The notes under the pieces are model-generated. The model saw only the letters and a list, made by a program, of their open reading frames with translations. It did not search any database and had not been told where the DNA came from. 64,000 nt of DNA from Patescibacteria group bacterium (GTDB lineage: Bacteria > Patescibacteriota > Microgenomatia > Levybacterales > UBA12049), in NCBI GenBank assembly GCA_035946335.1, contig DASYZL010000006.1, positions 106,594 to 170,593 of the forward strand. The letters are read 5' to 3'. The position numbers were made by a program, and so were the translations under genes. This document shows, piece after piece, positions 1 to 64,000 of the stretch. How positions within the stretch are numbered: the first letter of the stretch is position 1; every line of letters begins with the position of its first letter.

Positions 1-1
1 A

Positions 2-181
2 TATGATCAAATAGTTCAAAAGCTTTTCCCCGATATTATCGCAGCAACGAGAGGAGATACCGGCGCAAAACACAAAAAGAGACAAGCAAAACAATTGAGG
101 ATACAGTTTGCGTACGTTACTAATAAGGTAAAATCATTTTCAACAACCATCCTGCTCCAAACACTTGCAAAAGAAGAGTAA
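2..181 (+). CDS. 3' fragment of an upstream ORF that runs off the window start (59 codons, no in-window start, stop TAA at about 179-181)
   Basis: Open frame from position 2 to a stop just before the DUF192 gene; no recognisable motif. Confidence 0.25.
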   Translation, partial: YDQIVQKLFPDIIAATRGDTGAKHKKRQAKQLRIQFAYVTNKVKSFSTTILLQTLAKEE

Positions 182-183
182 CT

Positions 184-621
184 ATGAAGGTCATTTTTCT
201 TTCTATCATTATACTTATAATTACGCTTACCACACTTTTTATAAAAGAGCAGATGCAATCAGCGCCTTCGTATGTTATTATCAATCATTCACAATTCCAT
301 GTGACGCTAGCTGCAACAGAAGCAGAAAGAGAACAGGGATTGTCAAAAAAACCAAAAATGGCAAAGGCTGATGGAATGCTTTTTCTTTTTCCCCATCCCG
401 GGTATTATGCGTTTTGGATGAAAGATATGGTCTTTTCTCTCGATATGGTTTTTATCAGAAATAATATCATTGTGACAATCATTCGTCATATTCCTGTCCC
501 AAAAAATCAAGCGAATTTACCAATATACCATCCTGCAAAACCAGCAGACATGGTACTAGAAATTAATGCAGGTAGCGCAAATAACATGAAAATCGGAGAT
601 ACTGTGACAACACATTTATGA
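184..621 (+). CDS. DUF192 (COG1430) domain protein with an N-terminal membrane anchor
   Basis: 145 aa; N-terminal hydrophobic helix; FWMKDMxFSLDMVF motif typical of DUF192; ATGA overlap with the tsaD start suggests translational coupling. Confidence 0.65.
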   Translation: MKVIFLSIIILIITLTTLFIKEQMQSAPSYVIINHSQFHVTLAATEAEREQGLSKKPKMAKADGMLFLFPHPGYYAFWMKDMVFSLDMVFIRNNIIVTIIRHIPVPKNQANLPIYHPAKPADMVLEINAGSANNMKIGDTVTTHL

Positions 622-1703
622 ACATTCTTGGTATTGAAACATCATGCGATGAGACAGGTGCTGCAATAATTGATGCAAATGAGCATCAACGAAGAATTCT
701 TTCCAATGTACTTGCGACGTCAATGCATACGCATGCAAAAAGCGGTGGCATTATTCCGGAAATTGCAGCGCGGCAGCAAGGTACCTATATGATACCGGTA
801 ATCCATGAGGCATTAACAAAAGCGCATATCTCTTCTTCTCAACTTGATGCAATTGCAGTAACGCATGGACCTGGTTTGATTGGTTCGCTTCTCGTGGGCG
901 TTGAGACAGCGAAAACCCTTTCATATCTATGGAATAAACCGCTCATTCCGGTGAACCACTTGTTTGGACATGTGTATGCAAACTGGATCAGTGATCATAC
1001 CATTGTCTTTCCTGCAGTTGTCCTGATTGTCTCCGGCGGACACACGGATTTACTCCTGATGAAAAGTCACACTGACATTACCTGGCTTGGCGGCACATGT
1101 GATGACGCAGCAGGAGAATGTTTTGATAAATGCGCAAGATTACTTGGATACGACTATCCGGGTGGTCCAAAGATTGCACAATTTGCTAAAAGCGGAGACA
1201 ATGCCGCATTCTCCTTCCCGCGCCCGATGATATATAACCATGATTATGATTTCTCTTTTTCCGGATTAAAAACATCTTTTCTCAATGCAACCAAGCAGCA
1301 TTTTCCCCTTCTTCGAAAAGAACTAACCCATATAAAAGGCGGGTGGCAACAGGTTGCTTTTGGTTCACAACTTTCCACGAGTGCACAAAAACAGATCCTG
1401 TACAATCTCTGTGCATCACTGGAGAAAGCAATCATAGATGTCTTAATTATCAAAACACTCAAAGCTGCAAGAAAATATGATGTAAATTCCATATTACTCT
1501 CGGGCGGTGTTGCTGCAAACCAAGCGCTCCGTGATACGTTTGCAGAAATACTGGAAAAGGAAAAACTATCTGTGCAATTCGTTGTTCCAGAAAAATCCCT
1601 TTGCACGGACAATGCAGCGATGATTGCTGCTGCTGGTTTTTTTACGAAAGAAAAAGCGACCTGGAATGACCTAGAAGCAAATCCACAGTTGTATTTTGCG
1701 TAA
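618..1703 (+). CDS. tsaD: tRNA N6-adenosine threonylcarbamoyltransferase TsaD (Kae1/YgjD family)
   Basis: 361 aa; N-terminus MNILGIETSCDETGAAIID and the HxxGH metal-binding signature of Kae1/TsaD. Confidence 0.9.
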   Translation: MNILGIETSCDETGAAIIDANEHQRRILSNVLATSMHTHAKSGGIIPEIAARQQGTYMIPVIHEALTKAHISSSQLDAIAVTHGPGLIGSLLVGVETAKTLSYLWNKPLIPVNHLFGHVYANWISDHTIVFPAVVLIVSGGHTDLLLMKSHTDITWLGGTCDDAAGECFDKCARLLGYDYPGGPKIAQFAKSGDNAAFSFPRPMIYNHDYDFSFSGLKTSFLNATKQHFPLLRKELTHIKGGWQQVAFGSQLSTSAQKQILYNLCASLEKAIIDVLIIKTLKAARKYDVNSILLSGGVAANQALRDTFAEILEKEKLSVQFVVPEKSLCTDNAAMIAAAGFFTKEKATWNDLEANPQLYFA

Positions 1704-1727
1704 AATCTGTTATATAGTATTGTACAA

Positions 1728-3124
1728 ATGTCACGCAAAACAAAAAAAACATATATTATTTCTACCAATCCTGCAAAAAATTACGAAGTTATTGGCAAAG
1801 TCGCTGTCTCAACAAATGAAGAAATCAGAAAAGCAGTAGAAAATGCCCATAGCGTAAAACGGACATGGAAAGAAATGGGCATTGCGAAACGGATTACATT
1901 GCTTCGCAACATCTATGAGGAAATTTTCAAAAGGCGTGAGGAATTAGTCAAGCTCATTGTTGCAGAGACAGGAAAAACAGTACCGTTCGCTTTCGCAGAA
2001 ATTGATCGACATTCACAAGATGTGAAATGGTTTTTGGATCACGGAGAAAAAATTCTCAGTGACGTCGTGACATACGAAGACGCAAAGAGTATACACCGGA
2101 TCGTCCATGAACCACGTGGCGTAACGGCAGTTATTACGCCATGGAATCATCCATACGGAATGTTCGCATGGGGAGTCATGCCAAATCTTATTGCCGGAAA
2201 TACTGTTCTCTATAAAATCTCAAAAGAATCTATTTTAGTTGGCAAATTACTCGAAGAGATTGTGAATTCAGGGAACTTACCACAAGGAGTATTTGCCGAG
2301 ATATATGGTGACGCAGCAGCAGGAGAAACACTTACTGACCAAACGATTGATTATCTCTGGTTTACCGGTAGTACTGCGGTTGGAAAAAAGCTGTATCAGA
2401 AAGCAGCAAAGAAATTTATTGGTGCTGTTATGGAGTTGGGTGGATCGAATCCGGCAATTATGTTTGATGATGTGTCAGTAGATGACTTTATCGAGAAAAT
2501 TTACACAAAACGGTTTTCAACAACATGTGGACAATCGTGTGACTCACTCAAGAGGCTTTTGGTGCAGGAACCGATTTTCGATGAGGTCGTTGAAAAACTT
2601 AAGAAACGGTTTGAGAAAATAGTTATCGGTGATCCGATTGATCCAAAAACAAACATTGCAAGTCTTGTTGCAAAAAAACAGGTAGATCTTCTCGAAGAAC
2701 AGGTCAAAGATGCTGTCAAGAAAGGCGCAAAGATTGTCATTGGCGGCAAACGGCCAAAAAATTTCAAAGGCGCATATTACCTACCAACGCTATTAACTAA
2801 TATTAAAAATCCATGCGGGTGTGGAAAGAGGAAACTTTTGGTCCGGTACTTATCGTTGTTCCATTCACGAGTGAAGATGAAGCAGTCGATTTGGCAAATG
2901 AAACAACATATGGACTCGGGTCAATTGTGTTTTCAAAAGATAAGAATAGGGCACGCCGTGTCGCATTCCGGCTTGAATCAGGAACAGTTGAGATAAATAA
3001 CGCGCTTCACTGGTTACCATGCAACCCGTTTGGCGGTTACAAAGAATCCGGTATGGGAAGAGAACATGGCGAAGTCGGACTAAAAGAACTCTGCCAGATC
3101 AAACTTATCTCAGAAGAAAAATAA
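1728..3124 (+). pseudogene. NAD(P)-dependent aldehyde dehydrogenase, disrupted by a 1-nt frameshift at an A-run near 2805-2812
   Basis: ORF 1728-2996 encodes the ALDH N-terminus and catalytic region. ORF 2813-3124 in a different frame encodes the conserved C-terminal part (MRVWKEETFGPV...ESGMGRE). The two frames (1728 mod 3 = 0, 2813 mod 3 = 2) join at aat-att-aaaaa-t-cc-atg. Confidence 0.75.
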
Positions 3125-3127
3125 ATA

Positions 3128-3268
3128 CTATCGTCTCTTGCTTGTCTTTCGCGCTGTCTTCTTTTTTACTACACGTTTCTTTGTTGATTTTTTTGCTTTT
3201 GCGTGCTTATGTAACCCTAAACTTTGCAATAAACCACATAGACTTCCCATTGAGCAGTTTTTCATCAT
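3128..3268 (-). CDS. Candidate small basic protein (46 aa, MMKNCSMGSLCGLLQSLGLHKHAKAKKSTKKRVVKKKTARKTSKRR) with a canonical SD
   Basis: Minus-strand ORF in the ALDH-GS intergenic region. It is preceded by ACATAAGGAGGTGATT-ATG (SD with 5-nt spacing) and a TTTACA-18-TATACT promoter-like element. Not in the ORF track because it is under 60 aa. Confidence 0.35.
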   Translation of the reverse strand: MMKNCSMGSLCGLLQSLGLHKHAKAKKSTKKRVVKKKTARKTSKRR

Positions 3269-3287
3269 AATCACCTCCTTATGTTTT

Positions 3288-3317
3288 AGTATATGCAGAA
3301 AAAATTTTATTTGTAAA
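3288..3317 (-). promoter_or_regulatory. Sigma70-like promoter (TTTACA-18-TATACT) for the 46-aa small ORF
   Basis: Read on the minus strand: -35 TTTACA, 18-nt spacer, -10 TATACT, about 13 nt upstream of the SD. Confidence 0.35.
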
Positions 3318-3340
3318 TGAGGGATTTTTTTTAGATCCCC

Positions 3341-3369
3341 TTGACTTCTTTTAAGAAACTCTTTATAAA
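3341..3369 (+). promoter_or_regulatory. Sigma70-like promoter TTGACT-17-TATAAA upstream of the glutamine synthetase gene
   Basis: -35 TTGACT at about 3341-3346, 17-nt spacer, -10 TATAAA at about 3364-3369; the ATG is at 3400. Confidence 0.4.
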
Positions 3370-3399
3370 TACTATAATTTCAATCCTGTCTCAAACGAC

Positions 3400-4854
3400 A
3401 TGCCAAGAAAATTGCAAGCAAACATTTCGGTAGAACACAACACTTCCCTTAAAAACTTCCTCTCCCTCTCCTACGAAAACCTTGAAGAACTAAATCTCGC
3501 TGCAAAAGCAAACAGAGAAAAACTTTCTGTAATACAACAGGAAAGAGAATACCGTGCATACCTGGAAGACGAAAAACGCATTAAAGCAGTAACAGTTTGC
3601 TTCACCAGTCTTGAAGGAAGATTGTTTATGTTGGACTATGATAAGAAATTTTTGTTGCAGGCTTCTGAAAATTTGACATTTGACGGTTCGTCGGTCAGAG
3701 GATTTACCAGACAAGCAGAGTCAGACTTACGTCTGTCGCTTGATTGGACAAGTTTTTATTGGCTTCCTTCAGATATTTTCGGAGAGGGAAAAGTGATGCT
3801 TTTTGCCAATGTCATGGATCGTGATAAATTGCAGTATCAAATGGACTTACGCGGACAACTGCAACTGTACTTAGAGAGATTAAAAAAAACACAAAACATT
3901 ATTGCATATGCTGCACCGGAACTCGAAGGTCATCTTGTAGCAGGACAGAATGCGGAACAGCGCTATCAGGAAGATACTGGTCTACAACTGGTCACAACCG
4001 GTGGATACTTTTCTTCCCTTCCCCTTGATTTACTTAGACAATTTATTGATAAAGCAGCGGAAGCACAACGGGCAATGGGATTTCACAATGAAAAAGATCA
4101 TCCTGAAGTTGCACCTAGTGAATTTGAATTGAATTTTTCATACGGTCCTGCTTTGCATATTTGCGACCAGATACAACTGTATAAACTTATCTGTCGCCAA
4201 GTTGCGCATAGTATGGGAATGACCGCAACATTTTTACCAAAACCAATCGCAGGCATTAACGGAAATGGCATGCACACAAATATGTCTCTCGGTAAAGCAG
4301 GAAAAAATATATTCTATGACGCAAAAGGTATTAACGGGCTTTCACAAACCGCGTGGAATTTTATCAACAGGATCCTTAACCATGCTGATGAATTGTGTCT
4401 TACTATTAATTCCAGTGTCAATTCCTACCGCCGGCTTGACCCACACTTTGAAGCACCAAATGAAATAAAGGTAACACCAAATGACCGTGGCTCAATGATA
4501 CGTATTCCAACAGGAAATGAAAAATCAGCGCGGATTGAAGTCCGATCTGTTTCGCCGGACAGCAATCCGTATCTTGCGTTATATACGCTGATCAGAACCG
4601 GCTTTGAAGGAACAAATGAAAAAGCAAAAAAAGAAACAAAAACGTTACCTGGAAATGTCTATGAAGCACTTGGTTTGTTTGAAAGTAGTACGTTTATGGA
4701 AAAAATATTGGGGAAAGAGGTAAAAGAGAAATATGCTTCATTGAAACGGGAAGTTGCAGGGAGAAGCCCACGAGAACTTGGTGCAATTGTCAAAACATCT
4801 GAAGTCATTTATCACCATGAAGTACTCAACCAGGTGCTGTGGAATAAATTTTAA
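3400..4854 (+). CDS. glnA: Glutamine synthetase family protein (catalytic domain clearly present, divergent N-terminal domain)
   Basis: 484 aa; GNGMHTNMSL, NSYRRL and PDSNPYLA motifs of the GS catalytic domain. Confidence 0.8.
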   Translation: MPRKLQANISVEHNTSLKNFLSLSYENLEELNLAAKANREKLSVIQQEREYRAYLEDEKRIKAVTVCFTSLEGRLFMLDYDKKFLLQASENLTFDGSSVRGFTRQAESDLRLSLDWTSFYWLPSDIFGEGKVMLFANVMDRDKLQYQMDLRGQLQLYLERLKKTQNIIAYAAPELEGHLVAGQNAEQRYQEDTGLQLVTTGGYFSSLPLDLLRQFIDKAAEAQRAMGFHNEKDHPEVAPSEFELNFSYGPALHICDQIQLYKLICRQVAHSMGMTATFLPKPIAGINGNGMHTNMSLGKAGKNIFYDAKGINGLSQTAWNFINRILNHADELCLTINSSVNSYRRLDPHFEAPNEIKVTPNDRGSMIRIPTGNEKSARIEVRSVSPDSNPYLALYTLIRTGFEGTNEKAKKETKTLPGNVYEALGLFESSTFMEKILGKEVKEKYASLKREVAGRSPRELGAIVKTSEVIYHHEVLNQVLWNKF

Positions 4855-4903
4855 AACGAAGCTTTGTATTTCTTTCTTCCGGAACCTTGATATTTTCTAT
4901 TCA

Positions 4904-4912
4904 TGATACAAT
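4904..4912 (+). promoter_or_regulatory. Extended -10 element TGATACAAT 6 nt upstream of the rmuC ATG (leaderless-type promoter)
   Basis: TGnTACAAT followed by catctc and then ATG at 4919. Confidence 0.4.
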
Positions 4913-4918
4913 CATCTC

Positions 4919-5944
4919 ATGACTCTTAACCTTCTTCTGCTCACAAGCATTTTATTCATTGGTTTCATTATTGTTCTTTATCTTCTTTTGAAAAAATCCC
5001 AGCAAAAACAATCCGTTGACCCAATGCTTCTGGAATGGATGAAATCAATGCAAACCTCAGTAGACACGACACAAAAGATTCTTCATGAAACATTGCATAG
5101 TAATTCGCAACACCTTACCCAAACACTTCAGGAAAATACCAAACAGCTTAATGAACGCATGGATAAAGCAGCACAGGCATTAAGCGCTGTCAATAAAGAA
5201 GTTGGGAAGATGAGTGAAATCGGGAGAAATATGCAGGAATTGCAGGATTTTTTGAAAAGCCCTAAACTTCGCGGCAACATTGGAGAACAAGTATTGCAGG
5301 ATTTGATTAGACAAATCTTCCCCAAAAATTCCTTCCATATACAATATGCGTTCCAGTCAGGGGAAAAAGTTGATGCAGCAATACAAACAGATGCAGGCAT
5401 ATTGCCAATTGACGCAAAATTCCCTGCTGAGAATTTTCAGAAAATGGTAAAAGCAGAAAATGAAGAAGAGCGCCAGCTTTTTAGAAAAGAATTTGTCAGA
5501 GATGTAAAAAAACACATTGAGTCAATTTCCAAAAAGTATATTGTCCCCTCAGAGGGAACAATGGATTTTGCACTCATGTATGTTCCTAGCGAAACGGTGT
5601 TTTATGAGATTGTTTGCATAGATGATATGCTGGAATTTGCCCGAACCCATCGCGTCTATCTTGTCTCACCAAGCACATTGTATGCGCATTTGCAAACTAT
5701 TTTATTGTCATTTGAGGGAAAGAAAATAGAAACAAAAAGCAAGGAATTGTTTGCTATTTTTCGCTCCCTCAAAATTGATTATGAAAAGATTGATGACTCA
5801 TTGCAGACTTTGGGAAAACATATCACAAATGCTTCTAATCAATACAATAATGTCTTATACGGGTTTGACAAAATGGGGAAAAAACTATCTTCTTCCCAAC
5901 AAATTACCTACGAAGAAAAACAGCTTCTTGAAGAAACTGTATGA
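4919..5944 (+). CDS. rmuC: DNA recombination protein RmuC
   Basis: 341 aa; N-terminal TM helix, coiled-coil region and the RmuC core (LRGNIGEQVL, VDAAIQTDAGILPIDAKFP, MYVPSETVFYEI). Confidence 0.85.
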   Translation: MTLNLLLLTSILFIGFIIVLYLLLKKSQQKQSVDPMLLEWMKSMQTSVDTTQKILHETLHSNSQHLTQTLQENTKQLNERMDKAAQALSAVNKEVGKMSEIGRNMQELQDFLKSPKLRGNIGEQVLQDLIRQIFPKNSFHIQYAFQSGEKVDAAIQTDAGILPIDAKFPAENFQKMVKAENEEERQLFRKEFVRDVKKHIESISKKYIVPSEGTMDFALMYVPSETVFYEIVCIDDMLEFARTHRVYLVSPSTLYAHLQTILLSFEGKKIETKSKELFAIFRSLKIDYEKIDDSLQTLGKHITNASNQYNNVLYGFDKMGKKLSSSQQITYEEKQLLEETV

Positions 5945-7485
5945 TGCGAAAACACTTCTTCACATTTTTCCTTTTATGTATTCTTGCACTCGGACTCTTT
6001 TTGCGGACATACCGCTTAGATAGTGTTCCCTTCGGATTCTTTTGCGACGAGGCAGCAATTGGTTACAACGCATATACTATTCTGACAAAGGGAACTGATC
6101 AGTATAACATTTCTTTCCCTGTTTTCTTCCGCTCATTTGGCGACTACAAAAGCCCTGTGGAAATTTACAGTACTGTCCCGAGCATTTTATTATTCGGACT
6201 GAATGAATTCTCGGTTCGTGTTGTTTCTGCCTTGTATGGTGTTCTTGCGATTTTTGGATTATATCTCCTAACAAAAATCTTGCTGCAGGATAGACAACAA
6301 AATGAAATTCCATCTTTTTTTGCTTCTCTCTTGCTTGCTATTAGTCCCTGGTTTGTTCATTTAAGCCGGATAACCATGGAAGGCTTTGCACCATATGTCT
6401 GTTTTACGGTTTTCGGAACATATTGCTACATACGCTCACGAGGTAAGTCATGGCTACTTGTTGCTGCAGCTGTTTGCTTTGCACTAGCTATGTACAGTTA
6501 TTTCCCTTCTCGCATTTTTATTCCTCTTTTTGTTATTGCACTATTATGTATTTATCGGTATGTTCCTAATAAACCTTCTCTTTGGCTCGCAATAATAGGA
6601 ATTATCATTATTGCCGCATACCCTTTTGTCCAAACGTTTCTCGACGGATCACTTTTTGCAAGGTGGGATGCAGTCAACATATTTAATCAGCAGCAAAAAA
6701 ATGAATCAGTTCTGCAACACATTGCAATAAACTACATTCGCCATTTCAGCTCTGATTTTTTATTTTTGAAAGGAGATATTGATATGCCCGGGCAGTTTAT
6801 TACACGCCAATCGGTAAGAGGAATCGGGGAATTGTATTGGTTTCAATTACCATTACTTCTCATTGGCTCCTGGTATTTGATTCGTAAACGTACAAAAACA
6901 TCATTGCTTTTACTTGCCTGGTTTCTTTTGTATCCAACAGGTAGTATTTTTACCACAAGCGAAAGCCCTTATGCAACACGATCTGTTATCGGCGTTATTC
7001 CTTTTTCAATTCTCTCCGCAATTGGAGGATGGTATTTTTTTACGTTAATAAAAAAATATAATAATAGCAGACTCTCTATTGCGAATCTTGTCATCTTCTC
7101 TTTTGTCTTTATCGCGTCTTTCCTGCAGTTTTTCTATCTGTATTTTTCTGTGTATCCTCTCTATTCTTCTGATTATTGGGGTTGGCAGTATGGAGCAAAA
7201 CCGATTGTCCAGTATTTCGCAAAACATGAACAGCAGTATGATACTTTATACATGGAAGGCGTATTTAATGGACCTGATATTTTTATTCCCTTTTATGCAC
7301 CGGGAAATTGTAGAAATTGCTCTATAGGAACTCCCGACCAGTATTATAATCCCCGGCAAAAACAACTGTTTGCCATTTCTCAAAACTATTTTCAGAATAA
7401 TAGACTATCGAATTTTAAAATCCAAAAAACTATTTATTATCCTGACGGACAAACCGCATTTTTGATTGGAACTATCAGCAGGTAA
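5941..7485 (+). CDS. Polytopic membrane glycosyltransferase, GT39/GT83 (PMT/ArnT-like) family
   Basis: 514 aa with many TM segments. The N-terminal FFCDEAAIGYNAY...FPVFFRSFGDYKSP loop with a DE motif is typical of PMT/ArnT-type 4-amino-4-deoxy-L-arabinose/mannosyl transferases. ATGA overlap with the rmuC stop. Confidence 0.65.
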   Translation: MMRKHFFTFFLLCILALGLFLRTYRLDSVPFGFFCDEAAIGYNAYTILTKGTDQYNISFPVFFRSFGDYKSPVEIYSTVPSILLFGLNEFSVRVVSALYGVLAIFGLYLLTKILLQDRQQNEIPSFFASLLLAISPWFVHLSRITMEGFAPYVCFTVFGTYCYIRSRGKSWLLVAAAVCFALAMYSYFPSRIFIPLFVIALLCIYRYVPNKPSLWLAIIGIIIIAAYPFVQTFLDGSLFARWDAVNIFNQQQKNESVLQHIAINYIRHFSSDFLFLKGDIDMPGQFITRQSVRGIGELYWFQLPLLLIGSWYLIRKRTKTSLLLLAWFLLYPTGSIFTTSESPYATRSVIGVIPFSILSAIGGWYFFTLIKKYNNSRLSIANLVIFSFVFIASFLQFFYLYFSVYPLYSSDYWGWQYGAKPIVQYFAKHEQQYDTLYMEGVFNGPDIFIPFYAPGNCRNCSIGTPDQYYNPRQKQLFAISQNYFQNNRLSNFKIQKTIYYPDGQTAFLIGTISR

Positions 7486-7498
7486 AAACTTTTCTCCT

Positions 7499-7507
7499 TG
7501 TGCTACA
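7499..7507 (+). promoter_or_regulatory. Extended -10 TGCTACAAT, 13 nt upstream of the helicase-nuclease ATG
   Basis: TGnTACAAT at about 7499-7507; ATG at 7521; no SD. Confidence 0.35.
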
Positions 7508-7520
7508 ATCAGGACACTTC

Positions 7521-10500
7521 ATGAACACAGAAGTATTTGATAAACAATATAAAACACTCAACCCTTTACAAAAACAAGCAGTTGATACGATTGAGGGACC
7601 GGTTATGGTTATTGCCGGACCGGGAACAGGGAAAACACAAATCCTTACCCTCCGCATTGCAAATATTCTTCTTAAGTCACAAGTAAATCCCCAGAATATC
7701 CTTGCCCTTACCTTTACTGAATCAGCAGTTGCCGCAATGCGAAAACGGCTCGTGGCATTTATCGGAACTCCTGCATACCGGGTTGAAATCAATACTTTTC
7801 ACGGGTTTTGCAATGATATTATCAAACGCTTCCCGGATAATTTTCAGTCTCTTATTGCAGCAGACAGTATTACGGAAATTGAACAGATACAAATCATCGA
7901 AGAAATTATTACCAATAATGACTTTACCATACTCAAACCCATTGGCGATACGTTGTACTATATCAGATCACTGCTGTCTGCAATCAACGAGTTAAAAAAA
8001 GAAAGTGTTACGCCACAGAATTTTTTACAAGGTCTAGGGGAAATGGAAAAAGATATACAGCAACAGGATGATTTATACCATACAAAAGGTCCCCACAAAG
8101 GAAAAATGAAAGGCATGTATGGAGCACAGTTGAAAAATATTGCAAAAAATAAAGAAGTTGCAAAAGCATATGAATTATATGAAAAAATGCTTACAGAAAA
8201 AAAAGCCTATGACTTCAATGATATGTTACTGGTTGTCAATAAAACATTACAACATACTCCCGATGTTTTATTGCAACTGCAAGAGCAGTATCAGTATATT
8301 CTGGTTGATGAACATCAGGACACCAACGCATCACAAAATATTCTCTTGGAACTTTTGACAAGTTTTCATCCGAGTCCAAATCTCTTTGTTGTCGGAGATG
8401 AAAAACAGGCTATTTATCGTTTCCAAGGAGCGTCCCTGGAAAACTTTTTGTATTTTCAAAAAAAATATCCTGCTGCAAGCCTCATTACATTAACAGAAAA
8501 TTACCGCTCCACCCAAACTATTCTTGACACAGCAATTGGCATGATGGGAAAAAGCAACGTCCTTCCTGGTATTCTGGGACGGGGCGTACAACTCACATCT
8601 CAGAAAACATTTAAAGAGAAAAAAATTTCGGTCGCACAACTTTCAACGTATGAAAGTGAATTTGCCTGGGTTGTAACTGATATGCAAAAGAACATTGCAA
8701 ATGGCATTTCACCAAGTACTATCGCTGTCCTGGTAAGAAAGAATAAAGATATTGTACCGTTAGTGAATTTTTTTGACCTGTTGCGTATTCCTTATGTCAT
8801 TGAGTCAGACCAGGATATTCTCACTGATTTTGCAATACAACAATTGATTACTATACTTCGCGCTACAGAAAACATCGGTTCTGATGAAGAGCTTATTCTC
8901 GCTTTTCATTGCAACTTTTTTCACATTGATGCAATGGATATATACCGCCTGCTGGTATATTCTCAGGAAAATAAAACATCGATTTGGGAGTTGTTAACAG
9001 TGAGTAAGAAAACGGATATACAACTCATAAGTAGAAAAAACATACAACGCACCATACAGCTGTTGCAAAAATGGCATACCGATACTAGTAATATGCCTTT
9101 TGATCAGTTTATGAAAATCATTCTGCAGGAAAGCAGCTTACTCGTAACGCTTCTTCAAGAAAATAACGGATTAATACACCTGGAAAATATCAAACGGCTG
9201 TTTCAGGAAGTGTATGTCCGGCAGGAAAGAAATCCACTTTTCAGTCTTTCAGATTTTCTCCGTTACATTGATACGTTACAAGAACATCACATACGAATCC
9301 AACATACACCAACAATTCAAAAAAATGGCGTACACATTCTCACGGCGCATAAAGCTAAAGGCTTAGAGTTTGATTACGTTTATATTTTGCAGCTTTTTGA
9401 AGGTCATTGGGGCAATGCACGAAAAGGAATCGGAAGTATTGTTATTCCATGGAGTTATTTAAAACGCACGTTGGAATTACCAACAAAAGAAGATATCTAT
9501 GAAGACGAAAGAAGATTATTTTTCGTTGCGTTAACACGGGCAAAAAAACATATTACGATTTCCTACGCTACCCATAGTATCGACGGCAAAGAGCAAATCC
9601 CTTCACTATTTTTATCTGAAATTGATCAGCAATTCGTTGATTATCTCCAAACAGATGATTTTGAACAACAGTTTGTATTAAACCCGTCTTTCTCTCTCAT
9701 GCCAACTGCAACCATCACAACTAAACAAAAGGAGCAAGCATATGAAAAACACAAGCAATTTTTCTGGGATCTTTTTATGAAACGCGGGCTATCTCCAACA
9801 GGACTTGATAATTACCTGGAGTGTCCACGGAAGTATTTTTTTGTGAATTTACTGAATATTCCTGATGTGCCAACAGAGAAAGAATTATTCGGGCGCGTTA
9901 TCCACCATGCATTGGGAAGTTTTTTTCGAAAAACCTTACCTGACCGCACAAAAGAATATCTCCTCCAACGGTTCAGTATGAACGTAAAAGAACTTCCTGT
10001 ACCCCCCCTGATGAAAAGGAGATTGCAAACAGAAGGGGAAAAAATTCTCACGGGATTCTATGAAAATACCATTGTCCATATCAATACGAACGTCATGAGC
10101 GAGTTACTGGTAAGAGGAGTTACATTCGATAACGATATTATACTGAAAGGTCGGGTTGATTTATTGGAGAAACATGAAGCAGATAATACTTATATCATCC
10201 ATGATTTTAAGGTAAGTAAACCAATCAGCAGGAACGCAATGGAAGGACTCGCAGGAGATAAAAATTATAAACGACAGTTACTGTTTTATAAACTCATGCT
10301 TGAAAAAATGGGAAAATACCAAGTAACAAACGGTATTATTGACTTTGTCGAACCAGATGAAAAAGGGCGCTATAAGAGTGAATTATTCTCATTGGAAGAA
10401 AAAGATATTGAAGCATTAAAAACGCTCCTCAGAAAAATTGCCAATGAAATAAGAAATCTTTCTTTCCTAGAAAAAGGGTGTGAAAAAACTGACTGTCGCT

Positions 10501-10544
10501 ATTGTAAGTTAGGAACATCCATTTCCTCATCTTTAAATGAATAA
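7521..10544 (+). CDS. UvrD/PcrA-family SF1 helicase fused to a C-terminal Cas4/AddB-like PD-(D/E)xK nuclease with a four-Cys Fe-S cluster
   Basis: N-terminal GPGTGKT Walker A, DEHQDTN and UvrD motifs. The C-terminus has RecB-nuclease motifs (GRVDLLE, IHDFK, QxxxY as RQLLFY) plus Cys at YLECPRK and the terminal GCEKTDCRYCK. Start trimmed to the ATG at 7521; the track began at GTG 7500. Confidence 0.8.
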   Translation: MNTEVFDKQYKTLNPLQKQAVDTIEGPVMVIAGPGTGKTQILTLRIANILLKSQVNPQNILALTFTESAVAAMRKRLVAFIGTPAYRVEINTFHGFCNDIIKRFPDNFQSLIAADSITEIEQIQIIEEIITNNDFTILKPIGDTLYYIRSLLSAINELKKESVTPQNFLQGLGEMEKDIQQQDDLYHTKGPHKGKMKGMYGAQLKNIAKNKEVAKAYELYEKMLTEKKAYDFNDMLLVVNKTLQHTPDVLLQLQEQYQYILVDEHQDTNASQNILLELLTSFHPSPNLFVVGDEKQAIYRFQGASLENFLYFQKKYPAASLITLTENYRSTQTILDTAIGMMGKSNVLPGILGRGVQLTSQKTFKEKKISVAQLSTYESEFAWVVTDMQKNIANGISPSTIAVLVRKNKDIVPLVNFFDLLRIPYVIESDQDILTDFAIQQLITILRATENIGSDEELILAFHCNFFHIDAMDIYRLLVYSQENKTSIWELLTVSKKTDIQLISRKNIQRTIQLLQKWHTDTSNMPFDQFMKIILQESSLLVTLLQENNGLIHLENIKRLFQEVYVRQERNPLFSLSDFLRYIDTLQEHHIRIQHTPTIQKNGVHILTAHKAKGLEFDYVYILQLFEGHWGNARKGIGSIVIPWSYLKRTLELPTKEDIYEDERRLFFVALTRAKKHITISYATHSIDGKEQIPSLFLSEIDQQFVDYLQTDDFEQQFVLNPSFSLMPTATITTKQKEQAYEKHKQFFWDLFMKRGLSPTGLDNYLECPRKYFFVNLLNIPDVPTEKELFGRVIHHALGSFFRKTLPDRTKEYLLQRFSMNVKELPVPPLMKRRLQTEGEKILTGFYENTIVHINTNVMSELLVRGVTFDNDIILKGRVDLLEKHEADNTYIIHDFKVSKPISRNAMEGLAGDKNYKRQLLFYKLMLEKMGKYQVTNGIIDFVEPDEKGRYKSELFSLEEKDIEALKTLLRKIANEIRNLSFLEKGCEKTDCRYCKLGTSISSSLNE

Positions 10545-10670
10545 TTATGCTGCAATTCAACGCTCCTCTGTGCTTGGAAATGGTAAAAAAGAACAAATTA
10601 TTGAAGTTTTCTCAGGTTCTTCACCATTTCCAATTGCCACTTAATTTTTGCTTTCAACACCATTTTCATC

Positions 10671-10676
10671 TATAAT
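10671..10676 (+). promoter_or_regulatory. -10 hexamer TATAAT immediately upstream of the rnpB 5' end
   Basis: TATAAT at about 10671-10676; the P1 helix of RNase P RNA begins at about 10681. Confidence 0.35.
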
Positions 10677-10680
10677 TCCC

Positions 10681-11029
10681 TTGTCCTAGGAAGATACGTC
10701 ACTACTGTCCGCAAGGATAGAGGAAAGTCCAGACAGGTGAAAAAACGGGGACGGAACGTAAGTTCCGACGAGTAATCGCTGGTGTTTCCCTTCTTTTTCC
10801 ACATATGGAAGGGAGAACACATTTTGGAATAACAAAATGTGAGAGCAACAGAGACGAGTGGATATGAAACGGGCAATCCCACCTGCTGCAACCTCCGAAC
10901 GTGTGCGTTGATATGTTTTTCAGGAGCACCGATGAGAGGGCACCACGTCAAATCGTGGCAGGAATGACAATATCATTTCTGAGATAGATTGTGACATAAC
11001 AGAATCTGGCTTACTCCTTCCTAGGACAA
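10681..11029 (+). ncRNA. rnpB: RNase P RNA (bacterial type A-like)
   Basis: P1 helix TTGTCCTAGGAAG (10681-10693) pairs perfectly with CTTCCTAGGACAA (11017-11029). P4 strands AGGAAAGTCCAGAC and ACAGAATCTGGCTTA match the universally conserved GGAAAGTCCGG / ACAGAAcCCGGCTTA, with compensatory CCGG to CCAG/CTGG changes. Confidence 0.8.
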
Positions 11030-11088
11030 ATATACAAAATATATCAAAGTGAAAAGGGTAAGCAGACGCCCATAAGGGCTATAATAAG

Positions 11089-12108
11089 CTATTTTTCTAT
11101 TTTTCCCAGTGAGAACTCCAAAAGAATTTTAATAATTGCAGCAATCGGCACGGCAAGAATAAGTCCTAAAATCCCCCATAGGTGTCCTCCTGCGATCACT
11201 GATAAAAAGACAACAAATGCAGGAAGCTTGACAATCTTTCCCATGATATGCGGGATAACTACGTAATCTTCTATTTGGCGAAAAATAAAATAAATGATAG
11301 CAATAATAATTGCGCACTGAAATGCATTCAAACCAAAATTAGCGTGTCCGGTAATCAGAAGGACAAAAATACTCACAACAGCTGCAGTAATGGGGCCGAC
11401 AATCGGCACAAGCTCTGCAAGCCCTGAAAAAACAGCTAGCACACCTGAAAATCGCACCCCTAAAATGACTAAGGGAATAAAAATGGCAACAGACATCAGA
11501 CATATAAGAAATAGCTGTCCCCGCAAATACTGTGCGAATACTGTGTTGAATTTCTGGAACAATGTTTCTACTTCACTTTTATAGCGTGCAGGAATAAATT
11601 CTAATCCTTCTTTGTACATCGAATTTCCATCCTGAAGAAAATAAAATCCTGAGACAAGAAAAATGAAAAAGTTAATAATACGGGATACTGCTTTGGGAAA
11701 ATACGGCAGTAATGAGAGAGACGAACCGAACTGTGAATGCTGCAGTGCAACAAGCATACTTCGCGCAGAGGGACGAAGCCAGTCAGGAAGCGTATTGATT
11801 TGACTCTTTGTTGTTAGAAGAAGTGATGTTGCATAAGAGCGAATCTCAGAAGACTCCACAAATAACGTACGGGCAACAATAGTTCCTATACAGATAAGAA
11901 TCGTCATGAGTACGAGATATACGATAAAAACCGCAATTGATCGGGGAAGTTTTGCTTTTTTGGAAAAGAAATTGACAATTGGATTAAACAAATAAGCAAA
12001 AATTCCACCAATGACTATTGGAGCGAGGAGTGATCGTTCAATATAAATGAGCCACAAGAGAGATACTCCAAGAAGAAGATAAAATATAGTTCGCAAACGA
12101 ACTGTCAT
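11089..12108 (-). CDS. AI-2E family transporter (PerM/UPF0118)
   Basis: 339 aa, about 8 TM helices with the typical AI-2E layout. A TATAAT lies 10 nt upstream of the ATG (12119-12124 on the minus strand). Confidence 0.75.
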   Translation of the reverse strand: MTVRLRTIFYLLLGVSLLWLIYIERSLLAPIVIGGIFAYLFNPIVNFFSKKAKLPRSIAVFIVYLVLMTILICIGTIVARTLFVESSEIRSYATSLLLTTKSQINTLPDWLRPSARSMLVALQHSQFGSSLSLLPYFPKAVSRIINFFIFLVSGFYFLQDGNSMYKEGLEFIPARYKSEVETLFQKFNTVFAQYLRGQLFLICLMSVAIFIPLVILGVRFSGVLAVFSGLAELVPIVGPITAAVVSIFVLLITGHANFGLNAFQCAIIIAIIYFIFRQIEDYVVIPHIMGKIVKLPAFVVFLSVIAGGHLWGILGLILAVPIAAIIKILLEFSLGKIEK

Positions 12109-12170
12109 AGCAGCCTTTATTATACTCTCTGTTAAACTCCCTTGTCCAGAATCTTGCCAAAAAGTAATAG

Positions 12171-12953
12171 CTAGCTACTCGCGCTGCTATAAAAGCGTAG
12201 AGCGGATTGCCAGCACCGAAAACTGACAACAAACAGTACGACACACAGTAACAGGGCAATGAGAAGTATCGAGGGCTGCAAAACTCCCATGAGTGCTTTC
12301 GCCGGAATTGTCATCATGATGCCAACAGGAATGATAAAGGTAATAACACTATGAAGTGGTTCTTTATAGACATCAACCGGCACCCGTCCCATTGCCGTAA
12401 GGTCACGGTATAACATTGTTGCATTATCAATTTCCGTCGTCACAACTCCAAGGGAGAGAATGAGAATATGGAAAGAAACAGCGATAACAAATGCATTCAA
12501 CAGAAGAAGGATATATATAAGAATATCTACCGCTGTAATATTCATTAAATGCGAAATGGTAACGCCAATAGCAACAACGGAAATACATAACATGGGGAGA
12601 TCGAGAATATCAGTTCCGCCAAAAAGAGATCGAAAGAGTGGAGAAAATGGACGGAGAAGAAAATAGTCAAAATCGCCTGAAACAACATACCGCCTGAAGT
12701 TATATACTTCCCGCATGAAAAACTGCGGTAATGTATCCATCAACTGGTACGTCAGGTAGAAAAAAATAATTTGCCATTGTGTATATCCAGCAATATGTTT
12801 TATTTGCGTCGAAATAATGGTTAAAAAGAACAGGAAAAAACTGAAGCGTAATATTTTTCCTGTGACAAGAATAAATGCACCAAAACGCGATGCAATCGAT
12901 GACTGCGACGCATTACCAGCAAGAAGCCACCAGATTTTTGCATATTTCTTCAT
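12171..12953 (-). CDS. ABC-2 family transporter permease
   Basis: 260 aa, six TM helices; operonic with the next permease and the ABC ATPase. Confidence 0.6.
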   Translation of the reverse strand: MKKYAKIWWLLAGNASQSSIASRFGAFILVTGKILRFSFFLFFLTIISTQIKHIAGYTQWQIIFFYLTYQLMDTLPQFFMREVYNFRRYVVSGDFDYFLLRPFSPLFRSLFGGTDILDLPMLCISVVAIGVTISHLMNITAVDILIYILLLLNAFVIAVSFHILILSLGVVTTEIDNATMLYRDLTAMGRVPVDVYKEPLHSVITFIIPVGIMMTIPAKALMGVLQPSILLIALLLCVVLFVVSFRCWQSALRFYSSASS

Positions 12954-12954
12954 A

Positions 12955-13749
12955 TTATCTTCCGCTTGCGCTATATACCTTCATTCCTTTTTTCCAAACA
13001 AACTGACAACTGCGCTCCAGGATAAAAATCCATAGAATGGTTGTAGCAAAACCCCAAAAAAGAGCAACAGCGGTTACCTGTCCTAAATAAATTTTCATCG
13101 GAAAGTAGAGAAGATATGTCACCGGGAGTAGTTGAAAAACAGAAAACAGGGAACTGGGCAAAAGGTTTAAGGGGAAAAGTCCTCCTGCAAAAAAGGTTAA
13201 AAGAATGGTTAATAGAAACCGTAGCGGCCAGACTTCATCGATCCAAAAAGCCATAAGACTGACAAAAAGATTGATAAAAAAATTAAGGATTATTGCGAAA
13301 AAAACACTACAAAAAAAGAAGAGCAAAAATACAGCATTATTTTGTAATACAAAAGGCGGCTTCAGTATAAGAAACAGGATAGTAATTTCAACAGCAGCAA
13401 AACAAGCATTCATTAATTTATCGCCAATATCCTTTGCAAAATAATAACGAAAATAATTGAGGGGTCGCAGCAAATAATTGCTCAGGTCCCCGCTTTCAAT
13501 ATCATCTCCTATTTGAAAACTACGATTACTAAAAATAAGAGAGGAGATAACTGCTCCTCCTAAAATATACGTCAATATCATTGCCTGTGAGTATCCTCCC
13601 AACATTGTTTTTGGTGGAAGCACAGCAAGCCAGAGAAAATATGAGGTGAGGAGTAAGAATATTTGCCGTATCCGCCAAAGACTAAAATTCAACCGGTATA
13701 TGACAATTTCATCCCAGGCGCTTTTTGCAATCAAAAAATATTTTTTCAT
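12955..13749 (-). CDS. ABC-2 family transporter permease
   Basis: 264 aa polytopic membrane protein directly upstream of its paralogue. Confidence 0.6.
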   Translation of the reverse strand: MKKYFLIAKSAWDEIVIYRLNFSLWRIRQIFLLLTSYFLWLAVLPPKTMLGGYSQAMILTYILGGAVISSLIFSNRSFQIGDDIESGDLSNYLLRPLNYFRYYFAKDIGDKLMNACFAAVEITILFLILKPPFVLQNNAVFLLFFFCSVFFAIILNFFINLFVSLMAFWIDEVWPLRFLLTILLTFFAGGLFPLNLLPSSLFSVFQLLPVTYLLYFPMKIYLGQVTAVALFWGFATTILWIFILERSCQFVWKKGMKVYSASGR

Positions 13750-13790
13750 TATGCCTTACCAATATTGGACAAGATTTTTGAACACATATA

Positions 13791-14774
13791 TTATTCATTT
13801 GCCTTAACAAACACATCACGGATAATATCTTCAATGTCCGGGTCTTCGATGGTAATGTCCGCAATAGAAAATGATTTGAGAAGATTTGCAATCGTTTCAT
13901 TTGCTTTTGCTTGGGAGACACGAAGCAAAAGCTGCCCGGATTGAAATTCTTTTATTTCTCCTTCCAACTTTTCTATTTTTTTTTGGTCTGGTGTCTCGCG
14001 GAAAACAACAGAAATTAATTTATAGGGTGCAAATTTTTTCACCAGATGCGAAAGCAACCCGTCAAAAAGAATGGTTCCATGATTAATAATAATGACTCGC
14101 TTACAAAGAGCTTCAACATCTCCCATATAGTGGCTTGTTAAAATAATCGTTGCTTTATACTTTTCATTGTATGCTTTGATAAACTCCCGCAATTTTTTTT
14201 GCATAACAACATCAAGACCAATTGTCGGTTCGTCCAAAAAAAGTACTTTAGGATTATGTAAAAGCGCTGCAACAAGTTCGCATTTCATGCGTTGTCCTAA
14301 GGAAAGCTTACGCACTTGCACTTTGAGAATATCTGCGATATCCAGAAGTTCCACCAGATCCCGAAGCGTTTGATCAAACTGCTCTTGCGATACTTCGTAA
14401 ATTTCCTTATTCAGAAGAAACGTTTCCATTGGAGGCAAATCCCACCATAGCTGATTCTTTTGTCCCATTACCAGTGAGATTTGCTTGAGAAATTGTTTTT
14501 TCCGCTCAAACGGTGTATACCCCAATACTTGCACTTTTCCAGAAGAAGGGTACAAAAGACCAGAAAGCATTTTTAACGTTGTTGTTTTCCCTGCACCGTT
14601 CGGCCCGATAAATCCGATAAGTTCTCCCTCCGTAATGTCAAAAGAAACATCTTTGACTGCTTGAATTGTTTGGTATTTTCTCGCAACCAACGATTTTATC
14701 GAGCCAAAAAAGCCTGGTTCTTTCTGGTACGTTTTATATTGTTTTGACAAGTGTGAAACACTAATAATCGCCAT
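13791..14774 (-). CDS. ABC transporter ATP-binding protein
   Basis: Walker A GPNGAGKTT, signature LSLGQRMK and Walker B LFLDEPTIGLD. Start trimmed to MAIISVSHL (the track started at 14816). A TATAAT lies 1 nt upstream of the preceding in-frame ATG, so the transcript probably starts at this Met (leaderless). Confidence 0.85.
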   Translation of the reverse strand: MAIISVSHLSKQYKTYQKEPGFFGSIKSLVARKYQTIQAVKDVSFDITEGELIGFIGPNGAGKTTTLKMLSGLLYPSSGKVQVLGYTPFERKKQFLKQISLVMGQKNQLWWDLPPMETFLLNKEIYEVSQEQFDQTLRDLVELLDIADILKVQVRKLSLGQRMKCELVAALLHNPKVLFLDEPTIGLDVVMQKKLREFIKAYNEKYKATIILTSHYMGDVEALCKRVIIINHGTILFDGLLSHLVKKFAPYKLISVVFRETPDQKKIEKLEGEIKEFQSGQLLLRVSQAKANETIANLLKSFSIADITIEDPDIEDIIRDVFVKANE

Positions 14775-14792
14775 AACCATTATTATAAACCA

Positions 14793-14830
14793 AAAAGAAG
14801 ACCTTCGTATAGACAAGGCCTTCTTTTTGT
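14793..14830 (-). terminator. Rho-independent terminator downstream of hup
   Basis: On the minus strand: AAGAAGGCC, a 13-nt loop, GGUCUUCUU (9 bp including one G-U) followed by UUUUU. Confidence 0.5.
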
Positions 14831-14841
14831 TGTGAGCAGTT

Positions 14842-15114
14842 TTATCGAACCACCTTTTTTAGTGTTTTTCCTGGAGTAAATCCCGGAGCTTTTCTGGCAG
14901 CAATAGTAATCTTTGCGCCTGTTTTCGGATTACGGCCGGGTCGGGCTGCTCGTTTACGAACGGAAAAAGTTCCAAAGCCGGTAATTACCACCTTTTCCCC
15001 GCGTTTTAATGAATCGCGAACAGCATTAAGAAATGCTTGAACAGAATCTCGAGAAGCTTTATTCGTAAGATTTGCTTTTTTTGCAACAAGATCAATCAAA
15101 TCTCTTTTTGTCAT
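14842..15114 (-). CDS. hup: DNA-binding protein HU
   Basis: 90 aa; HU/IHF family signature ...GFGTFSVRKRAARPGRNPKTGAKITI... Confidence 0.9.
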   Translation of the reverse strand: MTKRDLIDLVAKKANLTNKASRDSVQAFLNAVRDSLKRGEKVVITGFGTFSVRKRAARPGRNPKTGAKITIAARKAPGFTPGKTLKKVVR

Positions 15115-15221
15115 ACACTCACCTCCTTCTGGACAGAATCAATTGGATCTACAATACAACGTAAATGAACAGTTTGTCAAGAGAACAAAGCAGATCAGAT
15201 GATACTGACAATGAATACTAT

Positions 15222-16466
15222 TTATGCAGCTAAATTTTCCCCAACAACAGCACGGAATTCCCGGATCGCTGTTACTTTCACTTCTCCAGGAATCGCAAGT
15301 GCCTGGCTAATTTCATCCCGAAGTTTTTTTGCAAGAATGATTGTTTGAGCATCATCTAAAATACCAGGATCAATGATTACCCGTAATTCTCGACCAGCTT
15401 CAAATGCGTATGCATCTTCAACGCCTTCATATTTTTTTGCCATATCTTCCATTTCTTTTAACCGCTTCGCGTAATTCTCAACGTCTTCATAGCGTGCGCC
15501 CGGTCTCCCGCCGGATACCTGATCAGCGATATGTACGATAACTGATTCAATACTCGAGAACGGTTTATCTTCATGATGTTCTGCAACGCAATTAATAATT
15601 GCTTCTGGAATATTATAGCGCTTAAGCAAATCAACGCCTAACTTGACATGGCTTCCTTCTCCCTCAACAACTTTACCGATGTCATGAAACAAACAGCCAA
15701 GTTTGACAATATTGACATCAGCACCAATTTCTTCTGCAATGTGCATGCCGATTTTTGTTACCTCCAAAGAATGTGTTACCAGATTTTGTCCATAAGACGT
15801 TCTGAATTTGAATCGTCCCAATGTTTTGATTAAATCTACCGGCAAATTATATACACTAACCTCATGTGCTAACTTTTCACCTTCCTGGAACATAATTGTT
15901 TCAACTTCCTCTTTTACTTGATTCACAACTTCTTCTATGCGGAAGGGTTGAATGCGAGTATCTTTCAGGAGCATTTCCACAGCACGTCTAGCAATTTCGC
16001 GCCGTACTGAGTCAAATGATGAAAGTCTGATAACTCCTTCTTCGTCCAAGTCAATATCAACACCTGTTGCGCTTTCAAGTGCACGAATATTACGTCCCTC
16101 TTTACCGATAATCCGCCCTTTCATTTCCTCGTCTTGAACTTTGATGATAGAGACGGTAAATTCCGCAACATAATTAATTGCACCGTGGCGCATTGCTTCT
16201 ACTAAAATTTCCTGCGCTTTCCTGTCTGATGTTGCTTTTGCCTCTTCTTCACGTTCCCGGATAATTTTTGCAATAGCGGCAGATTCTGATTGCTCAACTT
16301 CGCGTAACAATGCTGTTTTTGCTTCTTCCTGGGTAAGATGCGCAACATTCTGGAGTTTTTCTTTGTAGTTCTCTTTCTCTTTTTCCAGTTTTTCTTTTAA
16401 TACATCAAGCTTTTCCTGTTTTTCGAGGAGTTTTTTCTCTAGTTCTAGAATATCTGTTTGTGCCAT
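15222..16466 (-). CDS. rny: Ribonuclease Y (KH + HD domains), without the usual N-terminal TM helix
   Basis: 414 aa; coiled-coil region, KH domain (GKEGRNIRALESATGVDIDLD) and HD domain (HSLEVTKIGMHIAEE...CLFHDIGK). It sits just downstream of recA-recX as in Firmicutes. Confidence 0.85.
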   Translation of the reverse strand: MAQTDILELEKKLLEKQEKLDVLKEKLEKEKENYKEKLQNVAHLTQEEAKTALLREVEQSESAAIAKIIREREEEAKATSDRKAQEILVEAMRHGAINYVAEFTVSIIKVQDEEMKGRIIGKEGRNIRALESATGVDIDLDEEGVIRLSSFDSVRREIARRAVEMLLKDTRIQPFRIEEVVNQVKEEVETIMFQEGEKLAHEVSVYNLPVDLIKTLGRFKFRTSYGQNLVTHSLEVTKIGMHIAEEIGADVNIVKLGCLFHDIGKVVEGEGSHVKLGVDLLKRYNIPEAIINCVAEHHEDKPFSSIESVIVHIADQVSGGRPGARYEDVENYAKRLKEMEDMAKKYEGVEDAYAFEAGRELRVIIDPGILDDAQTIILAKKLRDEISQALAIPGEVKVTAIREFRAVVGENLAA

Positions 16467-16565
16467 ATATTTTACACAATAGGGGAAAAGCTATGTAGCT
16501 TTACAGTAAAAGAAGATAGTCAACCGTGAGTTTTCTCATACTGACCTCTTTGTGCTCTTATTATA

Positions 16566-17030
16566 CTATTTTCCAAAAACAGCGTCAATTGCTTCTTTGA
16601 TAACGTTCGCTGAGAACCCCCTTCTGCCTAAATAGCCACCTGCCCGTCTACACAAAACTTCCCGAGAAAAATTGTTAAATTGTTCCTTTTTTCTTTCTAA
16701 TAATGTTTTTGCATTTGCTGCATCATCTATTTTTTCATCAGGATTTGTTAAAACATTTTCCATAATATCTTCTGCAATGCCTTTTTGTTGCAACTCTCTT
16801 TTTAGTAACCACATACTTTTTGGTTTTGCATGTTGTCTTGCGTTGACCCAAGACAAGGCAAATCTTTTGTCATCAAGAAATTTTTGTTGGAGAAGTTGCG
16901 TAATAGTTTTTTCAATTTCTTCTTGAGGTATGCGTTTTTTTACCAGATATGTTTGTATTTCTGCAATAGAACGGAGTCGAAATCGTAAGTACCGTAGGGC
17001 TAAAAGATATCCTTTATTATTTTCTTCCAT
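16566..17030 (-). CDS. recX: RecA regulator RecX
   Basis: 154 aa; RecX helical repeats; immediately downstream of recA. Confidence 0.75.
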   Translation of the reverse strand: MEENNKGYLLALRYLRFRLRSIAEIQTYLVKKRIPQEEIEKTITQLLQQKFLDDKRFALSWVNARQHAKPKSMWLLKRELQQKGIAEDIMENVLTNPDEKIDDAANAKTLLERKKEQFNNFSREVLCRRAGGYLGRRGFSANVIKEAIDAVFGK

Positions 17031-17056
17031 ACTCCATGGAAATTCGTAGTCACGGA

Positions 17057-18172
17057 TTAGACTAATTGTGCTTCTGCATTCTTTTCATCTTCATCTTCGA
17101 TACCAACAGTCATTGGTACTCGTGTTTTGCTTTGTGCAAGAATATCAATAACAATTTTTTTCTCCAGTTCTTTATTGTCTTTCAACGTTCCTATTGCCGC
17201 TGCCCGTCCTTGCCCAAGCATTGTTTCCTCGTAGCGTAAAAACGCACCTGATTTACTGATAACGCCAAGTTCTATGCCAACATCCAGAATCCCGCCTTCA
17301 CGTGAAATACCATCCACTGAAACTTCGAATTCTGCAACACGAAATGGCACAGCAACTTTATTTTTGACAATTTTAACCCGGTGCCGCGAACCGACAACTT
17401 TGTCACCATTTTTGATCGTTTCAATTTTCCGTACATCCATGCGTACTGACGCATAGAACTTAAGCGCGAGTCCGCCGGTTGTTGTCTCAGGATTTCCAAA
17501 CATGACACCGATTTTTTGCCTGAGCTGATTAGTAAAAATAACAACGGTCTTCGACTTGGAAATGACGGCAGTTAATTTTCGAAGCGCCTGACTCATCAAC
17601 CGGGCTTGTAACCCAATAACCGCTTCTCCCATTTCGCCTTCTATTTCTGCACGCGGCACAAGCGCTGCAACCGAATCTATGACTAACACATCAATCCCGC
17701 CGCTTCGAACCAAACTTTCCGTAATTTCCAATGCCTGTTCGCCGGTATCAGGCTGCGAAATTAACATCTCATTCAACTTGACGCCAACCTGCTCTGCCCA
17801 CAACGGATCAAGCGCATGTTCCGCATCGATAAACGCAGCAACACCTCCGTGCTTTTGTGCTTGCGCAATAACAGAAAGGCAAATTGTTGTTTTCCCGGAT
17901 GCTTCAGGTCCATAAATTTCTATAATTCGCCCCCGAGGCAATCCTCCAGCGCCAAGGGCAATATCCAATGGGAGCGAACCGGTAGAGATGACGGAGATAT
18001 CCAATTTTTGTGCTGCCTCACCGAACCGCATGATTGCTCCACGTCCATACTGCTTTTCGATTGCCTCCATGGCAAGACGAACCGCATCCATTTTTTGCTG
18101 TGCCTCTTTGTCAGCTACGGGAGCAACTTTTGGTGTTTGTGAATTTTTCGGCATGCGTTTAATCACCCCCAT
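17057..18172 (-). CDS. recA: Recombinase RecA
   Basis: 371 aa; GPEASGKTT Walker A and the conserved RecA core, including the L1/L2 loop regions. Confidence 0.95.
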
Positions 18173-18219
18173 AGTAGCAACTTTGTGCTAAAATGCAATA
18201 TATCGAAGTGGTACACTTT

Positions 18220-18291
18220 CGGGGCGTAGTTCATCGGTAGAACGCTCGGATGGGGTCCGAGAAGTAGCATGTTCAATTCATGTCGCCCCGA
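18220..18291 (+). tRNA. tRNA-Pro (anticodon GGG); CCA not encoded
   Basis: Manual cloverleaf fold. Acceptor CGGGGCG/CGCCCCG (7 bp), D-stem GTTC/GAAC, anticodon stem CTCGG/CCGAG with loop AT-GGG-GT (G37), T-stem GCATG/CATGT with loop TTCAATT, discriminator A. Confidence 0.75.
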
Positions 18292-18297
18292 CAGAAA

Positions 18298-18912
18298 TTA
18301 TACTTCCATTTCTCTGCCTGTTTCTGCTTTTCTAAAATCCATTCCTTTCTGAGCAAAATAGTCTTGCATACTGTCATACATCTTTTTCCTGAAATCATCT
18401 TTCCATGTACTGTCATGAATCGGAATAATGACTTTTGGTTTTATTTTCTCCGCTACCTCAATTGCCCATGTTGTACTTCCCCATGGGGCAGTAACAGGAA
18501 GGGCAAGAATCTGCGCTGCTTTTTCAAATGATAATGAATCACCTGGATGTGATAATGTTCCAAAAAGGGTTACCATAACGTTCTGTACTCTTCCGCCCAT
18601 CCATGCTTTTTCATGGGGATATGCTTTCAGTGAAATTATTTCGGTGCCCTCTGTTTGAACAGCAATGTTTTCTTTTGCAAGGATTAATTTCACGCTTTCT
18701 GTACTGAAAATTTTCAATCGTGGAAATTGATCATACAATTTTTTTACTGTAGGAATATCAAAATGATCTGGGTGTTCGTGCGTAATTGCTATGGCATCAA
18801 GATCATGAAAAACCGGTAAAACCTCGACGCTATACCTTCCCGGATCAAGAAGTATTGTTTTTTCGTTCTCTTTGATGAGAAGGCATGAATGGAGATACTT
18901 TGTAATTTTCAT
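18298..18912 (-). CDS. MBL-fold metallo-hydrolase
   Basis: 204 aa; the HxHxDH motif appears as ITHEHPDHFD. Confidence 0.7.
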   Translation of the reverse strand: MKITKYLHSCLLIKENEKTILLDPGRYSVEVLPVFHDLDAIAITHEHPDHFDIPTVKKLYDQFPRLKIFSTESVKLILAKENIAVQTEGTEIISLKAYPHEKAWMGGRVQNVMVTLFGTLSHPGDSLSFEKAAQILALPVTAPWGSTTWAIEVAEKIKPKVIIPIHDSTWKDDFRKKMYDSMQDYFAQKGMDFRKAETGREMEV

Positions 18913-18918
18913 GAACGC

Positions 18919-19644
18919 TTACAAATTCACAAAGTAGGAAATTTTTGCTTGCGACTGAAGACGGGTAACTAATGCCTGCGCTTGGTTGGAAAGTTTTTGT
19001 TGCTGTAATTGCGAACGCACCTGGTTTTTGATATCTTGCGGTTTCATGCTTGGATCAAACGAACTTTTATGTTGCGCAATATAATCACTTACTTCTTTGT
19101 CACTTACAGTAACACTACTTCCCAATATTTTTTGGACGAGTTTTTGCAGTCGCACCTGCTCAAGAAACTCACTTTTTGTCATTCCCTGCGCAGTCAATGC
19201 GCTATCAAGCGTTTGTCCTTGAGCGGCAAGTGATTTATTCAATTGATTAACTGTACTGTCAATCTCTGACTGAGAAACAGTAACATGTTTTCCCGATGCA
19301 TATTGCTCAATAAGCATCTGCGTAATCATACCATTTAATACCTGTTTACCGCTTTGCTGTTCAAGTCGCTGATCAAGGGTATAACGGGTAATAGGCTTTC
19401 CATTTACCATCGCAACAATAAACCATCCCTTTAGTGCATATAAGGTTGCAACAATGGCCAGAATAACAGCAAGACCAATGAGTACTTTTGGATTTTTCAG
19501 TTTCTTCTGAATAATGGGAAGGTAATTTGTCAGAACGTTTTGCTGCATAGCGATAGTTATCGTATCATTTTCTTTTGTAACAACCGAAAGTTTTTTTGCT
19601 GAACTTCCAGACGGTTTTGACTGTATCGCTGTCTTGCGGGGCAT
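18919..19644 (-). CDS. SurA N-terminal-domain-like, membrane-anchored periplasmic chaperone (no PPIase domain)
   Basis: 241 aa; N-terminal TM anchor and a helical SurA_N-like domain. Confidence 0.45.
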   Translation of the reverse strand: MPRKTAIQSKPSGSSAKKLSVVTKENDTITIAMQQNVLTNYLPIIQKKLKNPKVLIGLAVILAIVATLYALKGWFIVAMVNGKPITRYTLDQRLEQQSGKQVLNGMITQMLIEQYASGKHVTVSQSEIDSTVNQLNKSLAAQGQTLDSALTAQGMTKSEFLEQVRLQKLVQKILGSSVTVSDKEVSDYIAQHKSSFDPSMKPQDIKNQVRSQLQQQKLSNQAQALVTRLQSQAKISYFVNL

Positions 19645-19688
19645 AGAGGCAGTATAACAAAGGGTACTACCGGATACAATGGGTAAAT

Positions 19689-20141
19689 TTATCGTTTTGG
19701 ATTTTGTTTTTTCCGTCGGGCTTTACCACCTGTACCAACGTTTCTTCTTTGTCGCACACGTGGATCTCGCGTTAATAATCCGGCACTTTTGAGAAGAGGG
19801 CGAAATTTCACTCGGTCAGTACTTGCCAACGTTCGCGCAATGCCGGCAATCATTGCTTCAAGTTGTCCATTTTGTCCACCACCACTGACCTTAACGGTAA
19901 TGGCAAATTTATCTTCTGTCTTTGTAAGGAGCAATGGTTTTTGATATGCAACCCGTGCGGTTTTGTCTGGAAAATAAGCTTCTACTGGTTTTTCATTGAC
20001 AATGATCTGTCCTTTTTTCAAAGAAATTTCACCCCATTTTTGACCATCTTTCATATGCGAATACAGCCGGACACGGGCCACTGCCTCTCTTCTTCGTCCA
20101 ACTGCATAAGTATAATCTTGCTTTAGTTGTTTCTTTGACAT
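19689..20141 (-). CDS. rpsI: 30S ribosomal protein S9
   Basis: 150 aa; C-terminal ...GTGGKARRKKQNPKR S9 signature. Confidence 0.9.
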   Translation of the reverse strand: MSKKQLKQDYTYAVGRRREAVARVRLYSHMKDGQKWGEISLKKGQIIVNEKPVEAYFPDKTARVAYQKPLLLTKTEDKFAITVKVSGGGQNGQLEAMIAGIARTLASTDRVKFRPLLKSAGLLTRDPRVRQRRNVGTGGKARRKKQNPKR

Positions 20142-20142
20142 A

Positions 20143-20559
20143 TTATGCTGTTTTCAGTTTATCCTGGTATGTATGTTCTGGTCCTGGAAAAACAAAAAGG
20201 CGCTTGAGCATTGTAGCGCGTAATTTGTTTTGTGGCAACATTCCTTTTACTGCATGACGGATGATTTCTTCTGGATTTTTCTCCAATACTTCCTTGAAGG
20301 ATGCACCTTTAAATCCACCGGGATACATTGAATGTCTATAATATACTTTGTCCGTTCCTTTTTTTCCTGTCACTACAACTTTTGCAGCATTTGTTACCAC
20401 AATATAGTCACCACAATCAAGATTTTTTACAAAATATGGTTTATGCTTTCCCATAAGTTTTTGTACAATCTCTGTTACAACTCTTCCTAAAACTTTTCCA
20501 TTGACATCAACCAGATACCAACTTCTCTGAATGTCTTTTGCTTTTGTTGCATTTGTCAT
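20143..20559 (-). CDS. rplM: 50S ribosomal protein L13
   Basis: 138 aa; WYLVDVNGKVLGRV... L13 N-terminus. Confidence 0.9.
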   Translation of the reverse strand: MTNATKAKDIQRSWYLVDVNGKVLGRVVTEIVQKLMGKHKPYFVKNLDCGDYIVVTNAAKVVVTGKKGTDKVYYRHSMYPGGFKGASFKEVLEKNPEEIIRHAVKGMLPQNKLRATMLKRLFVFPGPEHTYQDKLKTA

Positions 20560-21080
20560 AGGTTATTTTTTTCCTTTTTTGGTTTCCTCTGTTGTTTTTT
20601 TACCTTTGTTTCCTTTTCAGCTACAATTTCTGCTTCAATAATCTCGTTCTTATTTACTTCTGCTTCTTTTTCTGTTCTTTGCTTTGCAGAACTTTTCTGA
20701 GATTTCTCAGGATGCTCCTCTGTTACTTTTTTCTCAACCCATTCAATCATCGCCATTGCTGCGTTATCAGAAAACCGCTCATTCAGCTTTACTATTCGTA
20801 CATATCCGCCCGGACGGTTTTTAAATCGTGGCGCAATATCTTTAATAAGCTTTTCAACGGCTTGAGATGATAAATATGGTTGCACAAACGGTCGAGCCTT
20901 TTGATCTTTTTGCTTCGCTTTTGTTACAAGTTTCTCGATTTTGCCACGAATCGCGCGGGCCTTTGCTTCTGTTGTTGTAATACTTTCACGTAAAACCAGC
21001 GCATTCATCAACTCTCTAAAGAGAGCTTTGCGCTCATTTGTATCCCTACTCAATCGTCTACCGAAAACCTTTTTTTTCAT
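20556..21080 (-). CDS. rplQ: 50S ribosomal protein L17 with a Lys/Glu-rich C-terminal extension of about 70 aa
   Basis: Start trimmed to MKKKVFGRRLSRDTNERKALFRELMNAL (the track started at 21122); the tail is acidic/basic low complexity. Confidence 0.85.
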   Translation of the reverse strand: MKKKVFGRRLSRDTNERKALFRELMNALVLRESITTTEAKARAIRGKIEKLVTKAKQKDQKARPFVQPYLSSQAVEKLIKDIAPRFKNRPGGYVRIVKLNERFSDNAAMAMIEWVEKKVTEEHPEKSQKSSAKQRTEKEAEVNKNEIIEAEIVAEKETKVKKQQRKPKKEKNNL

Positions 21081-21167
21081 AATTTTACAAAAGAAAAAGT
21101 CAAATGCAAGCGTAAAAATCAATTCGTAATCCAGTCAGACTGATTTCTTCCCGCATGCCTTTTGACT

Positions 21168-22088
21168 TTATAATGTTACGCTGACACCTTTTTCTTTTAA
21201 TTTTTCGTCGATAATAGCAATCGATTTTGCGCCCATATTCCGCATTGCAATCAGATCTTTTCGCGGCATTTGCAGAAGTTCACCAAGTGTCTGAATGCCA
21301 CCATTTCGTAAACTGTTATAAATGCGTGTCGGCAAGTCTAATTCATCAACGGTAAGCTTAAGTAAATCATCTGAAATTTTCGGAGTTGGGTTTGCGTCAG
21401 AAACAATAACTTCATTTGGTTTATATACCTGCATGAAGTACTGCGAGAGCATTTGTGCCGCATTATCCAGCGCTTCCTTCGGCGTTAATGAACCATTTGT
21501 CCAAATCTCCAGAATAAGTTTATCCATATTTGTCCGTCTTCCAACCCTAGTCGCTCCAACGGTATAATTCACTCTAATAATTGGCGTGAAGACTGCATCT
21601 GTGACAATAACTCCCAGTGTATTTTCTTGCCGTTCTTCTGCAAGTGAATAACCATATCCTTTTTCAACAGTCATTTCCATGTCAAGCTTTGCTTTATCTC
21701 CTGAAAGTGATCCAAGGTATATTTCCGGATTTGCTATTGTTACTCCGTCAGAAACCTGAATGTCCTTTCCGGTAATTTTATGGGTACCCTTAACTGTTAA
21801 TTTCAGCGTTGCGCTTCCCTTTGCATCTGACAAATAAATATGGAGTCCTTTGAGGTTTAGGAGTAGATCAACAACATTTTCTTTGAGACCTGGCACTTCT
21901 GAGAATTTATGTTTTACGCCGCTAATTTTTACTGACGTTATTGCTGCACCTTGCATGGAAGAAAGCAAAACCCGTCGCAGGGCGTGTCCAAGCGTATGAC
22001 CAAATCCCGGTTCAAGCGGTTCTATGTTAAATTCGCCGAAGTTGTTTTCATCTCTTGTCTGTTTAACGGTAAAGATTATATCAAGCAT
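21168..22088 (-). CDS. rpoA: DNA-directed RNA polymerase subunit alpha
   Basis: Start trimmed to MLDIIFTVKQ...; NTD and CTD (alpha-CTD ...LDLPTRIYNSLRNGGIQTLGELL...) both present. Confidence 0.9.
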   Translation of the reverse strand: MLDIIFTVKQTRDENNFGEFNIEPLEPGFGHTLGHALRRVLLSSMQGAAITSVKISGVKHKFSEVPGLKENVVDLLLNLKGLHIYLSDAKGSATLKLTVKGTHKITGKDIQVSDGVTIANPEIYLGSLSGDKAKLDMEMTVEKGYGYSLAEERQENTLGVIVTDAVFTPIIRVNYTVGATRVGRRTNMDKLILEIWTNGSLTPKEALDNAAQMLSQYFMQVYKPNEVIVSDANPTPKISDDLLKLTVDELDLPTRIYNSLRNGGIQTLGELLQMPRKDLIAMRNMGAKSIAIIDEKLKEKGVSVTL

Positions 22089-22104
22089 AAAAGGTATTGT
22101 ACCA

Positions 22105-22707
22105 TTATCGAGAATAATATTCAATAATAAGTTGCATATCAAAAGGAACCTCTACATCTGTCCGTTTTGGAAGACGCAGTAGCCTCCCTGCAACAGCTTC
22201 TCTCTCAAGAAAGGGAAGCAGGGGTTTGTTCTCTCCCAGCAATGTAACAACATCAGGATTTTTTTGCACTTTATCAGAGAGAGTAACAACTTCATCTGCT
22301 TTTACCTGATACGAAGGAATCGTTACTTTTTTCCCGTTTATCAATACATGTCCGTGAGAAACAAACTGCCTTGCCATAAATCTGCTTTTGGCAAAACCGA
22401 GCCGGTATACGATGTTATCCAATCTTGTTTCAAGAAGTCCCAAAAATAATTCACCAGTATTACCTTTGATGTGTTGTACTTTTTGAAATGTGGAGTGAAA
22501 TTGCTTTTCCAGAAGACCGTATACAGCTTTTGCTTTCTGCTTTTCCCGAAGCTGTAAACCATACTCAGACAACTTTCTCCCGCGTTTTCCACCGTGAATA
22601 CCTGGCTTAATAGTCAGACGGCGTAATAGACTGGCTGACTGTTTATCCAAAACATTTACCCCTTCCCGACGTGCTAGTTTGTGCTTTGGTCCTGTATAGC
22701 GTGCCAT
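22105..22707 (-). CDS. rpsD: 30S ribosomal protein S4
   Basis: 200 aa; MARYTGPKHKLARREG N-terminus. Confidence 0.9.
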   Translation of the reverse strand: MARYTGPKHKLARREGVNVLDKQSASLLRRLTIKPGIHGGKRGRKLSEYGLQLREKQKAKAVYGLLEKQFHSTFQKVQHIKGNTGELFLGLLETRLDNIVYRLGFAKSRFMARQFVSHGHVLINGKKVTIPSYQVKADEVVTLSDKVQKNPDVVTLLGENKPLLPFLEREAVAGRLLRLPKRTDVEVPFDMQLIIEYYSR

Positions 22708-22708
22708 A

Positions 22709-23107
22709 TTATACTCTCCGTTTCTTTTGCGCCCGCGGTCCGTTGTGCGGAATCGGCGTCATATCTGCAATAAGATTAATGGAAAGTCCTGCTGTTTTAA
22801 TTGCTCGTAGCGCACTGTCGCGTCCTGATCCCGGTCCTTTAACAAATACATCAACTGCTGCGAGACCTTTTGCAAGCGCTTTTTTCGCCGCATCTTCAAC
22901 AGCAAGCCCTGCAGCATATGGTGTTGATTTTCGTGTTCCTTTAAATCCTCTTGCACCCGAAGAACTCCATGAGATCGTCTCACCTTTATCATTGGTAATA
23001 GTCACTATGGTATTATTGAATGTTGCACTAATATATAATTTACCTGTCTTTGAAACACTTGCCCCTGCTTTTTTCTTGATTGATTTTACTGCTTCCTTTT
23101 TTATCAT
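22709..23107 (-). CDS. rpsK: 30S ribosomal protein S11
   Basis: 132 aa; S11 core ...[21 protein letters not shown]... Confidence 0.9.
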
Positions 23108-23108
23108 A

Positions 23109-23528
23109 TTATTTCTTTGCTGGTTGTGCTTTTGCTACCTGTGCTGTTTCCATCTTTGTGGCTATTTCTTTTTTAATCGCACCGATTGTTACCCGCTTCC
23201 CGCGTTTCGTACGTGCATTTGATTTTGTCCGTTGACCACGAACCGGCAATCCTCTCGCATGACGTATGCCACGATAACTGCTAATATCCCGCAGGCGCTT
23301 GATATTTCCTGTCACTTCTGCGCGCAAATCACCTTCAAGTTTATACCCTTCCAAACTGGTAGCTATCCGTTTCTGCTCATCATCAGAAAGATTTTTTACC
23401 CTTATTGAACCGTCAATCTGAGCTTTTTTCAAGATAATTTTTGCATTATTTCTTCCCACACCATAGAGATAGGAAAGAGCGATATCAACTCGTTTTTCGT
23501 CTGGTATGGTTACTCCTGCAATTCTCAT
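23109..23528 (-). CDS. rpsM: 30S ribosomal protein S13
   Basis: 139 aa; [14 protein letters not shown]... S13 N-terminus. Confidence 0.9.
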
Positions 23529-23531
23529 AGA

Positions 23532-23645
23532 TTATCCTTGACGTTGTTTGTGCCGGGGATTTTCACACACGACACGAAGCACGCCTTTACGCTTGATTAC
23601 TTTGCATTTTGCACATCGTGGTTTAACACTTGCTTGTACTTTCAT
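23532..23645 (-). CDS. rpmJ: 50S ribosomal protein L36 (zinc-ribbon type)
   Basis: Manual translation of the minus strand gives [37 protein letters not shown] (37 aa), lying between rpsM and infA as expected. Absent from the ORF track because it is under 60 aa. Confidence 0.85.
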
Positions 23646-23648
23646 TGG

Positions 23649-23867
23649 TTACCTCCCTCTATAAACGATTCTTCCTTTTGTCTTATCGTATGGCGTCATT
23701 TCGATACGAACCCTGTCACCGGGGAGAATTTTAATAAAATGCATCCGCAGTTTTCCCGCCAAATGGCAAAGAATAACAGATCCGTCTGCAAGTTCTACCC
23801 GAAATAACGTATTAGGAAGGGACTCTCTTACGATCCCTTCCATTTCAATAGATCCCTGATGAGCCAT
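23649..23867 (-). CDS. infA: Translation initiation factor IF-1
   Basis: 72 aa S1-like OB fold; [26 protein letters not shown]... Confidence 0.9.
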
Positions 23868-23881
23868 GTACTATTTGCATG

Positions 23882-23890
23882 ATTATAGCA
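23882..23890 (-). promoter_or_regulatory. Extended -10 TGCTATAAT upstream of infA (candidate operon promoter for infA-rpmJ-rpsM-rpsK-rpsD-rpoA-rplQ-rplM-rpsI)
   Basis: Minus-strand TGCTATAAT 14 nt upstream of the infA ATG. Confidence 0.35.
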
Positions 23891-24131
23891 AAACGCAGCA
23901 CAAAGAGCAAAGGGGAATTTTGTAGTTCTTGGCATTACCTCTTAAATAGAGTATTTTGTAAAATCTGTGAAAACTCATGCTATTATAGAATCACCAACAA
24001 AACTGAAAAGCACACTTTGCCAACATCGCCTTAGTACCAGCTTCGTTACTTCCCTACAAAGCAGAGTATATGAACCCGTTGCAAAACTATCAGTAGTGAC
24101 TAATTAGGTAACTATCTGTTAAGATTAACCT

Positions 24132-24372
24132 ATGATTGTCGAGATTGTCGGTATTTTTGCCACTCTTTTCTCAATGATTGCGTTTATTCCTCAAGCTATA
24201 CAGACATGGAGAACGAAGCGAACAAAAGATATTTCACTTACCTCGTACCTCATTCTTTCTTGTAGTGCTTTTTTATGGACTGTTGCGGCATGATCTTCCT
24301 ATCATCATAACAAATGGAACGATATTTATCGTGGTACTTCCAATCCTTCTGCTTAAGATAAAACGTCAATAA
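24132..24372 (+). pseudogene. SemiSWEET (PQ-loop) sugar transporter, frameshifted at a T6 run near 24269-24274
   Basis: The frame from ATG 24132 gives MIVEIVGIFATLFSMIAFIPQAIQTWRTKRTKDISLTSYLILSCSAFLW and then stops. Its continuation ...YGLLRHDLPIIITNGTIFIVVLPILLLKIKRQ is in the +1 frame (tail of track ORF 24178-24372). Removing one T restores a canonical SemiSWEET of about 88 aa. Confidence 0.65.
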
Positions 24373-24705
24373 TCCTCATGATCATTTGACAATACAAGTT
24401 AGGCAGTAGTAACCTCAATTTGTCGAAAAAGGAGGTTGCTTCCGTAAATTGTAGACAGATACAGGTAAAAACATACCCATCATATGCTTTTACTTATTCA
24501 TAAATACAGTTTTGCAATCACTTCTATGGCAACTGTGAATAAACTCCCTATGGGTAGCGTCCTCTGGGTGCCAGGGGCACTACGGCAACAAAAAATCATA
24601 AACAGCGTGAAAGAATTTTCAAAACGCACGGCCACACGGTGTATACCCTCCCCTTTTCGCAGATCGCTAAGAAGACACCAACACACCGACCAGCCGCAGA
24701 GAACC

Positions 24706-25956
24706 TTACTCTTGCCTTTTAACCACGTTGCGGAAACGTGCGTTTACAGGAACCATACTTTTTCCCACCCTTACGACTTGGTCATCGACTACCGCTACTC
24801 TCCTTTGCCTGTATATGTCGATTGGTTTTTCCAGAAGGTACGTGACTGCGAAGGAAAAAAGGATCGCAAAAAGAAGACCGATGAGGATAAATGCCAAGGT
24901 GCCAGACTGTGCGATATGGGTGTATGCAAGCACCTCATTGGCGAGAATGTGAGATATATACAGCGGGTAAGACAACTGACCGATAAAACCATCAAAGCGT
25001 ATGCGACTAGAGAATTGAAACAGAAACGGGAGCGAAGCAGCAATTGTTCCATAGTAAATGTAATCATGAATATTCATCCATTTATACTTATACTGCAATG
25101 ACGGAATGGGGAGACGAAAGTACAGGAGCGCAAAGAGACATACGAACAGGCAGATACCAGACAGTGCAAGGGGGTGCATTTTCTCCATGGGCAACGTTTC
25201 ATACAGCAGGAAATTCAGATACCCAAACATGAAGTACGTCAGAGCGGTGAGAAAAATATAACCCGATGTATCGAAATCCAACCACTGAAAATGGAAGAAA
25301 AGGTACCAGAGGAGAAATGCTCCGGCAATGACTCCAAAACGAATGAACCCTTTTCTTCGAAGCAAAAAGGGAGCGATCAGGTAGAATAAGAGTTCATGGT
25401 TTAATGACCACGCCTGCCCTGTGGTAGTCAGGTAACCGCTTTCTCCAGCAGCACAGCGAACGAAATAGCCGCAATGGAAGACTAAAGTGACATTGCGAAA
25501 AATATCTGCTGCTATTGCAACCGGAAGCATCAGGATATCTTTCTGAAGGAGAAAGGAATAGTACGGAATGTACCAGGAAAATAGCAGGTCTTTGGCATAT
25601 ACTTCGGGTGGATGAATTTTCAATAAAAGCACGACAGCATAAAACAAGAGCGACAACAAGAGTATCACCCAATAGATCGGGTAAATCCGAAGAAGTCGGT
25701 TGGTAATAAATAACCGGTAGGAGCTTTTCTTTCCCACATATTTCCTATTCAAAATAAACGCCATGTAGAAACCGGAGATAATAAAAAACCCATTGACAGG
25801 CGTTATGATGTCAGGGAAAAGCACAAATCCCTTTATCCATCCGGTATGAATAAAGTAAACAGATACAGCAAACAGTACCCTCAGTATTCCCATATATTCA
25901 TTTGTCGTGTCTTTGATGCGGTGGTAGTAGGGGGAGTACCAACGGTGCTGGTGCAA
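24706..25956 (-). CDS. Acyltransferase family 3 (OafA/OatA-like) integral membrane protein
   Basis: 416 aa, about 10 TM helices, typical acyltransferase-3 N-terminal region; last gene of a three-gene minus-strand operon. Confidence 0.7.
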   Translation of the reverse strand: MHQHRWYSPYYHRIKDTTNEYMGILRVLFAVSVYFIHTGWIKGFVLFPDIITPVNGFFIISGFYMAFILNRKYVGKKSSYRLFITNRLLRIYPIYWVILLLSLLFYAVVLLLKIHPPEVYAKDLLFSWYIPYYSFLLQKDILMLPVAIAADIFRNVTLVFHCGYFVRCAAGESGYLTTTGQAWSLNHELLFYLIAPFLLRRKGFIRFGVIAGAFLLWYLFFHFQWLDFDTSGYIFLTALTYFMFGYLNFLLYETLPMEKMHPLALSGICLFVCLFALLYFRLPIPSLQYKYKWMNIHDYIYYGTIAASLPFLFQFSSRIRFDGFIGQLSYPLYISHILANEVLAYTHIAQSGTLAFILIGLLFAILFSFAVTYLLEKPIDIYRQRRVAVVDDQVVRVGKSMVPVNARFRNVVKRQE

Positions 25957-25965
25957 AGGACTCAG

Positions 25966-26340
25966 TTATTTTTTCTTCATCTTCCACCACAGTAAGCCAG
26001 CAACAATTCCACCGCCAACAACGATCCCCGCCAGTAATATACCGATCAGAATAACCGGATTTGTAATGCTTCTCAACAGACTACTCTGCTTCGGCTGTAC
26101 CGTTATCCCAAGCACTAAGGTATGGTTGCTTCCTGTCACATTGATAATATGATCTCCTGAATAGTTGGCAACCAGCGCGTCATACACACTAGGTTGCAGG
26201 TTCGTAAACTGAACGTTCCCCTTTTGATCTGCCGCTACTTGTCTGATTTCCTGTTTTTGTTGAGTAGCGATAATGAGCAGAGGAAGCGTGATTCCTAAAA
26301 ACAAGAGACCAAGAACTGATAAGAGCGATTTTGCTCGCAT
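25966..26340 (-). CDS. Small secreted protein with a signal peptide and a C-terminal TM anchor plus basic tail
   Basis: 124 aa; N-terminal hydrophobic signal and a C-terminal ...PVILIGILLAGIVVGGGIVAGLLWWKMKKK anchor; 9-nt gap to the acyltransferase gene. Confidence 0.45.
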   Translation of the reverse strand: MRAKSLLSVLGLLFLGITLPLLIIATQQKQEIRQVAADQKGNVQFTNLQPSVYDALVANYSGDHIINVTGSNHTLVLGITVQPKQSSLLRSITNPVILIGILLAGIVVGGGIVAGLLWWKMKKK

Positions 26341-26454
26341 AGAAAGACGATATATTCACTATAGCATGTTCCTCTCAAAATTGGCGCTCATTTGCCTACT
26401 CTGATCCTCAGTTCTTTTTCCGAAGAATTAAAAGAAACAAAATATGTCAAAGCG

Positions 26455-28464
26455 TTATGGTTGCGAAGTTACCCTGAAGAAGGTAAATGTTGCCGTATCA
26501 CTGCCAATGTTGGAGAATATACCGCAAGTTCCAGAACTGAGTGACGTATCGGTAACAGTAATCATCCAGTTCGCTGGTTCTGAGGTGCCTGTCTGCCACA
26601 CTTTTGCATACAATGTTGTTCCCTGCGCACGCATGCGAATGGAATAGGACGTATTGGGAAGAGCAGTGAATGTGATTGACTTGAGTACTGTGTCACTGCC
26701 TGCTATATGTTTCTTCAATTGGAAATTCTTTCCGTCAATAAATGTTTTATAGAAATTGCTACTATTCTGAAAACGAAGCATGCCTCCGAAACGTTCTGTA
26801 TTAAACCCCGTGAGAGAACCGGACAGGAGCACTTCAGCATCAGAGACTGATGGACCAAGTAGAGCAGTGGAAGAAGAAGCATTCGTTATGTGTCCGCTAG
26901 TATTCACTATGCTGTAATTTCCATTTGTACTTGCATCCCCCATCCAGGTATTTATCCCGTCACTTGCCCTTCCCCAAAATGTCTGGTTGGGTCTGACAAA
27001 TGTATCTTGTGCGATAATACTATTTATCGGAGTGGGAGTCGGTGTCACGCTACCTGTAGGAGTAGGTGTAGGCGTAAATGTAGGCGTTGACGTTGGGGTG
27101 GGAGTTGGTGTTGGGGTCGGCCCCCCGCTGCAATTCCTTAAAGGAAGTACCAACGGTGGATTATGCACCTGAGAAAAATCAAGCTGTGTCGATAGATCTC
27201 CCGCGGAAACGTCTCGTGTGCCAAGAGAAGAAAGACCGAACGTTTGTTCCGCAAATTTCAGTACACTGGCAAATTCTAATGAGACATGACTGACATGAGA
27301 ATTTCCCGGATTGTCCGTTGCGTATGCATATGGTGAGATGATGATATATGGTACGCGAAAACCGTATCCGAGCTGATCGATATTATTCGGAGCCACATGG
27401 TCATAAAATCCTCCGAAATCATCCCATGTTAACACAATAACTGTCGATGGCCATGCAGGAGACTGCATGATTGTGTTGATTTTATCAATTGTCCAGTTTT
27501 CTCCTGTACAGGTGCTTGCCGGAGGATGTTCACTGTCTGCGGTAGGAGCAACAAGCCAGCTAAATTGCGGAAGTTGATTATTTGTCACATCTGTATCAAA
27601 TTGCTGCCATGAAACATCGTTACTCCCCCATACCGAACCGTTCCTGTCCTGCTTAAACGTATCCAAACTGTTCCAGATATACCCTGATTCACCTTGCACC
27701 GGCGCGTAATATTTCCAGGATATACCCGCGTTTGTCATGATATCAGCGAGTGTATTCAGGGTAAAGCAAGGATAGACTTTTGAGCCGTTCAATAGTTGGA
27801 CGGTTGCAGTTGAGGGAGAATCACATCCCCACGTACCGCCGCTGGAAGGATTACCAATTGCGCTGTGTGCAGCATCTACACCGCTTGCACCGGCAACGGT
27901 ATACATATGATTGGGATAACTCGGACCCCTAAGTGATGAAAAAGAATTGTCATTCAATACAAACTGTTGTGCCAGTTGCCAGTAATTCGGAATAAGACTT
28001 TGCTCTGCCTCAACATAACACGGATAAGGCGAAGAACCGCATCCGGACTCGCCATGATTAAAATTATCCATTGCGCCGTTATCATAATCTGTTTTTGCTG
28101 TACTGAACATATGAGAATAGTTTTGGATTGTGTCGGTGAGTTTATTCAGCGAAATTGTTTTTACCACGCCGTTCACTTTGATTTTTCCGGTTGTTGTTCC
28201 GTTGACAGCGGGAAATTGTCCAAAGTAGCTATCAAAACTTCGATTTTCTTTAATAATAAAAACAATATGCTGAATTGGTGTCGCTGCTGAAGCACGGGAA
28301 GAAGATTTTAGCATATGCTGCAAAAGAAATGTTCCTGCCAAGAGAAGAAAAACTACTCCTAATGCAGGAAAAAAGAATTTTCTTTGACGAAAAAGAAGAA
28401 CTATCAGCTTCTTATGAGACGATGGAGAAGATTTTTTCCCTTGAGTACTTTTCCTTTTTTTCAT
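26455..28464 (-). CDS. Secreted phosphoesterase-family protein (non-haemolytic phospholipase C / AcpA acid-phosphatase family) with a Pro/Thr linker and an about 200-aa C-terminal beta-rich domain
   Basis: 669 aa; signal peptide, hallmark [13 protein letters not shown] motif of the phosphoesterase family (PF04185), (PT)n linker [32 protein letters not shown], then a Ser/Thr/Asn-rich C-terminal domain. Confidence 0.8.
26995..27100 (-). repeat. Low-complexity tandem ACN-CCN codon repeat encoding the (Pro-Thr)n linker of the phosphoesterase
   Basis: GGNGTN-type hexamer periodicity on the plus strand (ggagtaggtgtaggcgta...gttggggtgggagttggtgttggggtcggc). Confidence 0.6.
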
Positions 28465-28516
28465 TATAAAAAGCAGGATTTAGAGTATCATAGCATATAG
28501 TATGCAATTGCAGCAG

Positions 28517-28545
28517 ATTTTAGCTATATTATTGGCTCTTGACAA
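28517..28545 (-). promoter_or_regulatory. Sigma70-like promoter TTGTCA-17-TAAAAT for the phosphoesterase/anchored-protein/acyltransferase operon
   Basis: Minus-strand -35 TTGTCA, 17-nt spacer, -10 TAAAAT, about 55 nt upstream of ATG 28464. Confidence 0.4.
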
Positions 28546-28784
28546 GGAATATAAAAATCACTTCTCGTACAGAACTACCCTCAGCAATTGAAAACAACCG
28601 GTGAGACGATAGTAAAATCAAACGCACTCCCATCTCACCCAGTTTTCCTCGATTTAATTGTCACTTCCCGCCAAGAGTAAATTTTTCAAAATAAACCACA
28701 CACAAATATACCATCAGGAGCTAAGCTTATTAGCCTGAAGACTATTGAAATTGATGGCACGACACAGAACCAACTGCAAATAAG

Positions 28785-29549
28785 CTACGCACTGGTAAGA
28801 ATTCTAACTCCGTTTTCAGTTACCGCGACAGTCCGTTCAAAAAGCCCTGATAAACTTCCATCTTCTGTCACAATTGTCCATCCATCTTTTTTGTACGCTA
28901 TATGAGAACTTCCCATGTTGTAAATCACTTCGATCGCAATTGTCATACCTTCTTTGAGAAGCGGCGTTTTCTCAATAGGGCGGGCAAGGTATCCTGGAAT
29001 TTCCGGATCTTCATGTAATTCATATCCAACACCGTGTCCGATAAGTTCCCGTGTTACACCATAACCTGCTCCATCCTCAACAATCATTTGAATTGTTTTG
29101 GAGATGTGGCCTACTCGATTTCCTGGTTTTACCTGCTTGATTGCAAATTCCAATGCCTTTTTCCCTGTGTCTAAAAATTGTATGACTTGTGCAGATGCAT
29201 GCGCTTTACCCCCAACAATAATTGTTTCGGCCATATCTGTTTGCAATCCTTCAAAAATAACACCGCAGTCAACGCCAAACACATCACCGTTTTTCAATAC
29301 GTAATCTGTAGGGATACCATGGACAATGACATTATTTGTTGACGCACAAATAGCGTGATGATACCCAGGAACGTGTTGAAATGCCGGTTCGCCACCCTTT
29401 TCCCTGATAAGCTTTTCTGCTAATGCGTCAAGCTCTAGTTCACTCACCCCTGGCTTCGCCTGTTCAGTAATAGCAAAAACTGTCTCTGCCAATATTTTTC
29501 CACCTTTTCGCATTGCGGCAATTTCTTGAGGCGTCTTGAGAGAAATCAT
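28785..29549 (-). CDS. map: Type I methionine aminopeptidase
   Basis: 254 aa; pita-bread fold with the metal-ligand pattern (DxxD...H...E...E). Confidence 0.9.
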   Translation of the reverse strand: MISLKTPQEIAAMRKGGKILAETVFAITEQAKPGVSELELDALAEKLIREKGGEPAFQHVPGYHHAICASTNNVIVHGIPTDYVLKNGDVFGVDCGVIFEGLQTDMAETIIVGGKAHASAQVIQFLDTGKKALEFAIKQVKPGNRVGHISKTIQMIVEDGAGYGVTRELIGHGVGYELHEDPEIPGYLARPIEKTPLLKEGMTIAIEVIYNMGSSHIAYKKDGWTIVTEDGSLSGLFERTVAVTENGVRILTSA

Positions 29550-30232
29550 TGCTTTCTCCTTTCAATTTCTTTGAGTATTTTTTCTACTGTTTCTTCTTCA
29601 GAAAGATTTGAATCATCCAGGACAAAATATCCGTATTTTTCTGGTTCCAGCACTAACGGATCCGCTTCTCTATGCGTATCACGATAATCCCTTTCTTTGG
29701 TATCCTTAAGCATTTGTTCAAATGAAATCCCTGTATTTTGTTTTCCACCCATCTGTTCATATCGTCGTTTTGCCCGAACTTCAGGCGTTGCTGTTAAATA
29801 GATTTTGAGAAACGCGTCAGGTAAAATTCGTGTTGCTGCGTCCCGTGCTTCTGCAATGACAACAAACCCTTTTTCCATCTTTTCTTTTGCAATGCTTCGT
29901 TGCCTCTTGACCATTTCCTGTCGCACCTGGGAAATCGCAGCAACTTTTGCAACAGATTGTGTCACATCCCGTTTTTTGATCCGTTCAGTAATATCTTCTC
30001 CGTTCATATACGTTGTTGCATTATCCAGGGTAAAGGTGATTGTCTGCAATGCGACAAGCACCTTCTCTTTATCGCTCACTGGAATATTGTGTTGCAAACA
30101 ATACAGCGTCAAACCCCGATACATTGCCCCTGTGTAGAGATGAAAACCATGGAGTTTTTTTGCAATGAGTGCGGCAATTGTCCCTTTCCCTGCTGCAACC
30201 GGACCATCAATTGCTATTGCATATCCATTCAT
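29546..30232 (-). CDS. cmk: Cytidylate kinase
   Basis: 228 aa; GPVAAGKGT P-loop and the Cmk core; ATGA overlap with map. Confidence 0.8.
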   Translation of the reverse strand: MNGYAIAIDGPVAAGKGTIAALIAKKLHGFHLYTGAMYRGLTLYCLQHNIPVSDKEKVLVALQTITFTLDNATTYMNGEDITERIKKRDVTQSVAKVAAISQVRQEMVKRQRSIAKEKMEKGFVVIAEARDAATRILPDAFLKIYLTATPEVRAKRRYEQMGGKQNTGISFEQMLKDTKERDYRDTHREADPLVLEPEKYGYFVLDDSNLSEEETVEKILKEIERRKQ

Positions 30233-30240
30233 GAAGTTTA

Positions 30241-30795
30241 TTATTTAATAGCTTTCAGTATCTGCTGGTGAATGTCATCAATACGCTGTTCACCGTCAAT
30301 TTCAATAAGAAGACCTTTTTTCCGATAGTAATCCATAACAGGTTCTGTATATTTATGGAACAAATCAATTCGTTTACGTACTGCGGCAAGCGTTTCATCT
30401 TCTCTGTCTACGCTGCCACGACTGGAAAGGCGCCATAATGCTTCTTTATCTGAAACTTTCAGATAAATCGCTTTGGTAATACCGTTATGAAATTCTTCTG
30501 CTTGCTTCACTGTTCTGGGAAATCCATCCATGATGTAGCCGTTTTGGTATTCAGGACGCGACAGGTAATCCTGGACAATTTCCAGCGTTTTTATGTCCGG
30601 GATTAAATACCCTGCATTGATAGTTTCCTTAATATACCGCCCAAGTGGTGATTTTTCTTTCGCCATCTCACGAAAAATATGCCCTGTTGAAAGGTAAGGA
30701 ATATGCAATACGTCATGCAGTAAATTTCCCTGCGTTGATTTGCCGGCTCCTTGAATACCGATAAGAATAATTTTCGTTGGCTTAGAATTGGTCAT
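30241..30795 (-). CDS. adk: Adenylate kinase (short form, no zinc lid)
   Basis: 184 aa; [12 protein letters not shown]-loop. Confidence 0.9.
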
Positions 30796-32062
30796 AGTTT
30801 CGCATCACTAGCTGTGCTTCAAGCCCTTTCACTGTTTCTAGAATAACAGAAACGATAATCAGAATACTTGTACCGCCTAAAAGCAATGTCTGAATACCGG
30901 TTAATGTTTTGGCAATGGTCGGAAAAATCGCTACAATTCCTAGAAATAATGCACCAACCAGAGTAATCCGCGTTAAAACAGTGTTCAAAAAGTTTGCTGT
31001 CGGCGTTCCGGGGCGAATGCCGGGGATAAATCCCCCATACTTTTGTATTTCCTCTGCAATTTTTTTCGGATTAAAAATAATTGCCGTATAAAAATAGGTG
31101 AAACCAACAACAAGGACAAAGTAAATAGCGTTATATAAAAACTGATTTGGATCAAACCACACCGCAATACCTGTTGCTAAGTTGTGAAGAACAGGATTTG
31201 TGGAAGTGGCAAAATAGTTACCGAGAAGGGATGGAATCAATACCAGCGAAACGGCAAAAATAATCGGAATAACACCTGCCTGGTTAAGGCGAAGTGGCAA
31301 ATGAGTATTTTGTCCACCATACATTTTATTACCGCGAACCCTTTTTGCATAGTAAATCGGCACTTTTCTCACTGCTTCGTTAATCGCAACTATCGCAGCA
31401 ATAACAATTAAACCAAGAACCGCAAAGAAGAGCACATTGACAAAATTCTGTCCGCTTGTTGTTGAAGCAGTCTGCGTAATTACCACCGGTAACCGTCCGA
31501 TAATACCGGCAAATATCAGGAGCGAAATACCGTTACCAACGCCTCTTTCTGTGACAAGCTCACCAAGCCAAACGAGCAGCATTGTTCCTGCAGTCATAGT
31601 GACAACGAACCCGACAAGCTGGAGCGGAGAGAGAGAAGTGACAAGGTTCTGACTCTTCAATAAAGCAAACATACCAACCGCCTGCAGTGCTGCAAGCGGA
31701 ACAGTCAGAAGGCGGGTGTATTGATTGATCTTCTGTCTGCCTTGATCACCCTCTTTGGAAAGTGCTTCAAGTTGTGGAAAAACCATTGTTAGCAATTGCA
31801 AAATAATGCTGGCATTAATATACGGATTGAGCCCAAGTCCCATGACAGAAAAGTTCGCAAGCGTTCCTCCGGAGAAAATATCAAGAAGGCCAAGGAATTG
31901 GTTTTGAGCAAAAAGATTTTTCAGTCCTGCAACATCAACGCCGGCAACCGGAATATGAGCAAAAAAACGAAAGATGATAAGAATTGCTGCGGTAAAGAGG
32001 ATTTTATTGCGGATTGACTCCACCTGAAAACTTCTTTTGAAAATAGTGAGAAAATTATTCAC
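30782..32062 (-). CDS. secY: Preprotein translocase subunit SecY
   Basis: 426 aa, 10 TM helices, conserved SecY plug/hinge regions. Confidence 0.9.
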
Positions 32063-32067
32063 GTGAG

Positions 32068-32511
32068 TTATACCTCGACTGTTCCGCCTGCTTTTTCGAT
32101 TTTTTCCTTTGCGATTTTGGAAACCGGCAATTTTACCCTCAGCGCTATTGATAAGTCACCATCTCCTAGAATTTTCACGGTACGATATTTAACATTTTTT
32201 GCCGTAATAATTTTTTTCTCGATAAGCACTTTTGTATCAACAACTGTCCCTTTTGGTAACCCATTGAGTTTTTCAATGTTTACCGACAATGGTTTTTCCT
32301 GGAGTGAATAATTGCGCATTTTACCCCGAAGGAGTGGTAAACGTTTCACAAATGCAAGTGACCCACCGCTATAACGGGTGTACGGAATTGTCCGTCGTGC
32401 TTTTTGTCCTTTTGTACCACGGCCCGACGTTTTGACCCGGCCGCTGCCATGCCCTTGACCGACTCGCCGTTTTTTTCTGTCAGTAATTTTTGGTAATTGT
32501 GAAATATTCAT
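32068..32511 (-). CDS. rplO: 50S ribosomal protein L15
   Basis: 147 aa; GRGxGSGxGKTSGRGxKGQ glycine-rich N-terminal motif. Confidence 0.9.
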
Positions 32512-33008
32512 ATTATTTTCTTTTTTACTGTTTCCTGTCTTGCGCTACGCTTTCTTGCCCATACCTGTATTCGCGTGAGCGCTTCTATTGTCGCGTACAC
32601 ATTACTTGCTTTGTTATCTGAACCCAGTACCTTTGATGAAATATTTGCAATACCTGCTGCTGCAACAACACTTCGTACCGCGCCTCCTGCAATAATCCCA
32701 CTACCAACAGGGGCTGGCTTGAGCATTACTTTTGCCGCATCTTTCTTGACAATAATATCGAAGGGAATCGTCCCACCTTTTACAATCGGAACATCTATCA
32801 TGTGCTTTTTTGCAACAACAATTGCCTTTTTGATAGCAGAAGACACATCTGCTGCTTTTGCATGACCAACCCCAACTTTTCCCTTTTTATTCCCCACAAC
32901 GGTAAGAGCTGCAAAACTTACTTTATTGCCTCCCTGTGTTTTTTTGGAAATCCGATTAATCTGGATTACCTCTTCTGCAAATTCTCCTTGTCCACTTCTG
33001 TCTGCCAT
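32508..33008 (-). CDS. rpsE: 30S ribosomal protein S5
   Basis: Start trimmed to MADRSGQGEFAEE... (the track started at 33041). Its stop overlaps the rplO start by 4 nt, leaving no room for rpmD (L30). Confidence 0.85.
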   Translation of the reverse strand: MADRSGQGEFAEEVIQINRISKKTQGGNKVSFAALTVVGNKKGKVGVGHAKAADVSSAIKKAIVVAKKHMIDVPIVKGGTIPFDIIVKKDAAKVMLKPAPVGSGIIAGGAVRSVVAAAGIANISSKVLGSDNKASNVYATIEALTRIQVWARKRSARQETVKKKII

Positions 33009-33009
33009 A

Positions 33010-33348
33010 TTAGAATTCCAATCCTCCCTCCCGCACGGCATCTGCTAATGCCTTCACGCGTCCGTGATATTTGTACATTCCTTTATCAAACACAACGTGT
33101 TTTACTTTTTTACTCAGTGCTTTCTTTGCAAACTCAAGTCCCAATGCCTTTGCCTTTTCTGTTTTTGTCCCTTTTGTACCCAATGTTTTTTCAGACAAAC
33201 CAAGAATAGTTTTTTGCAAGGTGTCATCAATAATTTGTACTGCAAGATGAGCATTTGAGCGATACACGGATAACCGTGGCAATGTACTTACCCTACGAAT
33301 GTTGTGTCGAATGCGTTTTGCCCGTTTTTGTTTTTGTATTGTCTTCAT
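33010..33348 (-). CDS. rplR: 50S ribosomal protein L18
   Basis: Start trimmed by codon arithmetic to MKTIQKQKRAKRIRHNIRR... (the track ORF extends to 33474 and would overlap rplF). Confidence 0.8.
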   Translation of the reverse strand: MKTIQKQKRAKRIRHNIRRVSTLPRLSVYRSNAHLAVQIIDDTLQKTILGLSEKTLGTKGTKTEKAKALGLEFAKKALSKKVKHVVFDKGMYKYHGRVKALADAVREGGLEF

Positions 33349-33349
33349 A

Positions 33350-33901
33350 TTATTTTGTTCCAACTGTTTTTGCAGCTTTTCCTGCTTTTCTCCTGATATG
33401 CTCTCCAACATATTTAATGCCTTTGCCTTTATATGGTTCGGGTTTTCGTACTGCGCGTACTTTTGCCGCAACATCTCCTACAAGCGCTTTATCGATACCG
33501 GACACAACAATAACATTTTCGCTCACAGCAAAAGTAATACCTGCAGGCGCCTGTATTTTGACCGGATGTGAATAACCAACAGACAATGTTAATTCCTGTC
33601 CATTTGCGTTTGCTCGATAGCCAACACCGGAAAGCTCGAGACGTTTCTCAAACCCTGTTGCGACACCTTTTACCATATTGGCAAGCAGGGCGCGTGATAA
33701 TCCATATAGAGCTTTTGTTTCTTCCTGTGTCTTTACTTCCTGGGAAATTGAAATTAAATTATCAGCAACTTTTGCCGTAATACCTTTCGGAATAGCAAAT
33801 TGCAACTGTCCTTTTGGCCCACTGACTCGCATGATTTGATCCGCAAGTATTGCGGTAACGCCTTGTGGAATTACAACTGGTATTTTTCCTATTTTTGACA
33901 T
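33350..33901 (-). CDS. rplF: 50S ribosomal protein L6
   Basis: 183 aa; MSKIGKIPVVIPQGV... L6 N-terminus. Confidence 0.9.
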   Translation of the reverse strand: MSKIGKIPVVIPQGVTAILADQIMRVSGPKGQLQFAIPKGITAKVADNLISISQEVKTQEETKALYGLSRALLANMVKGVATGFEKRLELSGVGYRANANGQELTLSVGYSHPVKIQAPAGITFAVSENVIVVSGIDKALVGDVAAKVRAVRKPEPYKGKGIKYVGEHIRRKAGKAAKTVGTK

Positions 33902-33902
33902 A

Positions 33903-34304
33903 TTACCAAACCGTAAAAAGCAGTTCGCCTCCCAAACCCTTTTGCGATGCCTCCTTTCCAGTCATTACGCCTTTATTTGTTGAAACAACCGTGATGCCAA
34001 TACCTTTCCCTTTTAAACGCGCTCCGTCAAGAGCTTTCGCGTATTGACGAAGCGATGGTTTTGATAGAATTTTTACGTCTGTAAGTACTGGTAAGCGCTT
34101 GTCATAGGTAATCTCTGCAACGAGTACTCTTTTCTTATCAATCGTTTCCTCTGTAACTTGCTGCAAAAATCCCTCATGAATCAATACACGACACATTTCT
34201 TTTGCCAGCTTTGCGTATGGCAATATAACGGTGCGGCGGCGGGCAAGCGAAGCATTCTTTATCCGAATAAGTACATCTGATACAACGTATGCCATAGTTA
34301 CCAA
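33903..34304 (-). CDS. rpsH: 30S ribosomal protein S8
   Basis: 133 aa; ...[10 protein letters not shown]... motif. Confidence 0.9.
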
Positions 34305-34483
34305 CTTGCCTTCAAGACCCCAGGCAATTCTCCTTTCAGGGCGAAACTACGAAAACAATGTCTGCACAATCCAAATCTTCGCATATATGCCCGTGACCGT
34401 CCGCAAATATTGCAACGATTATGCTCACGAGTCATAAATTTTTGTTTGTGTTTAAATTTAACTATATCTGATACTTTTGCCAT
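34298..34483 (-). CDS. rpsZ: 30S ribosomal protein S14 type Z (zinc-binding)
   Basis: 61 aa with CxxC...CxxC ([24 protein letters not shown]). Confidence 0.9.
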
Positions 34484-34484
34484 A

Positions 34485-35000
34485 TTACTTTACAAACGGC
34501 ATACCTGTTGCTTTCAACAGTGCATACGCTTCCTTTCTGTCTTTTGCTGATGTCACTACGCAAATCTCTAGTCCCTGTACCCGATCAATCTTTCCTGTAT
34601 CAACTTCGGGAAATACCGTATACTCGGATAATCCCAATGTGTAATTTCCCTTTGTGTCAAATGATGTATTGTTTACCCCCCGGAAATCTTTTACACGTGG
34701 CAGAGCTACGTTAACAAGCTTACTGTAAAAATCACTCATTCGTTTTCCCCGCAATGTAACAACAAGGCCTATTTTATCACCCTCTCGTAGTTTAAAGCTA
34801 GAAATGGATTTTTTTGCCGTTGTCACTTTTGGTTTTTGCCCGGTAATCATCGTTAGCACGTTTTCCGCAACGTCTAATGCTTTCTCTCCATCTGCTTTTT
34901 TAATACCAATATTAACGACTATCTTTTTTAGCCTTGGTATTGCCATTACATTAGTAATTTTTAAATCTTCTTGTAATTTTTTTGTCGTATCGTTTGTCAT
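34485..35000 (-). CDS. rplE: 50S ribosomal protein L5
   Basis: 171 aa L5 core. Confidence 0.9.
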
Positions 35001-35001
35001 A

Positions 35002-35307
35002 TTAGATGGTTGCTTCGCATTTTTTGCAAATACGCATTTTTTCCTTTCCTTCTCCTTTGTACCCGACGCGCGTTATCTTTTTGCACTTCGGACAGATAAG
35101 ACGTACATTGGCAATGGGCAACGGCTTGGTAATTGTTATAATTTCCGATTGCTGTCCCTGCTGACGACCTTTCATATGCCGTTTATATTGATTTACCCCA
35201 TTTACCAATACTCTATATTCCTTCGTAAACACTTTCTCAATTTTTCCTGTTTTTCCTTTGTCTTTTCCTGTTACCACTCTCACTTCATCATTTTTTTTTA
35301 GTTTCAT
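35002..35307 (-). CDS. rplX: 50S ribosomal protein L24
   Basis: 101 aa KOW domain (MKLKKNDEVRVVTGKDKGKTG). Confidence 0.9.
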   Translation of the reverse strand: MKLKKNDEVRVVTGKDKGKTGKIEKVFTKEYRVLVNGVNQYKRHMKGRQQGQQSEIITITKPLPIANVRLICPKCKKITRVGYKGEGKEKMRICKKCEATI

Positions 35308-35320
35308 AGCGAATGCTCCT

Positions 35321-35695
35321 TTATACCACTTCTACTGCCATAGATGCAATTTTTGCAAATCCCTTATCTCGCACTTCCCGCGCAACTGGTCCAAAAATAC
35401 GCGTACCACGGGGATTTTTATCTTTCATGGAATCAATGACAACAGCTGCATTATCAGAAAAACGAACGTATGAACCGTCTTTTCGCTTTACTTCTTTTCT
35501 GCTTCGTATTAACACTGCCTTTACGATCTCTCCATCTTTTACCTGTCCTGTAGGAGCAGCTACCTTTACGACGCAGTTCATGATATCACCGATATATCCG
35601 TATTTTCGCTTTGAACCGCCAAAAACATGGATTACCATCAAAGATTTTGCGCCACAATTATCTGCAACGTGCAGTATACTTCTGTGTTGTATCAT
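35321..35695 (-). CDS. rplN: 50S ribosomal protein L14
   Basis: 124 aa; [17 protein letters not shown]... L14 N-terminus. Confidence 0.9.
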
Positions 35696-35925
35696 TGTTT
35701 TTCCTCCATAACTCGAAAGAATTTCTTTTTTGCCATTGGCTTCATTCCAACAATGCTCACCGTATCACCAATCGCGTATTGTTTACTACCGCTGTCAACT
35801 AAAAACTTTTTGCTTCGTTTCATCAGTTTCCTGTACATCGGATGCGCTATCTTTCTTGTCACTTCAACAACAATTGTCTTCTGCATGTTGGCTGAAACAA
35901 CTTTTCCTTGTAAGATTTTAGCCAT
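35692..35925 (-). CDS. rpsQ: 30S ribosomal protein S17
   Basis: 77 aa OB fold. Confidence 0.9.
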
Positions 35926-36112
35926 TTTTTACCTCCTTCATATGGTATTTTGTTAATAGTCGCGCAATTTCTTTCCGCTTGAAAAAAATTACCCGTGTAT
36001 TTTTTAATTTTCTCATTTGTTTGTCAAGATTAAGCTTAAACAACTCTTCCCGTACTGTTGCAAGTGCTGCTTTTGCATCATGTTGTTCTGTTTTTTCAGT
36101 CTTCTTAGCCAT
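35918..36112 (-). CDS. rpmC: 50S ribosomal protein L29
   Basis: 64 aa helical L29. Confidence 0.85.
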   Translation of the reverse strand: MAKKTEKTEQHDAKAALATVREELFKLNLDKQMRKLKNTRVIFFKRKEIARLLTKYHMKEVKNG

Positions 36113-36114
36113 CC

Positions 36115-36528
36115 TTATAAATCCTCCTTCGCAATAAACCGTGTTTTTACCGGTAATTTATATGCTGCGAGCTTCAAAGCCTGGTGAGCTATATCTTTAG
36201 TCACACCGCCCATTTCAAACAGCATCCGTCCTGGTTTCACTGTCGCAACATATTCGTATACTTCACCCTTTCCTGACCCCATACGTGTCTCCGGTGGCTT
36301 CTTGGTAATCGGTTTATCCGGAAAAATCCGTATCCATATTCTGCCACCCCGCTGGGTAAAGTGGGTAATGGCGCGGCGTGCCGCTTCGATTTGCCTGCTT
36401 GTTACCCACGCTGTCTCTAGCGACTGCAAACCGAACTCACCGAATGAAATTGCTGTTCCTGCATGCGCTGTTCCTTTCATGACACCACGCATTTGCTTGC
36501 GATATTTGACTCGTTTTGGCGCTAACAT
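36115..36528 (-). CDS. rplP: 50S ribosomal protein L16
   Basis: 137 aa; [16 protein letters not shown]16 N-terminus. Confidence 0.9.
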
Positions 36529-37193
36529 TACTTTGCTCCTTCTGTACTCTTTTGGTTAATCCACACTTTCACACCAATGTACCCTTTTTTTGTCAAAGAC
36601 GGATAACTCGCAAAAGTAATCGGCTCGCGAATTGTCGAAAGAGACACTTTACCAAGATGGATTTTTTCACGTCTTCCGATTTCTGACCCAGCGATTCTGC
36701 CAGCCAACATAATTTTGACACCCTTTGCGCCTGCTGTCATAACCCGTTCGGCATTCTGATTTAATACGCGCTTATAGGGCAACCGTTTTGCCAACTGTTC
36801 TGCGATATTTTTCGCAACCAAATATGCGTCAAGATTAGGTTCTTTAACAGGCTCAACACGAATTTCAATCCTCGGCGCATTTTTTCCTGTTTTTTTCGCA
36901 TCTGTCTTTGACAGTAAAGATAGAATAAACTTCTTCAAATCCTCAAGCCCAGTACCCGCACGTCCGATAACCATACCAGGACGGGAAACAAAAACAATAA
37001 TCTTAATACTGTTTATTGACCGCTCAATCTCGACGCGTGCAACACCAGCAAATTTTAGTTTTTCCAATAACGCACTGCGTAATGTGTAGTCCTCAAGAAC
37101 AATATCTTTATAGTTTTTCTTTGCAAACCATCTGCTCTCCCAGTTGTACAGTATGCCCAAACGCAGTGCTTGCGGATTTACTTTTTGTCCCAT
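36528..37193 (-). CDS. rpsC: 30S ribosomal protein S3
   Basis: 221 aa; [14 protein letters not shown]3 N-terminus, KH domain. Confidence 0.9.
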
Positions 37194-37194
37194 A

Positions 37195-37542
37195 TTACTT
37201 TACCTCCTCCTTTTTCTCAGTCAATACCACTTTTATGTGACTTGTTCTCTTTTTATACGGCCTAGTACGACCTCTTGTTGATGCATGGTATCGCTTGAGG
37301 AATGGGCCTTCACCAATTTCCAGCTTTGCAATTATCAACGTATCTGTTGCAACTTTTGCATTGTGCTTTGCATTGGCAACAGCACTTTGCAAGACTTTGC
37401 GAATGGGATATACACCATGCTTATTAGTTACCGCAAGCACATGCAAAGCATCACGTACAGACTTGTTACGGATACTATCTGCAACAAGACGGACTTTCCG
37501 TGTGCTTACTTTTATCGCTTTTGCTTCTGCTGTTATTTCCAT
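37195..37542 (-). CDS. rplV: 50S ribosomal protein L22
   Basis: 115 aa L22 core. Confidence 0.9.
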   Translation of the reverse strand: MEITAEAKAIKVSTRKVRLVADSIRNKSVRDALHVLAVTNKHGVYPIRKVLQSAVANAKHNAKVATDTLIIAKLEIGEGPFLKRYHASTRGRTRPYKKRTSHIKVVLTEKKEEVK

Positions 37543-37551
37543 AATTACTCC

Positions 37552-37836
37552 TTATGTTTTACTGATTTCCCGCGCAACAATGCGCCCGTGACTTCGGAAT
37601 GTTCGTGTCAATGCAAATTCGCCAAGCCGGTGTCCAACCATTCCTTCTACAACAAACACACTGATATGAACACGTCCGTTATGTACGCCAATCGTGTGTC
37701 CGACAAATTCCGGTGGAATTTGACTTGCACGTGCCCATGTTTTGATAACAGTTCTCTCTCCTGTTTCTTTTTGCTTCAAAACTTTTTTCAATAGTTTTTC
37801 GTCAATATATGGTCCTTTTTTTAGTGATCTACTCAT
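37552..37836 (-). CDS. rpsS: 30S ribosomal protein S19
   Basis: Start trimmed to [19 protein letters not shown]... (the track started at 37929). Confidence 0.9.
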
Positions 37837-37846
37837 AGTTACTTCG

Positions 37847-38584
37847 TTACTTCTTTCTCCTTTGCATAATGTATTTATTGGAATACTTTTTTGGTCGCCT
37901 TGTCTTACCAACAGCAGGACGCCCTGCATAGGTTTTTGGTGTATTCATACCTATACCGCTTCTTCCTTCCCCTCCACCATGCGGGTGGGAACGAGGATTT
38001 TGTGCAACACCTCGCACTTTTGGTCGCCGTCCCATAAGTCGTGCCCGTCCTGCTTTTCCAATTACTTCGTTTTTATGATCAATGTTCCCGACTTGCCCAA
38101 TCGTCGCATACCCCTCTTGCGAAACTTTTCGAATTTCACCGCTGGGCAATTTAAGATGCACATAATTACCTTCCCGTGCTGCCAGCGTAATTGCAACTCC
38201 TGCTCCCCGTCCAAATTGCCCGCCTTTTCCCGGAGTTAATTCCACATTATGAACCATCGTTCCTACTGGAATTAATCGCATTGGCAGTGCGTTTCCAACT
38301 TTTATCTCTACTTTCTCTCCTGCATGAACTTTATCGTTTATCGCCAAACCAACAGGTCTGAGTATGTATCGTTTGTCGCCATCCGGATAGGTAACAAGTG
38401 CAATTTCACATGTTCTATTCGGATCATATTCGATTGCAATAACTTTACCCGCGATCATTTTATCACGTTTATAGTCAATTGTCCGGAACATCCGTTTCTG
38501 CTGACCTCCTTGATGACGAACGCTTACTTTTCCAGTCGCATCCCTCCCTGAATTTTTCTTTTTAATTGTTTTTAGTTTTTTCAT
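37847..38584 (-). CDS. rplB: 50S ribosomal protein L2
   Basis: Start trimmed to [10 protein letters not shown]...; conserved ...[27 protein letters not shown]... C-terminus. Confidence 0.9.
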
Positions 38585-38591
38585 ATGTGTT

Positions 38592-38879
38592 TTATGCAAC
38601 ATTTTCGAACAAGGTAATCTTTTGTCCTGCTTTAATGGTTACAATTGCTTTTTTCCAATGTTGCCTTTTCTTCTCAACCCTGCGTACACCTGTCCGTATC
38701 GATCCACCTTTATTGTTCATAGTCGCAACAGCAAGAACATCAACGGTAAAAAATTTTTCAACAGATGCTTTTATATCCTGCTTGGTTGCCGTATTTGCAA
38801 CATGAAACGTATATTTTCCCTTTCCTGCCTGATTCATTGATTTCTCCGTAATGATGGGACGGATAATAACATTTTTCAT
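38592..38879 (-). CDS. rplW: 50S ribosomal protein L23
   Basis: Start trimmed to MKNVIIRPIITEKSMNQ... Confidence 0.85.
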   Translation of the reverse strand: MKNVIIRPIITEKSMNQAGKGKYTFHVANTATKQDIKASVEKFFTVDVLAVATMNNKGGSIRTGVRRVEKKRQHWKKAIVTIKAGQKITLFENVA

Positions 38880-38880
38880 A

Positions 38881-39663
38881 TTATTTTTTCCCTCCAAATG
38901 TCTGCTCGAGCGTCGAAATTGCATCCTTCATAAGGATAATTTTTTTCGCATCCAGTACGATATAGGTGTTAATTCTATTTGCTGCCTGCACGGTCAAATC
39001 TGCAATGTTATTTGCAGCGCGAAATACTGACTGAACGTTTTTGTCCATCACGAGAAGTGTTCTCTCTTTATTCCGTCCAATTTTTTGCAGTGCCTGTGCC
39101 ATAATTTTTGTTTTTGGCTCAAGTTTTTCAAGCCCTGCAACAAGAATAATATCTCCTGCTTGCAATTTTGTGGTCAATGCCGAAAATAGCGCTTTTCGCT
39201 TCATTTTTGTTGGCATAGTAAGCGAATAATCCCGTGGTTTTGGACCATGCGCAATACCTCCTTTGACAAAAATCGGAGCTCTGATTCCACCATGTCGCGC
39301 CCTTCCTGTCCCTTTCTGTCGGTAAATTTTTCGCGTTGAACCTTCTACTTCTCCACGCGTTTTGGTTGAAGCAGTGCCTTTTCGTTGGTTCATTAAATGA
39401 ACTCGTACTGCTTGTGCCATCAGTCGAGCATTTACCTTTGCGGCAAAAATGTTTTCCGGTAATGCCATTGTTTCAACGGTTTTTCCGGAGGTGTCGACAA
39501 CTGTCATCTCAGGAGAAGTTGCTTTTTTTGCTGTCCTTGAAGTAGCTTGGACAGTTGCCTGAATAACAGCGGTATGCTTTTTAGTAGGTATTACTTTCTC
39601 TACGGCTTTCTTTTTTGAAACACTTGTCGCTTTTGTTTTTGTTTGTTTCTTCGCTTCTGCCAT
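38881..39663 (-). CDS. rplD: 50S ribosomal protein L4 with a Lys/Ala-rich N-terminal extension of about 50 aa
   Basis: 260 aa. The L4 core starts near MTVVDTSGKTVETMALPENIF...; the upstream in-frame KA-rich segment abuts the rplC stop (1-nt gap), so it may be a genuine extension. Confidence 0.85.
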   Translation of the reverse strand: MAEAKKQTKTKATSVSKKKAVEKVIPTKKHTAVIQATVQATSRTAKKATSPEMTVVDTSGKTVETMALPENIFAAKVNARLMAQAVRVHLMNQRKGTASTKTRGEVEGSTRKIYRQKGTGRARHGGIRAPIFVKGGIAHGPKPRDYSLTMPTKMKRKALFSALTTKLQAGDIILVAGLEKLEPKTKIMAQALQKIGRNKERTLLVMDKNVQSVFRAANNIADLTVQAANRINTYIVLDAKKIILMKDAISTLEQTFGGKK

Positions 39664-39664
39664 G

Positions 39665-40396
39665 TTACTTTTCTCCCTCTACAGTATCTGGTTCTACTAC
39701 TTCAGATATTTCTTCTTTCGTTTTTCCCTTTTCTTCCGCTTTCTCTTCTTGTAATAAAGGAACAAACTTTTTGTTTGTCCCTCTTTTTATTACTGTCAAT
39801 AAACTCCCTATTTTACCTGGCACAAGTCCTGCAATAAAAAGCGTGTTAGCGCTGATACCGGCAACAGTCAAATGTTTTACTGTCACCTGTTCATTACCCA
39901 TTTTTCCTGCCATCCGCTTTCCTTTATACACCCGTCCTGGTGTCGTTGTTTGACCGATAGAGCCCGGAGCCCGCTCTCTATCCGATTGTCCGTGCGTTCG
40001 CGGACCGCCTCGAAAGTGATACCGTTTAACCCCTCCGGCAAATCCTTTTCCCTTGGAAGTTCCATGTACATCAATGATATCTCCTGGTTGTAACGCAGCT
40101 ACAAGCTCAATCTTCTCTCCAACAGTAGGTAAGTTTTCCCCGTCAGCAACACGAACCTCTCTTAAAAAGCGAGGAGCTTTTTCTAGTAAAGCTCCTTTTA
40201 TATGTCCTTGCAGTGGTTTATTCATTTTCTTATTGTGTCCATATCCAAGTTGCACTGCCCAATACTTGTCCTTCTCCTTCGTACGAATCGCAATAACGGG
40301 ATTCGCCTCAACTGAGACTATCGTCACAGGAAGCCGTTTTCCGTCTTGACGGAACTTTTGTGTTTGCCCCTGCTTTATTCCTAAAATTGCTTGCAT
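39665..40396 (-). CDS. rplC: 50S ribosomal protein L3
   Basis: Start trimmed to MQAILGIKQGQTQKF...; conserved L3 core. Confidence 0.9.
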   Translation of the reverse strand: MQAILGIKQGQTQKFRQDGKRLPVTIVSVEANPVIAIRTKEKDKYWAVQLGYGHNKKMNKPLQGHIKGALLEKAPRFLREVRVADGENLPTVGEKIELVAALQPGDIIDVHGTSKGKGFAGGVKRYHFRGGPRTHGQSDRERAPGSIGQTTTPGRVYKGKRMAGKMGNEQVTVKHLTVAGISANTLFIAGLVPGKIGSLLTVIKRGTNKKFVPLLQEEKAEEKGKTKEEISEVVEPDTVEGEK

Positions 40397-40551
40397 AGAA
40401 AACAACAAAAAAAGCGGCCATCAGGCCACCTTCTTTCCCGAAGATTTCCCCTGATGCTACTCTTTCACCACTCCTCCTTGGTTGAGCTGGATCATGTGTA
40501 AGCGAATTGTATCAAAACAGCAAGAAGTCTGCAAGAGGAAAGGAAAGACAG

Positions 40552-40557
40552 TATAAT
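40552..40557 (+). promoter_or_regulatory. -10 hexamer TATAAT 6 nt upstream of the MurF-like ligase ATG (leaderless-type)
   Basis: gacaGTATAATacgtgc-ATG; ATG at 40564. Confidence 0.35.
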
Positions 40558-40563
40558 ACGTGC

Positions 40564-41832
40564 ATGCTGCAACATATAAAGCATTTTCTCTACTTTCCTG
40601 TCGCTTCATATTTTCGCTTTTTTGCTTCGATACAACTACATAGATGGCATCCAACTGTTATTGTGGCAACCGGCTCGAGCGGGAAGACAACCTTATTGCA
40701 CCTTATTGAAGCACAGCTTGGACACAAAGCACGGTATTCACATCATGCAAATAGTATCTACGGCATTCCATTTGACATCCTTGGTTTATCGAGAAAATCC
40801 CTCACACGGATTGAATGGCTGTATTTGTTTTTTGCCACGCCATTTAGAGCTTTTCGAAAACCGTACAGGGAACCGTTATATGTTGTGGAAGCAGACGCTG
40901 ATAGGCCGAATGAGGCAAAATTGCTTGCATATTTTCTCAAACCGGCAGTAACACTTTGGACAGGTGTGAGCAAAACGCATACCATGAACTTCGACGCATT
41001 GGTAGAAGCAAAAAAGTTTTTGTCGGTTGAGGACGCTATCGGATACGAATTTGGATATTTTGCACAAACGACAAAGGACGTGGTAATTGCAAACGGCGAA
41101 AATATACAGGTTCTTAATGAAATCAAAAGAACGCGTGCCCAAAAAATCTTCACAACAAAACATGACCTAAAGCAATATCAACTTACGAAACGAACAACGA
41201 CATTCCGCATAAAAGAGCAAACGTTTGTTTTGCCCTTTTTGCTTCCCGAGGAAACATATATGTCTTTGGCGATGGTTAGAGAACTTTTGCTCCTTCTCAA
41301 CCTACCACTTGATCCATCTTTTCGCCTCCTGACTCTACCTCCAGGGCGCAGTTCTGTTTTTGCAGGCATCAAACAAACAACCATTATTGATTCCTCATAT
41401 AACGCAACCCCTGAAGGGACAAAAACAATACTTTCACTCTACACAAAATACCCTGCAAAAGAAAAATGGGCAGTATTAGGAGACATGATAGAACTAGGGG
41501 GTGAGGAGAAAGAAGAACATGAAAAGCTTGCAGAAGAAATCGCAAAGGGAAATTTTGATAAAATCATTCTCGTTGGTACTCGCGTTACAACCTACACATA
41601 CCCTGTTTTGCATGCTTTGCAACCTGTGTTACCAGTTGTAACATTTGAACAGCCAAAAGATGTACTTGTTTTTTTGCTGCAAGAAATAAAGGGAAATGAG
41701 ACAATACTCTTTAAAGGCGCACGGTTTTTAGAAGGAATTATTGAGCACCTGCTTATCGATAAAAGGGATTTTGCAAACTTGTGTCGTAGAGAAAAGATAT
41801 GGCACATACGAAGAAAACAATGGAGATTATAA
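40564..41832 (+). CDS. Mur ligase family protein (MurF-like UDP-MurNAc-peptide ligase)
   Basis: P-loop VIVATGSSGKTTLLHLI; C-terminal WAVLGDMIELGGEEKEEHEKLAEEI resembles the MurF signature. Start trimmed to MLQHIKHF... (the track started at 40507). Confidence 0.7.
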   Translation: MLQHIKHFLYFPVASYFRFFASIQLHRWHPTVIVATGSSGKTTLLHLIEAQLGHKARYSHHANSIYGIPFDILGLSRKSLTRIEWLYLFFATPFRAFRKPYREPLYVVEADADRPNEAKLLAYFLKPAVTLWTGVSKTHTMNFDALVEAKKFLSVEDAIGYEFGYFAQTTKDVVIANGENIQVLNEIKRTRAQKIFTTKHDLKQYQLTKRTTTFRIKEQTFVLPFLLPEETYMSLAMVRELLLLLNLPLDPSFRLLTLPPGRSSVFAGIKQTTIIDSSYNATPEGTKTILSLYTKYPAKEKWAVLGDMIELGGEEKEEHEKLAEEIAKGNFDKIILVGTRVTTYTYPVLHALQPVLPVVTFEQPKDVLVFLLQEIKGNETILFKGARFLEGIIEHLLIDKRDFANLCRREKIWHIRRKQWRL

Positions 41833-41861
41833 ACACAGTATAATATATTGATTAATCACCT

Positions 41862-42560
41862 ATGAAAAAAATATTTTTACTTCACGGTTGGACATATTCT
41901 CTGGAAAAATGGCAGAATTGTATATCGCGATTACAAAAGGCAGGATATGACATTATTGCGCTACGCGTTCCTGGACTTACGACCACAATTGACAAAGCAT
42001 GGGAACTCAATGATTATGTTTCCTGGTTGCATGCTATTCTAGCAAAAGAAAAAGGAAAACCAATCCTTATCGCACACTCCAATGGCGGACGTATTGCTAT
42101 TGCATTTGCGGCACAATATCCCCATATGGTAGAAAAGCTTATTTTAATTGACAGCGCAGGTATTTATCATAAGGAAATTCCAATTCTGATAAAACGATTT
42201 GTCTTTAGTAAGCTTGCCCGTGCAGGAAAGCTACTTACCTCTTCCAAAGAAATACAGCACATATTCTATAAACTTGTCGGAGAACATGATTATCTAAACG
42301 CCCCATCATTGTCTGTACGCCAAACTCTACGTAACCTAATTGCAATTGACTGCACACCATATCTGACCCGGCTGAGAATACCAACACTTATCATTTGGGG
42401 AGAAAAAGATACTATTACGCCACTTCGTGATGGGGAACTTATGAAAAGTTTGATACAACAGTCTAAACTTGTTATCGTGAAGAACTCACGACACGCTCCG
42501 TACCATACACATACACAAGAAGTTGTTGATGTGATTGTGAAAGAACTGCAGCATATATGA
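41862..42560 (+). CDS. Alpha/beta-fold hydrolase (esterase/lipase-like)
   Basis: 232 aa; nucleophile elbow in IAHSNGGRIA; Asp/His downstream. Confidence 0.65.
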   Translation: MKKIFLLHGWTYSLEKWQNCISRLQKAGYDIIALRVPGLTTTIDKAWELNDYVSWLHAILAKEKGKPILIAHSNGGRIAIAFAAQYPHMVEKLILIDSAGIYHKEIPILIKRFVFSKLARAGKLLTSSKEIQHIFYKLVGEHDYLNAPSLSVRQTLRNLIAIDCTPYLTRLRIPTLIIWGEKDTITPLRDGELMKSLIQQSKLVIVKNSRHAPYHTHTQEVVDVIVKELQHI

Positions 42561-43732
42561 GTATTTTTAACTCGCTCGGATCAAATTATGATTTTCGTTC
42601 TGCATTACAAACGCTTTTTCAAAGAAAAGATTTTTCTGCAAAACTCACTACACTTCTTGAGAAAGAATACAACGGGAAAGCTGTACTCGTCTACAAAGGG
42701 AGAGAAGCGATACTCCTATCACTGCAATTACTACAGATGCCAAAGGGTACACAGGTTGCAATCAATGGTTTTACCTGTTTCGCAGTATATAACGCTGTGA
42801 CAAACGCCGGTTATTCACCGGTTCTGTTGGATATTGAAAAAACATTGTTGCATTTTTCTGCTGAGATACTGGAAAAAGCAATAAAACAATTCCCGTCTCT
42901 CAAAGTAGTTATCATCCAAAATACACTCGGGATTGCATGTGACATAGAAAAAATTGCTGCGGTTTGCACAAAACATAACCTTATCCTCATAGAGGATCTA
43001 GCACATAGTGTCGGACTATACTATGCAAACAGGAAAGAAGCGGGGACAATTGGCGATTTTGTTACCCTGTCATTTAGTCAGGATAAAATGATTGACGCAG
43101 TTTCGGGAGGAGCCTTGGTTATCAGGAATAAAACATACCATACGCTTCCACATGTTCCTTTTAAGAAAGTGCCGAGTTCTCAACAGTTGAAGGACAGATG
43201 GTATCCGTTCCTAACCTATTGCATAAGAAAAAGTTATGATCTGCGCATTGGAAAACTCTTACACAGCTTCTTGAGACAGCTTTCTGTACTCTCACAACCG
43301 GTTGGTAACCCGACAGATACTATCCATGCGCTCCCTCGGTGGTACTGCAAACCTATTTATCACGGTTTTCAAAGCCTTGCCCAAAACATCAATCACCGAA
43401 AGGCGGTTGCAGGAGTATATGAGCAAATTGACAAAAAAAGTATCGGAAAGAGAGAAATAAAAAGTATTTTTTTGAGATTTCCCTTTTTTGTTGATAACCG
43501 TTCTTCACTTATTTCATATCTCAAAAAACATCATGTTTACATTGCTGACATTTGGTATGACAGTCCGATTAGTCCAAAACAATACATACAATATACAAAC
43601 TATCATGGTGAATGTCCGAATGCAGAAAACATTGCAAAAACGATCATCAACTTGCCAACACACCGGAATGTAAACGCAAGAGATGCACGTGTGATTACAG
43701 AAAGGATTACCACATGGCTACAGTCAGCATAA
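42557..43732 (+). CDS. DegT/DnrJ/EryC1/StrS-family PLP-dependent aminotransferase (sugar aminotransferase-like)
   Basis: 391 aa; active-site Lys context LSFSQDKMIDAVSGGAL; ATGA overlap with the hydrolase gene. Confidence 0.7.
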   Translation: MSIFNSLGSNYDFRSALQTLFQRKDFSAKLTTLLEKEYNGKAVLVYKGREAILLSLQLLQMPKGTQVAINGFTCFAVYNAVTNAGYSPVLLDIEKTLLHFSAEILEKAIKQFPSLKVVIIQNTLGIACDIEKIAAVCTKHNLILIEDLAHSVGLYYANRKEAGTIGDFVTLSFSQDKMIDAVSGGALVIRNKTYHTLPHVPFKKVPSSQQLKDRWYPFLTYCIRKSYDLRIGKLLHSFLRQLSVLSQPVGNPTDTIHALPRWYCKPIYHGFQSLAQNINHRKAVAGVYEQIDKKSIGKREIKSIFLRFPFFVDNRSSLISYLKKHHVYIADIWYDSPISPKQYIQYTNYHGECPNAENIAKTIINLPTHRNVNARDARVITERITTWLQSA

Positions 43733-44739
43733 AAGGAGTTACCGATAAAAATGTCTGGGAACAGTTTGTTGCTCACTATGAGGGCGCAAATTTTTTGCAA
43801 TCGTGGTACTGGGGAGATTTCCACACAGCACTGAATAAAAAGATTGCCAGGACAGGCTTTTACAAAGGTGGAACGCTAACTGGAGTCATGTTAAGTGTTG
43901 TCGAGAAAGCAAAACGCGCAACGTATCTGACTGTTCCCGCAGGACCATTGATTGATTGGAATGACAAAAAGACCATTGAGAAATTTGTTGCGGAAATAAA
44001 GCGGATTGCGGGAAGAGAAAAATGTTCTTTTGTCAGGGTACGTCCACAATTATTATTAGACGATTTCTCAAAAAACCTTTTTTCTGGACTTGGATTCCGT
44101 CCTTCACCTATACACCTTACCGCAGAATTAACATCTCAATTAACTCTTTCACCTTCAGAAGAAACTCTTCTTGCAAACATGCGAAAAGGAACACGGTATG
44201 AAATTAACAAAGCAAAGAAAATTGGCATACATATTCAGACAACAAACGAACCGTCTGCGATACAAGGATTCTACGAACTGCAATTACAAACAGCAAAGCG
44301 GCAGAACTTTGTTCCATTCTCATATGCCTTTTTACATGAACAGTTTACTATATTTGCGGAAGCGAAAAAAGCCTTATTATATAGTGCATACATGGAAAAA
44401 GATCTCTTAGCCCAGGCATTTATTATTTTTTATGGCGAAGAAGCGGCATATCATTATGGTGCAAGCACTGATTTGGGGAGAAAATATCCTGGCGTATATC
44501 TCATCCAATGGGAAGCAATAAAAGAAGCGAAAAAACGCGGGTTGAAACGATATAATTTCTGGGGTGTTGCGCCGGAAAAAGAGATAAACCACCGCTTTGC
44601 AGGAGTTTCACTATTTAAAAGGGGTTTTGGGGGCAGTGACATTGAATATTTACATGCACAGGATTTTATTATTAATGCTCCAAAGTATGCGGTAAATTAT
44701 ATTATTGAAAAATGGCGCAAGCACTACCGAAGAGTATAA
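43714..44739 (+). CDS. FemAB-family aminoacyl-tRNA-dependent peptidoglycan branch-peptide transferase
   Basis: Start trimmed to MATVSIKGV...; FemAB/FemX fold (tandem GNAT-like halves, ...LFKRGFGG... C-terminal motif). Its stop lies 2 nt from the stop of the convergent rpsJ. Confidence 0.7.
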   Translation: MATVSIKGVTDKNVWEQFVAHYEGANFLQSWYWGDFHTALNKKIARTGFYKGGTLTGVMLSVVEKAKRATYLTVPAGPLIDWNDKKTIEKFVAEIKRIAGREKCSFVRVRPQLLLDDFSKNLFSGLGFRPSPIHLTAELTSQLTLSPSEETLLANMRKGTRYEINKAKKIGIHIQTTNEPSAIQGFYELQLQTAKRQNFVPFSYAFLHEQFTIFAEAKKALLYSAYMEKDLLAQAFIIFYGEEAAYHYGASTDLGRKYPGVYLIQWEAIKEAKKRGLKRYNFWGVAPEKEINHRFAGVSLFKRGFGGSDIEYLHAQDFIINAPKYAVNYIIEKWRKHYRRV

Positions 44740-44741
44740 CC

Positions 44742-45050
44742 TCACATCTTTATTTCAATATCTACGCCGGCAGGAAGCTCTAAATGACCAAGACTATCCA
44801 TTGTTTTTTCTGTTGGAGAAACGATGTCAATAAGTCTTTTGTGGACACGGATTTCAAAATGGTCACGGGCATTTTTATAAATGAATGGAGAAGCCTGCAC
44901 TGCATAAACCGTTCGGTCGGTCGGAAGTGGTACTGGTCCGACAACTTTTGCACCAGTCCGGATTGCAGTATCCAGAATCTGCTGACAACACGCGTCAATA
45001 ACGCGTGCATCATATGCTTTGAGTCGTACTCGTATTCTTCCTTTTGGCAT
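44742..45050 (-). CDS. rpsJ: 30S ribosomal protein S10
   Basis: 102 aa; ...[38 protein letters not shown]... and ...[31 protein letters not shown] match S10 over its whole length. Confidence 0.9.
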   Translation of the reverse strand: [102 protein letters not shown]

Positions 45051-45124
45051 AGGCTTTCAAAGAACAAATTTCTTCGTGGTGTGATTATACAATAGAAAGA
45101 AATGCTTGTCCAGCAAAACTTTTC

Positions 45125-45177
45125 TTGACAGATCCTGCTTTTTCTGACTATTATCAAAGAGGGGACAAAAAGGAGGT
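45125..45177 (+). promoter_or_regulatory. Sigma70-like promoter TTGACA-18-TATTAT plus strong SD AAAAAGGAGGTGA for the Met-rich protein/msrA pair
   Basis: -35 at 45125-45130, -10 at 45149-45154, SD at 45169-45177, ATG at 45184. Confidence 0.45.
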
Positions 45178-45183
45178 GAACGT

Positions 45184-45582
45184 ATGGCACGAAAAACAGT
45201 CGCAACAATAACACGAAAAACGATGATCATTGTCACTGTTATTACACTTTTTGTTGGTGCACTTTTTGGGTATGAAATCGGAAAAGCAAAATATATTGCA
45301 AAAATGGCCTTGGTACAAGGAGGACTCATGCAGCAACTGGAAGATGTAAAATTACAAGTTCAGGCTGTCAGAATGCAAAGCGGATTTATCATGAAGGGCA
45401 ACAGTATGTATGTTATTAATGCCGGACAAATGATGCTTATGGATAAGAATATGACCCTAAAAGATGGGACAGAAGTAACAACAACAGGGCAAGTAATGAT
45501 GAAAGACGGCACGACACTATTGATGCAAAATGATCAGGCTCTTACAGCAGACGATAAACTGATAAACGTATCGATGGACTAA
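45184..45582 (+). CDS. Methionine-rich membrane-anchored protein (about 12% Met) of unknown function
   Basis: 132 aa; N-terminal TM helix, then a soluble region containing MM/MxM clusters (GQMMLMDKNM, TGQVMMKDGTTLLMQ). Confidence 0.55.
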   Translation: MARKTVATITRKTMIIVTVITLFVGALFGYEIGKAKYIAKMALVQGGLMQQLEDVKLQVQAVRMQSGFIMKGNSMYVINAGQMMLMDKNMTLKDGTEVTTTGQVMMKDGTTLLMQNDQALTADDKLINVSMD

Positions 45583-45588
45583 CTTTTT

Positions 45589-46137
45589 ATGGCGGAAGAA
45601 ATAGCAACGCTTGCAGGTGGCTGTTTTTGGTGTACTGAGGCAATCTTTAAACGGCTTAAAGGAATCATATCAGTGATCCCTGGATATGCAGGGGGAACGA
45701 AAGAGAATCCTTCTTATGATGAAGTTTCTTCAGGGAAAACAGGATATGCTGAGGCAACTCAATTACATTTTGACCCATCGATTATCCCCTATGAAAAAAT
45801 ATTAGACGTATTTTGGCACACACACAATCCAACAACGCTTAATCAGCAAGGCAATGATATTGGTACCCAGTACCGATCTGTTATTTTTTTCCATAATAAA
45901 CAGCAGAAAGAGATTGCAGAAAGATCAAAAAAAGGTATTGAAAAGTCAGGATTGTATAAAGACCAGATTGTTACCGACATACTGCCCTTTACCACATTTT
46001 ATTCCGCAGAATCATATCATAAAGACTATTACGATCGAAATCGTGATTACCCCTATTGTACTTACGTCATTGACCCGAAAATTCAAAAACTTATGGAAGA
46101 ATTCGGAAAAGATGTTAAAGATGAGTATAAGTCGTAA
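45589..46137 (+). CDS. msrA: Peptide methionine-S-sulfoxide reductase MsrA
   Basis: 182 aa; catalytic GCFWC motif and the conserved MsrA core. Confidence 0.9.
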   Translation: MAEEIATLAGGCFWCTEAIFKRLKGIISVIPGYAGGTKENPSYDEVSSGKTGYAEATQLHFDPSIIPYEKILDVFWHTHNPTTLNQQGNDIGTQYRSVIFFHNKQQKEIAERSKKGIEKSGLYKDQIVTDILPFTTFYSAESYHKDYYDRNRDYPYCTYVIDPKIQKLMEEFGKDVKDEYKS

Positions 46138-46197
46138 AGTATTTTTTTCTTCAAACTATTCTACGAATTAGTTGATGCGTTTTTCCTTTTTACAACT

Positions 46198-46680
46198 TTA
46201 TTCTATTGCTTTTACCAGAGTCAAGTCATAATCAAGAAATCCTAAAGTATGATATAGCGCAATAGCTTTTGAGTTGGCATAGTAAGCAGAAACTCCGATA
46301 CGGTTACATGTTTCTTTTCTGAATGTTGCTATCAATGCACGATACAAAGCATTTCCAACTCCTTTTCTCCTTTGTTCTTTAAGGACAAACCAATCCTCAA
46401 TAAATCCCTCTTTATCCAAAATTCTGTATGATTTTTCTTTAATATCGCCGCAAATATAACCAACGAGTTTTCCGTCAAGCTCTGCAACAAAAGTAAAATA
46501 TTGGGGATCTTCGATAAATTTTTTAGCAAACTCGGCAAGCGTTTTCTCTTTATCTTTTGATTGTATAAAAGGCATAAGAGTTTTTGGAAAAATTTCTTCT
46601 TGATCATAGTATAAAGCAAATTGTTGTATGAGAAAGAGCAATTGCTGTTTATCTTTCTTTATTGCTTTACGAATTAACAT
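46198..46680 (-). CDS. GNAT-family N-acetyltransferase
   Basis: Start trimmed to MLIRKAIKKDK... (the track started at 46746); acetyl-CoA-binding motif RRKGVGNALYRALI. Confidence 0.7.
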   Translation of the reverse strand: MLIRKAIKKDKQQLLFLIQQFALYYDQEEIFPKTLMPFIQSKDKEKTLAEFAKKFIEDPQYFTFVAELDGKLVGYICGDIKEKSYRILDKEGFIEDWFVLKEQRRKGVGNALYRALIATFRKETCNRIGVSAYYANSKAIALYHTLGFLDYDLTLVKAIE

Positions 46681-46686
46681 AAAACC

Positions 46687-46695
46687 ATTATAGCA
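46687..46695 (-). promoter_or_regulatory. Extended -10 TGCTATAAT 6 nt upstream of the GNAT ATG (leaderless-type)
   Basis: Minus strand ...tgcTATAATggtttt-ATG. Confidence 0.35.
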
Positions 46696-46702
46696 AACGC
46701 AT

Positions 46703-46724
46703 AAAAAAATCCGCATGAAGCGGA
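46703..46724 (-). terminator. Rho-independent terminator downstream of tuf
   Basis: Minus strand UCCGC-uucau-GCGGA followed by UUUUUUU, starting about 25 nt after the tuf stop. Confidence 0.5.
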
Positions 46725-46748
46725 TGAAAAGGTCTGTAAATAACAAAT

Positions 46749-47945
46749 TTACTTAATAATCTTTGTGATAACGCCTGCACCAACTGTTTTACCGCCTTCG
46801 CGGATAGCAAAACGGACGCCTTCTTCAAGAGCAACTGGTACAATCAGTTGGACTGTCATTTTTGTATTATCTCCCGGCATTACCATTTCTGTTCCTGTTG
46901 GAAGAGTTACGCTACCTGTTACATCGGTTGTACGAATGTAAAATTGCGGCCGGTAACCGGTGAAAAACGGTGTATGTCGTCCACCCTCTTCTTTTGCAAG
47001 AATATATACTTCTGCTTCAAATTCTGTGTGTGGCGTAATGGAACCTGGTTTAACAATAACCTGTCCACGCTCAACGTCATCTTTTTCAATGCCACGAAGG
47101 AGCAGTCCAACATTGTCTCCTGCTTGACCTTCATCGAGTTGTTTTCTAAACATTTCAACACCGGTGACAACTGATTGTACTGTGGGACGAATACCGACTA
47201 ACTCAACTGCCTCATTTACCTTAACAATTCCTCGCTCAATTCTTCCGGTAACAACTGTTCCTCGTCCTTTAATAGAAAAGACATCCTCAACTGGCATCAA
47301 GAATGGTTTGTCTGTATCACGAACCGGATCAGGGATGTAGTTATCAACTGCGTCCATAAGGTCAAGAATTTTCTGCTCTGCATCTTTATCGCCTTCGAGC
47401 GCTTTCAAAGAAGAACCACGGATTACCGGCACATCATTTCCTGGATATTGATATTTTGTTAACAGTTCACGAACTTCCATTTCTACCAAATCAAGCAGTT
47501 CCGGATCTTGCACCATGTCACATTTATTCATGTAGACAACAATTGCTGGTACACCAACTTGCCGAGCGAGAAGAATGTGTTCGCGAGTTTGCGGCATTGG
47601 ACCGTCTGGCGCTGAAACAACAAGAATTGCTCCATCCATTTGTGCTGCACCAGTAATCATGTTTTTAATGTAATCAGCGTGGCCAGGAGCATCAATATGG
47701 GCATAATGTCGTTTTGCTGTTTCGTATTCGATGTGGGTAATGTTGATCGTAACGCCTCGGGCTCTTTCTTCCGGGGCATTATCAATGTCTTCGTATTTTT
47801 TCGCTTCTGCTTTTGTTCCCTTTTCTGAAGCATATTTTGCCAAAACAGTTGCAATTGCTGCAGTGGTAGTTGTTTTTCCGTGATCAACGTGACCAATCGT
47901 TCCAATATTAACGTGGGGTTTGTTTCGTACGTATTTATCTGCCAT
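46749..47945 (-). CDS. tuf: Elongation factor Tu
   Basis: 398 aa; [14 protein letters not shown] and NKCD GTPase motifs. Confidence 0.95.
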
Positions 47946-47985
47946 AGATTAAAAAAAGATCTCAACTCTTTGTGAGACTGGATGC

Positions 47986-48014
47986 ATCATACATCATTTC
48001 TTTTTTTCCGTCAA
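47986..48014 (-). promoter_or_regulatory. Consensus-like sigma70 promoter TTGACG-17-TATGAT for tuf
   Basis: Minus-strand -35 TTGACG, 17-nt spacer, -10 TATGAT, about 40-nt leader before the tuf ATG. Confidence 0.45.
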
Positions 48015-48054
48015 CACCCAAAATGAAAAAAATATATGGTATGATGAGTTGTTT

Positions 48055-48918
48055 ATGCAACTCCTTACAACTTCCGGATGGAAAGATTATGAACTCATCG
48101 ATTCCGGAAATGAAATGCGTTATGAACGCTTTGGCCCATACAAGACTGTTCGACCTGACCCGCAGGCAATCTGGCAACCCTCACTCAAGGATTGGAGCGA
48201 TGCAGATGTGCAGTTTATAAGCACAGGTGCAGGCAAAGGAATATGGCAATTTAAACGGCATTTACCGGAAAAATGGCTCATGCACTGGCGTCACCTTGCC
48301 TTTTGGACACGACTGACATCTTTTAAACACACCGGGGTATTTCCTGAACAAAATATACAGTGGGAATATATTGAGAAGAAAATAAAACAGTTTCGATCCG
48401 CACCAACTATCCTCAATCTTTTTGGATACACCGGTATTGCAAGCTTAGTTGCAGCGGCGGGAGGAGCACATGTTACGCATATTGATGCATCAAAACCTTC
48501 TCTTAGCTGGGCGAAGGAAAACCAAGTAGTTGCAAAATTACAAGACAAACCAATGCGTTTCATGCTAGATGACGCTGTAAAATTTGTTGAGCGGGAAATC
48601 CGGCGGGGCAACACATATAACGGTATACTCCTTGATCCACCTGTATATGGACATGGTCCTGCGGGACAAATCTGGAAGTTTAGTGAAGATTTTCCTCGCC
48701 TGTTACGTTTGTGCAATCAGCTACTTGCTAAACAACCACTTTTTGTTATTGTCAATGCGTATGCAATTTCTTCTTCAAGTCTGATGCTGGAAAATGTCAT
48801 GCATGATACTTTACCTAAGGGAAACATTATCGTAGGAGAGTTAGCGCTGCAGGAATCATCGTCCAAACGCCTCCTTTCAACTGGTATTTTTGGCAGATGG
48901 GAAGGTTTACTTCCGTAA
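48055..48918 (+). CDS. Class I SAM-dependent methyltransferase (RlmI/RlmK-like rRNA methyltransferase C-terminal module)
   Basis: Start trimmed to MQLLTTSGW...; Rossmann motif LNLFGYTGIASLVAAAGGA and D/NPP-like motif LLDPPVYG. Extended -10 TGGTATGAT lies 9 nt upstream. Confidence 0.6.
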   Translation: MQLLTTSGWKDYELIDSGNEMRYERFGPYKTVRPDPQAIWQPSLKDWSDADVQFISTGAGKGIWQFKRHLPEKWLMHWRHLAFWTRLTSFKHTGVFPEQNIQWEYIEKKIKQFRSAPTILNLFGYTGIASLVAAAGGAHVTHIDASKPSLSWAKENQVVAKLQDKPMRFMLDDAVKFVEREIRRGNTYNGILLDPPVYGHGPAGQIWKFSEDFPRLLRLCNQLLAKQPLFVIVNAYAISSSSLMLENVMHDTLPKGNIIVGELALQESSSKRLLSTGIFGRWEGLLP

Positions 48919-49377
48919 GCAGCTTTGTATATCACTCATTAGTTGTGGCGGAATATTTGTTGCAGAGGTTATACGAGCAAGATCCTGCGGTTTGTATTGC
49001 GTTATAACCTTCTGGAGAATGCAATTACATGCAGCCGCTTGAGATCCCAGTACTGTTTTGCAGGTCAGTGCAAATTGCTGTACGAGTTGTGGAGTAAACT
49101 GCCCAATTGCCGATACCGACGCTGCTGATTGTTGCATCGATTGCTTGAGGGGGATGGGGGATGGAGAAAGCGGGAGTACAACAGTTTTTGGAATGGCATT
49201 TTGATATATTGCGATAAGAAAGAAGGCAACTGCACCAATACACAAAAGTGCAATACCTGCAGTCAAAAAAACAGCCGGCTTATTACTGTCTGTTGTGTGG
49301 ATGGAGCGTAAACTGGTAAATGTGAGAAAAAAACCAATACCAACAAAAAGCAGCATGAGTAACGCAAAAAGATTCAT
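48907..49377 (-). CDS. Hypothetical membrane protein (two TM helices plus a Cys-containing soluble domain)
   Basis: 156 aa; no recognisable family. Confidence 0.4.
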   Translation of the reverse strand: MNLFALLMLLFVGIGFFLTFTSLRSIHTTDSNKPAVFLTAGIALLCIGAVAFFLIAIYQNAIPKTVVLPLSPSPIPLKQSMQQSAASVSAIGQFTPQLVQQFALTCKTVLGSQAAACNCILQKVITQYKPQDLARITSATNIPPQLMSDIQSCLRK

Positions 49378-49417
49378 ATATTCATTATCATGCCTTTAAG
49401 CAAACCTTGTCAAGAAA

Positions 49418-50077
49418 TCACTGGACCATCACCTGCAGCATTTTATCACCAACCTGAATCTTTTTTACGACATCCATCCCCTGTATTACTTTTCCAAAAA
49501 TAGTATACGCGTGCGGAAGATTTGGGTTATCAGCAAGCATAATAAAAAATTGGCTGCTATTTGTATTCGGGCCGCGATTCGCCATTGCAACAATACCTTC
49601 AAGATACCCTCTCTGGTAACTTGACGCACTTGCATTCAATTCATCATCAAACGTTGGTCCATAAATTGATTCTCCCCCTGTCCCATTACCGTTCGGATCC
49701 CCACCCTGAATGACAAATCCCGGAACAACGCGATGGAATATTAATCCATTATAGTATCCTGCTTTTGCGAGTGTTGCAAAATTTATGACGGTTTTTGGTG
49801 CGTCATTCGGATACAGTTGGATAACAATATCACCCTTTGCTGTATGTATAGTTGCTGCATTTGCACTGATCCGTGGCAAAGTCGTTAAATCAACCGGTGT
49901 AGAGGTAGGAATTGGCGAGGTAGCACTGGTGGGAGTTGCTTGAGAAGTTGTTTGTGGTTGTGAAAGTATATTGGTGTTCTGATCAAGCGGGGAAGTTTTG
50001 GAATTATGAGCGAAAAGTGCAATTGCAGTAAAAATTCCTGCAAGAATAATCATAGAAATGATAAGCACCTTTACCAT
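49418..50077 (-). CDS. ppiB: Membrane-anchored cyclophilin-type peptidyl-prolyl cis-trans isomerase
   Basis: 219 aa; N-terminal TM, Thr/Ser/Pro-rich linker, then the cyclophilin core (FHRVVPGFVIQGGDP...). Confidence 0.85.
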   Translation of the reverse strand: MVKVLIISMIILAGIFTAIALFAHNSKTSPLDQNTNILSQPQTTSQATPTSATSPIPTSTPVDLTTLPRISANAATIHTAKGDIVIQLYPNDAPKTVINFATLAKAGYYNGLIFHRVVPGFVIQGGDPNGNGTGGESIYGPTFDDELNASASSYQRGYLEGIVAMANRGPNTNSSQFFIMLADNPNLPHAYTIFGKVIQGMDVVKKIQVGDKMLQVMVQ

Positions 50078-50155
50078 GAGGATTATTGTAGCAGAGAAAC
50101 ATGAGATTGCAACTCACACATGCATTGATAGAGACTAGAATACGGTAAGAAATTA

Positions 50156-50164
50156 TGGTATACT
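50156..50164 (+). promoter_or_regulatory. Extended -10 TGGTATACT upstream of fusA
   Basis: TGnTATACT about 34 nt upstream of the fusA ATG; leader contains AAAGGGGA. Confidence 0.35.
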
Positions 50165-50197
50165 CTGCTTATTCCCAAAGGGGAATTTTTCTTTGCT

Positions 50198-52309
50198 ATG
50201 GCAGACCAAACACTTAATCGTCATGCAGAACTGGATAAAATCCGCAATATTGGCATTATTGCACACATTGACGCGGGTAAAACCACAACAACCGAGCGCA
50301 TCCTTTATTATACCGGACGAACCTATAAAATCGGCGATATTGATGAAGGTAACACCCAAATGGACTGGATGGAACAGGAGAAAGAACGTGGAATTACTAT
50401 TGTCTCTGCGGCAACAACAACTTTTTGGAAAGACTATCGCATCAATATTATTGATACTCCCGGTCATGTTGATTTCACCGCAGAGGTAGAACGGTCACTT
50501 CGCGTCCTTGACGGTGGCATCACAGTCCTTGACGCAGAAGAGGGAGTACAATCTCAATCAGAGACAGTCTGGCGACAAGCAGACAAGTATAAAGTGCCGA
50601 GAATCTGTTTTGTGAATAAAATGGATAAACTAGGTGCGGATTTTTTTGCGACGGTTAAATCAATTGAGGACCGTCTCGGCGCAAACCCTGCAATCATGGT
50701 AATTCCCATCGGCTCTGAAAATACATACATTGGGAATGTTGATTTACTAACGAGAAAATCCTTTATATGGGGTTCCGATGAGCTTGGCGCGAAGTTTGAT
50801 GTGAAAAATGAAATTCCGCAAGATTTACAGAAAAAGGTTGAAGAATATCGACAAAAACTGGTTGAAAAAATTGCAGAAACGAACGATATATTGTTGGAGA
50901 AGTATTTGGCAGGTGATGAAATTTCTGTGGATGAGTTAAAAAAAGCTCTTCGTGCAGCAGTGATTGCGTATAAACTCGTCCCTATTTATGCCGGTACATC
51001 TTTGAGGAATAAAGGCGTGCAACCCCTTCTTGACGCTGTCGTTGATTATCTTCCTTCACCAGTTGATTTGGGCGAAGTAAGAGGGGAAAATCCAAAAACA
51101 AACGCAGAAGAAATCAGAAAGTTAACCCCTGAGGAAACAATGTGTGGCCTTGCATTTAAGATTCAGATTGATCCGCATGTTGGAAAACTCACCTACTTTC
51201 GCGTATATTCAGGGAAAATGCAAGCAGGATCATATGTATACAACAGCACGAAGCATGTCACTGAACGCATTGGGCGACTGTTACTAATGCATGCGAATAA
51301 CCGTGAGGAAATTAAAGAAGCGTATGCGGGGGAAATTGTTGCACTTGTTGGATTAAAAGATACCATTACCGGGGATACGCTATGTGATGAGGAATCGCCA
51401 ATTGTCCTTGAAAAAATTACCTTCCCTGAACCGGTTATTTCTCTTGCAATTGAACCACAAACAAAAGCAGACCAGGAAAAACTCGGCCTTGCGCTCAAAC
51501 GACTTACCGAAGAAGATCCAACTTTTACCGTAAAAACAAACCACGAAACAAATCAAACTATTATTTCCGGTATCGGCGAATTACAGCTTGAAGTCATGGT
51601 TGACCGGATGAAACGGGAGTTCGGTGTTGTTGCCAATGTCGGTGCACCACAAGTCGCATACAAGGAAACAATCAAGCAATCAGCGCAGGGAGAAGGGAAA
51701 TATATTCGCCAGTCAGGAGGACGGGGGCAATACGGCCATTGTTGGCTACGCTTGGAACCCAAGCCTCGTGGTGAAGGTAATGAATTTGTTAACTCGATCA
51801 AAGGCGGTGTTATTCCTGCAGAATTTATTACCTCTGTGCAAAAAGGAGTCAAAGAAACTGAAGAGAATGGTGTCCTGTTAGGTTACCCTGTCGTTGATGC
51901 GAAAGTATCTTTGTACGATGGGTCATACCATGAAGTTGACTCATCAGACGTTGCATTTAAAATTGCAGCAAGTATGGCATTCCAGGCAGCGGCAAAAAAA
52001 GCAGACCTTACGCTTCTTGAACCGGTAATGAAAGTAGAAGTCACAACGCCGAGTGAATATATGGGAGACATCATTGGTGACTTATCCAGTAAACGTGCGC
52101 AAATTCTTGGTACAGAAGAGCGCGCTCGCGCAACAATTATCAATGCGATGGTACCGCTCGCAGAACTGTCAGGATATGCAACGCAACTTCGCAGCATGTC
52201 ACAAGGAAGAGCAAGTTATTACATGGAACCTTCTCATTACGAGGAAGTACCGAGAAATATCATTGAACAGCTGCTTGCAAAATCTACGTTTACCGGACGG
52301 GTGGAGTAA
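50198..52309 (+). CDS. fusA: Elongation factor G
   Basis: 703 aa; [14 protein letters not shown] and NKMD GTPase motifs and EF-G domains II-V. Confidence 0.95.
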
Positions 52310-52324
52310 ATTCTCTGCATAACC

Positions 52325-52903
52325 ATGAATGTTCAGAAATTCAAAGAGGATATTGTTTTCCAGGAAAATTTAAGAGGATACAACTTCATTTTTCATAGTA
52401 CGTGGGGACTTTTCAGCTATAATGCTATTGATGCGGGAACGCAGCTTCTTATTGATTCCATGCATATTAACCCATCTGATGTTGTGCTGGATTTGGGCTG
52501 CGGATATGGCGCAATCGGTATCGTTGCCGCAAAACTTGCACCACAAGGTCATATTCATATGGTTGATAAAGACTTTGTTGCTGTAGCATATGCAGAAAAA
52601 AACGCGGAAGCAAATAAACTGAAAAATTGCGAAGCGTATTTAAGTAATGGCTTCAGTCATATCGATCCGAAGCGAACGTTTCATGTTATCCTTTCCAATC
52701 TCCCCTCACACATGAGTAAGGAAGTCTTAAGTATTTTTCTCTCTGACGCGAAAGATCATTTAAAAACCGGGGGAATGATTTCCCTTGTCATTGCATCCCG
52801 TCTAAAACATTTCATACAAATTTCACTGCAGGATATCTTTGGCAATTGTGAAATAGTAGCACAGAACAAAACATACATTATGTGCACCGCGATAAAACAA
52901 TAA
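52325..52903 (+). CDS. Class I SAM-dependent methyltransferase, RsmC/RlmG-like (methyltransferase small domain)
   Basis: 192 aa; VLDLGCGYGAIG SAM motif and NLPSH (NPPF-like) motif. Confidence 0.65.
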   Translation: MNVQKFKEDIVFQENLRGYNFIFHSTWGLFSYNAIDAGTQLLIDSMHINPSDVVLDLGCGYGAIGIVAAKLAPQGHIHMVDKDFVAVAYAEKNAEANKLKNCEAYLSNGFSHIDPKRTFHVILSNLPSHMSKEVLSIFLSDAKDHLKTGGMISLVIASRLKHFIQISLQDIFGNCEIVAQNKTYIMCTAIKQ

Positions 52904-53569
52904 TTACTGTAAGGTAACGTGGATTCGTGATTGCAATAGATTTGCCGGTGATCCGAGCTGTGTTTTCATCTGCACCTGATACAAATCGTTCCCGCTTCCC
53001 AGTTGGACCGGTTGCGAAATAAGATACTGCGGACTTGCTCCACCGGAAAAGTACATGTCAGAATACCATACTTCATGTCCTGCGGTAACATCATACAGGC
53101 GTACCCATGCTGTTTCATTTGCCGTTGGAACCTGAATCGAAGCTTCAAAAATAACCTGCTTCAGGTGAGTATAGTTTGCCGGATTAATATACGTTTGTAG
53201 CCCCGCAACATCTGTCCAGTCAGTCGCAGTACTTTGCCCTGAACCAAAAGGAATATAATAATCTTTTGCTAAAATTACTTGCGCTACAACCGGAGTAACG
53301 GCAGAAACCGCCGGCTGTGGTGTACTCGTAGGAACAAATACAACTGTTGGCGTTGGTGTTAGTATCGATGGAGTTGATTGCACAACGTTTTGCATTTGCT
53401 CTAAAAACGGCGCGTTTGGATTTTTCCGAATGAGTTGTTGCGCAAGTAAAACATCTACAAGGATAATATTTATTCCGATTGCAAATTCAATAACACTGAA
53501 AAGCTTTTTCCACCACGGAACAGAGTAATACATAAGGTAAGCGTAACGGAAAAGGGGGAAAAGAGTCAA
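52904..53569 (-). CDS. Hypothetical membrane-anchored surface protein (TM anchor, Pro/Thr-rich linker, C-terminal beta-rich domain)
   Basis: 221 aa; likely start at the internal MYYSVPWWKK...; linker TPTPTVVFVPTSTPQPAVSAVTP. Confidence 0.4.
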   Translation of the reverse strand: MTLFPLFRYAYLMYYSVPWWKKLFSVIEFAIGINIILVDVLLAQQLIRKNPNAPFLEQMQNVVQSTPSILTPTPTVVFVPTSTPQPAVSAVTPVVAQVILAKDYYIPFGSGQSTATDWTDVAGLQTYINPANYTHLKQVIFEASIQVPTANETAWVRLYDVTAGHEVWYSDMYFSGGASPQYLISQPVQLGSGNDLYQVQMKTQLGSPANLLQSRIHVTLQ

Positions 53570-53607
53570 GAAATGCGTTTTCTATATTCCTACTTCTGTC
53601 GCTATTT

Positions 53608-54054
53608 TTACTCCTTTAGGATTCTGTTTACCGGTAAGACTTGTTTTTGCGCTTTAACAAAACAATAAGCATCAAAATAAGATCCGGCATTTTCTCCGAT
53701 AGCATAAATTATTTTTTTCTCCATAAGAGTAGAATCTATGATTTCACCTGTTGGAGAAATTGTTTGCAGTGTCGGCCCAGATGCTAACCACACTCCCCGT
53801 CGATCAGTATCTTGAGGAAATAATACTCGTGCAGTATCTGCAGATAATCTTCTTCCTAAATTCTTTTTAAGACAAGCGTTAAAAGTATCATATACGTTTG
53901 GGTAAAGTTCGCTCTCGCATCTTCGTATTGGGTTCTTAGTATCTTCAGGAGTAACTTGTTCTTGAATTTGTATCGGAGCGTCCGAAGAGACTTCAAAATA
54001 TTCGGAAACATCATTTGACGTAACAAGTAGTACTAAAAAACCTTCTTGGCTCAT
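53608..54054 (-). CDS. Hypothetical protein
   Basis: 148 aa; no TM helix and no recognisable motif. Confidence 0.35.
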   Translation of the reverse strand: MSQEGFLVLLVTSNDVSEYFEVSSDAPIQIQEQVTPEDTKNPIRRCESELYPNVYDTFNACLKKNLGRRLSADTARVLFPQDTDRRGVWLASGPTLQTISPTGEIIDSTLMEKKIIYAIGENAGSYFDAYCFVKAQKQVLPVNRILKE

Positions 54055-54072
54055 GACTAGTGTACCGTAGCT

Positions 54073-54546
54073 TTACCACCTGAAGTGTGCGAATGCTTTA
54101 TTTGCTTCTGCTTGTCTATGCGTATTGTCTCGCTTTTTGGATGCTTCTCCTTTTCCTTCCAGTGCATCTAAAAATTCTGCAGCCAGCTTTCCACTCATCG
54201 CATGATATTCTTTATTTGACCGATTTTTTGCTGCCTCCAAAACCCAGCGGATAGCGAGTGCTGTTTTACGGTCTCCTTTTACTTCAACCGGCACTTGATA
54301 GTTAGCTCCCCCTACCCGTCGCGCTTTAATTTCTACTTTTGGACCAATTGCATCTAACGCCTTCTGAAATGTATCCACTGGATCCATTCCTTTTTTTTCA
54401 AAAGCATCAAGCATGTCATAGACAATTTTTTCTGCAGCCTTTTTTTTACCGTCTATCATCACACAATTGATAAATTTGGCAATCAACGTACTGCCATATA
54501 TTCCGTCTGGCCTGATTAATCGCTTTACTGCTTTCTTGTGTCTCAT
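54073..54546 (-). CDS. rpsG: 30S ribosomal protein S7
   Basis: 157 aa S7 core. Confidence 0.9.
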   Translation of the reverse strand: MRHKKAVKRLIRPDGIYGSTLIAKFINCVMIDGKKKAAEKIVYDMLDAFEKKGMDPVDTFQKALDAIGPKVEIKARRVGGANYQVPVEVKGDRKTALAIRWVLEAAKNRSNKEYHAMSGKLAAEFLDALEGKGEASKKRDNTHRQAEANKAFAHFRW

Positions 54547-54547
54547 A

Positions 54548-54979
54548 TTACTTTACTGCTACTTTTCCTCCTTGCGGCTTTTTTGCGCCATATTTACTCC
54601 GTGATCGCTTCCGTCCTTCTACACCCTGCAAATCAAACTTACCCCGGACAATATGGTACTTTACACCAGCCAAATCTTTTACGCGACCGCCTCTGACAAG
54701 CACAATACCATGTTCTGCCAACGTATGTCCAACACCCTGGATATATGCCGTTACTTCCGCTCTGTTGGATAACTTTACCCTGGCGACTTTTCTCAAGGCT
54801 GAATTTGGCTTCCTTGGCGTCATTGTTTTCACTAAAGTCACAACCCCACGTTTTTGCGGAGACATATCATTTGTGTACACTCTGTCTTTTGCATTATATG
54901 ACTTTCGTAAACCAGTCACGCGGGTTTTTTTAATTTTTTTCTTTCTTCCATTTTTAACAAGTTGTGATAGTGTCGGCAT
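54548..54979 (-). CDS. rpsL: 30S ribosomal protein S12
   Basis: 143 aa; ...[13 protein letters not shown]... and ...GVKYHIVRG... S12 signature. Confidence 0.9.
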
Positions 54980-54996
54980 AGAATTTTGTTGTGTTA

Positions 54997-57900
54997 TTAT
55001 ACCTCTCCCTGCGGTGCCACTGCAAGGGTAGTATCAAGAGGCATTTGCGGAAGTTCTTCCTCATAGATTGGCGTTTCTTTTCCGCTAACTGGAATAAGTC
55101 TTCCGATAATAACATTTTCCTTCAGTCCTACGAGTCTATCTTCCCGCCCTTCCAAAGCAGCGTCAGTTAAGATTTTTGTCGTATCCTGAAATGACGCAGC
55201 AGACAACCAGCTGTCTGAAAAAAGCGCTGCTTTCGTAATACCCAAAATTTGCTGTCGTGCTGTTGCCGGTTCGCCACCCTGGGCAAGCGTCTCTGCATTT
55301 ACTTCTTCGAACCGTGTTGCTGTCACGTAGTCACCGGGAACAAACGGCGTATCGCCGACCGTCTCAATAGCAACTTTGTCAGACATCTTGCGTAAAATTA
55401 TTTCAAAATGCTTATCATTAATGACAATACCTTGTGATTCATATACCTTTTGCGCTTCAGTCAAGATATATTGCTGCGCTGCTTGTACACCCTTTACTTT
55501 AATGAGCTCTTTCGGATCAAGGTAACCATGTGCAAATGGAGTTCCCGCAGTAATTTCCTGTCCGTCTTTTACCCGCAATTCCATAGCCATCGGCACAAAA
55601 TATTCTTGCACCTCAACAGGTTTTATTTTGGTATTTGTCACAGTAATTTTATGTCCATCTTCTGTTGTTGTGATGGCAACTTTCCCGCTAATCTCTGCAA
55701 TTGGGGAGAGATTCTTCGGTGTCCTCATTTCAAACAATTCTTCAACGCGGGGAAGGCCATGTGTCACGTCTTGCATGACAGCACCTGCAACGTATCGGGT
55801 ACGCATAGTGAGCTGCGTTCCTGGTTCTCCAATTGACTGTGCAGCAATGACACCAACCGGAACACCAAAATCAACAGTCCGTTTTGTTGAGAAATCCCAA
55901 CCATAGCAGTTCCGACAAAGTCCGTAGGATAATTTACACGTAAGCGGAGAACGCACTGCTACCGCATCTATGCCTAATTTGACAATTTCCTTTGCTTTTT
56001 CTTCTGTTATCTCTTCTCCAGCTTCCACCAGCTTCTTCTTTGTTTTTTTGTTGGTAATTTTCTCCAAGGCAATTCGTCCGGCAATTCTGTCCATAAATGG
56101 CGTTGTGCGGTTCGGATCATTGGCAGATATGACAACACCCTGGTCAGTACCACAATCAATTTCGCGGATAATGACTTCATGTGCTGCGTCAACAAGTCTT
56201 CGTGTCAAATATCCTGCGTTTGCTGTTTTCAATGCTGAGTCGGTAAATCCTTTTCTTGAACCTCGAGCTGATGCAACATACTCAAAAATAGAAAGCCCTT
56301 CTCTGAAGTTACCCTTGATAGGAAGCTCAACAATTTTTCCCAGCGGATCAAGGATAAGACCGCGCATTGCGGAAAGCTGTTTAAGCTGCTCTTTACCGGC
56401 ACGTGATCCTTCTGAATTAATAACGGTTCGCACAATACTCTTCTCATCCAGATTTTTCCAGGTAAGATCAGCCATTTCGTCGGTCGTTTTGAGCCATACA
56501 TCATTTGAAAGCCGCTTCTTTTCTTCTGCAGTAATAAGGCCTTTTTGATACTCATCTTCAATCTGCGTAATTTTTTTCTCTGCTTGGGCAATCATTTGAT
56601 TTTTTTCAACAATCATTTTGTTATCAAATGCAGAAATAGAAATACCGGAAATGGTTGATCCCCAGAAACCCAGATTCTTAATGGCATCGATGAGATTTGC
56701 CACTTCCTGTGAGGAGTATGACTCAAGTGCTTTAGTAATCAATTTTTTAATTCCCGATGCTTTTACTGCCTCATTAATATAAATCATGCCCTTTAATAAA
56801 ACTTCATTAAATTTCAATCGTCCTGTTGTCGTTTCGACGAGTTCACTTTTTTCAGACAAACGTACCATAATTGGCTCACGGAGGTTGATTTTCTTCATTG
56901 CATAAGCAAGTAATGCGTCATTTGCACTCGCAAAGGTTGGTAGCTCTTTTCGCCGTTTTGCTTCGTCGAGTGTTGTAATGTAATAAATACCCAAAGCCAT
57001 TTCTTTGTTTGGCAATGTAATTGGTGTACCGTCAGCAGGCTTTAAGAGATTTTTTTGTGGCATCATCAGCTCAATTGCTTCTTTCTTTGCTTTTTCAGAA
57101 AGCGGAATATGTACAGCCATTTGATCACCATCAAAATCCGCATTATATCCAGTACATACACAGGGGTGCAGTGCTATTGCCGACCCTTCGATAAGGCGCG
57201 GATAAAACGCTTGGATACCGAGTTTATGCAGTGTTGGCGCACGATTAAGCAGCACCGGATGATCTTTTACGATTTCTTCCAGAATGTCAAAAACTTCTGG
57301 AGAGCGTTTTTCAATAAAGCGTTTTGCACTTTTAATATTTGGCGCATATCCGCGCATGATAACTTCGCGAAGCACAAACGGCTTAAACATTTCCAGAGCC
57401 ATTTCTTTTGGAAGTCCGCATTCGGACAAATTAAGGTTTGGTCCAACAACAATAACTGATCGTCCTGAATAATCTACCCGTTTTCCGAGCAGATTCTGAC
57501 GGAACCTTCCTTGTTTTCCTCGTAGCATGTCAGAAAGAGAGCGAAGCGGAGCTGCAACAGTTTGACTGGTCCGTTGACTTGCATCAATGAGTGCATCGAC
57601 TGATTCCTGCAACATCCGTTTTTCATTTCGCAAAATGATTTCAGGCGCACCTAAAAGAATCAGATGCTTCAAACGATTGTTCCGGTTAATCACGCGGCGA
57701 TACAAATCATTCAAATCGCTTGTTGCAAAACGGCCACCGGAAAGTTGTACCATAGGTCGAAGGTCTGGCGGAATAACCGGCAACACAGATAAAATGAGCG
57801 CATTGGGGTTTACTTGTGCCTTTTTCATCGCCTCAATGAGCCGCAATCGTTTAATGAGTTTCAGATATTTTTGACCGGAAGCCTTTTCCAGTTCTTTGCG

Positions 57901-58782
57901 AAGTTGCGCAATAAGATCATCAAGTATTATCATACTGACCAGTTCAAGAATTGCCTCTGCGCCGGTTTTGATGGTAAAGAATACTGGAATATCGTATTCA
58001 AGAATTTTGAAGTATTCATCTTCTGATAAAACCGATGATACTTTCAAACCTTTCAGCAAATTGTTGAGCGCTGTTCCAATTTCTTCCACTTTCTTTGTCT
58101 CTTCGGCAAACCGTTCTGAGAGACGCGTCAATTTCTGTCGTTTTGCTAATGCTAATTCTTCACCAATAAGTTTTTTTTGCTCAGACCGAACAGAGAGTTC
58201 TTTGGCATCTTCTTTTCTTGAAGCATTATCTTCTTTAATTTTTGCTTCTTCTTTTTCCTTGTCTTCCTTCAGTGCCTGTTTTCGCTCGTCAATACTTTCA
58301 GCAAGTTTCCCAAGTGCTTCCTTCTTCTTTTCTTCATCAATACCAACAACAAGGTACGATGCATAGTAAATAACAGACTCAAGGTTACGCTGGGATATAT
58401 CAAGAATAGTTGAAAGCGGACTTGATGCTCCTTTAAAAAACCAGACGTGCGCAACTGGGGATGATAGCGTAATGTGTCCCATACGTTCTCTCCTCACGCG
58501 AGACAATGTCACTTCAACGCCGCACTTATCGCACGTAATACCTTTATAACGTATCCGCTTGTATTTTCCACAGTAACACTCCCAATCTTTTGTTGGTCCG
58601 AAAATGCGCTCATCGAACAATCCATCTTTTTCAGGACGCAGTGTACGATAGTTAATGGTTTCCGGTTTGGTTACTTCACCATATGACCAATTAAGCATGT
58701 CGTCTTTGTTCGCGAGTAAAATTTTGAGCGATGAAAAGTCAACAAATGTGACGTCTTTCATTTTTTTATCTGTCTGGTTCAT
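54997..58782 (-). CDS. rpoC: DNA-directed RNA polymerase subunit beta'
   Basis: 1261 aa; zinc-binding CxxC...CxxC N-terminus and NADFDGD catalytic motif; 4-nt overlap with rpoB. Confidence 0.95.
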
Positions 58783-61700
58783 GCTTTTTCCCCTTCTGCG
58801 TTTTGCGGACTTTCATTTTCTCCTATTTCTGCTTTTTCCGCAAGACCTGATGCGATATCCTGTTCTGCAACATTATCTACCCCTAATACCTGCTCCATTT
58901 CTTTTGCGCTTGTTTCTGTTTTTTCTTCTTCACGAAGCTCTTGTGATGTCTCTTTTTTATCTTCTTCAGGAGCAACCTTCGCACCTTGCGGCACAACAGC
59001 AAGCCCAAGTGATTGCAGTTCTTTGACCAGTACCTTAAATGACTCAGGCACTTTTGCTTGCGGGATTTGCGTCCCCTTTACAATGGCTTCAAATGTTTTT
59101 GTTCGTCCAGTGACATCATCAGATTTGTATGTTAACATTTCCTGTAAAATATGCTGTGCACGGTGCGCTTCCAGTGCCCAAACCTCCATCTCTCCAAGAC
59201 GCTGTCCACCCATTTGCGCTTTTCCGCCCAACGGCTGCTGCGTGACCAAAGAGTACGGTCCGGTTGAACGGGCATGCGCTTTGTCTTCAACCATGTGAAT
59301 AAGCTTCATAATGTATTCAATGCCCACAACTACATCATTTTCAAATGGCTCACCTGTTCTCCCGTCGTAGAGCGTTTGTTTTCCTGTGACTGGCAATCCT
59401 GCTTTTTTCAAAAGCTCTATAATCTTTTCTTCCGAAATAGATTCAAAAACCGGTACGGCAATTTTCATGCCCAATTTTCGTGCAGCCCATCCCAAATGTG
59501 CTTCCAGTATCTGTCCTAGGTTCATACGGGCTAATACGGAAATCGGCTGGATAATAATATCAACTGGTGTCCCATCTGCAAGATAGGGCATATCTGCCTC
59601 CGGTAAGATTTTTGAGATAACACCTTTATTTCCGTGTCGTCCTGCCAGCTTGTCACCGACAACAACATGACGAAACTGTGCAACTTCAACAATAATCTTC
59701 CTAATTGTTCCTGCCTCTAATTCGTCACCCTTTTTTCTGTCCAGAGTTTGCACGTTCACAACTGTTCCCCGCTCACCATGTGGCATTCGCAACGATGTAT
59801 CACGTACTTCCCGTGCCTGCTCACCAAAAATTGCCCGTAATAACCGTTCTTCTGCTGTTAATTCTGTCTCGCCTTTTGGAGCGATTTTACCAACGAGAAT
59901 GTCTCCTGGTACAACATTGCTTCCGACAACAACAATGCCATCTTCATCAAGATTTGCTAAGTCTTCTTCGCTTACATTAGGGATGTCCCGCGTTGTTTCT
60001 TCTGGACCTAACTTTGTCTCAACAACTGCTGCTTCGTATTTTTCAATGTGAATACTTGAAAGCAGATCTTCCTTGACAAGTCGCTCTGAAATAACGATAG
60101 CATCTTCGTAACCAAGTCCTTCAAATGAGGTATAGGCAATGACTAAATTTTGCCCAAGGGCAAGCTCACCATTTTCAGAAGCAGGTCCATCAATGAGAAT
60201 ATCTCCTTTTTTCACTTTTTGTCCTGCAACAACTTTTACTCGCTGGGAGTATGCGGTTGAGTTTGACGTTCGCATGAACGATGTTAATTGATAGGATTTT
60301 GTCTCATTTTTCCCTTTAATAACAACTGCTTTTGCATCTGAGTGCGTAATTTCTCCATCAAACGGCGCCTTCACTACGCGTCCCATGACTTGCGCAACAA
60401 CATCCTCCATTCCTGTACCGACAATCGGTGACTCAGGCCGGATGAGAGGTACTGCCTGACACTGCATGTGTGTCCCCATCAACGCCCGGTTTGCTTCATC
60501 ATGAGCAACAAAAGGAATAAGTGAAGCTGCAGTACCAACAACTTGACGGGGACAAATATCAACATAGGAAATTTGTTCTTTGTCTACTTCAAGAAATTCC
60601 CCTTTAAATCGAGCTGGCACACGGGCTGCTGCAATCTCATCTTTCTCATTCAAAACACCCGAGTGAGAGATGTATTCTTTAAATTCGTCTTCTGCGTCCA
60701 GATATACTATTTCGTCAGTCGCAATCATTTTCCTGCCCTGCTTGCTGACTGTACGGTACGGCGATTCCAAAAACCCGTATTCGTTCACCCGTGCGTAAAG
60801 TGCAAGGTAGGTAACAAGACCGATATTCGGACCTTCAGGACTTCTGATTGGATCAATTCTTCCATACTGGGAACTATTAATATCGCGGATGGAAAATGCT
60901 GCACGTTCCCGGCTGATACCACCTGTCCCCATGACAGTAAGACGATTAAGATTGTCTATCTCAGCAAGAGGATTTGTCTGATCAAGAATTGTTGAAAGCT
61001 GTGAAGTCCGGTAAAATTCATTTAATGACGCCATTATAGGACGGGCGTTGATAAGATTACCAAGAGTCACCGGTTGATCAGTCTGCAAAAGCGACATACG
61101 TTCTTTCACACTACGCTCAAGACGAAGAACACCAACACGGAATGCTGTTGATGCAACTAGCTCTCCTACGCTTCGCACCCGGCGATTCGCTAGGCTGTCA
61201 ATATCATCAACATGACCGACACCCTTTGTGAGTCCCATAAGGTAGGAAATTGTTCCGATAACATCTTCCAGAGTTAGGACATGTACATCGGATGGAATAA
61301 ATCCGTCTGAATTTTGGAGTTTTTTATTGATTTTATATCGTCCCACAGCTCCAAGATCATACCTTCTGTTATTAAAGAAAAGTCCGTGAAGTGATTCGCG
61401 AACTTTATCAAGAACAATTGGTTCTCCAGGGTGCATTTTCTTAAAGATTTCAATAAGCGCTTCTATTTCTGTTGTTGTTTCATCCTTTTTAAGCGTATTT
61501 TCAATAAATGATTCGTTACCCGTATCAACTTGGGTAAATTTTTCTTTGATAAGATTGGTGTCTGCAAGACCGATTGCGCGAAGAAATGTGGTAACAGGAA
61601 ATTTCCTCCGCCGGTCAATTTTGACAGTAATGGTCCCATGTCGCGTAGTTGAAAATTCCAGCCAGCTACCATGAACCGGTCGAATTTCTGCATTATACAA

Positions 61701-62201
61701 ATGTCTTCCGGTTACTGGATCAACTGTTGCGGTAAAAAATACGCCTGGCGAACGGACGAGCTGATTGACAACTGCTCTTTCGATACCATTAATGACAAAA
61801 GTCCCATGCTCTGTCATTTGGGGGATGTCACCAAGGAAAATTTCCTGTGTGACGACTTTACCGGTTTTTTTATTAAGAAGGGCAGCTTCTACGTAGAGCG
61901 GTGCATCAAAGGTAACACCTTTTTTCATTGCTTCTTGCGGTGTGGTTGCGGATTTTCCCAAACGGTACTCTTTCAGTGTTAATGTCCAATTTTTCTCAGT
62001 AAAATCATCAATTGGAGAAATCTCTTCCAACATCCGCCCGATGCGTTTTTCTAAAAATTCTTGGTAGGATTTTTTTTGTATGGCAAGAAGATCTAATTTT
62101 GGAAGTGTTGAGTATGTTTTACCCCAGTTATGTCGAATGATAGGTTCTGTCACTTGTTTTGGCATTGGTAATAATTTTGGAATTAAGCAGTATCTCCTCA
62201 A
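58779..62201 (-). CDS. rpoB: DNA-directed RNA polymerase subunit beta
   Basis: 1140 aa; conserved beta-subunit regions. The true start may be the internal MPKQVTEPIIRHNWGK (12 codons downstream). Confidence 0.95.
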   Translation of the reverse strand: MRRYCLIPKLLPMPKQVTEPIIRHNWGKTYSTLPKLDLLAIQKKSYQEFLEKRIGRMLEEISPIDDFTEKNWTLTLKEYRLGKSATTPQEAMKKGVTFDAPLYVEAALLNKKTGKVVTQEIFLGDIPQMTEHGTFVINGIERAVVNQLVRSPGVFFTATVDPVTGRHLYNAEIRPVHGSWLEFSTTRHGTITVKIDRRRKFPVTTFLRAIGLADTNLIKEKFTQVDTGNESFIENTLKKDETTTEIEALIEIFKKMHPGEPIVLDKVRESLHGLFFNNRRYDLGAVGRYKINKKLQNSDGFIPSDVHVLTLEDVIGTISYLMGLTKGVGHVDDIDSLANRRVRSVGELVASTAFRVGVLRLERSVKERMSLLQTDQPVTLGNLINARPIMASLNEFYRTSQLSTILDQTNPLAEIDNLNRLTVMGTGGISRERAAFSIRDINSSQYGRIDPIRSPEGPNIGLVTYLALYARVNEYGFLESPYRTVSKQGRKMIATDEIVYLDAEDEFKEYISHSGVLNEKDEIAAARVPARFKGEFLEVDKEQISYVDICPRQVVGTAASLIPFVAHDEANRALMGTHMQCQAVPLIRPESPIVGTGMEDVVAQVMGRVVKAPFDGEITHSDAKAVVIKGKNETKSYQLTSFMRTSNSTAYSQRVKVVAGQKVKKGDILIDGPASENGELALGQNLVIAYTSFEGLGYEDAIVISERLVKEDLLSSIHIEKYEAAVVETKLGPEETTRDIPNVSEEDLANLDEDGIVVVGSNVVPGDILVGKIAPKGETELTAEERLLRAIFGEQAREVRDTSLRMPHGERGTVVNVQTLDRKKGDELEAGTIRKIIVEVAQFRHVVVGDKLAGRHGNKGVISKILPEADMPYLADGTPVDIIIQPISVLARMNLGQILEAHLGWAARKLGMKIAVPVFESISEEKIIELLKKAGLPVTGKQTLYDGRTGEPFENDVVVGIEYIMKLIHMVEDKAHARSTGPYSLVTQQPLGGKAQMGGQRLGEMEVWALEAHRAQHILQEMLTYKSDDVTGRTKTFEAIVKGTQIPQAKVPESFKVLVKELQSLGLAVVPQGAKVAPEEDKKETSQELREEEKTETSAKEMEQVLGVDNVAEQDIASGLAEKAEIGENESPQNAEGEKA

Positions 62202-62268
62202 AAAAAAGAAACCGGGTACACTAACCCTTTTTCTTTCTGGTGCTGAGACTTACTCATTTATATCACAG

Positions 62269-62298
62269 GTATACAGACCTGTCAAGGCCTGTATACGA
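62269..62298. promoter_or_regulatory. Inverted repeat GTATACAG-N12-CTGTATAC between the divergent rpoB and alaS genes (candidate operator)
   Basis: Two GTATAC palindromes about 22 bp apart forming an 8-bp perfect inverted repeat. Confidence 0.3.
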
Positions 62299-62364
62299 TC
62301 GAGAAGCAATATGCATATACATAATACTCATAAAGTTCGTTAATCAACATTATTTTTTCACGCA

Positions 62365-62373
62365 TGGTATAAT
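62365..62373 (+). promoter_or_regulatory. Perfect extended -10 TGGTATAAT 6 nt upstream of the alaS ATG (leaderless-type)
   Basis: cgcaTGGTATAATcatttc-ATG; ATG at 62380. Confidence 0.4.
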
Positions 62374-62379
62374 CATTTC

Positions 62380-64000
62380 ATGAAAGCAAGGCAAATTATT
62401 GATACCTATGTCCAATTTTTTGAGCATAGGGATCATAAACGTATTCCCATGAGTCCATTAGTGCCGGACAATGACCCTACAACACTCTTTACTTCATCTG
62501 GCATGCAACCGCTTATTCCGTACTTATTAGGCGAAGAGCATTCCTCAGGTAAACGGCTTGTTAACGTACAGAACGCATTCCGCGCAGTTGATATTGATGA
62601 AGTTGGCAATAATCGTCATACAACGTTTTTCAGGATGCTTGGGAACTGGAGTCTTGGCGATTATTTTAAAAAAGAACAATTGCCATGGGTTTTCGCATTC
62701 CTCACAAAAGATCTGGGGTTAGACCCGAAAAAACTTTTTGTTAGTGTTTTTAATGGCTATCAGCAAATACCCAAAGATGAAGAATCAATTCTCTTATGGA
62801 AAGAGCTCTTTCGAGCAGCGAACATTGAAGCAAAAGAAGGAGAACGGATTTTTCCGTATGGTGTTGAAAAAAACTGGTGGAGCCGTTCAGGAACACCGGA
62901 CAAAATGCCAACAGGAGAACCGGGTGGACCGGATAGTGAAGTATTTTACGATTTTGGCGAAGCGTTAGGACTTCATGAGAAAAGTTCGTGGCGAAACGAG
63001 AAATGTCATATTAATTGCGACTGTGGACGCTTTTGGGAAATTGGCAATAGTGTTTTCATGCAATATCAAAAACAGGAAAATGGAACATTCAAACAGCTCC
63101 CCAAACAAAACGTTGATTTTGGCGGTGGCCTGGAACGGTTCATCGGCGTAACAGAAAATCAACCTGATATGTTTCAAACATCGCTCTTTTCCCCAACTAT
63201 TGCAGTTATTGCAGAGCTTACAGAAAAGCGCTATGAAAATGCAGAACATAGAAAGGCTATGCAAATAGTTGCAGATCATTTTGGGGGAAGTATGTTTATG
63301 ATCGCTGCTGGCGTTACTCCTTCAAATAAAGAGCAGGGATATATTTTGAGGCGGCTTATCAGACGAAGTCTTGATCATTTATGGACTCTGAAAAATGCAG
63401 TCACTGTTACTCCAATTCTTGAAACCATTACTCAACAGTATAAAGAAACAGATCCTGATCTTGTAGAAAAATTTGAGTCAATCAGCCTTACCATCCTGGA
63501 AGAAGAGCAAATATATAAAAGAACGCTTAGTCATGCGAAGAAGTTAATAGAAAAAGATATAAGCAATCCGGACAGGCAAATCGACAAAGTTAAAAAAGAA
63601 AAAGATTCTCAGCAGGAAGGAACGGCACATAATGATCTTCCCGGCATAAAACTGGGAGATGAACTTATGGGCACAGTGGAAATTTCTGCTGATACTGCTT
63701 TTAAGGCAATCTCTTCTTACGGTCTTTCACCAACACAGCTCAAAAGTCTTGGATATACTTTTAATAACCAGGAACTTGCTGAGAAAATAAAAGAGCATCA
63801 ATATCTTTCCCGTCAGGGGGCACAGCAAAAATTCAGCGGTGGACTTGCTGACCATAAAGAACGAACTATTATGGGTCATACTGCGACACATTTACTACAG
63901 CAGGCGCTTCGAGAGGTACTGGGAAATATCGTGCACCAGACAGGGTCAAACATCACGACGGAACGGTTACGGTTTGATTTTAACTTTGAGCGCAAGCTTA
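62380..64000 (+). CDS. alaS: Alanine--tRNA ligase, partial (3' end beyond the window)
   Basis: Manual translation gives MKARQIIDTYVQFFEHRDHKRIPMSPLVPDNDPTTLFTSSGMQP..., WSLGDYFK, GGGLER and the editing-domain HTATHLL motif. Absent from the ORF track because there is no stop within the window. Confidence 0.9.
   Translation, partial: MKARQIIDTYVQFFEHRDHKRIPMSPLVPDNDPTTLFTSSGMQPLIPYLLGEEHSSGKRLVNVQNAFRAVDIDEVGNNRHTTFFRMLGNWSLGDYFKKEQLPWVFAFLTKDLGLDPKKLFVSVFNGYQQIPKDEESILLWKELFRAANIEAKEGERIFPYGVEKNWWSRSGTPDKMPTGEPGGPDSEVFYDFGEALGLHEKSSWRNEKCHINCDCGRFWEIGNSVFMQYQKQENGTFKQLPKQNVDFGGGLERFIGVTENQPDMFQTSLFSPTIAVIAELTEKRYENAEHRKAMQIVADHFGGSMFMIAAGVTPSNKEQGYILRRLIRRSLDHLWTLKNAVTVTPILETITQQYKETDPDLVEKFESISLTILEEEQIYKRTLSHAKKLIEKDISNPDRQIDKVKKEKDSQQEGTAHNDLPGIKLGDELMGTVEISADTAFKAISSYGLSPTQLKSLGYTFNNQELAEKIKEHQYLSRQGAQQKFSGGLADHKERTIMGHTATHLLQQALREVLGNIVHQTGSNITTERLRFDFNFERKL

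Follow-up and report, generated by a model that had tools for sequence, protein, structure and literature searches.

The genome studied here very probably contains a large minority of leaderless transcription units, in which a sigma-70-type -10 element is set 6-10 nt before the start codon. Its source is an uncultured, ultra-small member of Candidatus Levyibacteriota (CPR/Patescibacteria), with 40% GC and genetic code 11, and we analyzed a stretch of 64,000 nt from it (the window) together with related loci. To judge from the DNA sequence, a -10 box lies 6-10 bases 5′ of the start codon in about one third of the transcription units of the source genome and its relatives, and the mRNAs of these genes should begin at the AUG or a few bases before it, lacking a ribosome-binding site. 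A preliminary description of the window had proposed that leaderless or near-leaderless genes are widespread. That interpretation is supported by all the in silico tests that we ran, and is borne out by the spacing, the consensus, operon position, start codon usage, the promoters of rnpB and tRNA-Pro, the conservation at alaS and the NCBI start calls. The architecture is an already known bacterial leaderless type, the "group C" of GeneMarkS-2, and we found no report in the literature of leaderless expression in Candidatus Levyibacteriota or relatives.

Position and character of the -10 element

We employed a test that is independent of start calls, counting how many TGNTANAAT sites are followed by the ATG, GTG or TTG of an ORF with 100 aa or more. 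Within the window, 7 of the 24 TGNTANAAT sites precede the ATG of such an ORF at 6-11 nt, where 0.36 are expected (Poisson P = 1.1e-7). In the larger data set, 129 of 476 sites are followed by the ATG of such an ORF at 6-10 nt, against 6.5 expected; at the same 476 sites GTG follows in 16 cases (2.9 expected) and TTG in 3 (5 expected).

The comparison set comprised 80 related Levybacteria loci (1.5 Mb), with 994 first-ATG genes and 20,818 internal ATGs. In these loci about 15% of gene starts have an extended -10 within a sharp peak at 6-10 nt upstream. The distance from the end of TGNTANNNT to the ATG is 6, 7, 8, 9 and 10 nt in 4.9, 3.7, 1.7, 2.0 and 2.2%, respectively, of the 994 genes, falling to 0.3% at 5 nt; sites at less than 6 nt are nearly absent. 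An equal density at internal ATGs, which the preliminary description had named as counting against its reading, was not found; TGNTANNNT occurs at about 0.1% per position at the 20,818 internal ATGs, as against 2-5% at gene starts in the 80 loci. Strict extended -10 sites number 184 within 150 nt of a start, with 116 (63%) at 6-10 nt. Their density is 23 per position at 6-10 nt versus 1.5-1.8 at 16-30 nt, within the same A/T-rich upstream DNA, over a background of 0.15. These counts demonstrate both the motif and its preferred spacing.

A two-hexamer promoter scan gave no more sites than shuffled sequences (42 versus 44.9 and 62 versus 52.1), so generic -10-like strings are evidently common in a 40% GC genome, as chance co-occurrence in A/T-rich DNA would have it. 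However, the in-frame TAA in TATAAT would then favor spacings of 2, 5, 8 and 11 nt, and the real peaks lie at 6 and 7 nt; moreover, the pattern recurs in 80 independent genomes. Chance, or an artefact of start choice, is effectively ruled out by the start-call-independent and same-upstream-region tests.

The logo of the element is T-15 G-14 n TAtAAT, the consensus of the sigma-70 extended -10. A -35 match of at least 5/6 accompanies 20% of sites without TG and 8% of those with TG, compared with ~1% at a control offset, demonstrating that the TG and the -35 box compensate for each other in the usual trade-off. A candidate start with a strong -10 at 6-10 nt is found in 34% of leading genes, 15% of closely packed same-strand genes and 1% of intragenic controls, and the extended -10 is about 3 times commoner at operon-leading genes. 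The motif is also present at 6-15% of tightly packed "internal" genes, some of which may be expressed mainly as part of polycistronic mRNAs. Neither a pyrimidine at -1 (T in 53% of the leaderless class versus 56% of other genes) nor low structure in the 5′ coding region distinguishes the leaderless class from other gene starts.

We infer the following mechanism, with RNA 5′ ends placed according to the geometry of model organisms. The last T of a sigma-70-type promoter would typically stand 6 nt from the start codon, with a range of 6-10 nt and rarely 11. Most of these promoters would be an extended -10 (T-15 G-14 n T A t A A T) whose -35 is poor or absent, and fewer would combine an unextended TAnnnT with a strong TTGACA. 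With RNA polymerase beginning ~7 nt downstream of the -10, the first base of the transcript would be the A of the AUG or one lying 1-5 nt 5′ of it. Such an mRNA would have no room for a Shine-Dalgarno (SD) sequence, and its 5′-terminal AUG would presumably be bound by the ribosome with initiator tRNA. Binding of this kind has been shown for leaderless mRNAs of Mycobacterium, Deinococcus, Caulobacter and lambda cI. Placed further upstream, the same type of promoter would drive leadered genes and stable RNAs (rnpB, tRNA-Pro). Operon-internal genes and a few highly expressed genes (HU, ribosomal proteins) would use SD, and most remaining genes would have short A/U-rich leaders without one.

Genes and start codons of the window

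Table 1. Promoter elements and starts in the window. Distances run from the last base of the -10 element to the start codon unless otherwise stated.
Feature	Span	Strand	Elements	Distance	Start codon	NCBI protein, start
RmuC	4904..4921	+	extended -10 TGATACAAT 4904-4912	6 nt	ATG 4919	
UvrD/PD-(D/E)XK helicase-nuclease	7501..7523	+	TGCTACAAT 7501-7509	11 nt	ATG 7521	HEV2339534.1, 7521
rnpB (RNase P RNA, 10686-11028)	10671..11028	+	TATAAT 10671-10676	9 nt to P1 helix		
AI-2E transporter	12106..12148	-	TGGACA-18-TATAAT, hexamer 12124-12119	10 nt	ATG 12108	
ABC ATPase	14772..14790	-	TATAAT 14787-14782	7 nt to second Met	ATG 14774	HEV2339538.1, 14774
HU	15112..15180	-	TTGACA-18-TATTGT, leader with AGAAGGAGGTGAG; classical -35/-10, strong SD		ATG 15114	
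tRNA-Pro (18220-18292)	18186..18292	+	extended -10 TGCTAAAAT 18186-18194	25 nt upstream of tRNA		
SurA-like gene	19642..19659	-	TGTTATACT 19659-19651	6 nt	ATG 19644	
rpoA	22086..22104	-	TGGTACAAT 22104-22096, right after S4 stop codon	7 nt	ATG 22088	HEV2339548.1 (306 aa), 22088
infA-rpmJ-rpsM promoter	23865..23890	-	TGCTATAAT 23890-23882	14 nt	ATG 23867 (infA)	
Mur-ligase-like gene (NCBI: cyanophycin synthetase)	40549..40566	+	TATAAT 40552-40557	6 nt	ATG 40564	HEV2339581.1, 40564
DUF6799/msrA operon	45125..45186	+	TTGACA-18-TATTAT, AAGGAGGTG; strong SD at DUF6799 gene		ATG 45184	
GNAT	46678..46725	-	tuf terminator hairpin 46725-46709, then TGCTATAAT 46695-46687	6 nt	ATG 46680	HEV2339588.1 (160 aa), 46680
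tuf	47943..48014	-	TTGACG-17-TATGAT, ~40 nt leader without convincing SD		ATG 47945	
SAM methyltransferase	48037..48057	+	TGGTATGAT 48037-48045	9 nt	ATG 48055	HEV2339590.1, 48055
Hypothetical membrane protein (weaker case)	49375..49413	-	TTGACA-18-GATAAT ending 49384	6 nt	ATG 49377	
Cyclophilin PPIase	50075..50093	-	TGCTACAAT 50093-50085	7 nt	ATG 50077	HEV2339592.1, 50077
fusA	50156..50200	+	TGGTATACT 50156-50164, 33-nt leader without SD		ATG 50198	
Hypothetical protein (weaker case)	53531..53569	-	TTGACT-18-TACGCT 53545-53540	6 nt	ATG 53533	HEV2339595.1 (209 aa), 53533
alaS	62365..62382	+	TGGTATAAT 62365-62373	6 nt	ATG 62380	P0001, 62380

Eight genes had been listed as having TGnTAnAAT or TATAAT 6-10 nt before the ATG. 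The motif is present before all eight, and the spacing holds except at the helicase-nuclease (11 nt), which lies at the edge of the distribution. This gene is predicted to be near-leaderless, with a leader of 4-5 nt; its longest ORF begins at GTG 7500, within the -10, and in two of three orthologous loci the element is spaced at 6 and 7 nt. Among three further syntenic loci, some have the element at rmuC, the helicase-nuclease, the AI-2E transporter and the ABC ATPase; at rmuC the extended -10 lies at 6 nt in two of the three fetched, one of them with GTG. For the ABC ATPase, transcription had been predicted to start at the second Met, and indeed the gap from TATAAT is 1 nt to the first Met and 7 nt to the second. 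Upstream of its -10 is the HU terminator hairpin, which falls within the TTG-extended ORF, and the orthologue in one related locus (L082) has TGTTATAAT at 8 nt, downstream of a terminator. The order terminator, -10, ATG is found at both GNAT and the ABC ATPase.

Conservation is clearest at alaS, where 38 of 46 Levybacteria orthologues carry an extended -10 at 6-11 nt from the ATG and 4 more carry TANNNT. The flanks cannot be aligned, yet the -10 is kept at 6-11 nt across RpoB identities of 65-78%. The extended -10 was found before rpoB in 0/77, rpsG in 0/62 and fusA in 1/35 of the relatives' loci.

At least three further strong cases (PPIase, rpoA and the SurA-like gene) were absent from the earlier list. 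The rpoA element is a putative internal leaderless promoter of the alpha operon. Weaker cases include the hypothetical membrane protein, with a candidate -35-dependent leaderless promoter, and the hypothetical protein at 53533, where the TTG that opens the longest ORF coincides with the -35 box; aldehyde dehydrogenase is another. At infA the predicted leader is short (~7 nt) and lacks SD; the N-terminal residues of the protein resemble those of E. coli IF1.

The preliminary description also placed TATAAT just before P1 of rnpB, where we find it. We judge the gene to be real, with a full-length match to Rfam RF00010 (E 3.4e-10) at 43.5 bits, below the gathering score of 100; its predicted transcription start is ~10683. 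Taken with tRNA-Pro, this suggests that the promoter type of the leaderless genes also drives untranslated RNA.

It had further been proposed that several start codons should move to the Met following the -10. The corrections are right, but they already stand in the public NCBI/PGAP annotation of the MAG, and a shift is needed only for longest-ORF or Prodigal-style calls. In 7/7 disputed genes the start of the NCBI/PGAP protein coincides exactly with the -10-proximal Met, an agreement that is not fully independent because the GeneMarkS-2+ of PGAP models exactly the -10 signal. The first-Met variant of the ABC ATPase is not on record at NCBI, ATG 40564 of the Mur-ligase-like gene is in frame with a spurious TTG at 40507, and the Logan call for rpoA of a relative is a 324-aa extended ORF.

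Shine-Dalgarno usage and alternative explanations

The contrast originally drawn with genes having a classical -35/-10 and SD (tuf, the msrA pair and a small ORF) stands in part. HU (likely the small ORF) and the DUF6799 gene have both; tuf has the -35/-10 but no convincing SD, and msrA has no SD. SD sequences are found at 3/25 starts among matches to a Tuf query, only 7/25 of which exceed 60% identity, the others being EF-G or other paralogous GTPases. In the lineage SD is near background, at 8.6% of genes versus 7.7% of control sites, and reaches 14.7% at operon-internal genes; its absence from -10-proximal genes is partly trivial, since there the -10 sits in the SD position. About 60% of Levybacteria genes lack both an SD and a -10 spaced 6-10 nt from the start. 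The two expression modes originally proposed are therefore incomplete: the third and commonest is leadered without SD, and this largest class includes tuf, fusA, rpoB, rpsJ, glnA, recA and infA. The SD-less leaders of infA, glnA, rpsJ, tuf and fusA are 7-40 nt long, and that of fusA consists of a 5′-terminal hairpin (50171-50186) and a U-tract.

With SD so rare, another translation signal might be expected, and the motif could be an A/T-rich non-SD ribosome-binding or translational-enhancer element in longer leaders, resembling the Bacteroidetes non-SD sites (GeneMarkS-2 group B) or an S1-binding site, rather than a promoter. Its occurrence before 6-15% of closely spaced same-strand genes would fit. 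We regard this as highly improbable. The consensus is exactly that of the sigma-70 extended -10, including TG at -15/-14, and it trades off with TTGACA at 16-18 nt, as promoters do and ribosome-binding sites do not. The ~3-fold enrichment at operon-leading genes, the same element before the untranslated rnpB and tRNA-Pro, the terminator hairpins directly 5′ of it at GNAT and the ABC ATPase, and the hard cut-off at 6 nt, fitting the -10-to-start distance, all argue for a promoter.

Alternatively, the elements might be real promoters brought close to starts by passive genome compaction, with its very short intergenic regions, leaving short variable leaders and no dedicated leaderless translation. 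The scarcity of extended -10 sites more than 30 nt from a start agrees with this, and the several SD-less leaders of 7-40 nt indicate that short leaders of this kind are tolerated anyway. Yet compaction predicts a broad decay, whereas the peak is 15 times higher at 6-10 than at 11-30 nt, with an abrupt edge at 6 nt. The alaS spacing is held while its flanks diverge, and TTG is avoided after the motif, as expected if a 5′-terminal AUG or GUG is required. Compaction as the whole explanation is thus quite unlikely, and leaderless transcription from a fixed -10 is the reading that we prefer.

Relation to known systems

Leaderless architecture of this type has been described as GeneMarkS-2 group C (Lomsadze et al., 2018, PMC6028130) and as "TA-led genes" (Zheng et al., 2011, PMC3160421), examples being Mycobacterium tuberculosis, M. 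smegmatis, Streptomyces and Deinococcus deserti. Levybacteria share with these a Pribnow box (TANNNT) 6-10 nt before the start of first operon genes without SD, roughly 25-50% of transcription units affected, SD commoner at operon-internal genes, and both AUG and GUG accepted as 5′-terminal starts. Most known cases come from high-GC Actinobacteria and Deinococcus-Thermus and show a degenerate TAnnnT, whereas Levybacteria have 40% GC, code 11 and a full TGnTAtAAT; outside the leaderless class SD is near background in Levybacteria but dominant in the known cases. Unlike those, Levybacteria are an uncultured CPR lineage whose leaderless state is deduced from genomes.

Almost all code-11 group C genomes are of high GC (MetaGeneMark-2 preprint, 10.1101/2022.07.25.500264). 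The same source predicts 30-60% of transcripts to be leaderless in group C Mycoplasma (code 4), via a -10 adjoining the start. These resemble Levybacteria in their small, A/T-rich, reduced genomes, but differ in phylum and genetic code, and clear SD motifs are reported for their remaining genes, in contrast to the barely enriched SD of Levybacteria.

As in the extended -10 ("TGn") sigma-70 promoters of E. coli galP1 and many Gram-positive bacteria, the TG one base 5′ of the hexamer offsets a weak or absent -35. The leaderless transcript of lambda PRM-cI starts at the A of the AUG. Among promoters of these kinds the leaderless arrangement is a rare exception, whereas in Levybacteria 63% of the near-gene sites that fit the strict extended -10 have leaderless spacing.

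Bacteroidetes and Cyanobacteria, with their non-SD initiation (GeneMarkS-2 group B; Nakagawa et al., 2017, PMC5397173), likewise combine low SD with A/U-rich, G-depleted, unstructured pre-start regions, a likeness that applies to the ~60% of Levybacteria genes with neither signal. The Levybacteria element differs in being a fixed-spacing promoter enriched at operon heads, and not a motif common to all genes.

The -10 element and its distance from the start codon

The preliminary description of this sequence had placed a -10 element 6-10 nt before the ATG of at least eight genes. Such an element is present at all eight, where the spacer is the number of nucleotides between the last T of the -10 element and the start codon. 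The interval of 6-10 nt holds for each of them except the helicase-nuclease, where the spacer is slightly longer. The TATAAT hexamer described ahead of the P1 helix of rnpB is likewise found there. At least three further genes provide equally good cases, encoding a PPIase (7 nt), RpoA (7 nt) and a SurA-like protein (6 nt); the -10 element of rpoA lies immediately 3' of the stop codon of the S4 gene. Two hypothetical genes provide weaker cases, in which the -35 is good but the -10 matches less well. Upstream of the GNAT and ABC ATPase genes the order is terminator hairpin, -10 element, ATG.

Coordinates of start codons, promoter elements, leaders and associated features in the window, with strand where given
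Feature	Position	Element	Spacer or remark
RmuC	ATG 4919	TGATACAAT	6 nt
Helicase-nuclease	ATG 7521	TGCTACAAT	11 nt
AI-2E transporter	ATG 12108 (-)	TATAAT	10 nt
ABC ATPase	ATG 14774 (-)	TATAAT	1 nt from first Met, 7 nt from second
Mur-ligase-like	ATG 40564	TATAAT	6 nt
GNAT	ATG 46680 (-)	TGCTATAAT	6 nt
Methyltransferase	ATG 48055	TGGTATGAT	9 nt
AlaS	ATG 62380; region 62380-64000 (+)	TGGTATAAT	6 nt
rnpB	10686-11028 (+)	TATAAT, 10671-10676	9 nt from P1
Hypothetical genes	starts 49377 (-) and 53533 (-)
Putative PQ-loop/SemiSWEET-like ORF	24132-24372 (+)	TGTTAAGAT	6 nt; second-frame ORF 24178-24372
HU	15114-14842 (-)
RNase Y	15222-16466 (-)
rpsJ (S10)	45050-44742 (-)	TGGACA-17-TATAAT	33-nt leader, no SD
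rplC (L3) operon leader	40514-40396 (-)	TGATACAAT	upstream ATG 40495; hairpin and U-run 40436-40407
fusA leader	50156-50200 (+)		hairpin 50171-50186
rpoB upstream region	62165-62260 (-)		GC hairpin and T-run
r-protein operon junctions	22707, 23107, 32511, 33901, 35000, 37193		TAAT-ATG (examples)

The rnpB RNA gives a full-model match to Rfam RNaseP_bact_a with 43.5 bits (E 3.4e-10). The gathering score is 100, so that standard annotation at that cut-off would overlook the gene, and a scan of the window at the gathering score gave no match. It carries a large insertion (~68 nt), and several of its regions are shortened. A small ORF beginning MIVEIVGIFATLFSMIAFIPQAIQTW, which we take from its motif to be PQ-loop/SemiSWEET-like, also has a -10 element 5' of its ATG. 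Its reading frame closes after 53 codons and resumes in a different frame, which points either to a pseudogene with a frameshift or to a mistake in the assembly.

The window (64 kb, ~40% GC) contains housekeeping genes that include a ribosomal-protein cluster, rpoBC, tuf, fusA, recA and alaS. Its RpoB is 65-78% identical to that of MAGs labelled Candidatus Levyibacteriota or Patescibacteria, and NCBI lists its exact proteins as HEV23395xx (239,830-nt contig of a 'Patescibacteria group bacterium' MAG). The related loci analyzed here (L001-L080, ~1.5 Mb) were drawn from an RpoB-based scan of genome contigs. In protein searches with AlaS and RmuC the relatives listed were all at least 61% identical, and the few named by taxon were Levyibacteriota or 'Patescibacteria group'. 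Many loci (L003, L006, L009, L027, L039, L053 and others) carry titles such as 'uncultured Gammaproteobacteria', 'Methylomirabilota', 'Lysobacterales' or 'Limnocylindrales' with RpoB 65-77% identical to that of the window; such titles seem to be taxonomic errors of third-party assemblies in the public record.

Chance occurrence was evaluated independently of start annotation, proceeding from motif sites to a downstream ATG heading an ORF of 100 aa or more. The two strands of the window contain 24 TGNTANAAT sites, seven of which have such an ATG at 6-11 nt where 0.36 are expected (Poisson P = 1.1e-7). Across the 80 loci 129 of 476 TGNTANAAT sites are followed by such an ATG at 6-10 nt, compared with 6.5 expected. 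Viewed from the genes (n = 994), TGNTANNNT ends 6, 7, 8, 9 and 10 nt before the first ATG in 4.9, 3.7, 1.7, 2.0 and 2.2% of cases respectively, and 5 nt before it in 0.3%. The preliminary description had named equal density of the motif at random internal ATGs as an outcome that would speak against its reading. This is not what is seen: at 20,818 internal ATGs it occurs at ~0.1% per position, compared with 1.7-4.9% at gene starts, and the peak at 6-10 nt stands 50-150-fold above background. Within the same A/T-rich upstream DNA, strict extended -10 sites number 23 per position at 6-10 nt, against 1.5-1.8 at 16-30 nt and a background of 0.15; of the 184 such sites no more than 150 nt from a start, 116 have the 6-10-nt spacing. 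An in-frame TAA in TATAAT could bias the choice of first ATG only to spacings of 2, 5, 8 and 11 nt, and not to the 6-7 nt of the peak. The signal is steady (13-15.5% of genes) across loci with 65% to 78% RpoB identity.

A scan for two-hexamer promoters was uninformative, returning 42 and 62 sites where shuffled sequences gave 44.9 and 52.1; discrimination comes only from the extended -10 combined with its spacing to the ATG. Junctions within the r-protein operon often read TAAT-ATG, that is, the stop codon TAA, a T and the ATG, and thus generate a spurious peak of TANNNT at 0 nt when motifs are scanned, amounting to 10.7% of genes across the loci.

Promoter identity of the element

Alignment of the sites on their hexamers gives the consensus T(-15) G(-14) n T A t A A T, with just a faint TTG at -35. 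Among sites anchored on TANNNT, T is found at -15 in 61% and G at -14 in 48%, and the commonest hexamer is TATAAT (129/365). A match to the -35 of at least five positions in six occurs in 20% of sites lacking the TG and 8% of those possessing it, compared with ~1% at a control offset. Such a trade-off is classical for sigma-70 promoters, and is one of several results that mark the element as a promoter. Extended -10 promoters are recognized by region 3.0 of the housekeeping sigma factor, whose gene, rpoD, does not lie in the window.

This reading has to be weighed against a non-SD ribosome-binding signal of the Bacteroidetes type (group B), which would precede all genes of leadered mRNAs, operon-internal ones included. 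Allowing flexible starts, a strong -10 at 6-10 nt before a candidate start was found for 34% of operon-leading genes, 15% of tightly packed same-strand genes and 1% of intragenic controls. Over two measures the values are 18-34% for operon heads and 6-15% for tightly packed genes, an enrichment of about three-fold that, with the promoter grammar, speaks against such a signal. Moreover, the same element lies ahead of rnpB and tRNA-Pro, whose RNAs are not translated. The codon following the motif is ATG in 129 cases (6.5 expected), GTG in 16 (2.9) and TTG in 3 (5), i.e., 20-fold and 5-fold enrichment of ATG and GTG and none of TTG, as expected if the mRNA has to begin with its start codon. The sharp cut-off at 6 nt corresponds to the minimal distance from a -10 element to the start of transcription, and so also supports promoter identity. 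Taking together the -35 trade-off, operon position, codons, 6-nt edge, untranslated RNAs and terminators, the element is a promoter and not a signal resembling a ribosome binding site. An archaeal-type leaderless arrangement (group D), with TATA/BRE ~26 nt upstream, is also rejected; the interval of 21-30 nt shows no peak, and what lies at 6-10 nt is a -10 of bacterial type.

Two other potential marks were discarded. A pyrimidine at -1 might indicate a transcript starting at the A of the ATG, but the preference for T is common to all gene classes. Weaker folding of the 5' coding region does not set these genes apart, the mean MFE being -2.9 in their case, compared with -2.6 at other starts and -4.3 in internal windows.

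From what is established for sigma-70, RNA polymerase would start ~7 nt past the -10. A spacer of 6 nt would place the 5' end of the transcript at the A of the AUG, and one of 7-11 nt would place it 1-5 nt upstream. By analogy with known leaderless translation, the 5'-terminal AUG would be engaged directly by the ribosome and initiator tRNA. The observation in the preliminary description is confirmed, and the leaderless interpretation of these genes is supported.

Conservation in relatives and start annotation

Orthologues of alaS were found in 46 loci. The extended -10 is present at 6-11 nt in 38 of these, and a plain TANNNT in four more, within surroundings that cannot be aligned. At the same spacing the extended -10 precedes rpoB in 0/77, rpsG in 0/62 and fusA in 1/35 loci. 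A Tuf query gave one start in 25 with the element, where just seven of the 25 matches exceed 60% identity and the others are EF-G or paralogous GTPases. Three further syntenic loci were obtained via RmuC homologues. In two of the three the extended -10 lies 6 nt before rmuC (one with a GTG start), and in two it precedes the helicase-nuclease gene, at 6 and 7 nt. It lies 9 nt before the AI-2E gene in one of the three, and 8 nt before the ABC ATPase, past a terminator, in the sole syntenic locus having that gene. Together with the preceding results, these data establish the promoter identity, geometry and conservation of the element.

In seven genes of the window the longest ORF opens at a TTG or GTG upstream of the Met next to the -10, adding 2-22 spurious N-terminal residues. 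The earlier proposal that starts be moved to the Met after the -10 was right, though the PGAP annotation of the MAG already has these starts: for all seven, NCBI has exactly the protein that begins at the Met next to the -10. The ABC ATPase protein from the first Met is not recorded there. Because GeneMarkS-2+, used by PGAP, itself models leaderless starts, the agreement lends support but is not fully independent. Logan calls for relatives are longer (RpoA 324 aa, GNAT 172 aa). Gene finders that take the longest ORF or are trained on SD sequences mis-call starts in CPR/Levybacteria MAGs, and position relative to the -10 offers a simple rule for their correction, with which the NCBI calls already agree.

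Two proteins of the window are short. AlaS (P0001) has only 647 aa, its relatives have 604-666 aa, and its name at NCBI is 'alanine--tRNA ligase-related protein'. Bacterial AlaS usually has ~870 aa, and the C-terminal part normally found in it appears to be missing across Levybacteria. RNase Y has 414 aa (419 and 413 aa in the orthologues of L081 and L083) and matches Pfam RNase_Y_N from profile position 107 onwards; the membrane anchor region normally present at the N-terminus seems to be absent.

Shine-Dalgarno use, leaders and known leaderless systems

None of the 145 starts with a -10 at leaderless spacing has an SD sequence, partly by construction because the -10 takes its position. Over the loci, GGAG or GAGG is found 3-13 nt upstream of 8.6% of genes, compared with 7.7% at control sites, and SD sequences precede 14.7% of operon-internal and 6.9% of leading genes. 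At 6-11 nt the SD is 2-3-fold enriched, and is found in r-protein genes, HU and DUF6799. Neither an SD nor a -10 at 6-10 nt is present at 61% of genes, the upstream sequence instead being A/U-rich and G-poor. Over all genes of the 80 loci and the window, T is strongly preferred at -1 (56%).

The preliminary description envisaged two modes of expression, one leaderless and the other with a classical promoter and SD. The classical promoter with strong SD does exist, at HU, at DUF6799 and inside the r-protein operon, but SD-less leaders also exist and two modes are too simple. The 'small ORF' it assigned to the classical mode could be HU, which fits the description; S10 has a -35/-10 and lacks an SD. 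The tuf gene, also assigned to that mode, has the -35/-10 and a leader of ~40 nt, in which no SD is convincing. Leaders lacking an SD are also found at fusA, rpoB, rpsJ, glnA, recA and infA, and rpoB has no SD in 73/77 loci.

The arrangement has the architecture of 'TA-led' genes (PMC3160421) and of GeneMarkS-2 group C (PMC6028130), validated by dRNA-seq in Mycobacterium and Deinococcus; the leaderless expression proposed for Levybacteria is not a new mechanism. As in those genomes, a -10 box lies 6-10 nt before the start and is concentrated at the first genes of operons. However, Levybacteria are a CPR lineage of low GC content using the standard code, whereas code-11 group C genomes are almost all of high GC (MetaGeneMark-2 preprint). 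Their consensus is the full extended -10 where known systems have TAnnnT, and SD sequences are scarce in their remaining genes.

Full-text searches on leaderless expression in the candidate phyla radiation, Patescibacteria, Saccharibacteria or Parcubacteria gave no paper describing leaderless genes or transcription starts in CPR. A study of CPR ribosomes notes that some Parcubacteria have lost the anti-SD, describes reduced ribosomes having no uL30 or bL9 and a short bS1, and does not discuss leaderless mRNAs (PMC9297842). The searchable literature on CPR translation treats missing ribosomal proteins, bS1 and the anti-SD, and not mRNA recruitment. The comparative evidence indicates that one CPR phylum leans heavily on predicted leaderless mRNAs and hardly on SD sequences. 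A low-GC, standard-code lineage would thus join a phenomenon tied mainly to high-GC Actinobacteria and Deinococcus, which bears on the question whether initiation of this kind is ancestral.

A broader proposal, which we advance tentatively and with some doubt, is that initiation in Levybacteria, and possibly in much of CPR, is essentially SD-independent, with about one-third of transcription units leaderless and most others having very short SD-less leaders, an archaeal-like or ancestral state alongside reduced ribosomes. If true, Levybacteria would be the first bacterial lineage of leaderless type that combines low GC with the standard code, and longest-ORF or Prodigal-style calls in CPR MAGs would be systematically too long at the N-terminus.

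Several individual leaders have features of their own. The rpsJ gene is monocistronic with its own promoter, 4 kb off the rplC-led r-protein operon that it normally heads. In the rplC leader an ATG ten nt past the extended -10 opens a 12-codon ORF (MIQLNQGGVVKE, then a stop codon), and a 13-bp terminator-like hairpin with a U-run lies just 5' of the start codon of L3. Such a leader may serve attenuation or autoregulation, its uORF being possibly leaderless. In the predicted fusA leader a 5'-terminal hairpin (AUUCCC-AAA-GGGGAAU) and a U-rich 11-mer precede the AUG and an SD is lacking; the hairpin could be a 5' stabilizer or a standby site. A hairpin plus U-run is not general in the 5' UTRs of highly expressed leadered genes, a strict scan finding it in 5/31 fusA and 1/7 tuf orthologues. 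A GC hairpin and T-run lies 30-45 nt 5' of the rpoB ATG in the window and in 44/76 related loci, and is presumably the rplL-rpoB attenuator as in E. coli. The rpsL/fusA 5' regions of many relatives (L007, L009, L010, L030, L041, L055) contain repeated U-rich TTTTGAG or TTTTGAC units and no SD, and these repeats may be an SD-independent translational enhancer.

Follow-up and report, generated by a model that had tools for sequence, protein, structure and literature searches.

Several families of described enzymes resemble the proteins encoded at this locus. AcpA of Francisella tularensis and SapM of Mycobacterium tuberculosis are PF04185 phosphatases with a serine nucleophile. Both are exported and lack a DUF756 domain, and both carry an ENxSFD metal-binding motif, a GPS nucleophile motif, a DD..DH motif and a SEHP histidine. 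PlcH and PlcN of Pseudomonas aeruginosa (TIGR03396) and the non-specific phospholipases C (PLCs) of plants and fungi (NPC4, RePLC) have a similar fold and catalytic constellation, with threonine as the nucleophile in PlcH, PlcN and NPC4. The roles of active-site residues in the AcpA/PLC superfamily have been described (PMC6635428, PMC9837106).

Here we analyze a 64,000-nt window from a soil Patescibacteria MAG, in which a 669-aa phosphoesterase of this superfamily, predicted to be exported, is encoded between map and infA (26455-28464, minus strand). The enzyme shares with AcpA and SapM the serine nucleophile, all four motifs, the lack of DUF756 and, as predicted, export. It differs from both in having a Pro/Thr linker and a lectin-like C-terminal domain. 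PlcH, PlcN, NPC4 and RePLC are its top Foldseek matches and have in common with it a PN motif after the nucleophile, but the enzyme lacks the DUF756 or CTD of the PC-PLCs and NPC4, and also the twin-arginine signal of the PC-PLCs.

Catalytic domain and class of the phosphoesterase

The only Pfam domain found in the 669-aa protein is PF04185, which spans residues 64-411 and profile positions 1-355 of 356 (E 4.2e-59; 200.9 bits versus a cut-off of 23). Profile score, catalytic constellation and predicted fold all place the protein in this superfamily. Its product name at NCBI is 'alkaline phosphatase family protein'. Residues 1-60 (28285-28464, minus strand) make up a putative signal peptide region, with a basic N-tail, a single hydrophobic helix at 29-53 by hydropathy (33-52 in the AF2 model) and the sequence RASA|ATP, containing an ASA|A cleavage motif. 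The ASA, just ahead of PIQH, is kept in homologues P0002-P0004. These features suggest that the phosphoesterase is secreted and its signal peptide cleaved, in line with the export predicted by the first-pass annotation.

The catalytic domain (residues 64-445; 27130-28275, minus strand) contains E73, N74, H118, S182, H313, D348, D349 and H356, together with three conserved Cys pairs; the 13-residue motif cited in the first-pass annotation corresponds to residues 69-81. Alignment to AcpA matches E73, N74, H118, S182, H313, D348 and D349 to AcpA residues E43, N44, H106, S175, H350, D386 and D387, a mapping that covers seven residues, with the substrate-binding H287 and H288 of AcpA outside the set. 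In an alignment of 91 homologues, conservation of the catalytic residues is complete or no lower than 90%, that of the Ser nucleophile within the subfamily is 90% or higher, and the three Cys pairs are conserved too. The catalytic residues on which the initial phosphoesterase call depended are thus present.

Which branch of the superfamily does the enzyme resemble most? With pLDDT above 90 over the catalytic domain, Foldseek returned PlcN, PlcH, GPE-EP, AcpA, RePLC and NPC4 (E 1e-26 to 1e-21), PlcN and PlcH being marginally ahead of AcpA. AcpA is the best PDB sequence match (2D1G, E 4.9e-29) and shows the highest structural-alignment identity (24-25%). GPS182YPN aligns with GPTNPN of 9gye, and the SYPN stretch at the nucleophile resembles the PLC motif TNPN. 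Scores against both NCBIfam profiles fall far short of their cut-offs: 149.9 bits versus 580.25 for PC_PLC (TIGR03396), and 115.2 bits versus 362.75 for the AcpA-type acid phosphatases (TIGR03397, acid_phos_Burk). Where NPC4 has T158, and PlcH a Thr at the aligned position, the nucleophile here is Ser182, the equivalent of AcpA S175. Pfam detects no DUF756 or NPC4-type CTD in the protein, the C-terminal domain being a ConA-like jelly roll. The nucleophile, the lack of DUF756, the low PC_PLC score and the match to AcpA argue against the label 'phospholipase C' originally given to this protein. In a superfamily that includes true PLCs, the substrate may be a phosphomonoester or a phosphodiester, and we consider broad scavenging of nutrients from such esters likelier than an enzyme dedicated to attacking membranes.

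The lectin-like domain and the companion genes

A Pro/Thr-rich linker at about residues 446-479 (27028-27129, minus strand; PT stretch 449-479), also recognized initially, has pLDDT below 50 and leads to a C-terminal domain (residues 480-669; 26458-27027, minus strand). This domain had been described as uncharacterised. Searches that allowed E up to 10 indeed gave no match to a Pfam or NCBIfam model, but its ConA-like β-jelly-roll fold is superimposable on that of CBM66. Sequence identity to the CBM66 of Bacillus subtilis SacC levanase (PDB 4B1M) is only 18%, and that module sits on a glycoside hydrolase rather than a phosphoesterase; at this level of identity, the fold suggests that the domain may bind glycans. 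Fusion partners of this domain in other proteins include GH5, GH26, GH39, alpha-galactosidase (melibiase), CE2 and further extracellular modules, an association that lends indirect support to a possible carbohydrate-binding role. GH5, GH26 and alpha-galactosidase are plant-polymer hydrolases, which suggests targeting to environmental polysaccharides.

Next to the phosphoesterase gene lies that of p124 (25966-26340, minus strand), an orphan bitopic protein of 124 aa. Hydropathy places hydrophobic segments at 3-28 and 88-121, corresponding to the N-terminal signal/anchor and C-terminal TM helix proposed earlier; these flank a β-rich ectodomain of ∼55 aa, and the protein ends in a KMKKK tail. Searches of Pfam, NCBIfam and metagenomes yielded no relatives. 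The third minus-strand gene (24706-25956) is a 416-aa ORF for an AT3 membrane acyltransferase, for which the NCBI start, an ATG at 25893 that gives 395 aa, is likely the true one. PF01757 is matched over profile positions 2-325 of 326 (E 3.2e-14; 53.2 bits versus a cut-off of 31), so this domain call, like that of PF04185, holds. An N-terminal R-X10-H is the characteristic catalytic motif of AT3 enzymes; here R26-X10-H37 sits in MGILRVLFAVSVYFIH. The protein thus has the PF01757 domain, multi-pass membrane architecture and R-X10-H of AT3-only O-acyltransferases (named 'peptidoglycan/LPS O-acetylase OafA/YrhL' by JGI) and no fused SGNH domain, and it probably acylates an extracytoplasmic glycan. 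The closest homologues (50-66% identical) are uncharacterised metagenomic proteins, and the next tier (∼35%) includes proteins whose source is named as Bacteroidota.

A SemiSWEET gene does lie beside these three, on the plus strand (24132-24372), but it is not intact. It is frameshifted, with frame 1 at 24132-24293 and frame 2 at 24274-24372. The first ORF encodes only 53 aa with a PQ-loop match (E 4.2e-11), TM3 being in the other frame, instead of the about 80-100 aa and three TM helices of an intact gene. When repaired, the 83-aa product scores 48.2 bits for PQ-loop and 36.2 bits for MtN3_slv (cut-off 23.7). The gene is inactivated or mis-assembled.

The first-pass annotation had joined the phosphoesterase and acyltransferase in one host-membrane module. 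In its fullest form, this reading makes the three minus-strand genes one operon, in which a true PLC would cleave host phospholipids to yield diacylglycerol for lipid salvage, with AT3 and p124 assisting. The genes share a strand and lie close together, 114 nt and then 10-72 nt apart, with no predicted terminator between them; hence, they may be co-transcribed. PF04185 contains real PLCs, with PlcN and PlcH foremost among the Foldseek matches. Patescibacteria have been proposed to recycle the lipids of other bacteria, and there are reports of phospholipase genes from CPR genomes (PMC12455944). But a serine takes the place of the PLC threonine, the CTD on which NPC4 activity depends is missing, the PC_PLC score falls far short of the 580-bit cut-off, and the appended domain has a glycan-binding rather than a lipid-binding fold. 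Comparison of gene neighborhoods argues in the same direction. Full-length homologues of the phosphoesterase (n = 4, L002-L005) are found in other contexts and never beside AT3, while the AT3-homologue loci (n = 5, representing three distinct homologues, L023-L027) never include the phosphoesterase, one of them lying amid integrase and resolvase genes. Conserved linkage of the three genes is thus absent from all of these loci, and p124 has no relatives with which linkage could be traced. GC3 also differs sharply, from 0.378 (z 0.5) for the phosphoesterase to 0.448 (z +1.7) for p124 and 0.506 (z +2.6) for AT3. Given that the genes do not occur together in other contexts and that GC3 varies from one to the next, we find no support for a dedicated host-membrane module and regard the lipid-salvage operon as unlikely. 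Probably, p124 and AT3 are separate envelope-related cargo, acquired independently of the phosphoesterase.

Alternatively, the enzyme might be directed at a Gram-positive or Chloroflexi host, with wall phosphodiester polymers such as teichoic acids, or else phosphorylated glycans, as its substrates and the lectin-like domain serving in wall recognition. It would then be a host-attachment or wall-remodelling factor and not a general scavenger. The superfamily includes an enzyme of soluble phosphodiesters, GPE-EP (8yk5), and the only taxonomically named relatives of the phosphoesterase's two domains come from Ktedonobacteraceae (P0024, P0057, P0058, P0103), both of which would fit. Association of the C-terminal domain with plant-polymer hydrolases in other proteins does not, and such a role seems to us rather improbable.

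The map–infA junction

In the window, map (28785-29549, minus strand; PF00557, E 1.2e-40), which encodes type I methionyl aminopeptidase, stands last in the secY-adk-cmk-map unit and forms the left border of the insertion. On the other side, infA (23649-23867; PF01176, E 5.6e-26) is followed by rpmJ (23532-23645) and rpsM (23109-23528), all on the minus strand. The map-infA distance is 4917 nt, in agreement with the 4.9 kb reported initially, and every ORF described for the segment was recovered in place: the PF04185 phosphoesterase (669 aa), p124 (124 aa), the AT3 acyltransferase and SemiSWEET.

To place this arrangement in context, we compared relatives whose Map proteins are 58-73% identical, 69 of which have infA downstream of map. 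In 61 of the 69, the map-infA gap is at most 200 nt (median 88). The other eight have gaps of 201-1136 nt, each with one unrelated small accessory gene, and no relative among the 69 has a gap above 1.2 kb, versus 4917 nt here. By tblastn, the phosphoesterase, AT3, p124 and SemiSWEET are found in no relative, and none of 71 relatives carries the insert genes at this junction. These data show a genome-specific accessory insertion rather than conserved synteny, as first proposed.

The insertion extends exactly from the map stop codon to the conserved infA promoter (23911-28784). That promoter, TTGCTC-N17-TATAAT (23882-23910, minus strand), is also found directly upstream of infA in four relative loci (L019-L022), and the strict pattern occurs in 38 of the 69 relatives. 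Downstream of map lies a terminator-like hairpin (28600-28639, minus strand; GGTGAGA...TCTCACC, then GGTTGTTTTC), which may act as a terminator; the fold of 28560-28700 on this strand has a predicted energy of -36.7 kcal/mol (z -2.27) and retains the hairpin in the centroid structure. Upstream of the phosphoesterase gene, TTGTCA-17-TAAAAT (28517-28545, minus strand) matches 10 of 12 consensus positions and had been taken as the promoter of the inserted genes. The site is there, but because such matches are common in the region (18, versus 12.0 ± 3.4 in shuffled controls, ∼1.8 sd above), the match alone is no proof of function.

The map-infA junction is a transcription-unit boundary that has been reused for insertions in this lineage, which revises the earlier placement of the insert inside the most conserved operon of the genome. 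Foreign DNA in a seam between two transcription units leaves expression of both undisturbed, and this tolerance probably explains why eight of the relatives also have a lone, unrelated gene in this position. We found no convincing repeats flanking the insert, no tRNA in the segment and no recombinase domain in those insert ORFs that were scanned against Pfam; by these searches, the integrase or transposase, repeats and tRNA target that would mark a mobile element are absent.

An independent Logan contig is 100% identical over 3209 nt, spanning map, the 320-nt spacer, the whole phosphoesterase gene and the start of p124; this support applies to the map-phosphoesterase-p124 side of the insert and not to the right junction (AT3-SemiSWEET-infA). 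An artefact, in which a chimeric contig or a mis-binned piece of DNA would have ended up inside the ribosomal cluster, is very improbable. In its favor, the sequence comes from a MAG, GC is slightly higher in the insert than in the flanks and its GC skew is different, and the frameshift in SemiSWEET might stem from assembly. The Logan contig, a Logan record of the AT3 protein, the collinearity of both flanks with relatives and the intact infA promoter all speak against it.

Origin and proposed role of the insert

On balance, we favor the view that the segment is an accessory insertion, acquired by horizontal gene transfer at a transcription-unit seam, and that it most likely serves to scavenge extracellular phosphoesters with a glycan-tethered enzyme. 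Horizontal transfer is the likeliest source of the insert genes, and the four named Ktedonobacteraceae sequences may point to the donor. The raised GC3 of AT3 and p124 and the AT3 homologue situated amid integrase and resolvase genes also favor transfer. The GC3 of the phosphoesterase is ordinary; therefore, its acquisition was not recent.

In the scavenging model, the phosphoesterase would be exported by Sec and its signal peptide cut after ASA60. The flexible Pro/Thr linker would join the catalytic domain to the CBM66-like lectin domain, which would dock the enzyme on polysaccharide, be it the wall of a neighbouring or host cell or a soil glycan. The metal site of E73, N74, D348 and D349 would activate Ser182 to attack the phosphoester and form a phospho-serine intermediate, with H118 and H313 binding the phosphoryl group and assisting catalysis (H356 being additionally conserved), and water would then free phosphate or a phospho-head group. 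The nutrients gained in this way could include phosphate, head groups and dephosphorylated metabolites.

The insertion is genuine and genome-specific, yet biologically fairly ordinary, and its site is a naturally permissive gap of the ribosomal gene cluster.

The map–infA junction and its insert

In the window, the minus-strand genes secY (30782-32062), adk (30241-30795), cmk (29546-30232) and map (28785-29549) are separated from infA (23649-23867), rpmJ (23532-23645) and rpsM (23109-23528), all on the same strand, by a map-infA gap of 4917 nt. The intervening segment carries minus-strand ORFs of 669 aa (26455-28464), 124 aa (p124, 25966-26340) and 416 aa (AT3, 24706-25956) and a plus-strand PQ-loop ORF of 53 aa (24132-24293; Pfam, E 4.2e-11). 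Pfam searches agree with the first-pass annotation in placing the 669-aa protein in PF04185 (E 4.2e-59) and the 416-aa protein in PF01757 (E 3.2e-14); p124 has no Pfam match. An independently assembled Logan contig reproduces positions 26324-29532 at 100% identity, and hence the junction between map and the phosphoesterase gene is not an assembly artefact.

A GTDB scan with Map returned only distant genomes (≤45% identity), unusable for synteny. Relatives were instead collected by searching the protein database and by scanning metagenomes with a Map alignment (Map proteins 58-73% identical), and their loci were probed by tblastn using the window's proteins. In 69 relatives, infA was found downstream of map; the gap is at most 200 nt in 61 (median 88 nt), 201-1136 nt in eight, and above 1.2 kb in none. 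At two additional loci, infA is absent within 3-4 kb of map. No homologue of the phosphoesterase, p124, the acyltransferase or the SemiSWEET was detected by tblastn in any relative examined. The same genes, sought at the map-infA junction in relatives, were found in none, which upholds the earlier proposal that the segment is an insertion specific to this genome. A cytidylate kinase gene lies between adk and map, within the ribosomal cluster, not only in the window but also in L019-L022 and many of L028-L107 (loci of relatives); in some relatives, a second AAA_18 kinase gene occupies this interval instead.

In six Saccharimonadales loci from the GTDB scan (L006, L007, L008, L010, L011 and L015), tblastn recovered adk and map only, with neither secY upstream nor infA downstream, placing adk-map outside the ribosomal cluster. 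In L006 (9438-13459), the sole locus read closely, genes for a small basic protein and a 149-aa protein are followed by adk-map and then by ftsA-ftsZ. These loci were dropped as comparators on account of that setting. They also indicate that the canonical map-infA linkage is not universal in Patescibacteria.

Alignment of the short map-infA spacers of L019-L022 revealed a conserved promoter, TTGCTCTTTGAGG...TTTG(G/T/A)TATAAT, immediately upstream of infA. Its counterpart in the window is TTGCTCTTTGTGCTGCGTTTTGCTATAAT (23910-23882, minus), and the strict form of the pattern occurs in 38 of the 69 relatives. The element is sigma-70-like (TTGCTC-N17-TATAAT, the –10 preceded by TG; the L019 copy lies at about 5785-5815) and was missed by a generic promoter scan because its –35 hexamer matches only three of six consensus positions. 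The map stop codon and this promoter flank the insert, which places it at a transcription-unit boundary. These data argue against the original description of an insertion inside the most conserved operon of the genome. A terminator-like hairpin (28639-28600) is found downstream of map.

Among relatives with longer spacers (201-1136 nt, about 12% of relatives), the clear ORF, where present, is one unrelated small gene, with no kinship between those of different relatives. That of L020 (4743-5480) encodes a RimK-like ATP-grasp protein and that of L060 (6539-7408) a PEMT/ICMT-like membrane methyltransferase; weak or no domain matches are seen among the genes of the other long spacers (L062, 5747-6190; L084, 3357-3956; L050, 1707-2207; L082, 3856-4263; L101, 1041-1328). 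The presence of unrelated single genes marks the map-infA seam as a recurrent landing site, or insertion hotspot; none of the relatives examined has a cargo there as large as that of the window. Searches for an integrase, a tRNA or flanking repeats marking the insert found none, and no Rfam family was matched in or around it at gathering level; matches to mir-15 and IS009, far below gathering scores, are attributed to chance. The window's sole tRNA and sole Rfam gathering-level match is a tRNA-Pro(GGG) (18220-18292, plus) downstream of the ribosomal cluster that has no connection with the insertion.

The TTGTCA-17-TAAAAT promoter proposed for the inserted genes is present at 28545-28517, but sites of this quality are only slightly commoner in this region than in shuffled sequence (18 versus 12 ± 3.4), so the motif says little about whether the genes have a promoter of their own. 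A second promoter-like site (28491-28463) was rejected, as its –10 element runs into the start codon. The segment is best read as a composite accessory insertion that is specific to this genome and occupies a permissive seam between transcription units.

The phosphoesterase and its C-terminal domain

Among PDB sequences, the 669-aa protein matches Francisella AcpA best (2D1G, E 4.9e-29), with PlcH and PlcN next. In the HMMER alignment, E73/N74 correspond to AcpA E43/N44, H118 to the histidine of NHEYH, S182 (GPSYPN) to S175, H313 (SEHP) to H350, and D348/D349 to D386/D387; their roles follow the literature (PMC6635428, PMC9837106). Across 91 aligned sequences, each of these positions, like three Cys pairs, is either invariant or conserved in at least 90%; the conserved Cys pairs would fit an extracytoplasmic protein. 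The catalytic domain is modeled by AlphaFold with pLDDT >90, and its Foldseek neighbors are PlcN, PlcH, Streptomyces GPE-EP, AcpA, RePLC and NPC4. At the N terminus, a basic tail precedes a hydrophobic helix (residues 29-53) and an ASA|A motif that is conserved in homologues. This arrangement points to export via Sec with cleavage, as predicted from sequence.

Membership of PF04185 is thus clear, but the label phospholipase C-like is only partly borne out. Its scores fall below the cut-offs of both the PC_PLC model (149.9 versus 580 bits) and the Burkholderia-type acid phosphatase model (115 versus 363 bits), and DUF756 is absent. A Ser aligns at the nucleophile position, a feature shared with AcpA and SapM, whereas NPC4 uses Thr and PlcH has Thr at the aligned position. 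Given these scores, the missing DUF756 and the Ser nucleophile, we regard the protein as a member of the superfamily that belongs to neither characterized subfamily, and its sequence gives no substrate class. Extracellular phosphoester scavenging is the most likely role. A dedicated phospholipase C acting on host membranes, as the first-pass annotation envisaged, is possible but less supported, and the same can be said of an enzyme attacking wall phosphodiesters.

Residues 480-669, placed after a PT linker, form a C-terminal domain for which Pfam and NCBIfam gave no match at E values up to 10. An exhaustive HMMER search recovered this domain family in 2623 representative clusters (50% identity) at E 1e-3 or better. 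The domain is frequently tandem, with up to 4-5 copies joined by PT linkers in proteins of 1000 to about 3500 aa (P0103, P0241-P0254), the longest being 3456 aa. Its partners in 66 sampled proteins include GH5, GH26, GH39, alpha-galactosidase and CE2 modules, along with proteases, pectate-lyase-like helices, beta-propellers, Ser/Thr kinases and TIR domains. The domain is a ConA-like lectin or CBM-like module, and it is most plausibly glycan-binding. The main cargo of the insert would then be an exported phosphoesterase with a Ser nucleophile, tethered to glycan.

The acyltransferase, p124 and SemiSWEET genes

The NCBI start of AT3 is M22, which gives a protein of 395 aa. An R26-X10-H37 motif and several TM segments are present in AT3, whose closest homologues are 50-66% identical. 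At one of their loci (L023, 433-5138 and 11234-11593), integrase, resolvase and HTH_17 genes are found around the homologue; at the others (L024-L027), the neighbors are large secreted proteins with Ig-like repeats, directly downstream of the homologue in L024 (3241-4419) and L026 (4467-4784). These contexts hint at joint movement of the AT3 gene and genes for surface proteins. No PF04185 gene lies beside the closest homologues at loci L023-L027. The next tier (about 35% identity) includes several proteins whose source is named as Bacteroidota.

As the first-pass annotation proposed, p124 has an N-terminal signal and a C-terminal anchor: an N-terminal signal/anchor and a short beta-rich ectodomain are followed by a C-terminal TM helix and a KMKKK tail. 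The hydrophobic helix and basic tail are reminiscent of C-terminal sorting signals with their tripartite layout; no recognizable LPXTG-type motif is present in the C terminus, where the sequence reads SITNP. Relatives of p124 were sought in Pfam, NCBIfam, all loci (tblastn) and the metagenome scan, and none was found. Matches to SdrD_B and a poxvirus family were dismissed as weak (E about 0.04), and the small genes upstream of AT3 homologues in L024 (89 aa) and L026 (96 aa) are unrelated to p124.

The SemiSWEET gene reported beside the other three is detectable from its PQ-loop match, but its reading frame is broken, with the gene (24132-24372, plus) divided over two frames. An 11-mer, TATGGACTGTT (24274-24284), is translated as LWTV or YGLL according to frame, and restoring a second tandem copy yields an 83-aa protein scoring 48.2 bits for PQ-loop and 36.2 bits for MtN3_slv (cut-off 23.7). 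A single-base slip in a T6 run was rejected as the cause, as it gives 40.2 and 19.4 bits, respectively. The pattern suggests either a slipped-repeat deletion, making this a pseudogene, or an assembly error. A non-coding gap of 333 nt (24373-24705), in which no terminator or RNA family was predicted, separates the convergent SemiSWEET and AT3 genes. An antisense ORF overlapping this gap (24484-25101, 205 aa) lacks a Pfam match and is probably spurious.

Origin of the cargo and its significance

Among the top 120 matches to the catalytic domain, the only taxonomically named relatives (55-63% identity) belong to the Ktedonobacteraceae. In one Ktedonobacteraceae protein (P0103), the C-terminal domain is repeated three times in tandem (46% identity). 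The contexts of the full-length homologues (P0002-P0007, 52-69% identity) are unrelated, and at least one of them (L002, with DUF4012 and SurA_N genes) looks Patescibacteria-like. The few named sequences suggest that a Chloroflexota-type secreted enzyme may have moved by HGT into some soil Patescibacteria. The phosphoesterase gene is ordinary in GC3 (0.378, z 0.5), and values for p124 (0.448, z 1.7) and AT3 (0.506, z 2.6) are high, suggesting separate or more recent acquisition of the latter two. Neither linkage nor composition supports the notion of the phosphoesterase, p124 and AT3 as one functional module.

Ktedonobacteraceae as nearest named relatives provide a hint at ecological partners. 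It could be imagined that the phosphoesterase-lectin fusion came from a Ktedonobacteria-type host, with the lectin, representing a new CBM family, targeting the wall glycan of that host and the enzyme stripping phosphate, head groups or lipids from its envelope. We consider this quite unlikely. If true, the gene would mark host range and serve in exploiting the host, and the C-terminal domain would found a new, very widespread family of carbohydrate-binding modules.

All of the gene families are already known, and the two larger genes are generically named in NCBI. Minor novelties are the recurrent seam for insertions, the conservation of the infA promoter and, at the level of architecture, the fusion of a PF04185 enzyme to an unmodeled lectin-like domain. 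The results are modest and do not overturn current views. They do bring to notice a large lectin-like domain family that lacks a Pfam model. The seam before the conserved infA promoter, reused in about 12% of relatives, is a spot where a streamlined Patescibacteria genome tolerates foreign DNA in its most conserved cluster. The cargo retained there, an exported phosphoesterase with a lectin-like domain, is a candidate for scavenging nutrients from neighboring cells or soil glycans.

Follow-up and report, generated by a model that had tools for sequence, protein, structure and literature searches.

In the DNA analysed here, the minus-strand genes rplC and rpsJ are split by four plus-strand genes that encode, in order, a Mur-type ligase (MurL), an alpha/beta hydrolase, a DegT-type PLP enzyme and a FemX-type transferase. 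The best overall explanation, to which we assign a probability of about 0.6, is that a native cassette was relocated into a permissive junction and has an accessory function in precursor synthesis. Comparison with relatives showed that the cassette operon is native to this bacterial group, whose other members have it elsewhere in the chromosome, and that at least one other related genome has the same arrangement as the window, by which we mean the whole 64,000-nt stretch.

The host is an uncultured ultra-small bacterium (Patescibacteria), its genome being of Microgenomates/Levybacteria-like type. Open reading frames, Pfam and NCBIfam confirmed all six genes on the strands proposed by a sequence-only reading of the locus, and domain searches upheld its Mur ligase, hydrolase, DegT and FemAB assignments (Table 1). 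The rplC product, 243 aa by an independent gene call, scored 215 bits against TIGR03625 L3_bact (cut-off 142.9), and the rpsJ product 139.8 bits against the S10 model NF001861 (cut-off 85); gene order from rplC onward is unbroken in the window. The Fem and rpsJ stop codons (44737-44739 and 44742-44744) are 2 nt apart, as that reading had noted, and the Fem gene, starting at 43714, overlaps the DegT gene by 19 nt. The ligase gene had been placed about 170 nt from rplC with a start at 40507. The distance stands, at 167 nt between the MurL and rplC ATG codons, and the start moves: ATG 40564 rather than TTG 40507 is most likely used, giving a 422-aa protein that agrees with an independent gene call and has the length seen in more than 100 homologues. 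Given the TATAAT 6 nt before this ATG, a leaderless-type start is possible; the motif ACAGTATAATA at the MurL start recurs 5' of the hydrolase gene (repeat D6).

Table 1. Genes and candidate signals at the split rpsJ/rplC locus (window coordinates).
Feature	Position	Strand	Evidence
rplC (ribosomal protein L3), heads rplC-rplD-rplW-rplB-... block	39665..40396	-	TIGR03625 L3_bact
Terminator-like hairpin, GGTGGCC-TGAT-GGCCGC + T7 run	40407..40436	-	terminator scan
Candidate leader mini-ORF, 12 codons (MIQLNQGGVVKE*), with GGAGG motif	40457..40495	-	sequence reading
Candidate rplC promoter, TTGCAG, 17 nt, TG-n-TACAAT	40506..40534	-	consensus match only
TATAAT box, 6 nt 5' of MurL ATG	40552..40557	+	sequence
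MurL, Mur-type ligase (MurF paralogue)	40564..41832	+	Mur_ligase_C, MurF family match
Alpha/beta-fold hydrolase, small, 232 aa	41862..42560	+	PF00561 Abhydrolase_1, 83 bits
DegT/DnrJ/EryC1-family PLP enzyme	42557..43732	+	PF01041, 135 bits
FemX-type (FemAB family) transferase, 341 aa	43714..44739	+	PF02388, 145 bits
rpsJ (ribosomal protein S10), isolated, convergent with Fem gene	44742..45050	-	NF001861
Candidate rpsJ promoter, TGGACA-17-TATAAT	45084..45112	-	consensus match only
Second opposite-strand insertion, 5' of rpsJ (DUF6799 gene + msrA)	45125..46137	+	Pfam, promoter scan
DUF6799 gene	45184..45582	+	
msrA	45589..46137	+	
GNAT acetyltransferase gene	46198..46716	-	Pfam, NCBIfam, independent gene call
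tuf	46749..47945	-	Pfam, NCBIfam, independent gene call

The position of the cassette is a clade-specific relocation and not an artefact, because the rplC|MurL junction recurs on an independent metagenome contig, L089, laid out as rplD(-)-rplC(-)|MurL(+)-hydrolase(+). The L3 proteins of L089 and the window are 72% identical, their rplC leaders are near-identical and their MurL proteins are sisters in a tree that tracks host lineage. A 26-kb Logan contig from a separate assembly (run SRR12347820) also shows the window's gene order unchanged. No reading frame is broken, GC content stays uniform (0.37-0.45) with no compositional break across the window, no flanking repeats were found around the cassette, and Pfam searches of the window found no integrase or transposase. 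It is thus highly improbable that the arrangement is an assembly chimera or was acquired very recently on a mobile element, even though the window derives from a metagenome-assembled genome and the Fem|rpsJ junction is confined to assemblies of that genome.

Comparative synteny agreed with an insertion rather than a lineage trait. Each of 29 related Microgenomates/Levybacteria genomes has tuf-rpsJ-rplC-rplD on a single strand, and all of them lack the cassette between rpsJ and rplC. The rpsJ-rplC gap, about 15 nt in most loci of a Chloroflexi comparison set, measures 137-309 nt in 15 of these relatives and 0.68-2.1 kb in the other 14, which carry genes foreign to the cluster. The latter are mutually unrelated and include NUDIX, His_Phos_1 (twice), peptide deformylase, FtsJ methyltransferase, an acyltransferase and unknowns. 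In this lineage the junction therefore looks like an operon boundary that was already permissive to insertions. On the other side of rpsJ, relatives have a GNAT gene or tuf directly 5' (tuf-GNAT-rpsJ in L007); in the window the DUF6799/msrA insertion, preceded by a promoter-like TTGACA-18-TATTAT, separates tuf from rpsJ, an arrangement found in none of the related loci examined.

The rplC gene appears to have its own leader throughout the lineage. In nearly all relatives, as in the window, rplC is preceded by a -10 box, some 100 nt of leader and a terminator-like hairpin that stays with the gene. In the window the candidate -10 lies at 40506-40511 with a TG at 40513-40514; L089 has the same TTGCAG-17-TGGTACAAT, and a TAYAAT box occupies the equivalent site in most of 29 aligned leaders, with column T11 invariant and A12 kept in at least 90%. 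The hairpin, which has 13 pairs and was the best-scoring terminator-like site in the scan, stops about 10 nt short of the rplC ATG. A hairpin with a T-run precedes rplC, at a distance of 8-97 nt, in the window and in 28 of 30 relatives; its stems differ in sequence between relatives yet remain complementary, and RNAalifold returned it as the sole consensus structure of the leader. It is probably an attenuator. The mini-ORF is a coding candidate, with equal-length counterparts in the leaders of L089, L007, L008, L012 and L034. These promoter, attenuator and mini-ORF calls come from consensus matching or sequence comparison, and the promoter scan as a whole showed no enrichment (20 sites against 20.3 expected from shuffles); the candidate rpsJ promoter, with 11 of 12 consensus matches, ranked top in it. 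Retention of a -10 box, leader and hairpin by rplC across the lineage would explain why the spacer tolerates insertions.

The classical S10 operon of E. coli runs rpsJ-rplC-rplD-rplW-rplB-... and is controlled by L4 through an attenuator in the leader 5' of rpsJ. The window resembles it in having a terminator-like hairpin tens of nucleotides 5' of the first ribosomal protein gene; in contrast, rpsJ is detached, and leader and hairpin precede rplC. The E. coli leader is reported to have a narrow distribution (PMC3616713). Neither sequence comparison nor Rfam linked the rplC leader to any known one, and the only published candidate leader before rplC found in the literature was an archaeal L4 leader, from Archaeoglobi (PMC7247131). 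We propose that rpsJ would form a single-gene unit with its own promoter (45084-45112), that rplC and its downstream genes would be driven from about 40506-40534 through the attenuator-like hairpin, and that cassette transcription would diverge from that of rplC and, with no recognisable terminator, continue head-on into rpsJ. The sequence-only reading was right that rpsJ and rplC cannot be cotranscribed here; the usual cotranscription it took to be lost probably never applied in this lineage, whose junction already resembles an operon boundary.

The cassette is a conserved CPR operon. Its four genes occur in the same order in 26 loci, with 11 further loci ending at a contig edge, and the 19-nt DegT/Fem overlap is present in all seven gene-called loci. 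The hydrolase retains its HSNGG nucleophile motif, Asp and His in 25 orthologues. The PLP lysine of the DegT-type enzyme, in SFSQDK, aligns with its perosamine synthetase equivalent and is kept in 23 orthologues. The Fem protein is collinear with Weissella FemX over 18-332 of 337 model positions, and its FK pair, conserved in orthologues, aligns with F304-K305 of FemX(Wv). Nucleotide-keto-sugars are the usual substrates of the DegT family, and the cassette encodes no enzyme that makes one; no support was found for the proposal that this enzyme is an amino-sugar aminotransferase.

The predicted link to peptidoglycan was borne out by loci in which the cassette lies within or adjoins mur operons (L002, L105, L115 and L116), as in L115, ftsI-murE-murC-murB-murA-[cassette]-murF-mraY-murI-murD. 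A Peptidase_M15/VanY-like gene lies directly upstream of it in L127 and L128. Several genomes instead place the cassette among unrelated housekeeping genes (dnaB, gyrA, cysS), its enzymes all score far below the cut-offs of characterised peptidoglycan equivalogs, Fem-family and Mur-type ligase domains also occur in natural-product and polymer pathways, and cyanophycin synthetase was among the matches. These features would fit a cassette unrelated to peptidoglycan, making a secondary wall polymer, a cyanophycin-like polyamide or a small peptide natural product, its nearness to mur genes being incidental. We consider this improbable: distant genomes repeatedly embed the cassette in mur operons, it alternates with ddl/alr, and it is a conserved single-copy operon in otherwise very small genomes.

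MurL has central ATPase and C-terminal domains (Mur_ligase_C, 50.2 bits) and no N-terminal domain, its alignment to S. pneumoniae MurF beginning at MurF residue 78; P-loop and C-terminal motifs are conserved in 34 orthologues. The missing domain does not distinguish MurL, since in these bacteria the canonical MurE and MurF are without it too. The ligase had been described as MurF-like, and the similarity held: MurF is its best family, at 124 bits against a cut-off of 288.6. By sequence and phylogeny, MurL is nonetheless a paralogue of MurF, not MurF itself. The single L115 operon encodes both MurL (125 bits, TIGR01143) and a MurF that scores far higher (269 bits, adjoining mraY), a 399-400 aa type named MurF by NCBI is common across Microgenomates, and MurL occupies a long separate branch of the tree. 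NCBI calls MurL 'cyanophycin synthetase' or 'glutamate ligase domain-containing protein', not MurF. It is accordingly unlikely that MurL is the housekeeping MurF of the lineage and the cassette an ordinary murF operon with a pentapeptide-branching FemX, a view suggested by the best family match, by the JGI naming of members as MurF, and by Ddl adjoining MurL in nine loci, which recalls the ddl-murF operon of Bacillus subtilis. The use of the MurF product as substrate by Weissella FemX (PMC2175331) also counts for it.

In two syntenic settings the cassette or its hydrolase-DegT-Fem trio alternates with ddl(-alr). Between murA and murF, L129, L131 and L132 carry ddl-alr or ddl where L115 carries the cassette, and the place between dnaB-MurL and Maf is taken either by [hydrolase-DegT-Fem] or by [Ddl]. 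At no locus compared were Ddl and the trio found together. The MurLs linked to Ddl fall into a single clade nested amid the rest, and MurL proteins beside Ddl and beside the trio have 109 conserved columns in common and differ in one, which argues that the MurL reaction is independent of its neighbour and that the alternation may reflect pathway clustering rather than substitution. The neighbouring Ddl scores as an ordinary D-Ala-D-Ala ligase. The alternation ties the cassette, through synteny, to the D-Ala-D-Ala step, and points to this step at least as much as to the interpeptide modification originally proposed.

One interpretation is that the trio and MurL provide a Ddl/Alr-independent route to the terminal stem dipeptide or to a replacement for it. 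The PLP enzyme would supply the acceptor amino acid, Fem would couple an aminoacyl-tRNA-borne residue to it, and MurL or MurF would install the product. The two independent alternations, the absence of any locus with both Ddl and the trio, MurL active-site columns alike in both settings (expected if the partners deliver the same kind of substrate) and an L115 operon with nearly all precursor genes save ddl and alr favour it, as does the Fem-like DhpH-C, which makes a dipeptide by aminoacylating a free amino-acid analogue (PMC12945691). This scheme is still rather unlikely. It leaves the hydrolase without a role, and the L130 slot holds neither cassette nor ddl, so that ddl can lie elsewhere. 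Moreover, tRNA donors are L-amino acids or glycine and DD-transpeptidases need a D-centre at position 4, so that an extra epimerisation must be assumed.

Known systems offer partial parallels. The murA-murF slot that houses the cassette in L115 holds a ddl-alr-murF segment in Microgenomates mur/dcw clusters; both have one PLP enzyme and one peptide-bond-forming enzyme, but the cassette has a DegT-type enzyme in place of alanine racemase, Fem plus a Mur-type ligase in place of an ATP-grasp ligase, and an additional hydrolase. Weissella viridescens FemX, a UDP-MurNAc-pentapeptide:L-Ala transferase, resembles the cassette Fem in length (335 vs 341 aa), full-length collinearity, absence of a coiled-coil insert and the catalytic Phe-Lys pair, whose Lys305 has an assigned role (PMC12945691); the Fem score is only 50.6 bits against an equivalog cut-off of 500. 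Glycopeptide clusters pair an extra murF-type ligase and a dedicated Fem transferase with stem-terminus genes, as in vanX-murF-vanK-vanW-vanI (Desulfitobacterium), murX-staO (Streptomyces toyocaensis) and murF2-vanHAX (Actinoplanes) (PMC4229326, PMC4790382). The cassette likewise joins a second MurF-type ligase to Fem, with the VanY/M15-like gene beside it in L127. Unlike those clusters, it has no D-Ala-D-Lac or D-Ala-D-Ser ligase, VanH, VanX or VanRS, the Ddl beside MurL elsewhere is of the ordinary type by score, MurL is the same with or without that neighbour, and the cassette is a conserved core-like CPR operon, not an inducible resistance island. In MurT/GatD, the lipid II isoglutamine synthase, a Mur-type ligase works with a partner supplying the incoming group (PMC6113224, PMC3266927); MurL, like MurT, lacks the UDP-binding N-terminal domain but has a MurF-type C-terminal domain and no glutaminase partner.

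At somewhat under even odds, we tentatively read the cassette as an accessory to cytoplasmic peptidoglycan-precursor synthesis that works at the D-Ala-D-Ala/MurF step or immediately after it. MurL would spend ATP to attach an amino acid or dipeptide to the carboxylate of a muramyl peptide, the FemX-type enzyme would take an aminoacyl residue from its tRNA and transfer it to an amino group, either on the precursor or on a free amino-acid acceptor, and the PLP enzyme and hydrolase would make or trim an amino-acid building block. Because Fem enzymes transfer L-amino acids or glycine, Fem would suit a side-branch better than a D-Ala-D-Ala substitute. The rpsJ-rplC split is real but mild, since the lineage's gap is already operon-boundary-like and often holds stray genes.

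Few gene adjacencies in bacteria are as conserved as that of rpsJ and rplC. In the window the two genes do not follow each other on one strand; 4.3 kb carrying four opposite-strand genes lies between them. The sequence-only reading had described an S10 operon split by a plus-strand cell-wall cassette, and the ORF list, Pfam and NCBIfam bore out all six genes with their strands, as well as the 2 nt between the stop codons of the FemAB-family gene (Fem) and rpsJ. Its placement of the Mur-type ligase (MurL) about 170 nt from rplC was also correct (167 nt to the rplC ATG), but the TTG start at 40507 was not retained. The ATG at 40564 is most likely the MurL start because it is called on an independently assembled Logan contig and yields the 419-424 aa of the homologues. 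At NCBI, MurL has the accession HEV2339581.1 and the name "cyanophycin synthetase [Patescibacteria group bacterium]"; its contig measures 239,830 nt.

Features of the rplC-cassette-rpsJ region of the window
Feature	Coordinates	Strand	Evidence
rplC	39665-40396	-	ORF list, Pfam, NCBIfam
rplC ATG	40396	-	sequence reading
Conserved rplC leader element	40397-40534	-	
Terminator-like hairpin	40436-40407	-	scan and comparison with relatives
Candidate leader mini-ORF, MIQLNQGGVVKE then stop	40495-40457	-	sequence reading
Candidate rplC promoter, TTGCAG-17-TGATACAAT	40534-40506	-	consensus match
Mur-type ligase (MurL)	40564-41832	+	ORF list, Pfam, NCBIfam; preferred start
Alpha/beta hydrolase	41862-42560	+	ORF list, Pfam, NCBIfam
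DegT-family PLP enzyme	42557-43732	+	ORF list, Pfam, NCBIfam
FemAB-family transferase (Fem)	43714-44739	+	ORF list, Pfam, NCBIfam
rpsJ	44742-45050	-	ORF list, Pfam, NCBIfam
Promoter-like site of rpsJ, TGGACA-17-TATAAT	45112-45084	-	consensus match

Ribosomal and RNA-polymerase genes make up the window as a single long region. Their order is rpoB-rpoC-rpsL-rpsG, fusA on the opposite strand and tuf-GNAT; then DUF6799 and msrA (opposite strand), rpsJ and the cassette (opposite strand); then rplC through rplO, secY-adk-cmk-map and rpsM-rpsK-rpsD-rpoA-rplQ. The order rplC-rplD-rplW-rplB-rpsS-rplV-rpsC-rplP-rpmC-rpsQ is intact according to gene calls and Pfam families on the Logan contig. The str-S10-spc-alpha arrangement is interrupted several times in the window, and the rpsJ/rplC break is therefore one interruption among them. 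The str operon is fragmented too (48049-54979): fusA (50198-52309) is opposite in strand to rpsL-rpsG, and methyltransferase, PPIase and unknown genes part it from rpsG and from tuf. The DUF6799 gene and msrA form a second opposite-strand insertion, between rpsJ and the tuf-GNAT pair (45125-46716); one relative, L007, also has the GNAT gene after tuf. Within 23109-30795, cmk (29546-30232) is placed between adk and map, and a phosphoesterase-family gene (26455-28464), an unknown gene and an Acyl_transf_3 gene (24706-25956) lie between map (28785-29549) and rpsM (23109-23528).

A scan for L3 across species-representative genomes returned 80 loci, in which S10, L3, L4, EF-Tu and the cassette proteins were placed by tblastn. 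All 29 Patescibacteria loci with both rpsJ and rplC keep tuf-rpsJ-rplC-rplD on one strand, and none of the 29 has cassette genes between rpsJ and rplC. These loci are named Levyibacteriota, Microgenomates, Gottesmanbacteria or Patescibacteria (several are mislabelled "Gammaproteobacteria"); their L3 is at most 63% identical to that of the window, and their S10 and EF-Tu up to about 90%. The alternative raised by the sequence-only reading, that the separation is a trait of the whole lineage, thus fails on comparative synteny, and the insertion stands. A metagenome scan with the ligase identified an unrelated 4.6-kb contig, L089, carrying rplD(-), rplC(-), MurL(+) and hydrolase(+). Its rplC is 72% identical to that of the window, the leader region is nearly the same, and the phylogenetic placement proposed for the ligase, carried out as a neighbour-joining tree, joins the window and L089 proteins as sisters, so that the window groups with the contig sharing its rplC-MurL junction. 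That the arrangement is an assembly artefact or a mobile element is scarcely credible given the recurrence of the rplC-MurL junction in L089, the uniform GC content across the window, and the lack of flanking repeats round the cassette and of any recombinase, integrase or transposase in the window; on composition, repeats and enzymes alike, the cassette does not look like a mobile genomic island. As judged from these comparisons, the arrangement is a native operon relocated in a small clade, neither an artefact nor a lineage-wide trait.

The same L3 scan also bears on the junction itself. The rpsJ-rplC gap is 12-35 nt in most Chloroflexi loci; it is at least 137 nt in all 29 Patescibacteria loci and reaches 0.68-2.1 kb in 14 of them (L007, L008, L012, L015, L020, L026, L027, L029, L030, L031, L034, L035, L038 and L059). 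The contents of the long gaps are mutually unrelated: a NUDIX hydrolase with an unknown gene, histidine phosphatases (two loci), a peptide deformylase, an FtsJ-type methyltransferase, an acyltransferase, an opposite-strand gene and several unknowns. By gap length and content, the rpsJ/rplC junction is an apparent insertion hotspot in the lineage. The comparison suggests why the break is tolerated: the junction would be a boundary that collects genes, because rplC has its own promoter-like box and an attenuator-like leader. Taken alone, the split S10 operon is a modest curiosity with a plausible explanation: a very conserved arrangement has a new local form here.

No co-directional gene lies upstream of rplC in the window; its transcript would therefore start in the 167-nt spacer or within MurL in antisense, which places the hairpin in its 5' leader. 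Whatever lies upstream, the window and 28 of 30 relatives have a GC-rich hairpin followed by a run of 5-9 T, 8-97 nt before rplC; in one more relative the element is slightly weaker. The stems vary by genome and are still complementary (GGTGGCC/GGCCGC, GGTAGCC/GGCTACC, GCGACTG/CAGTCGC, GGTGCC/GGCACC, GGCCTC/GAGGTC); at least eight distinct stem sequences occur, every one complementary, giving the GC-rich stem, U-run and compensatory changes expected of an attenuator. About 95-110 nt before the end of the hairpin stands a TAYAAT box, often with TG upstream, and 7-20 nt after the box an ATG opens an ORF of 4-12 codons with GGAGGT. The length of this mini-ORF is kept in the closest relatives with a substitution pattern that is not clearly coding-like; more distant relatives retain the GGAGGT motif and not the reading frame. 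The whole element recurs in L007-L035, L038, L059 and L089. We read the leader as attenuator-type, and the conserved -10-like box is the one pointer to a transcription start upstream of the hairpin. On this model the minus-strand transcript would begin near 40498-40500 and terminate in part at about 40400-40407, rpsJ would have its own transcript from near 45077, and transcription would read through in antisense between Fem and rpsJ.

RNAalifold on the six closest leaders supported the terminator hairpin as the sole structure, and the single-sequence fold of the leader was not better than that of shuffled sequences (z = -1.4); for both reasons we do not claim a larger structure. At gathering thresholds Rfam found only a tRNA-Pro and no leader family in the whole window, and with the rplC leader at E ≤10 it returned chance-level matches only. 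The only published candidate leader before rplC found in our search is archaeal (PMC7247131). We put the conserved element forward as a candidate for a new leader or attenuator of ribosomal-protein genes in Microgenomates.

The rpsJ promoter-like site is the best of the region and stands back to back with a TTGACA-18-TATTAT site of the DUF6799-msrA pair (45084-45154); both are consensus matches from a scan that overall was not enriched over shuffles. We found no terminator for the cassette downstream of Fem and none between Fem and rpsJ, which converge. On the minus strand at 44712-44752, a weak hairpin (-7.1 kcal/mol) with TTTTT after it covers the end of the Fem ORF, and this element inside the last Fem codons may be an rpsJ terminator in antisense coding sequence. 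The motif AAA(G/C)ACAGTATAATA precedes both the MurL ATG (40544-40558) and the hydrolase ATG (41831-41845); the repetition suggests that the 29 nt between MurL and the hydrolase gene contain an internal promoter. The pair adjoins directly or overlaps in other genomes. In L089 the rplC frame aligned to the window ATG starts with CTG (L089:2467-2482), and a nearby ATG is out of frame and reaches a stop; a rare start codon or an error in sequencing would explain the CTG.

As an operon the cassette is conserved. MurL has 2,072 homologues at E ≤1e-5; the best 120 of these share 52-60% identity with it and span 412-463 aa (415-430 in most), and all named ones among them are from the CPR. Across 12 gene-called contexts and the metagenome loci, the order ligase-hydrolase-DegT-Fem never varies. 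All four genes occur in 26 loci including the window, a count that includes several near-duplicates from different samples, and 11 more have two or three of the genes before the contig ends. The DegT-Fem overlap is exactly 19 nt in 7/7 loci with gene calls. The neighbours vary and include gyrA, dnaB, cysS, gyrB with an M15/VanY-like peptidase, and murI-murD-murC. In two loci a Peptidase_M15/VanY-like gene, whose similarity to D-Ala-D-Ala dipeptidase is weak (46 bits), precedes MurL by 36 nt on the same strand (L127:8964-9965, L128:7771-8772), and the gyrA beside the cassette in the former (L127:14798-18640) holds an intein with a LAGLIDADG endonuclease domain. A search of the accessible part of the literature gave no description of the gene combination.

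Domain searches upheld the earlier Mur ligase and FemAB assignments. MurL scores 50.2 bits on PF02875 (cut-off 28.4), placing it in the Mur ligase superfamily; on PF08245 the window protein reaches 19.1 against a cut-off of 24, which its orthologues exceed. TGSSGKTT is nearly invariant in 34 MurL orthologues, and the MurF-type C-terminal motifs are also conserved. The Fem enzyme has double-GNAT length and belongs to the FemAB family (PF02388, 144.9 bits versus 24); its Phe-Lys pair, conserved in 19 orthologues, aligns to F304-K305 of Weissella FemX, in which Lys305 has a catalytic role (PMC12945691). On NF047883 (FemX, UDP-MurNAc-pentapeptide-lysine alanyltransferase) it scores 50.6 bits, far from the required 500. 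The DegT-type enzyme belongs to its family (PF01041, 135 bits versus 19.8), and the lysine of its SFSQDK motif, which aligns with that of perosamine synthetase, is conserved together with EDLAH; every equivalog score is far under cut-off. Pfam found no dehydratase or oxidoreductase among the cassette genes, such as might accompany a DegT-type enzyme working on a nucleotide-linked keto-sugar. The hydrolase has an alpha/beta fold (PF00561, 83.2 bits versus 25.8), with HSNGG, Asp and His of a Ser-Asp-His triad conserved in 25 orthologues. As aligned, active-site residues are intact in all four families. The cassette proteins thus belong to known superfamilies, and none reaches the cut-off of any characterised equivalog.

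MurL is a paralogue of MurF. On TIGR01143 (MurF) it scores 124.1 bits against a cut-off of 288.6. It does not have the three-domain architecture of MurF: against MurF proteins of solved structure, the match starts at residue 78 of the S. pneumoniae enzyme and residue 74 of the T. maritima one, the stretch ahead of the P-loop is only about 30 residues long, and the N-terminal domain is missing. In the ligase tree MurL occupies a long separate branch. Some loci have Ddl adjoining MurL, which had suggested that MurL is itself the MurF, and tblastn over about 1.2 Mb of loci found no further MurF-like gene beyond the cassette. A later search recovered L115, a locus from a 1.15-Mb contig, whose operon reads ftsI, murE (397 aa), a nucleotidyltransferase-murC fusion, murB, murA, MurL, hydrolase, DegT, Fem, murF (399 aa, 269 bits), mraY, murI and murD. 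MurL and a much better-scoring MurF thus occur together in one operon, and this 399-400 aa type, named MurF at NCBI, is common in Microgenomates. We dropped the identification of MurL as the MurF on these grounds and consider it improbable. An N-terminal UDP-binding domain is likewise missing from canonical Microgenomates MurE (397-401 aa) and MurF (399-400 aa), their HMM alignments beginning at model positions 88 and 63 (L115:2478-3671 and 12165-13364; equivalents in L129-L132), and Microgenomates MurC has an N-terminal nucleotidyltransferase domain fused on.

The association of the cassette with mur genes and with ddl/alr is evident from gene order. The slot between murA and murF in the mur/dcw operon of Microgenomates is filled by ddl-alr (L131), metK-ddl-alr (L129), metK-ddl (L132), metK-DUF218 (L130) or, in L115, the whole cassette. 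A second conserved neighbourhood alternates in a like manner: three loci (L003, L087, L088) read dnaB-MurL-[hydrolase-DegT-Fem]-Maf/HAD, and nine have the variant dnaB-MurL-[Ddl]-Maf, some with a class I/II aminotransferase before Ddl. In no locus compared did Ddl and the hydrolase-DegT-Fem trio occur together. Both syntenic comparisons point the same way and would tie the cassette to the D-Ala-D-Ala step. The Ddl-linked MurLs form a single clade nested among the others; trio-linked and Ddl-linked MurLs have 109 conserved columns in common against one consistent difference, and the MurL reaction is therefore the same in both settings. The Ddl beside MurL scores as a D-Ala-D-Ala ligase (448.6 bits versus 262) and falls well under every Van cut-off. 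A specialised, van-like MurF for an altered terminus is a candidate weakened by the single group-specific MurL column and the ordinary Ddl. The window holds no van-type cluster, that is, no D-Ala-D-Lac or D-Ala-D-Ser ligase with VanH or VanT and VanX.

We propose, with a probability of about 0.4-0.5 for the whole outline, that the substrates of the cassette are peptidoglycan precursors in the cytoplasm, at the MurF step or immediately after it. MurL would carry out ATP-dependent ligation of an amino acid or dipeptide, the FemX-type enzyme would add a residue borne on tRNA, and the PLP enzyme and hydrolase would supply or trim the building block. The sequence-only reading had called the cassette a peptidoglycan module; its association with mur genes stands, and action on precursors is what we infer. 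A product other than peptidoglycan we regard as quite improbable. Within the outline, two versions are hard to separate. The cassette could be a branch or modification module in which the MurF product is formed and then used by FemX, as in Weissella; a parallel is found in glycopeptide clusters, where a dedicated murF is likewise paired with a Fem partner, vanK/staO (PMC4790382, PMC4229326). It could instead supply the terminal dipeptide independently of Ddl and Alr: the PLP enzyme, alpha/beta hydrolase and tRNA-dependent Fem would build a dipeptide or analogue, and the MurF paralogue would install it. Such a supply best accounts for the synteny and has a precedent in DhpH-C, a Fem-like domain that makes a dipeptide by aminoacylating a free amino-acid analogue (PMC12945691), but it requires an assumed epimerisation and leaves no part for the hydrolase. 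We consider it unlikely, and regard as similarly unlikely the broader proposal that many CPR bacteria end the stem peptide without a D-Ala-D-Ala ligase and alanine racemase.

As a candidate for a new ribosomal-protein leader, the element before rplC comes from a group in which experimental genetics is almost absent. The operon between the two genes outweighs the split itself, as a conserved, undescribed four-enzyme cell-wall-precursor module in the Candidate Phyla Radiation. Should the cassette alter or replace the D-Ala-D-Ala step, the consequences would extend to wall chemistry and to how sensitive these organisms are to D-cycloserine, glycopeptides and beta-lactams. The scoring of "complete peptidoglycan pathways" in genome surveys would also be affected, as MurL is already labelled MurF by some pipelines. 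Were the stem peptide indeed completed without Ddl and Alr, the cassette would encode an unrecognised branch of a pathway that is otherwise near-universal and a target of antibiotics. The main value of the finding is a widespread, uncharacterised CPR cell-wall operon together with a concrete, testable D-Ala-D-Ala hypothesis.
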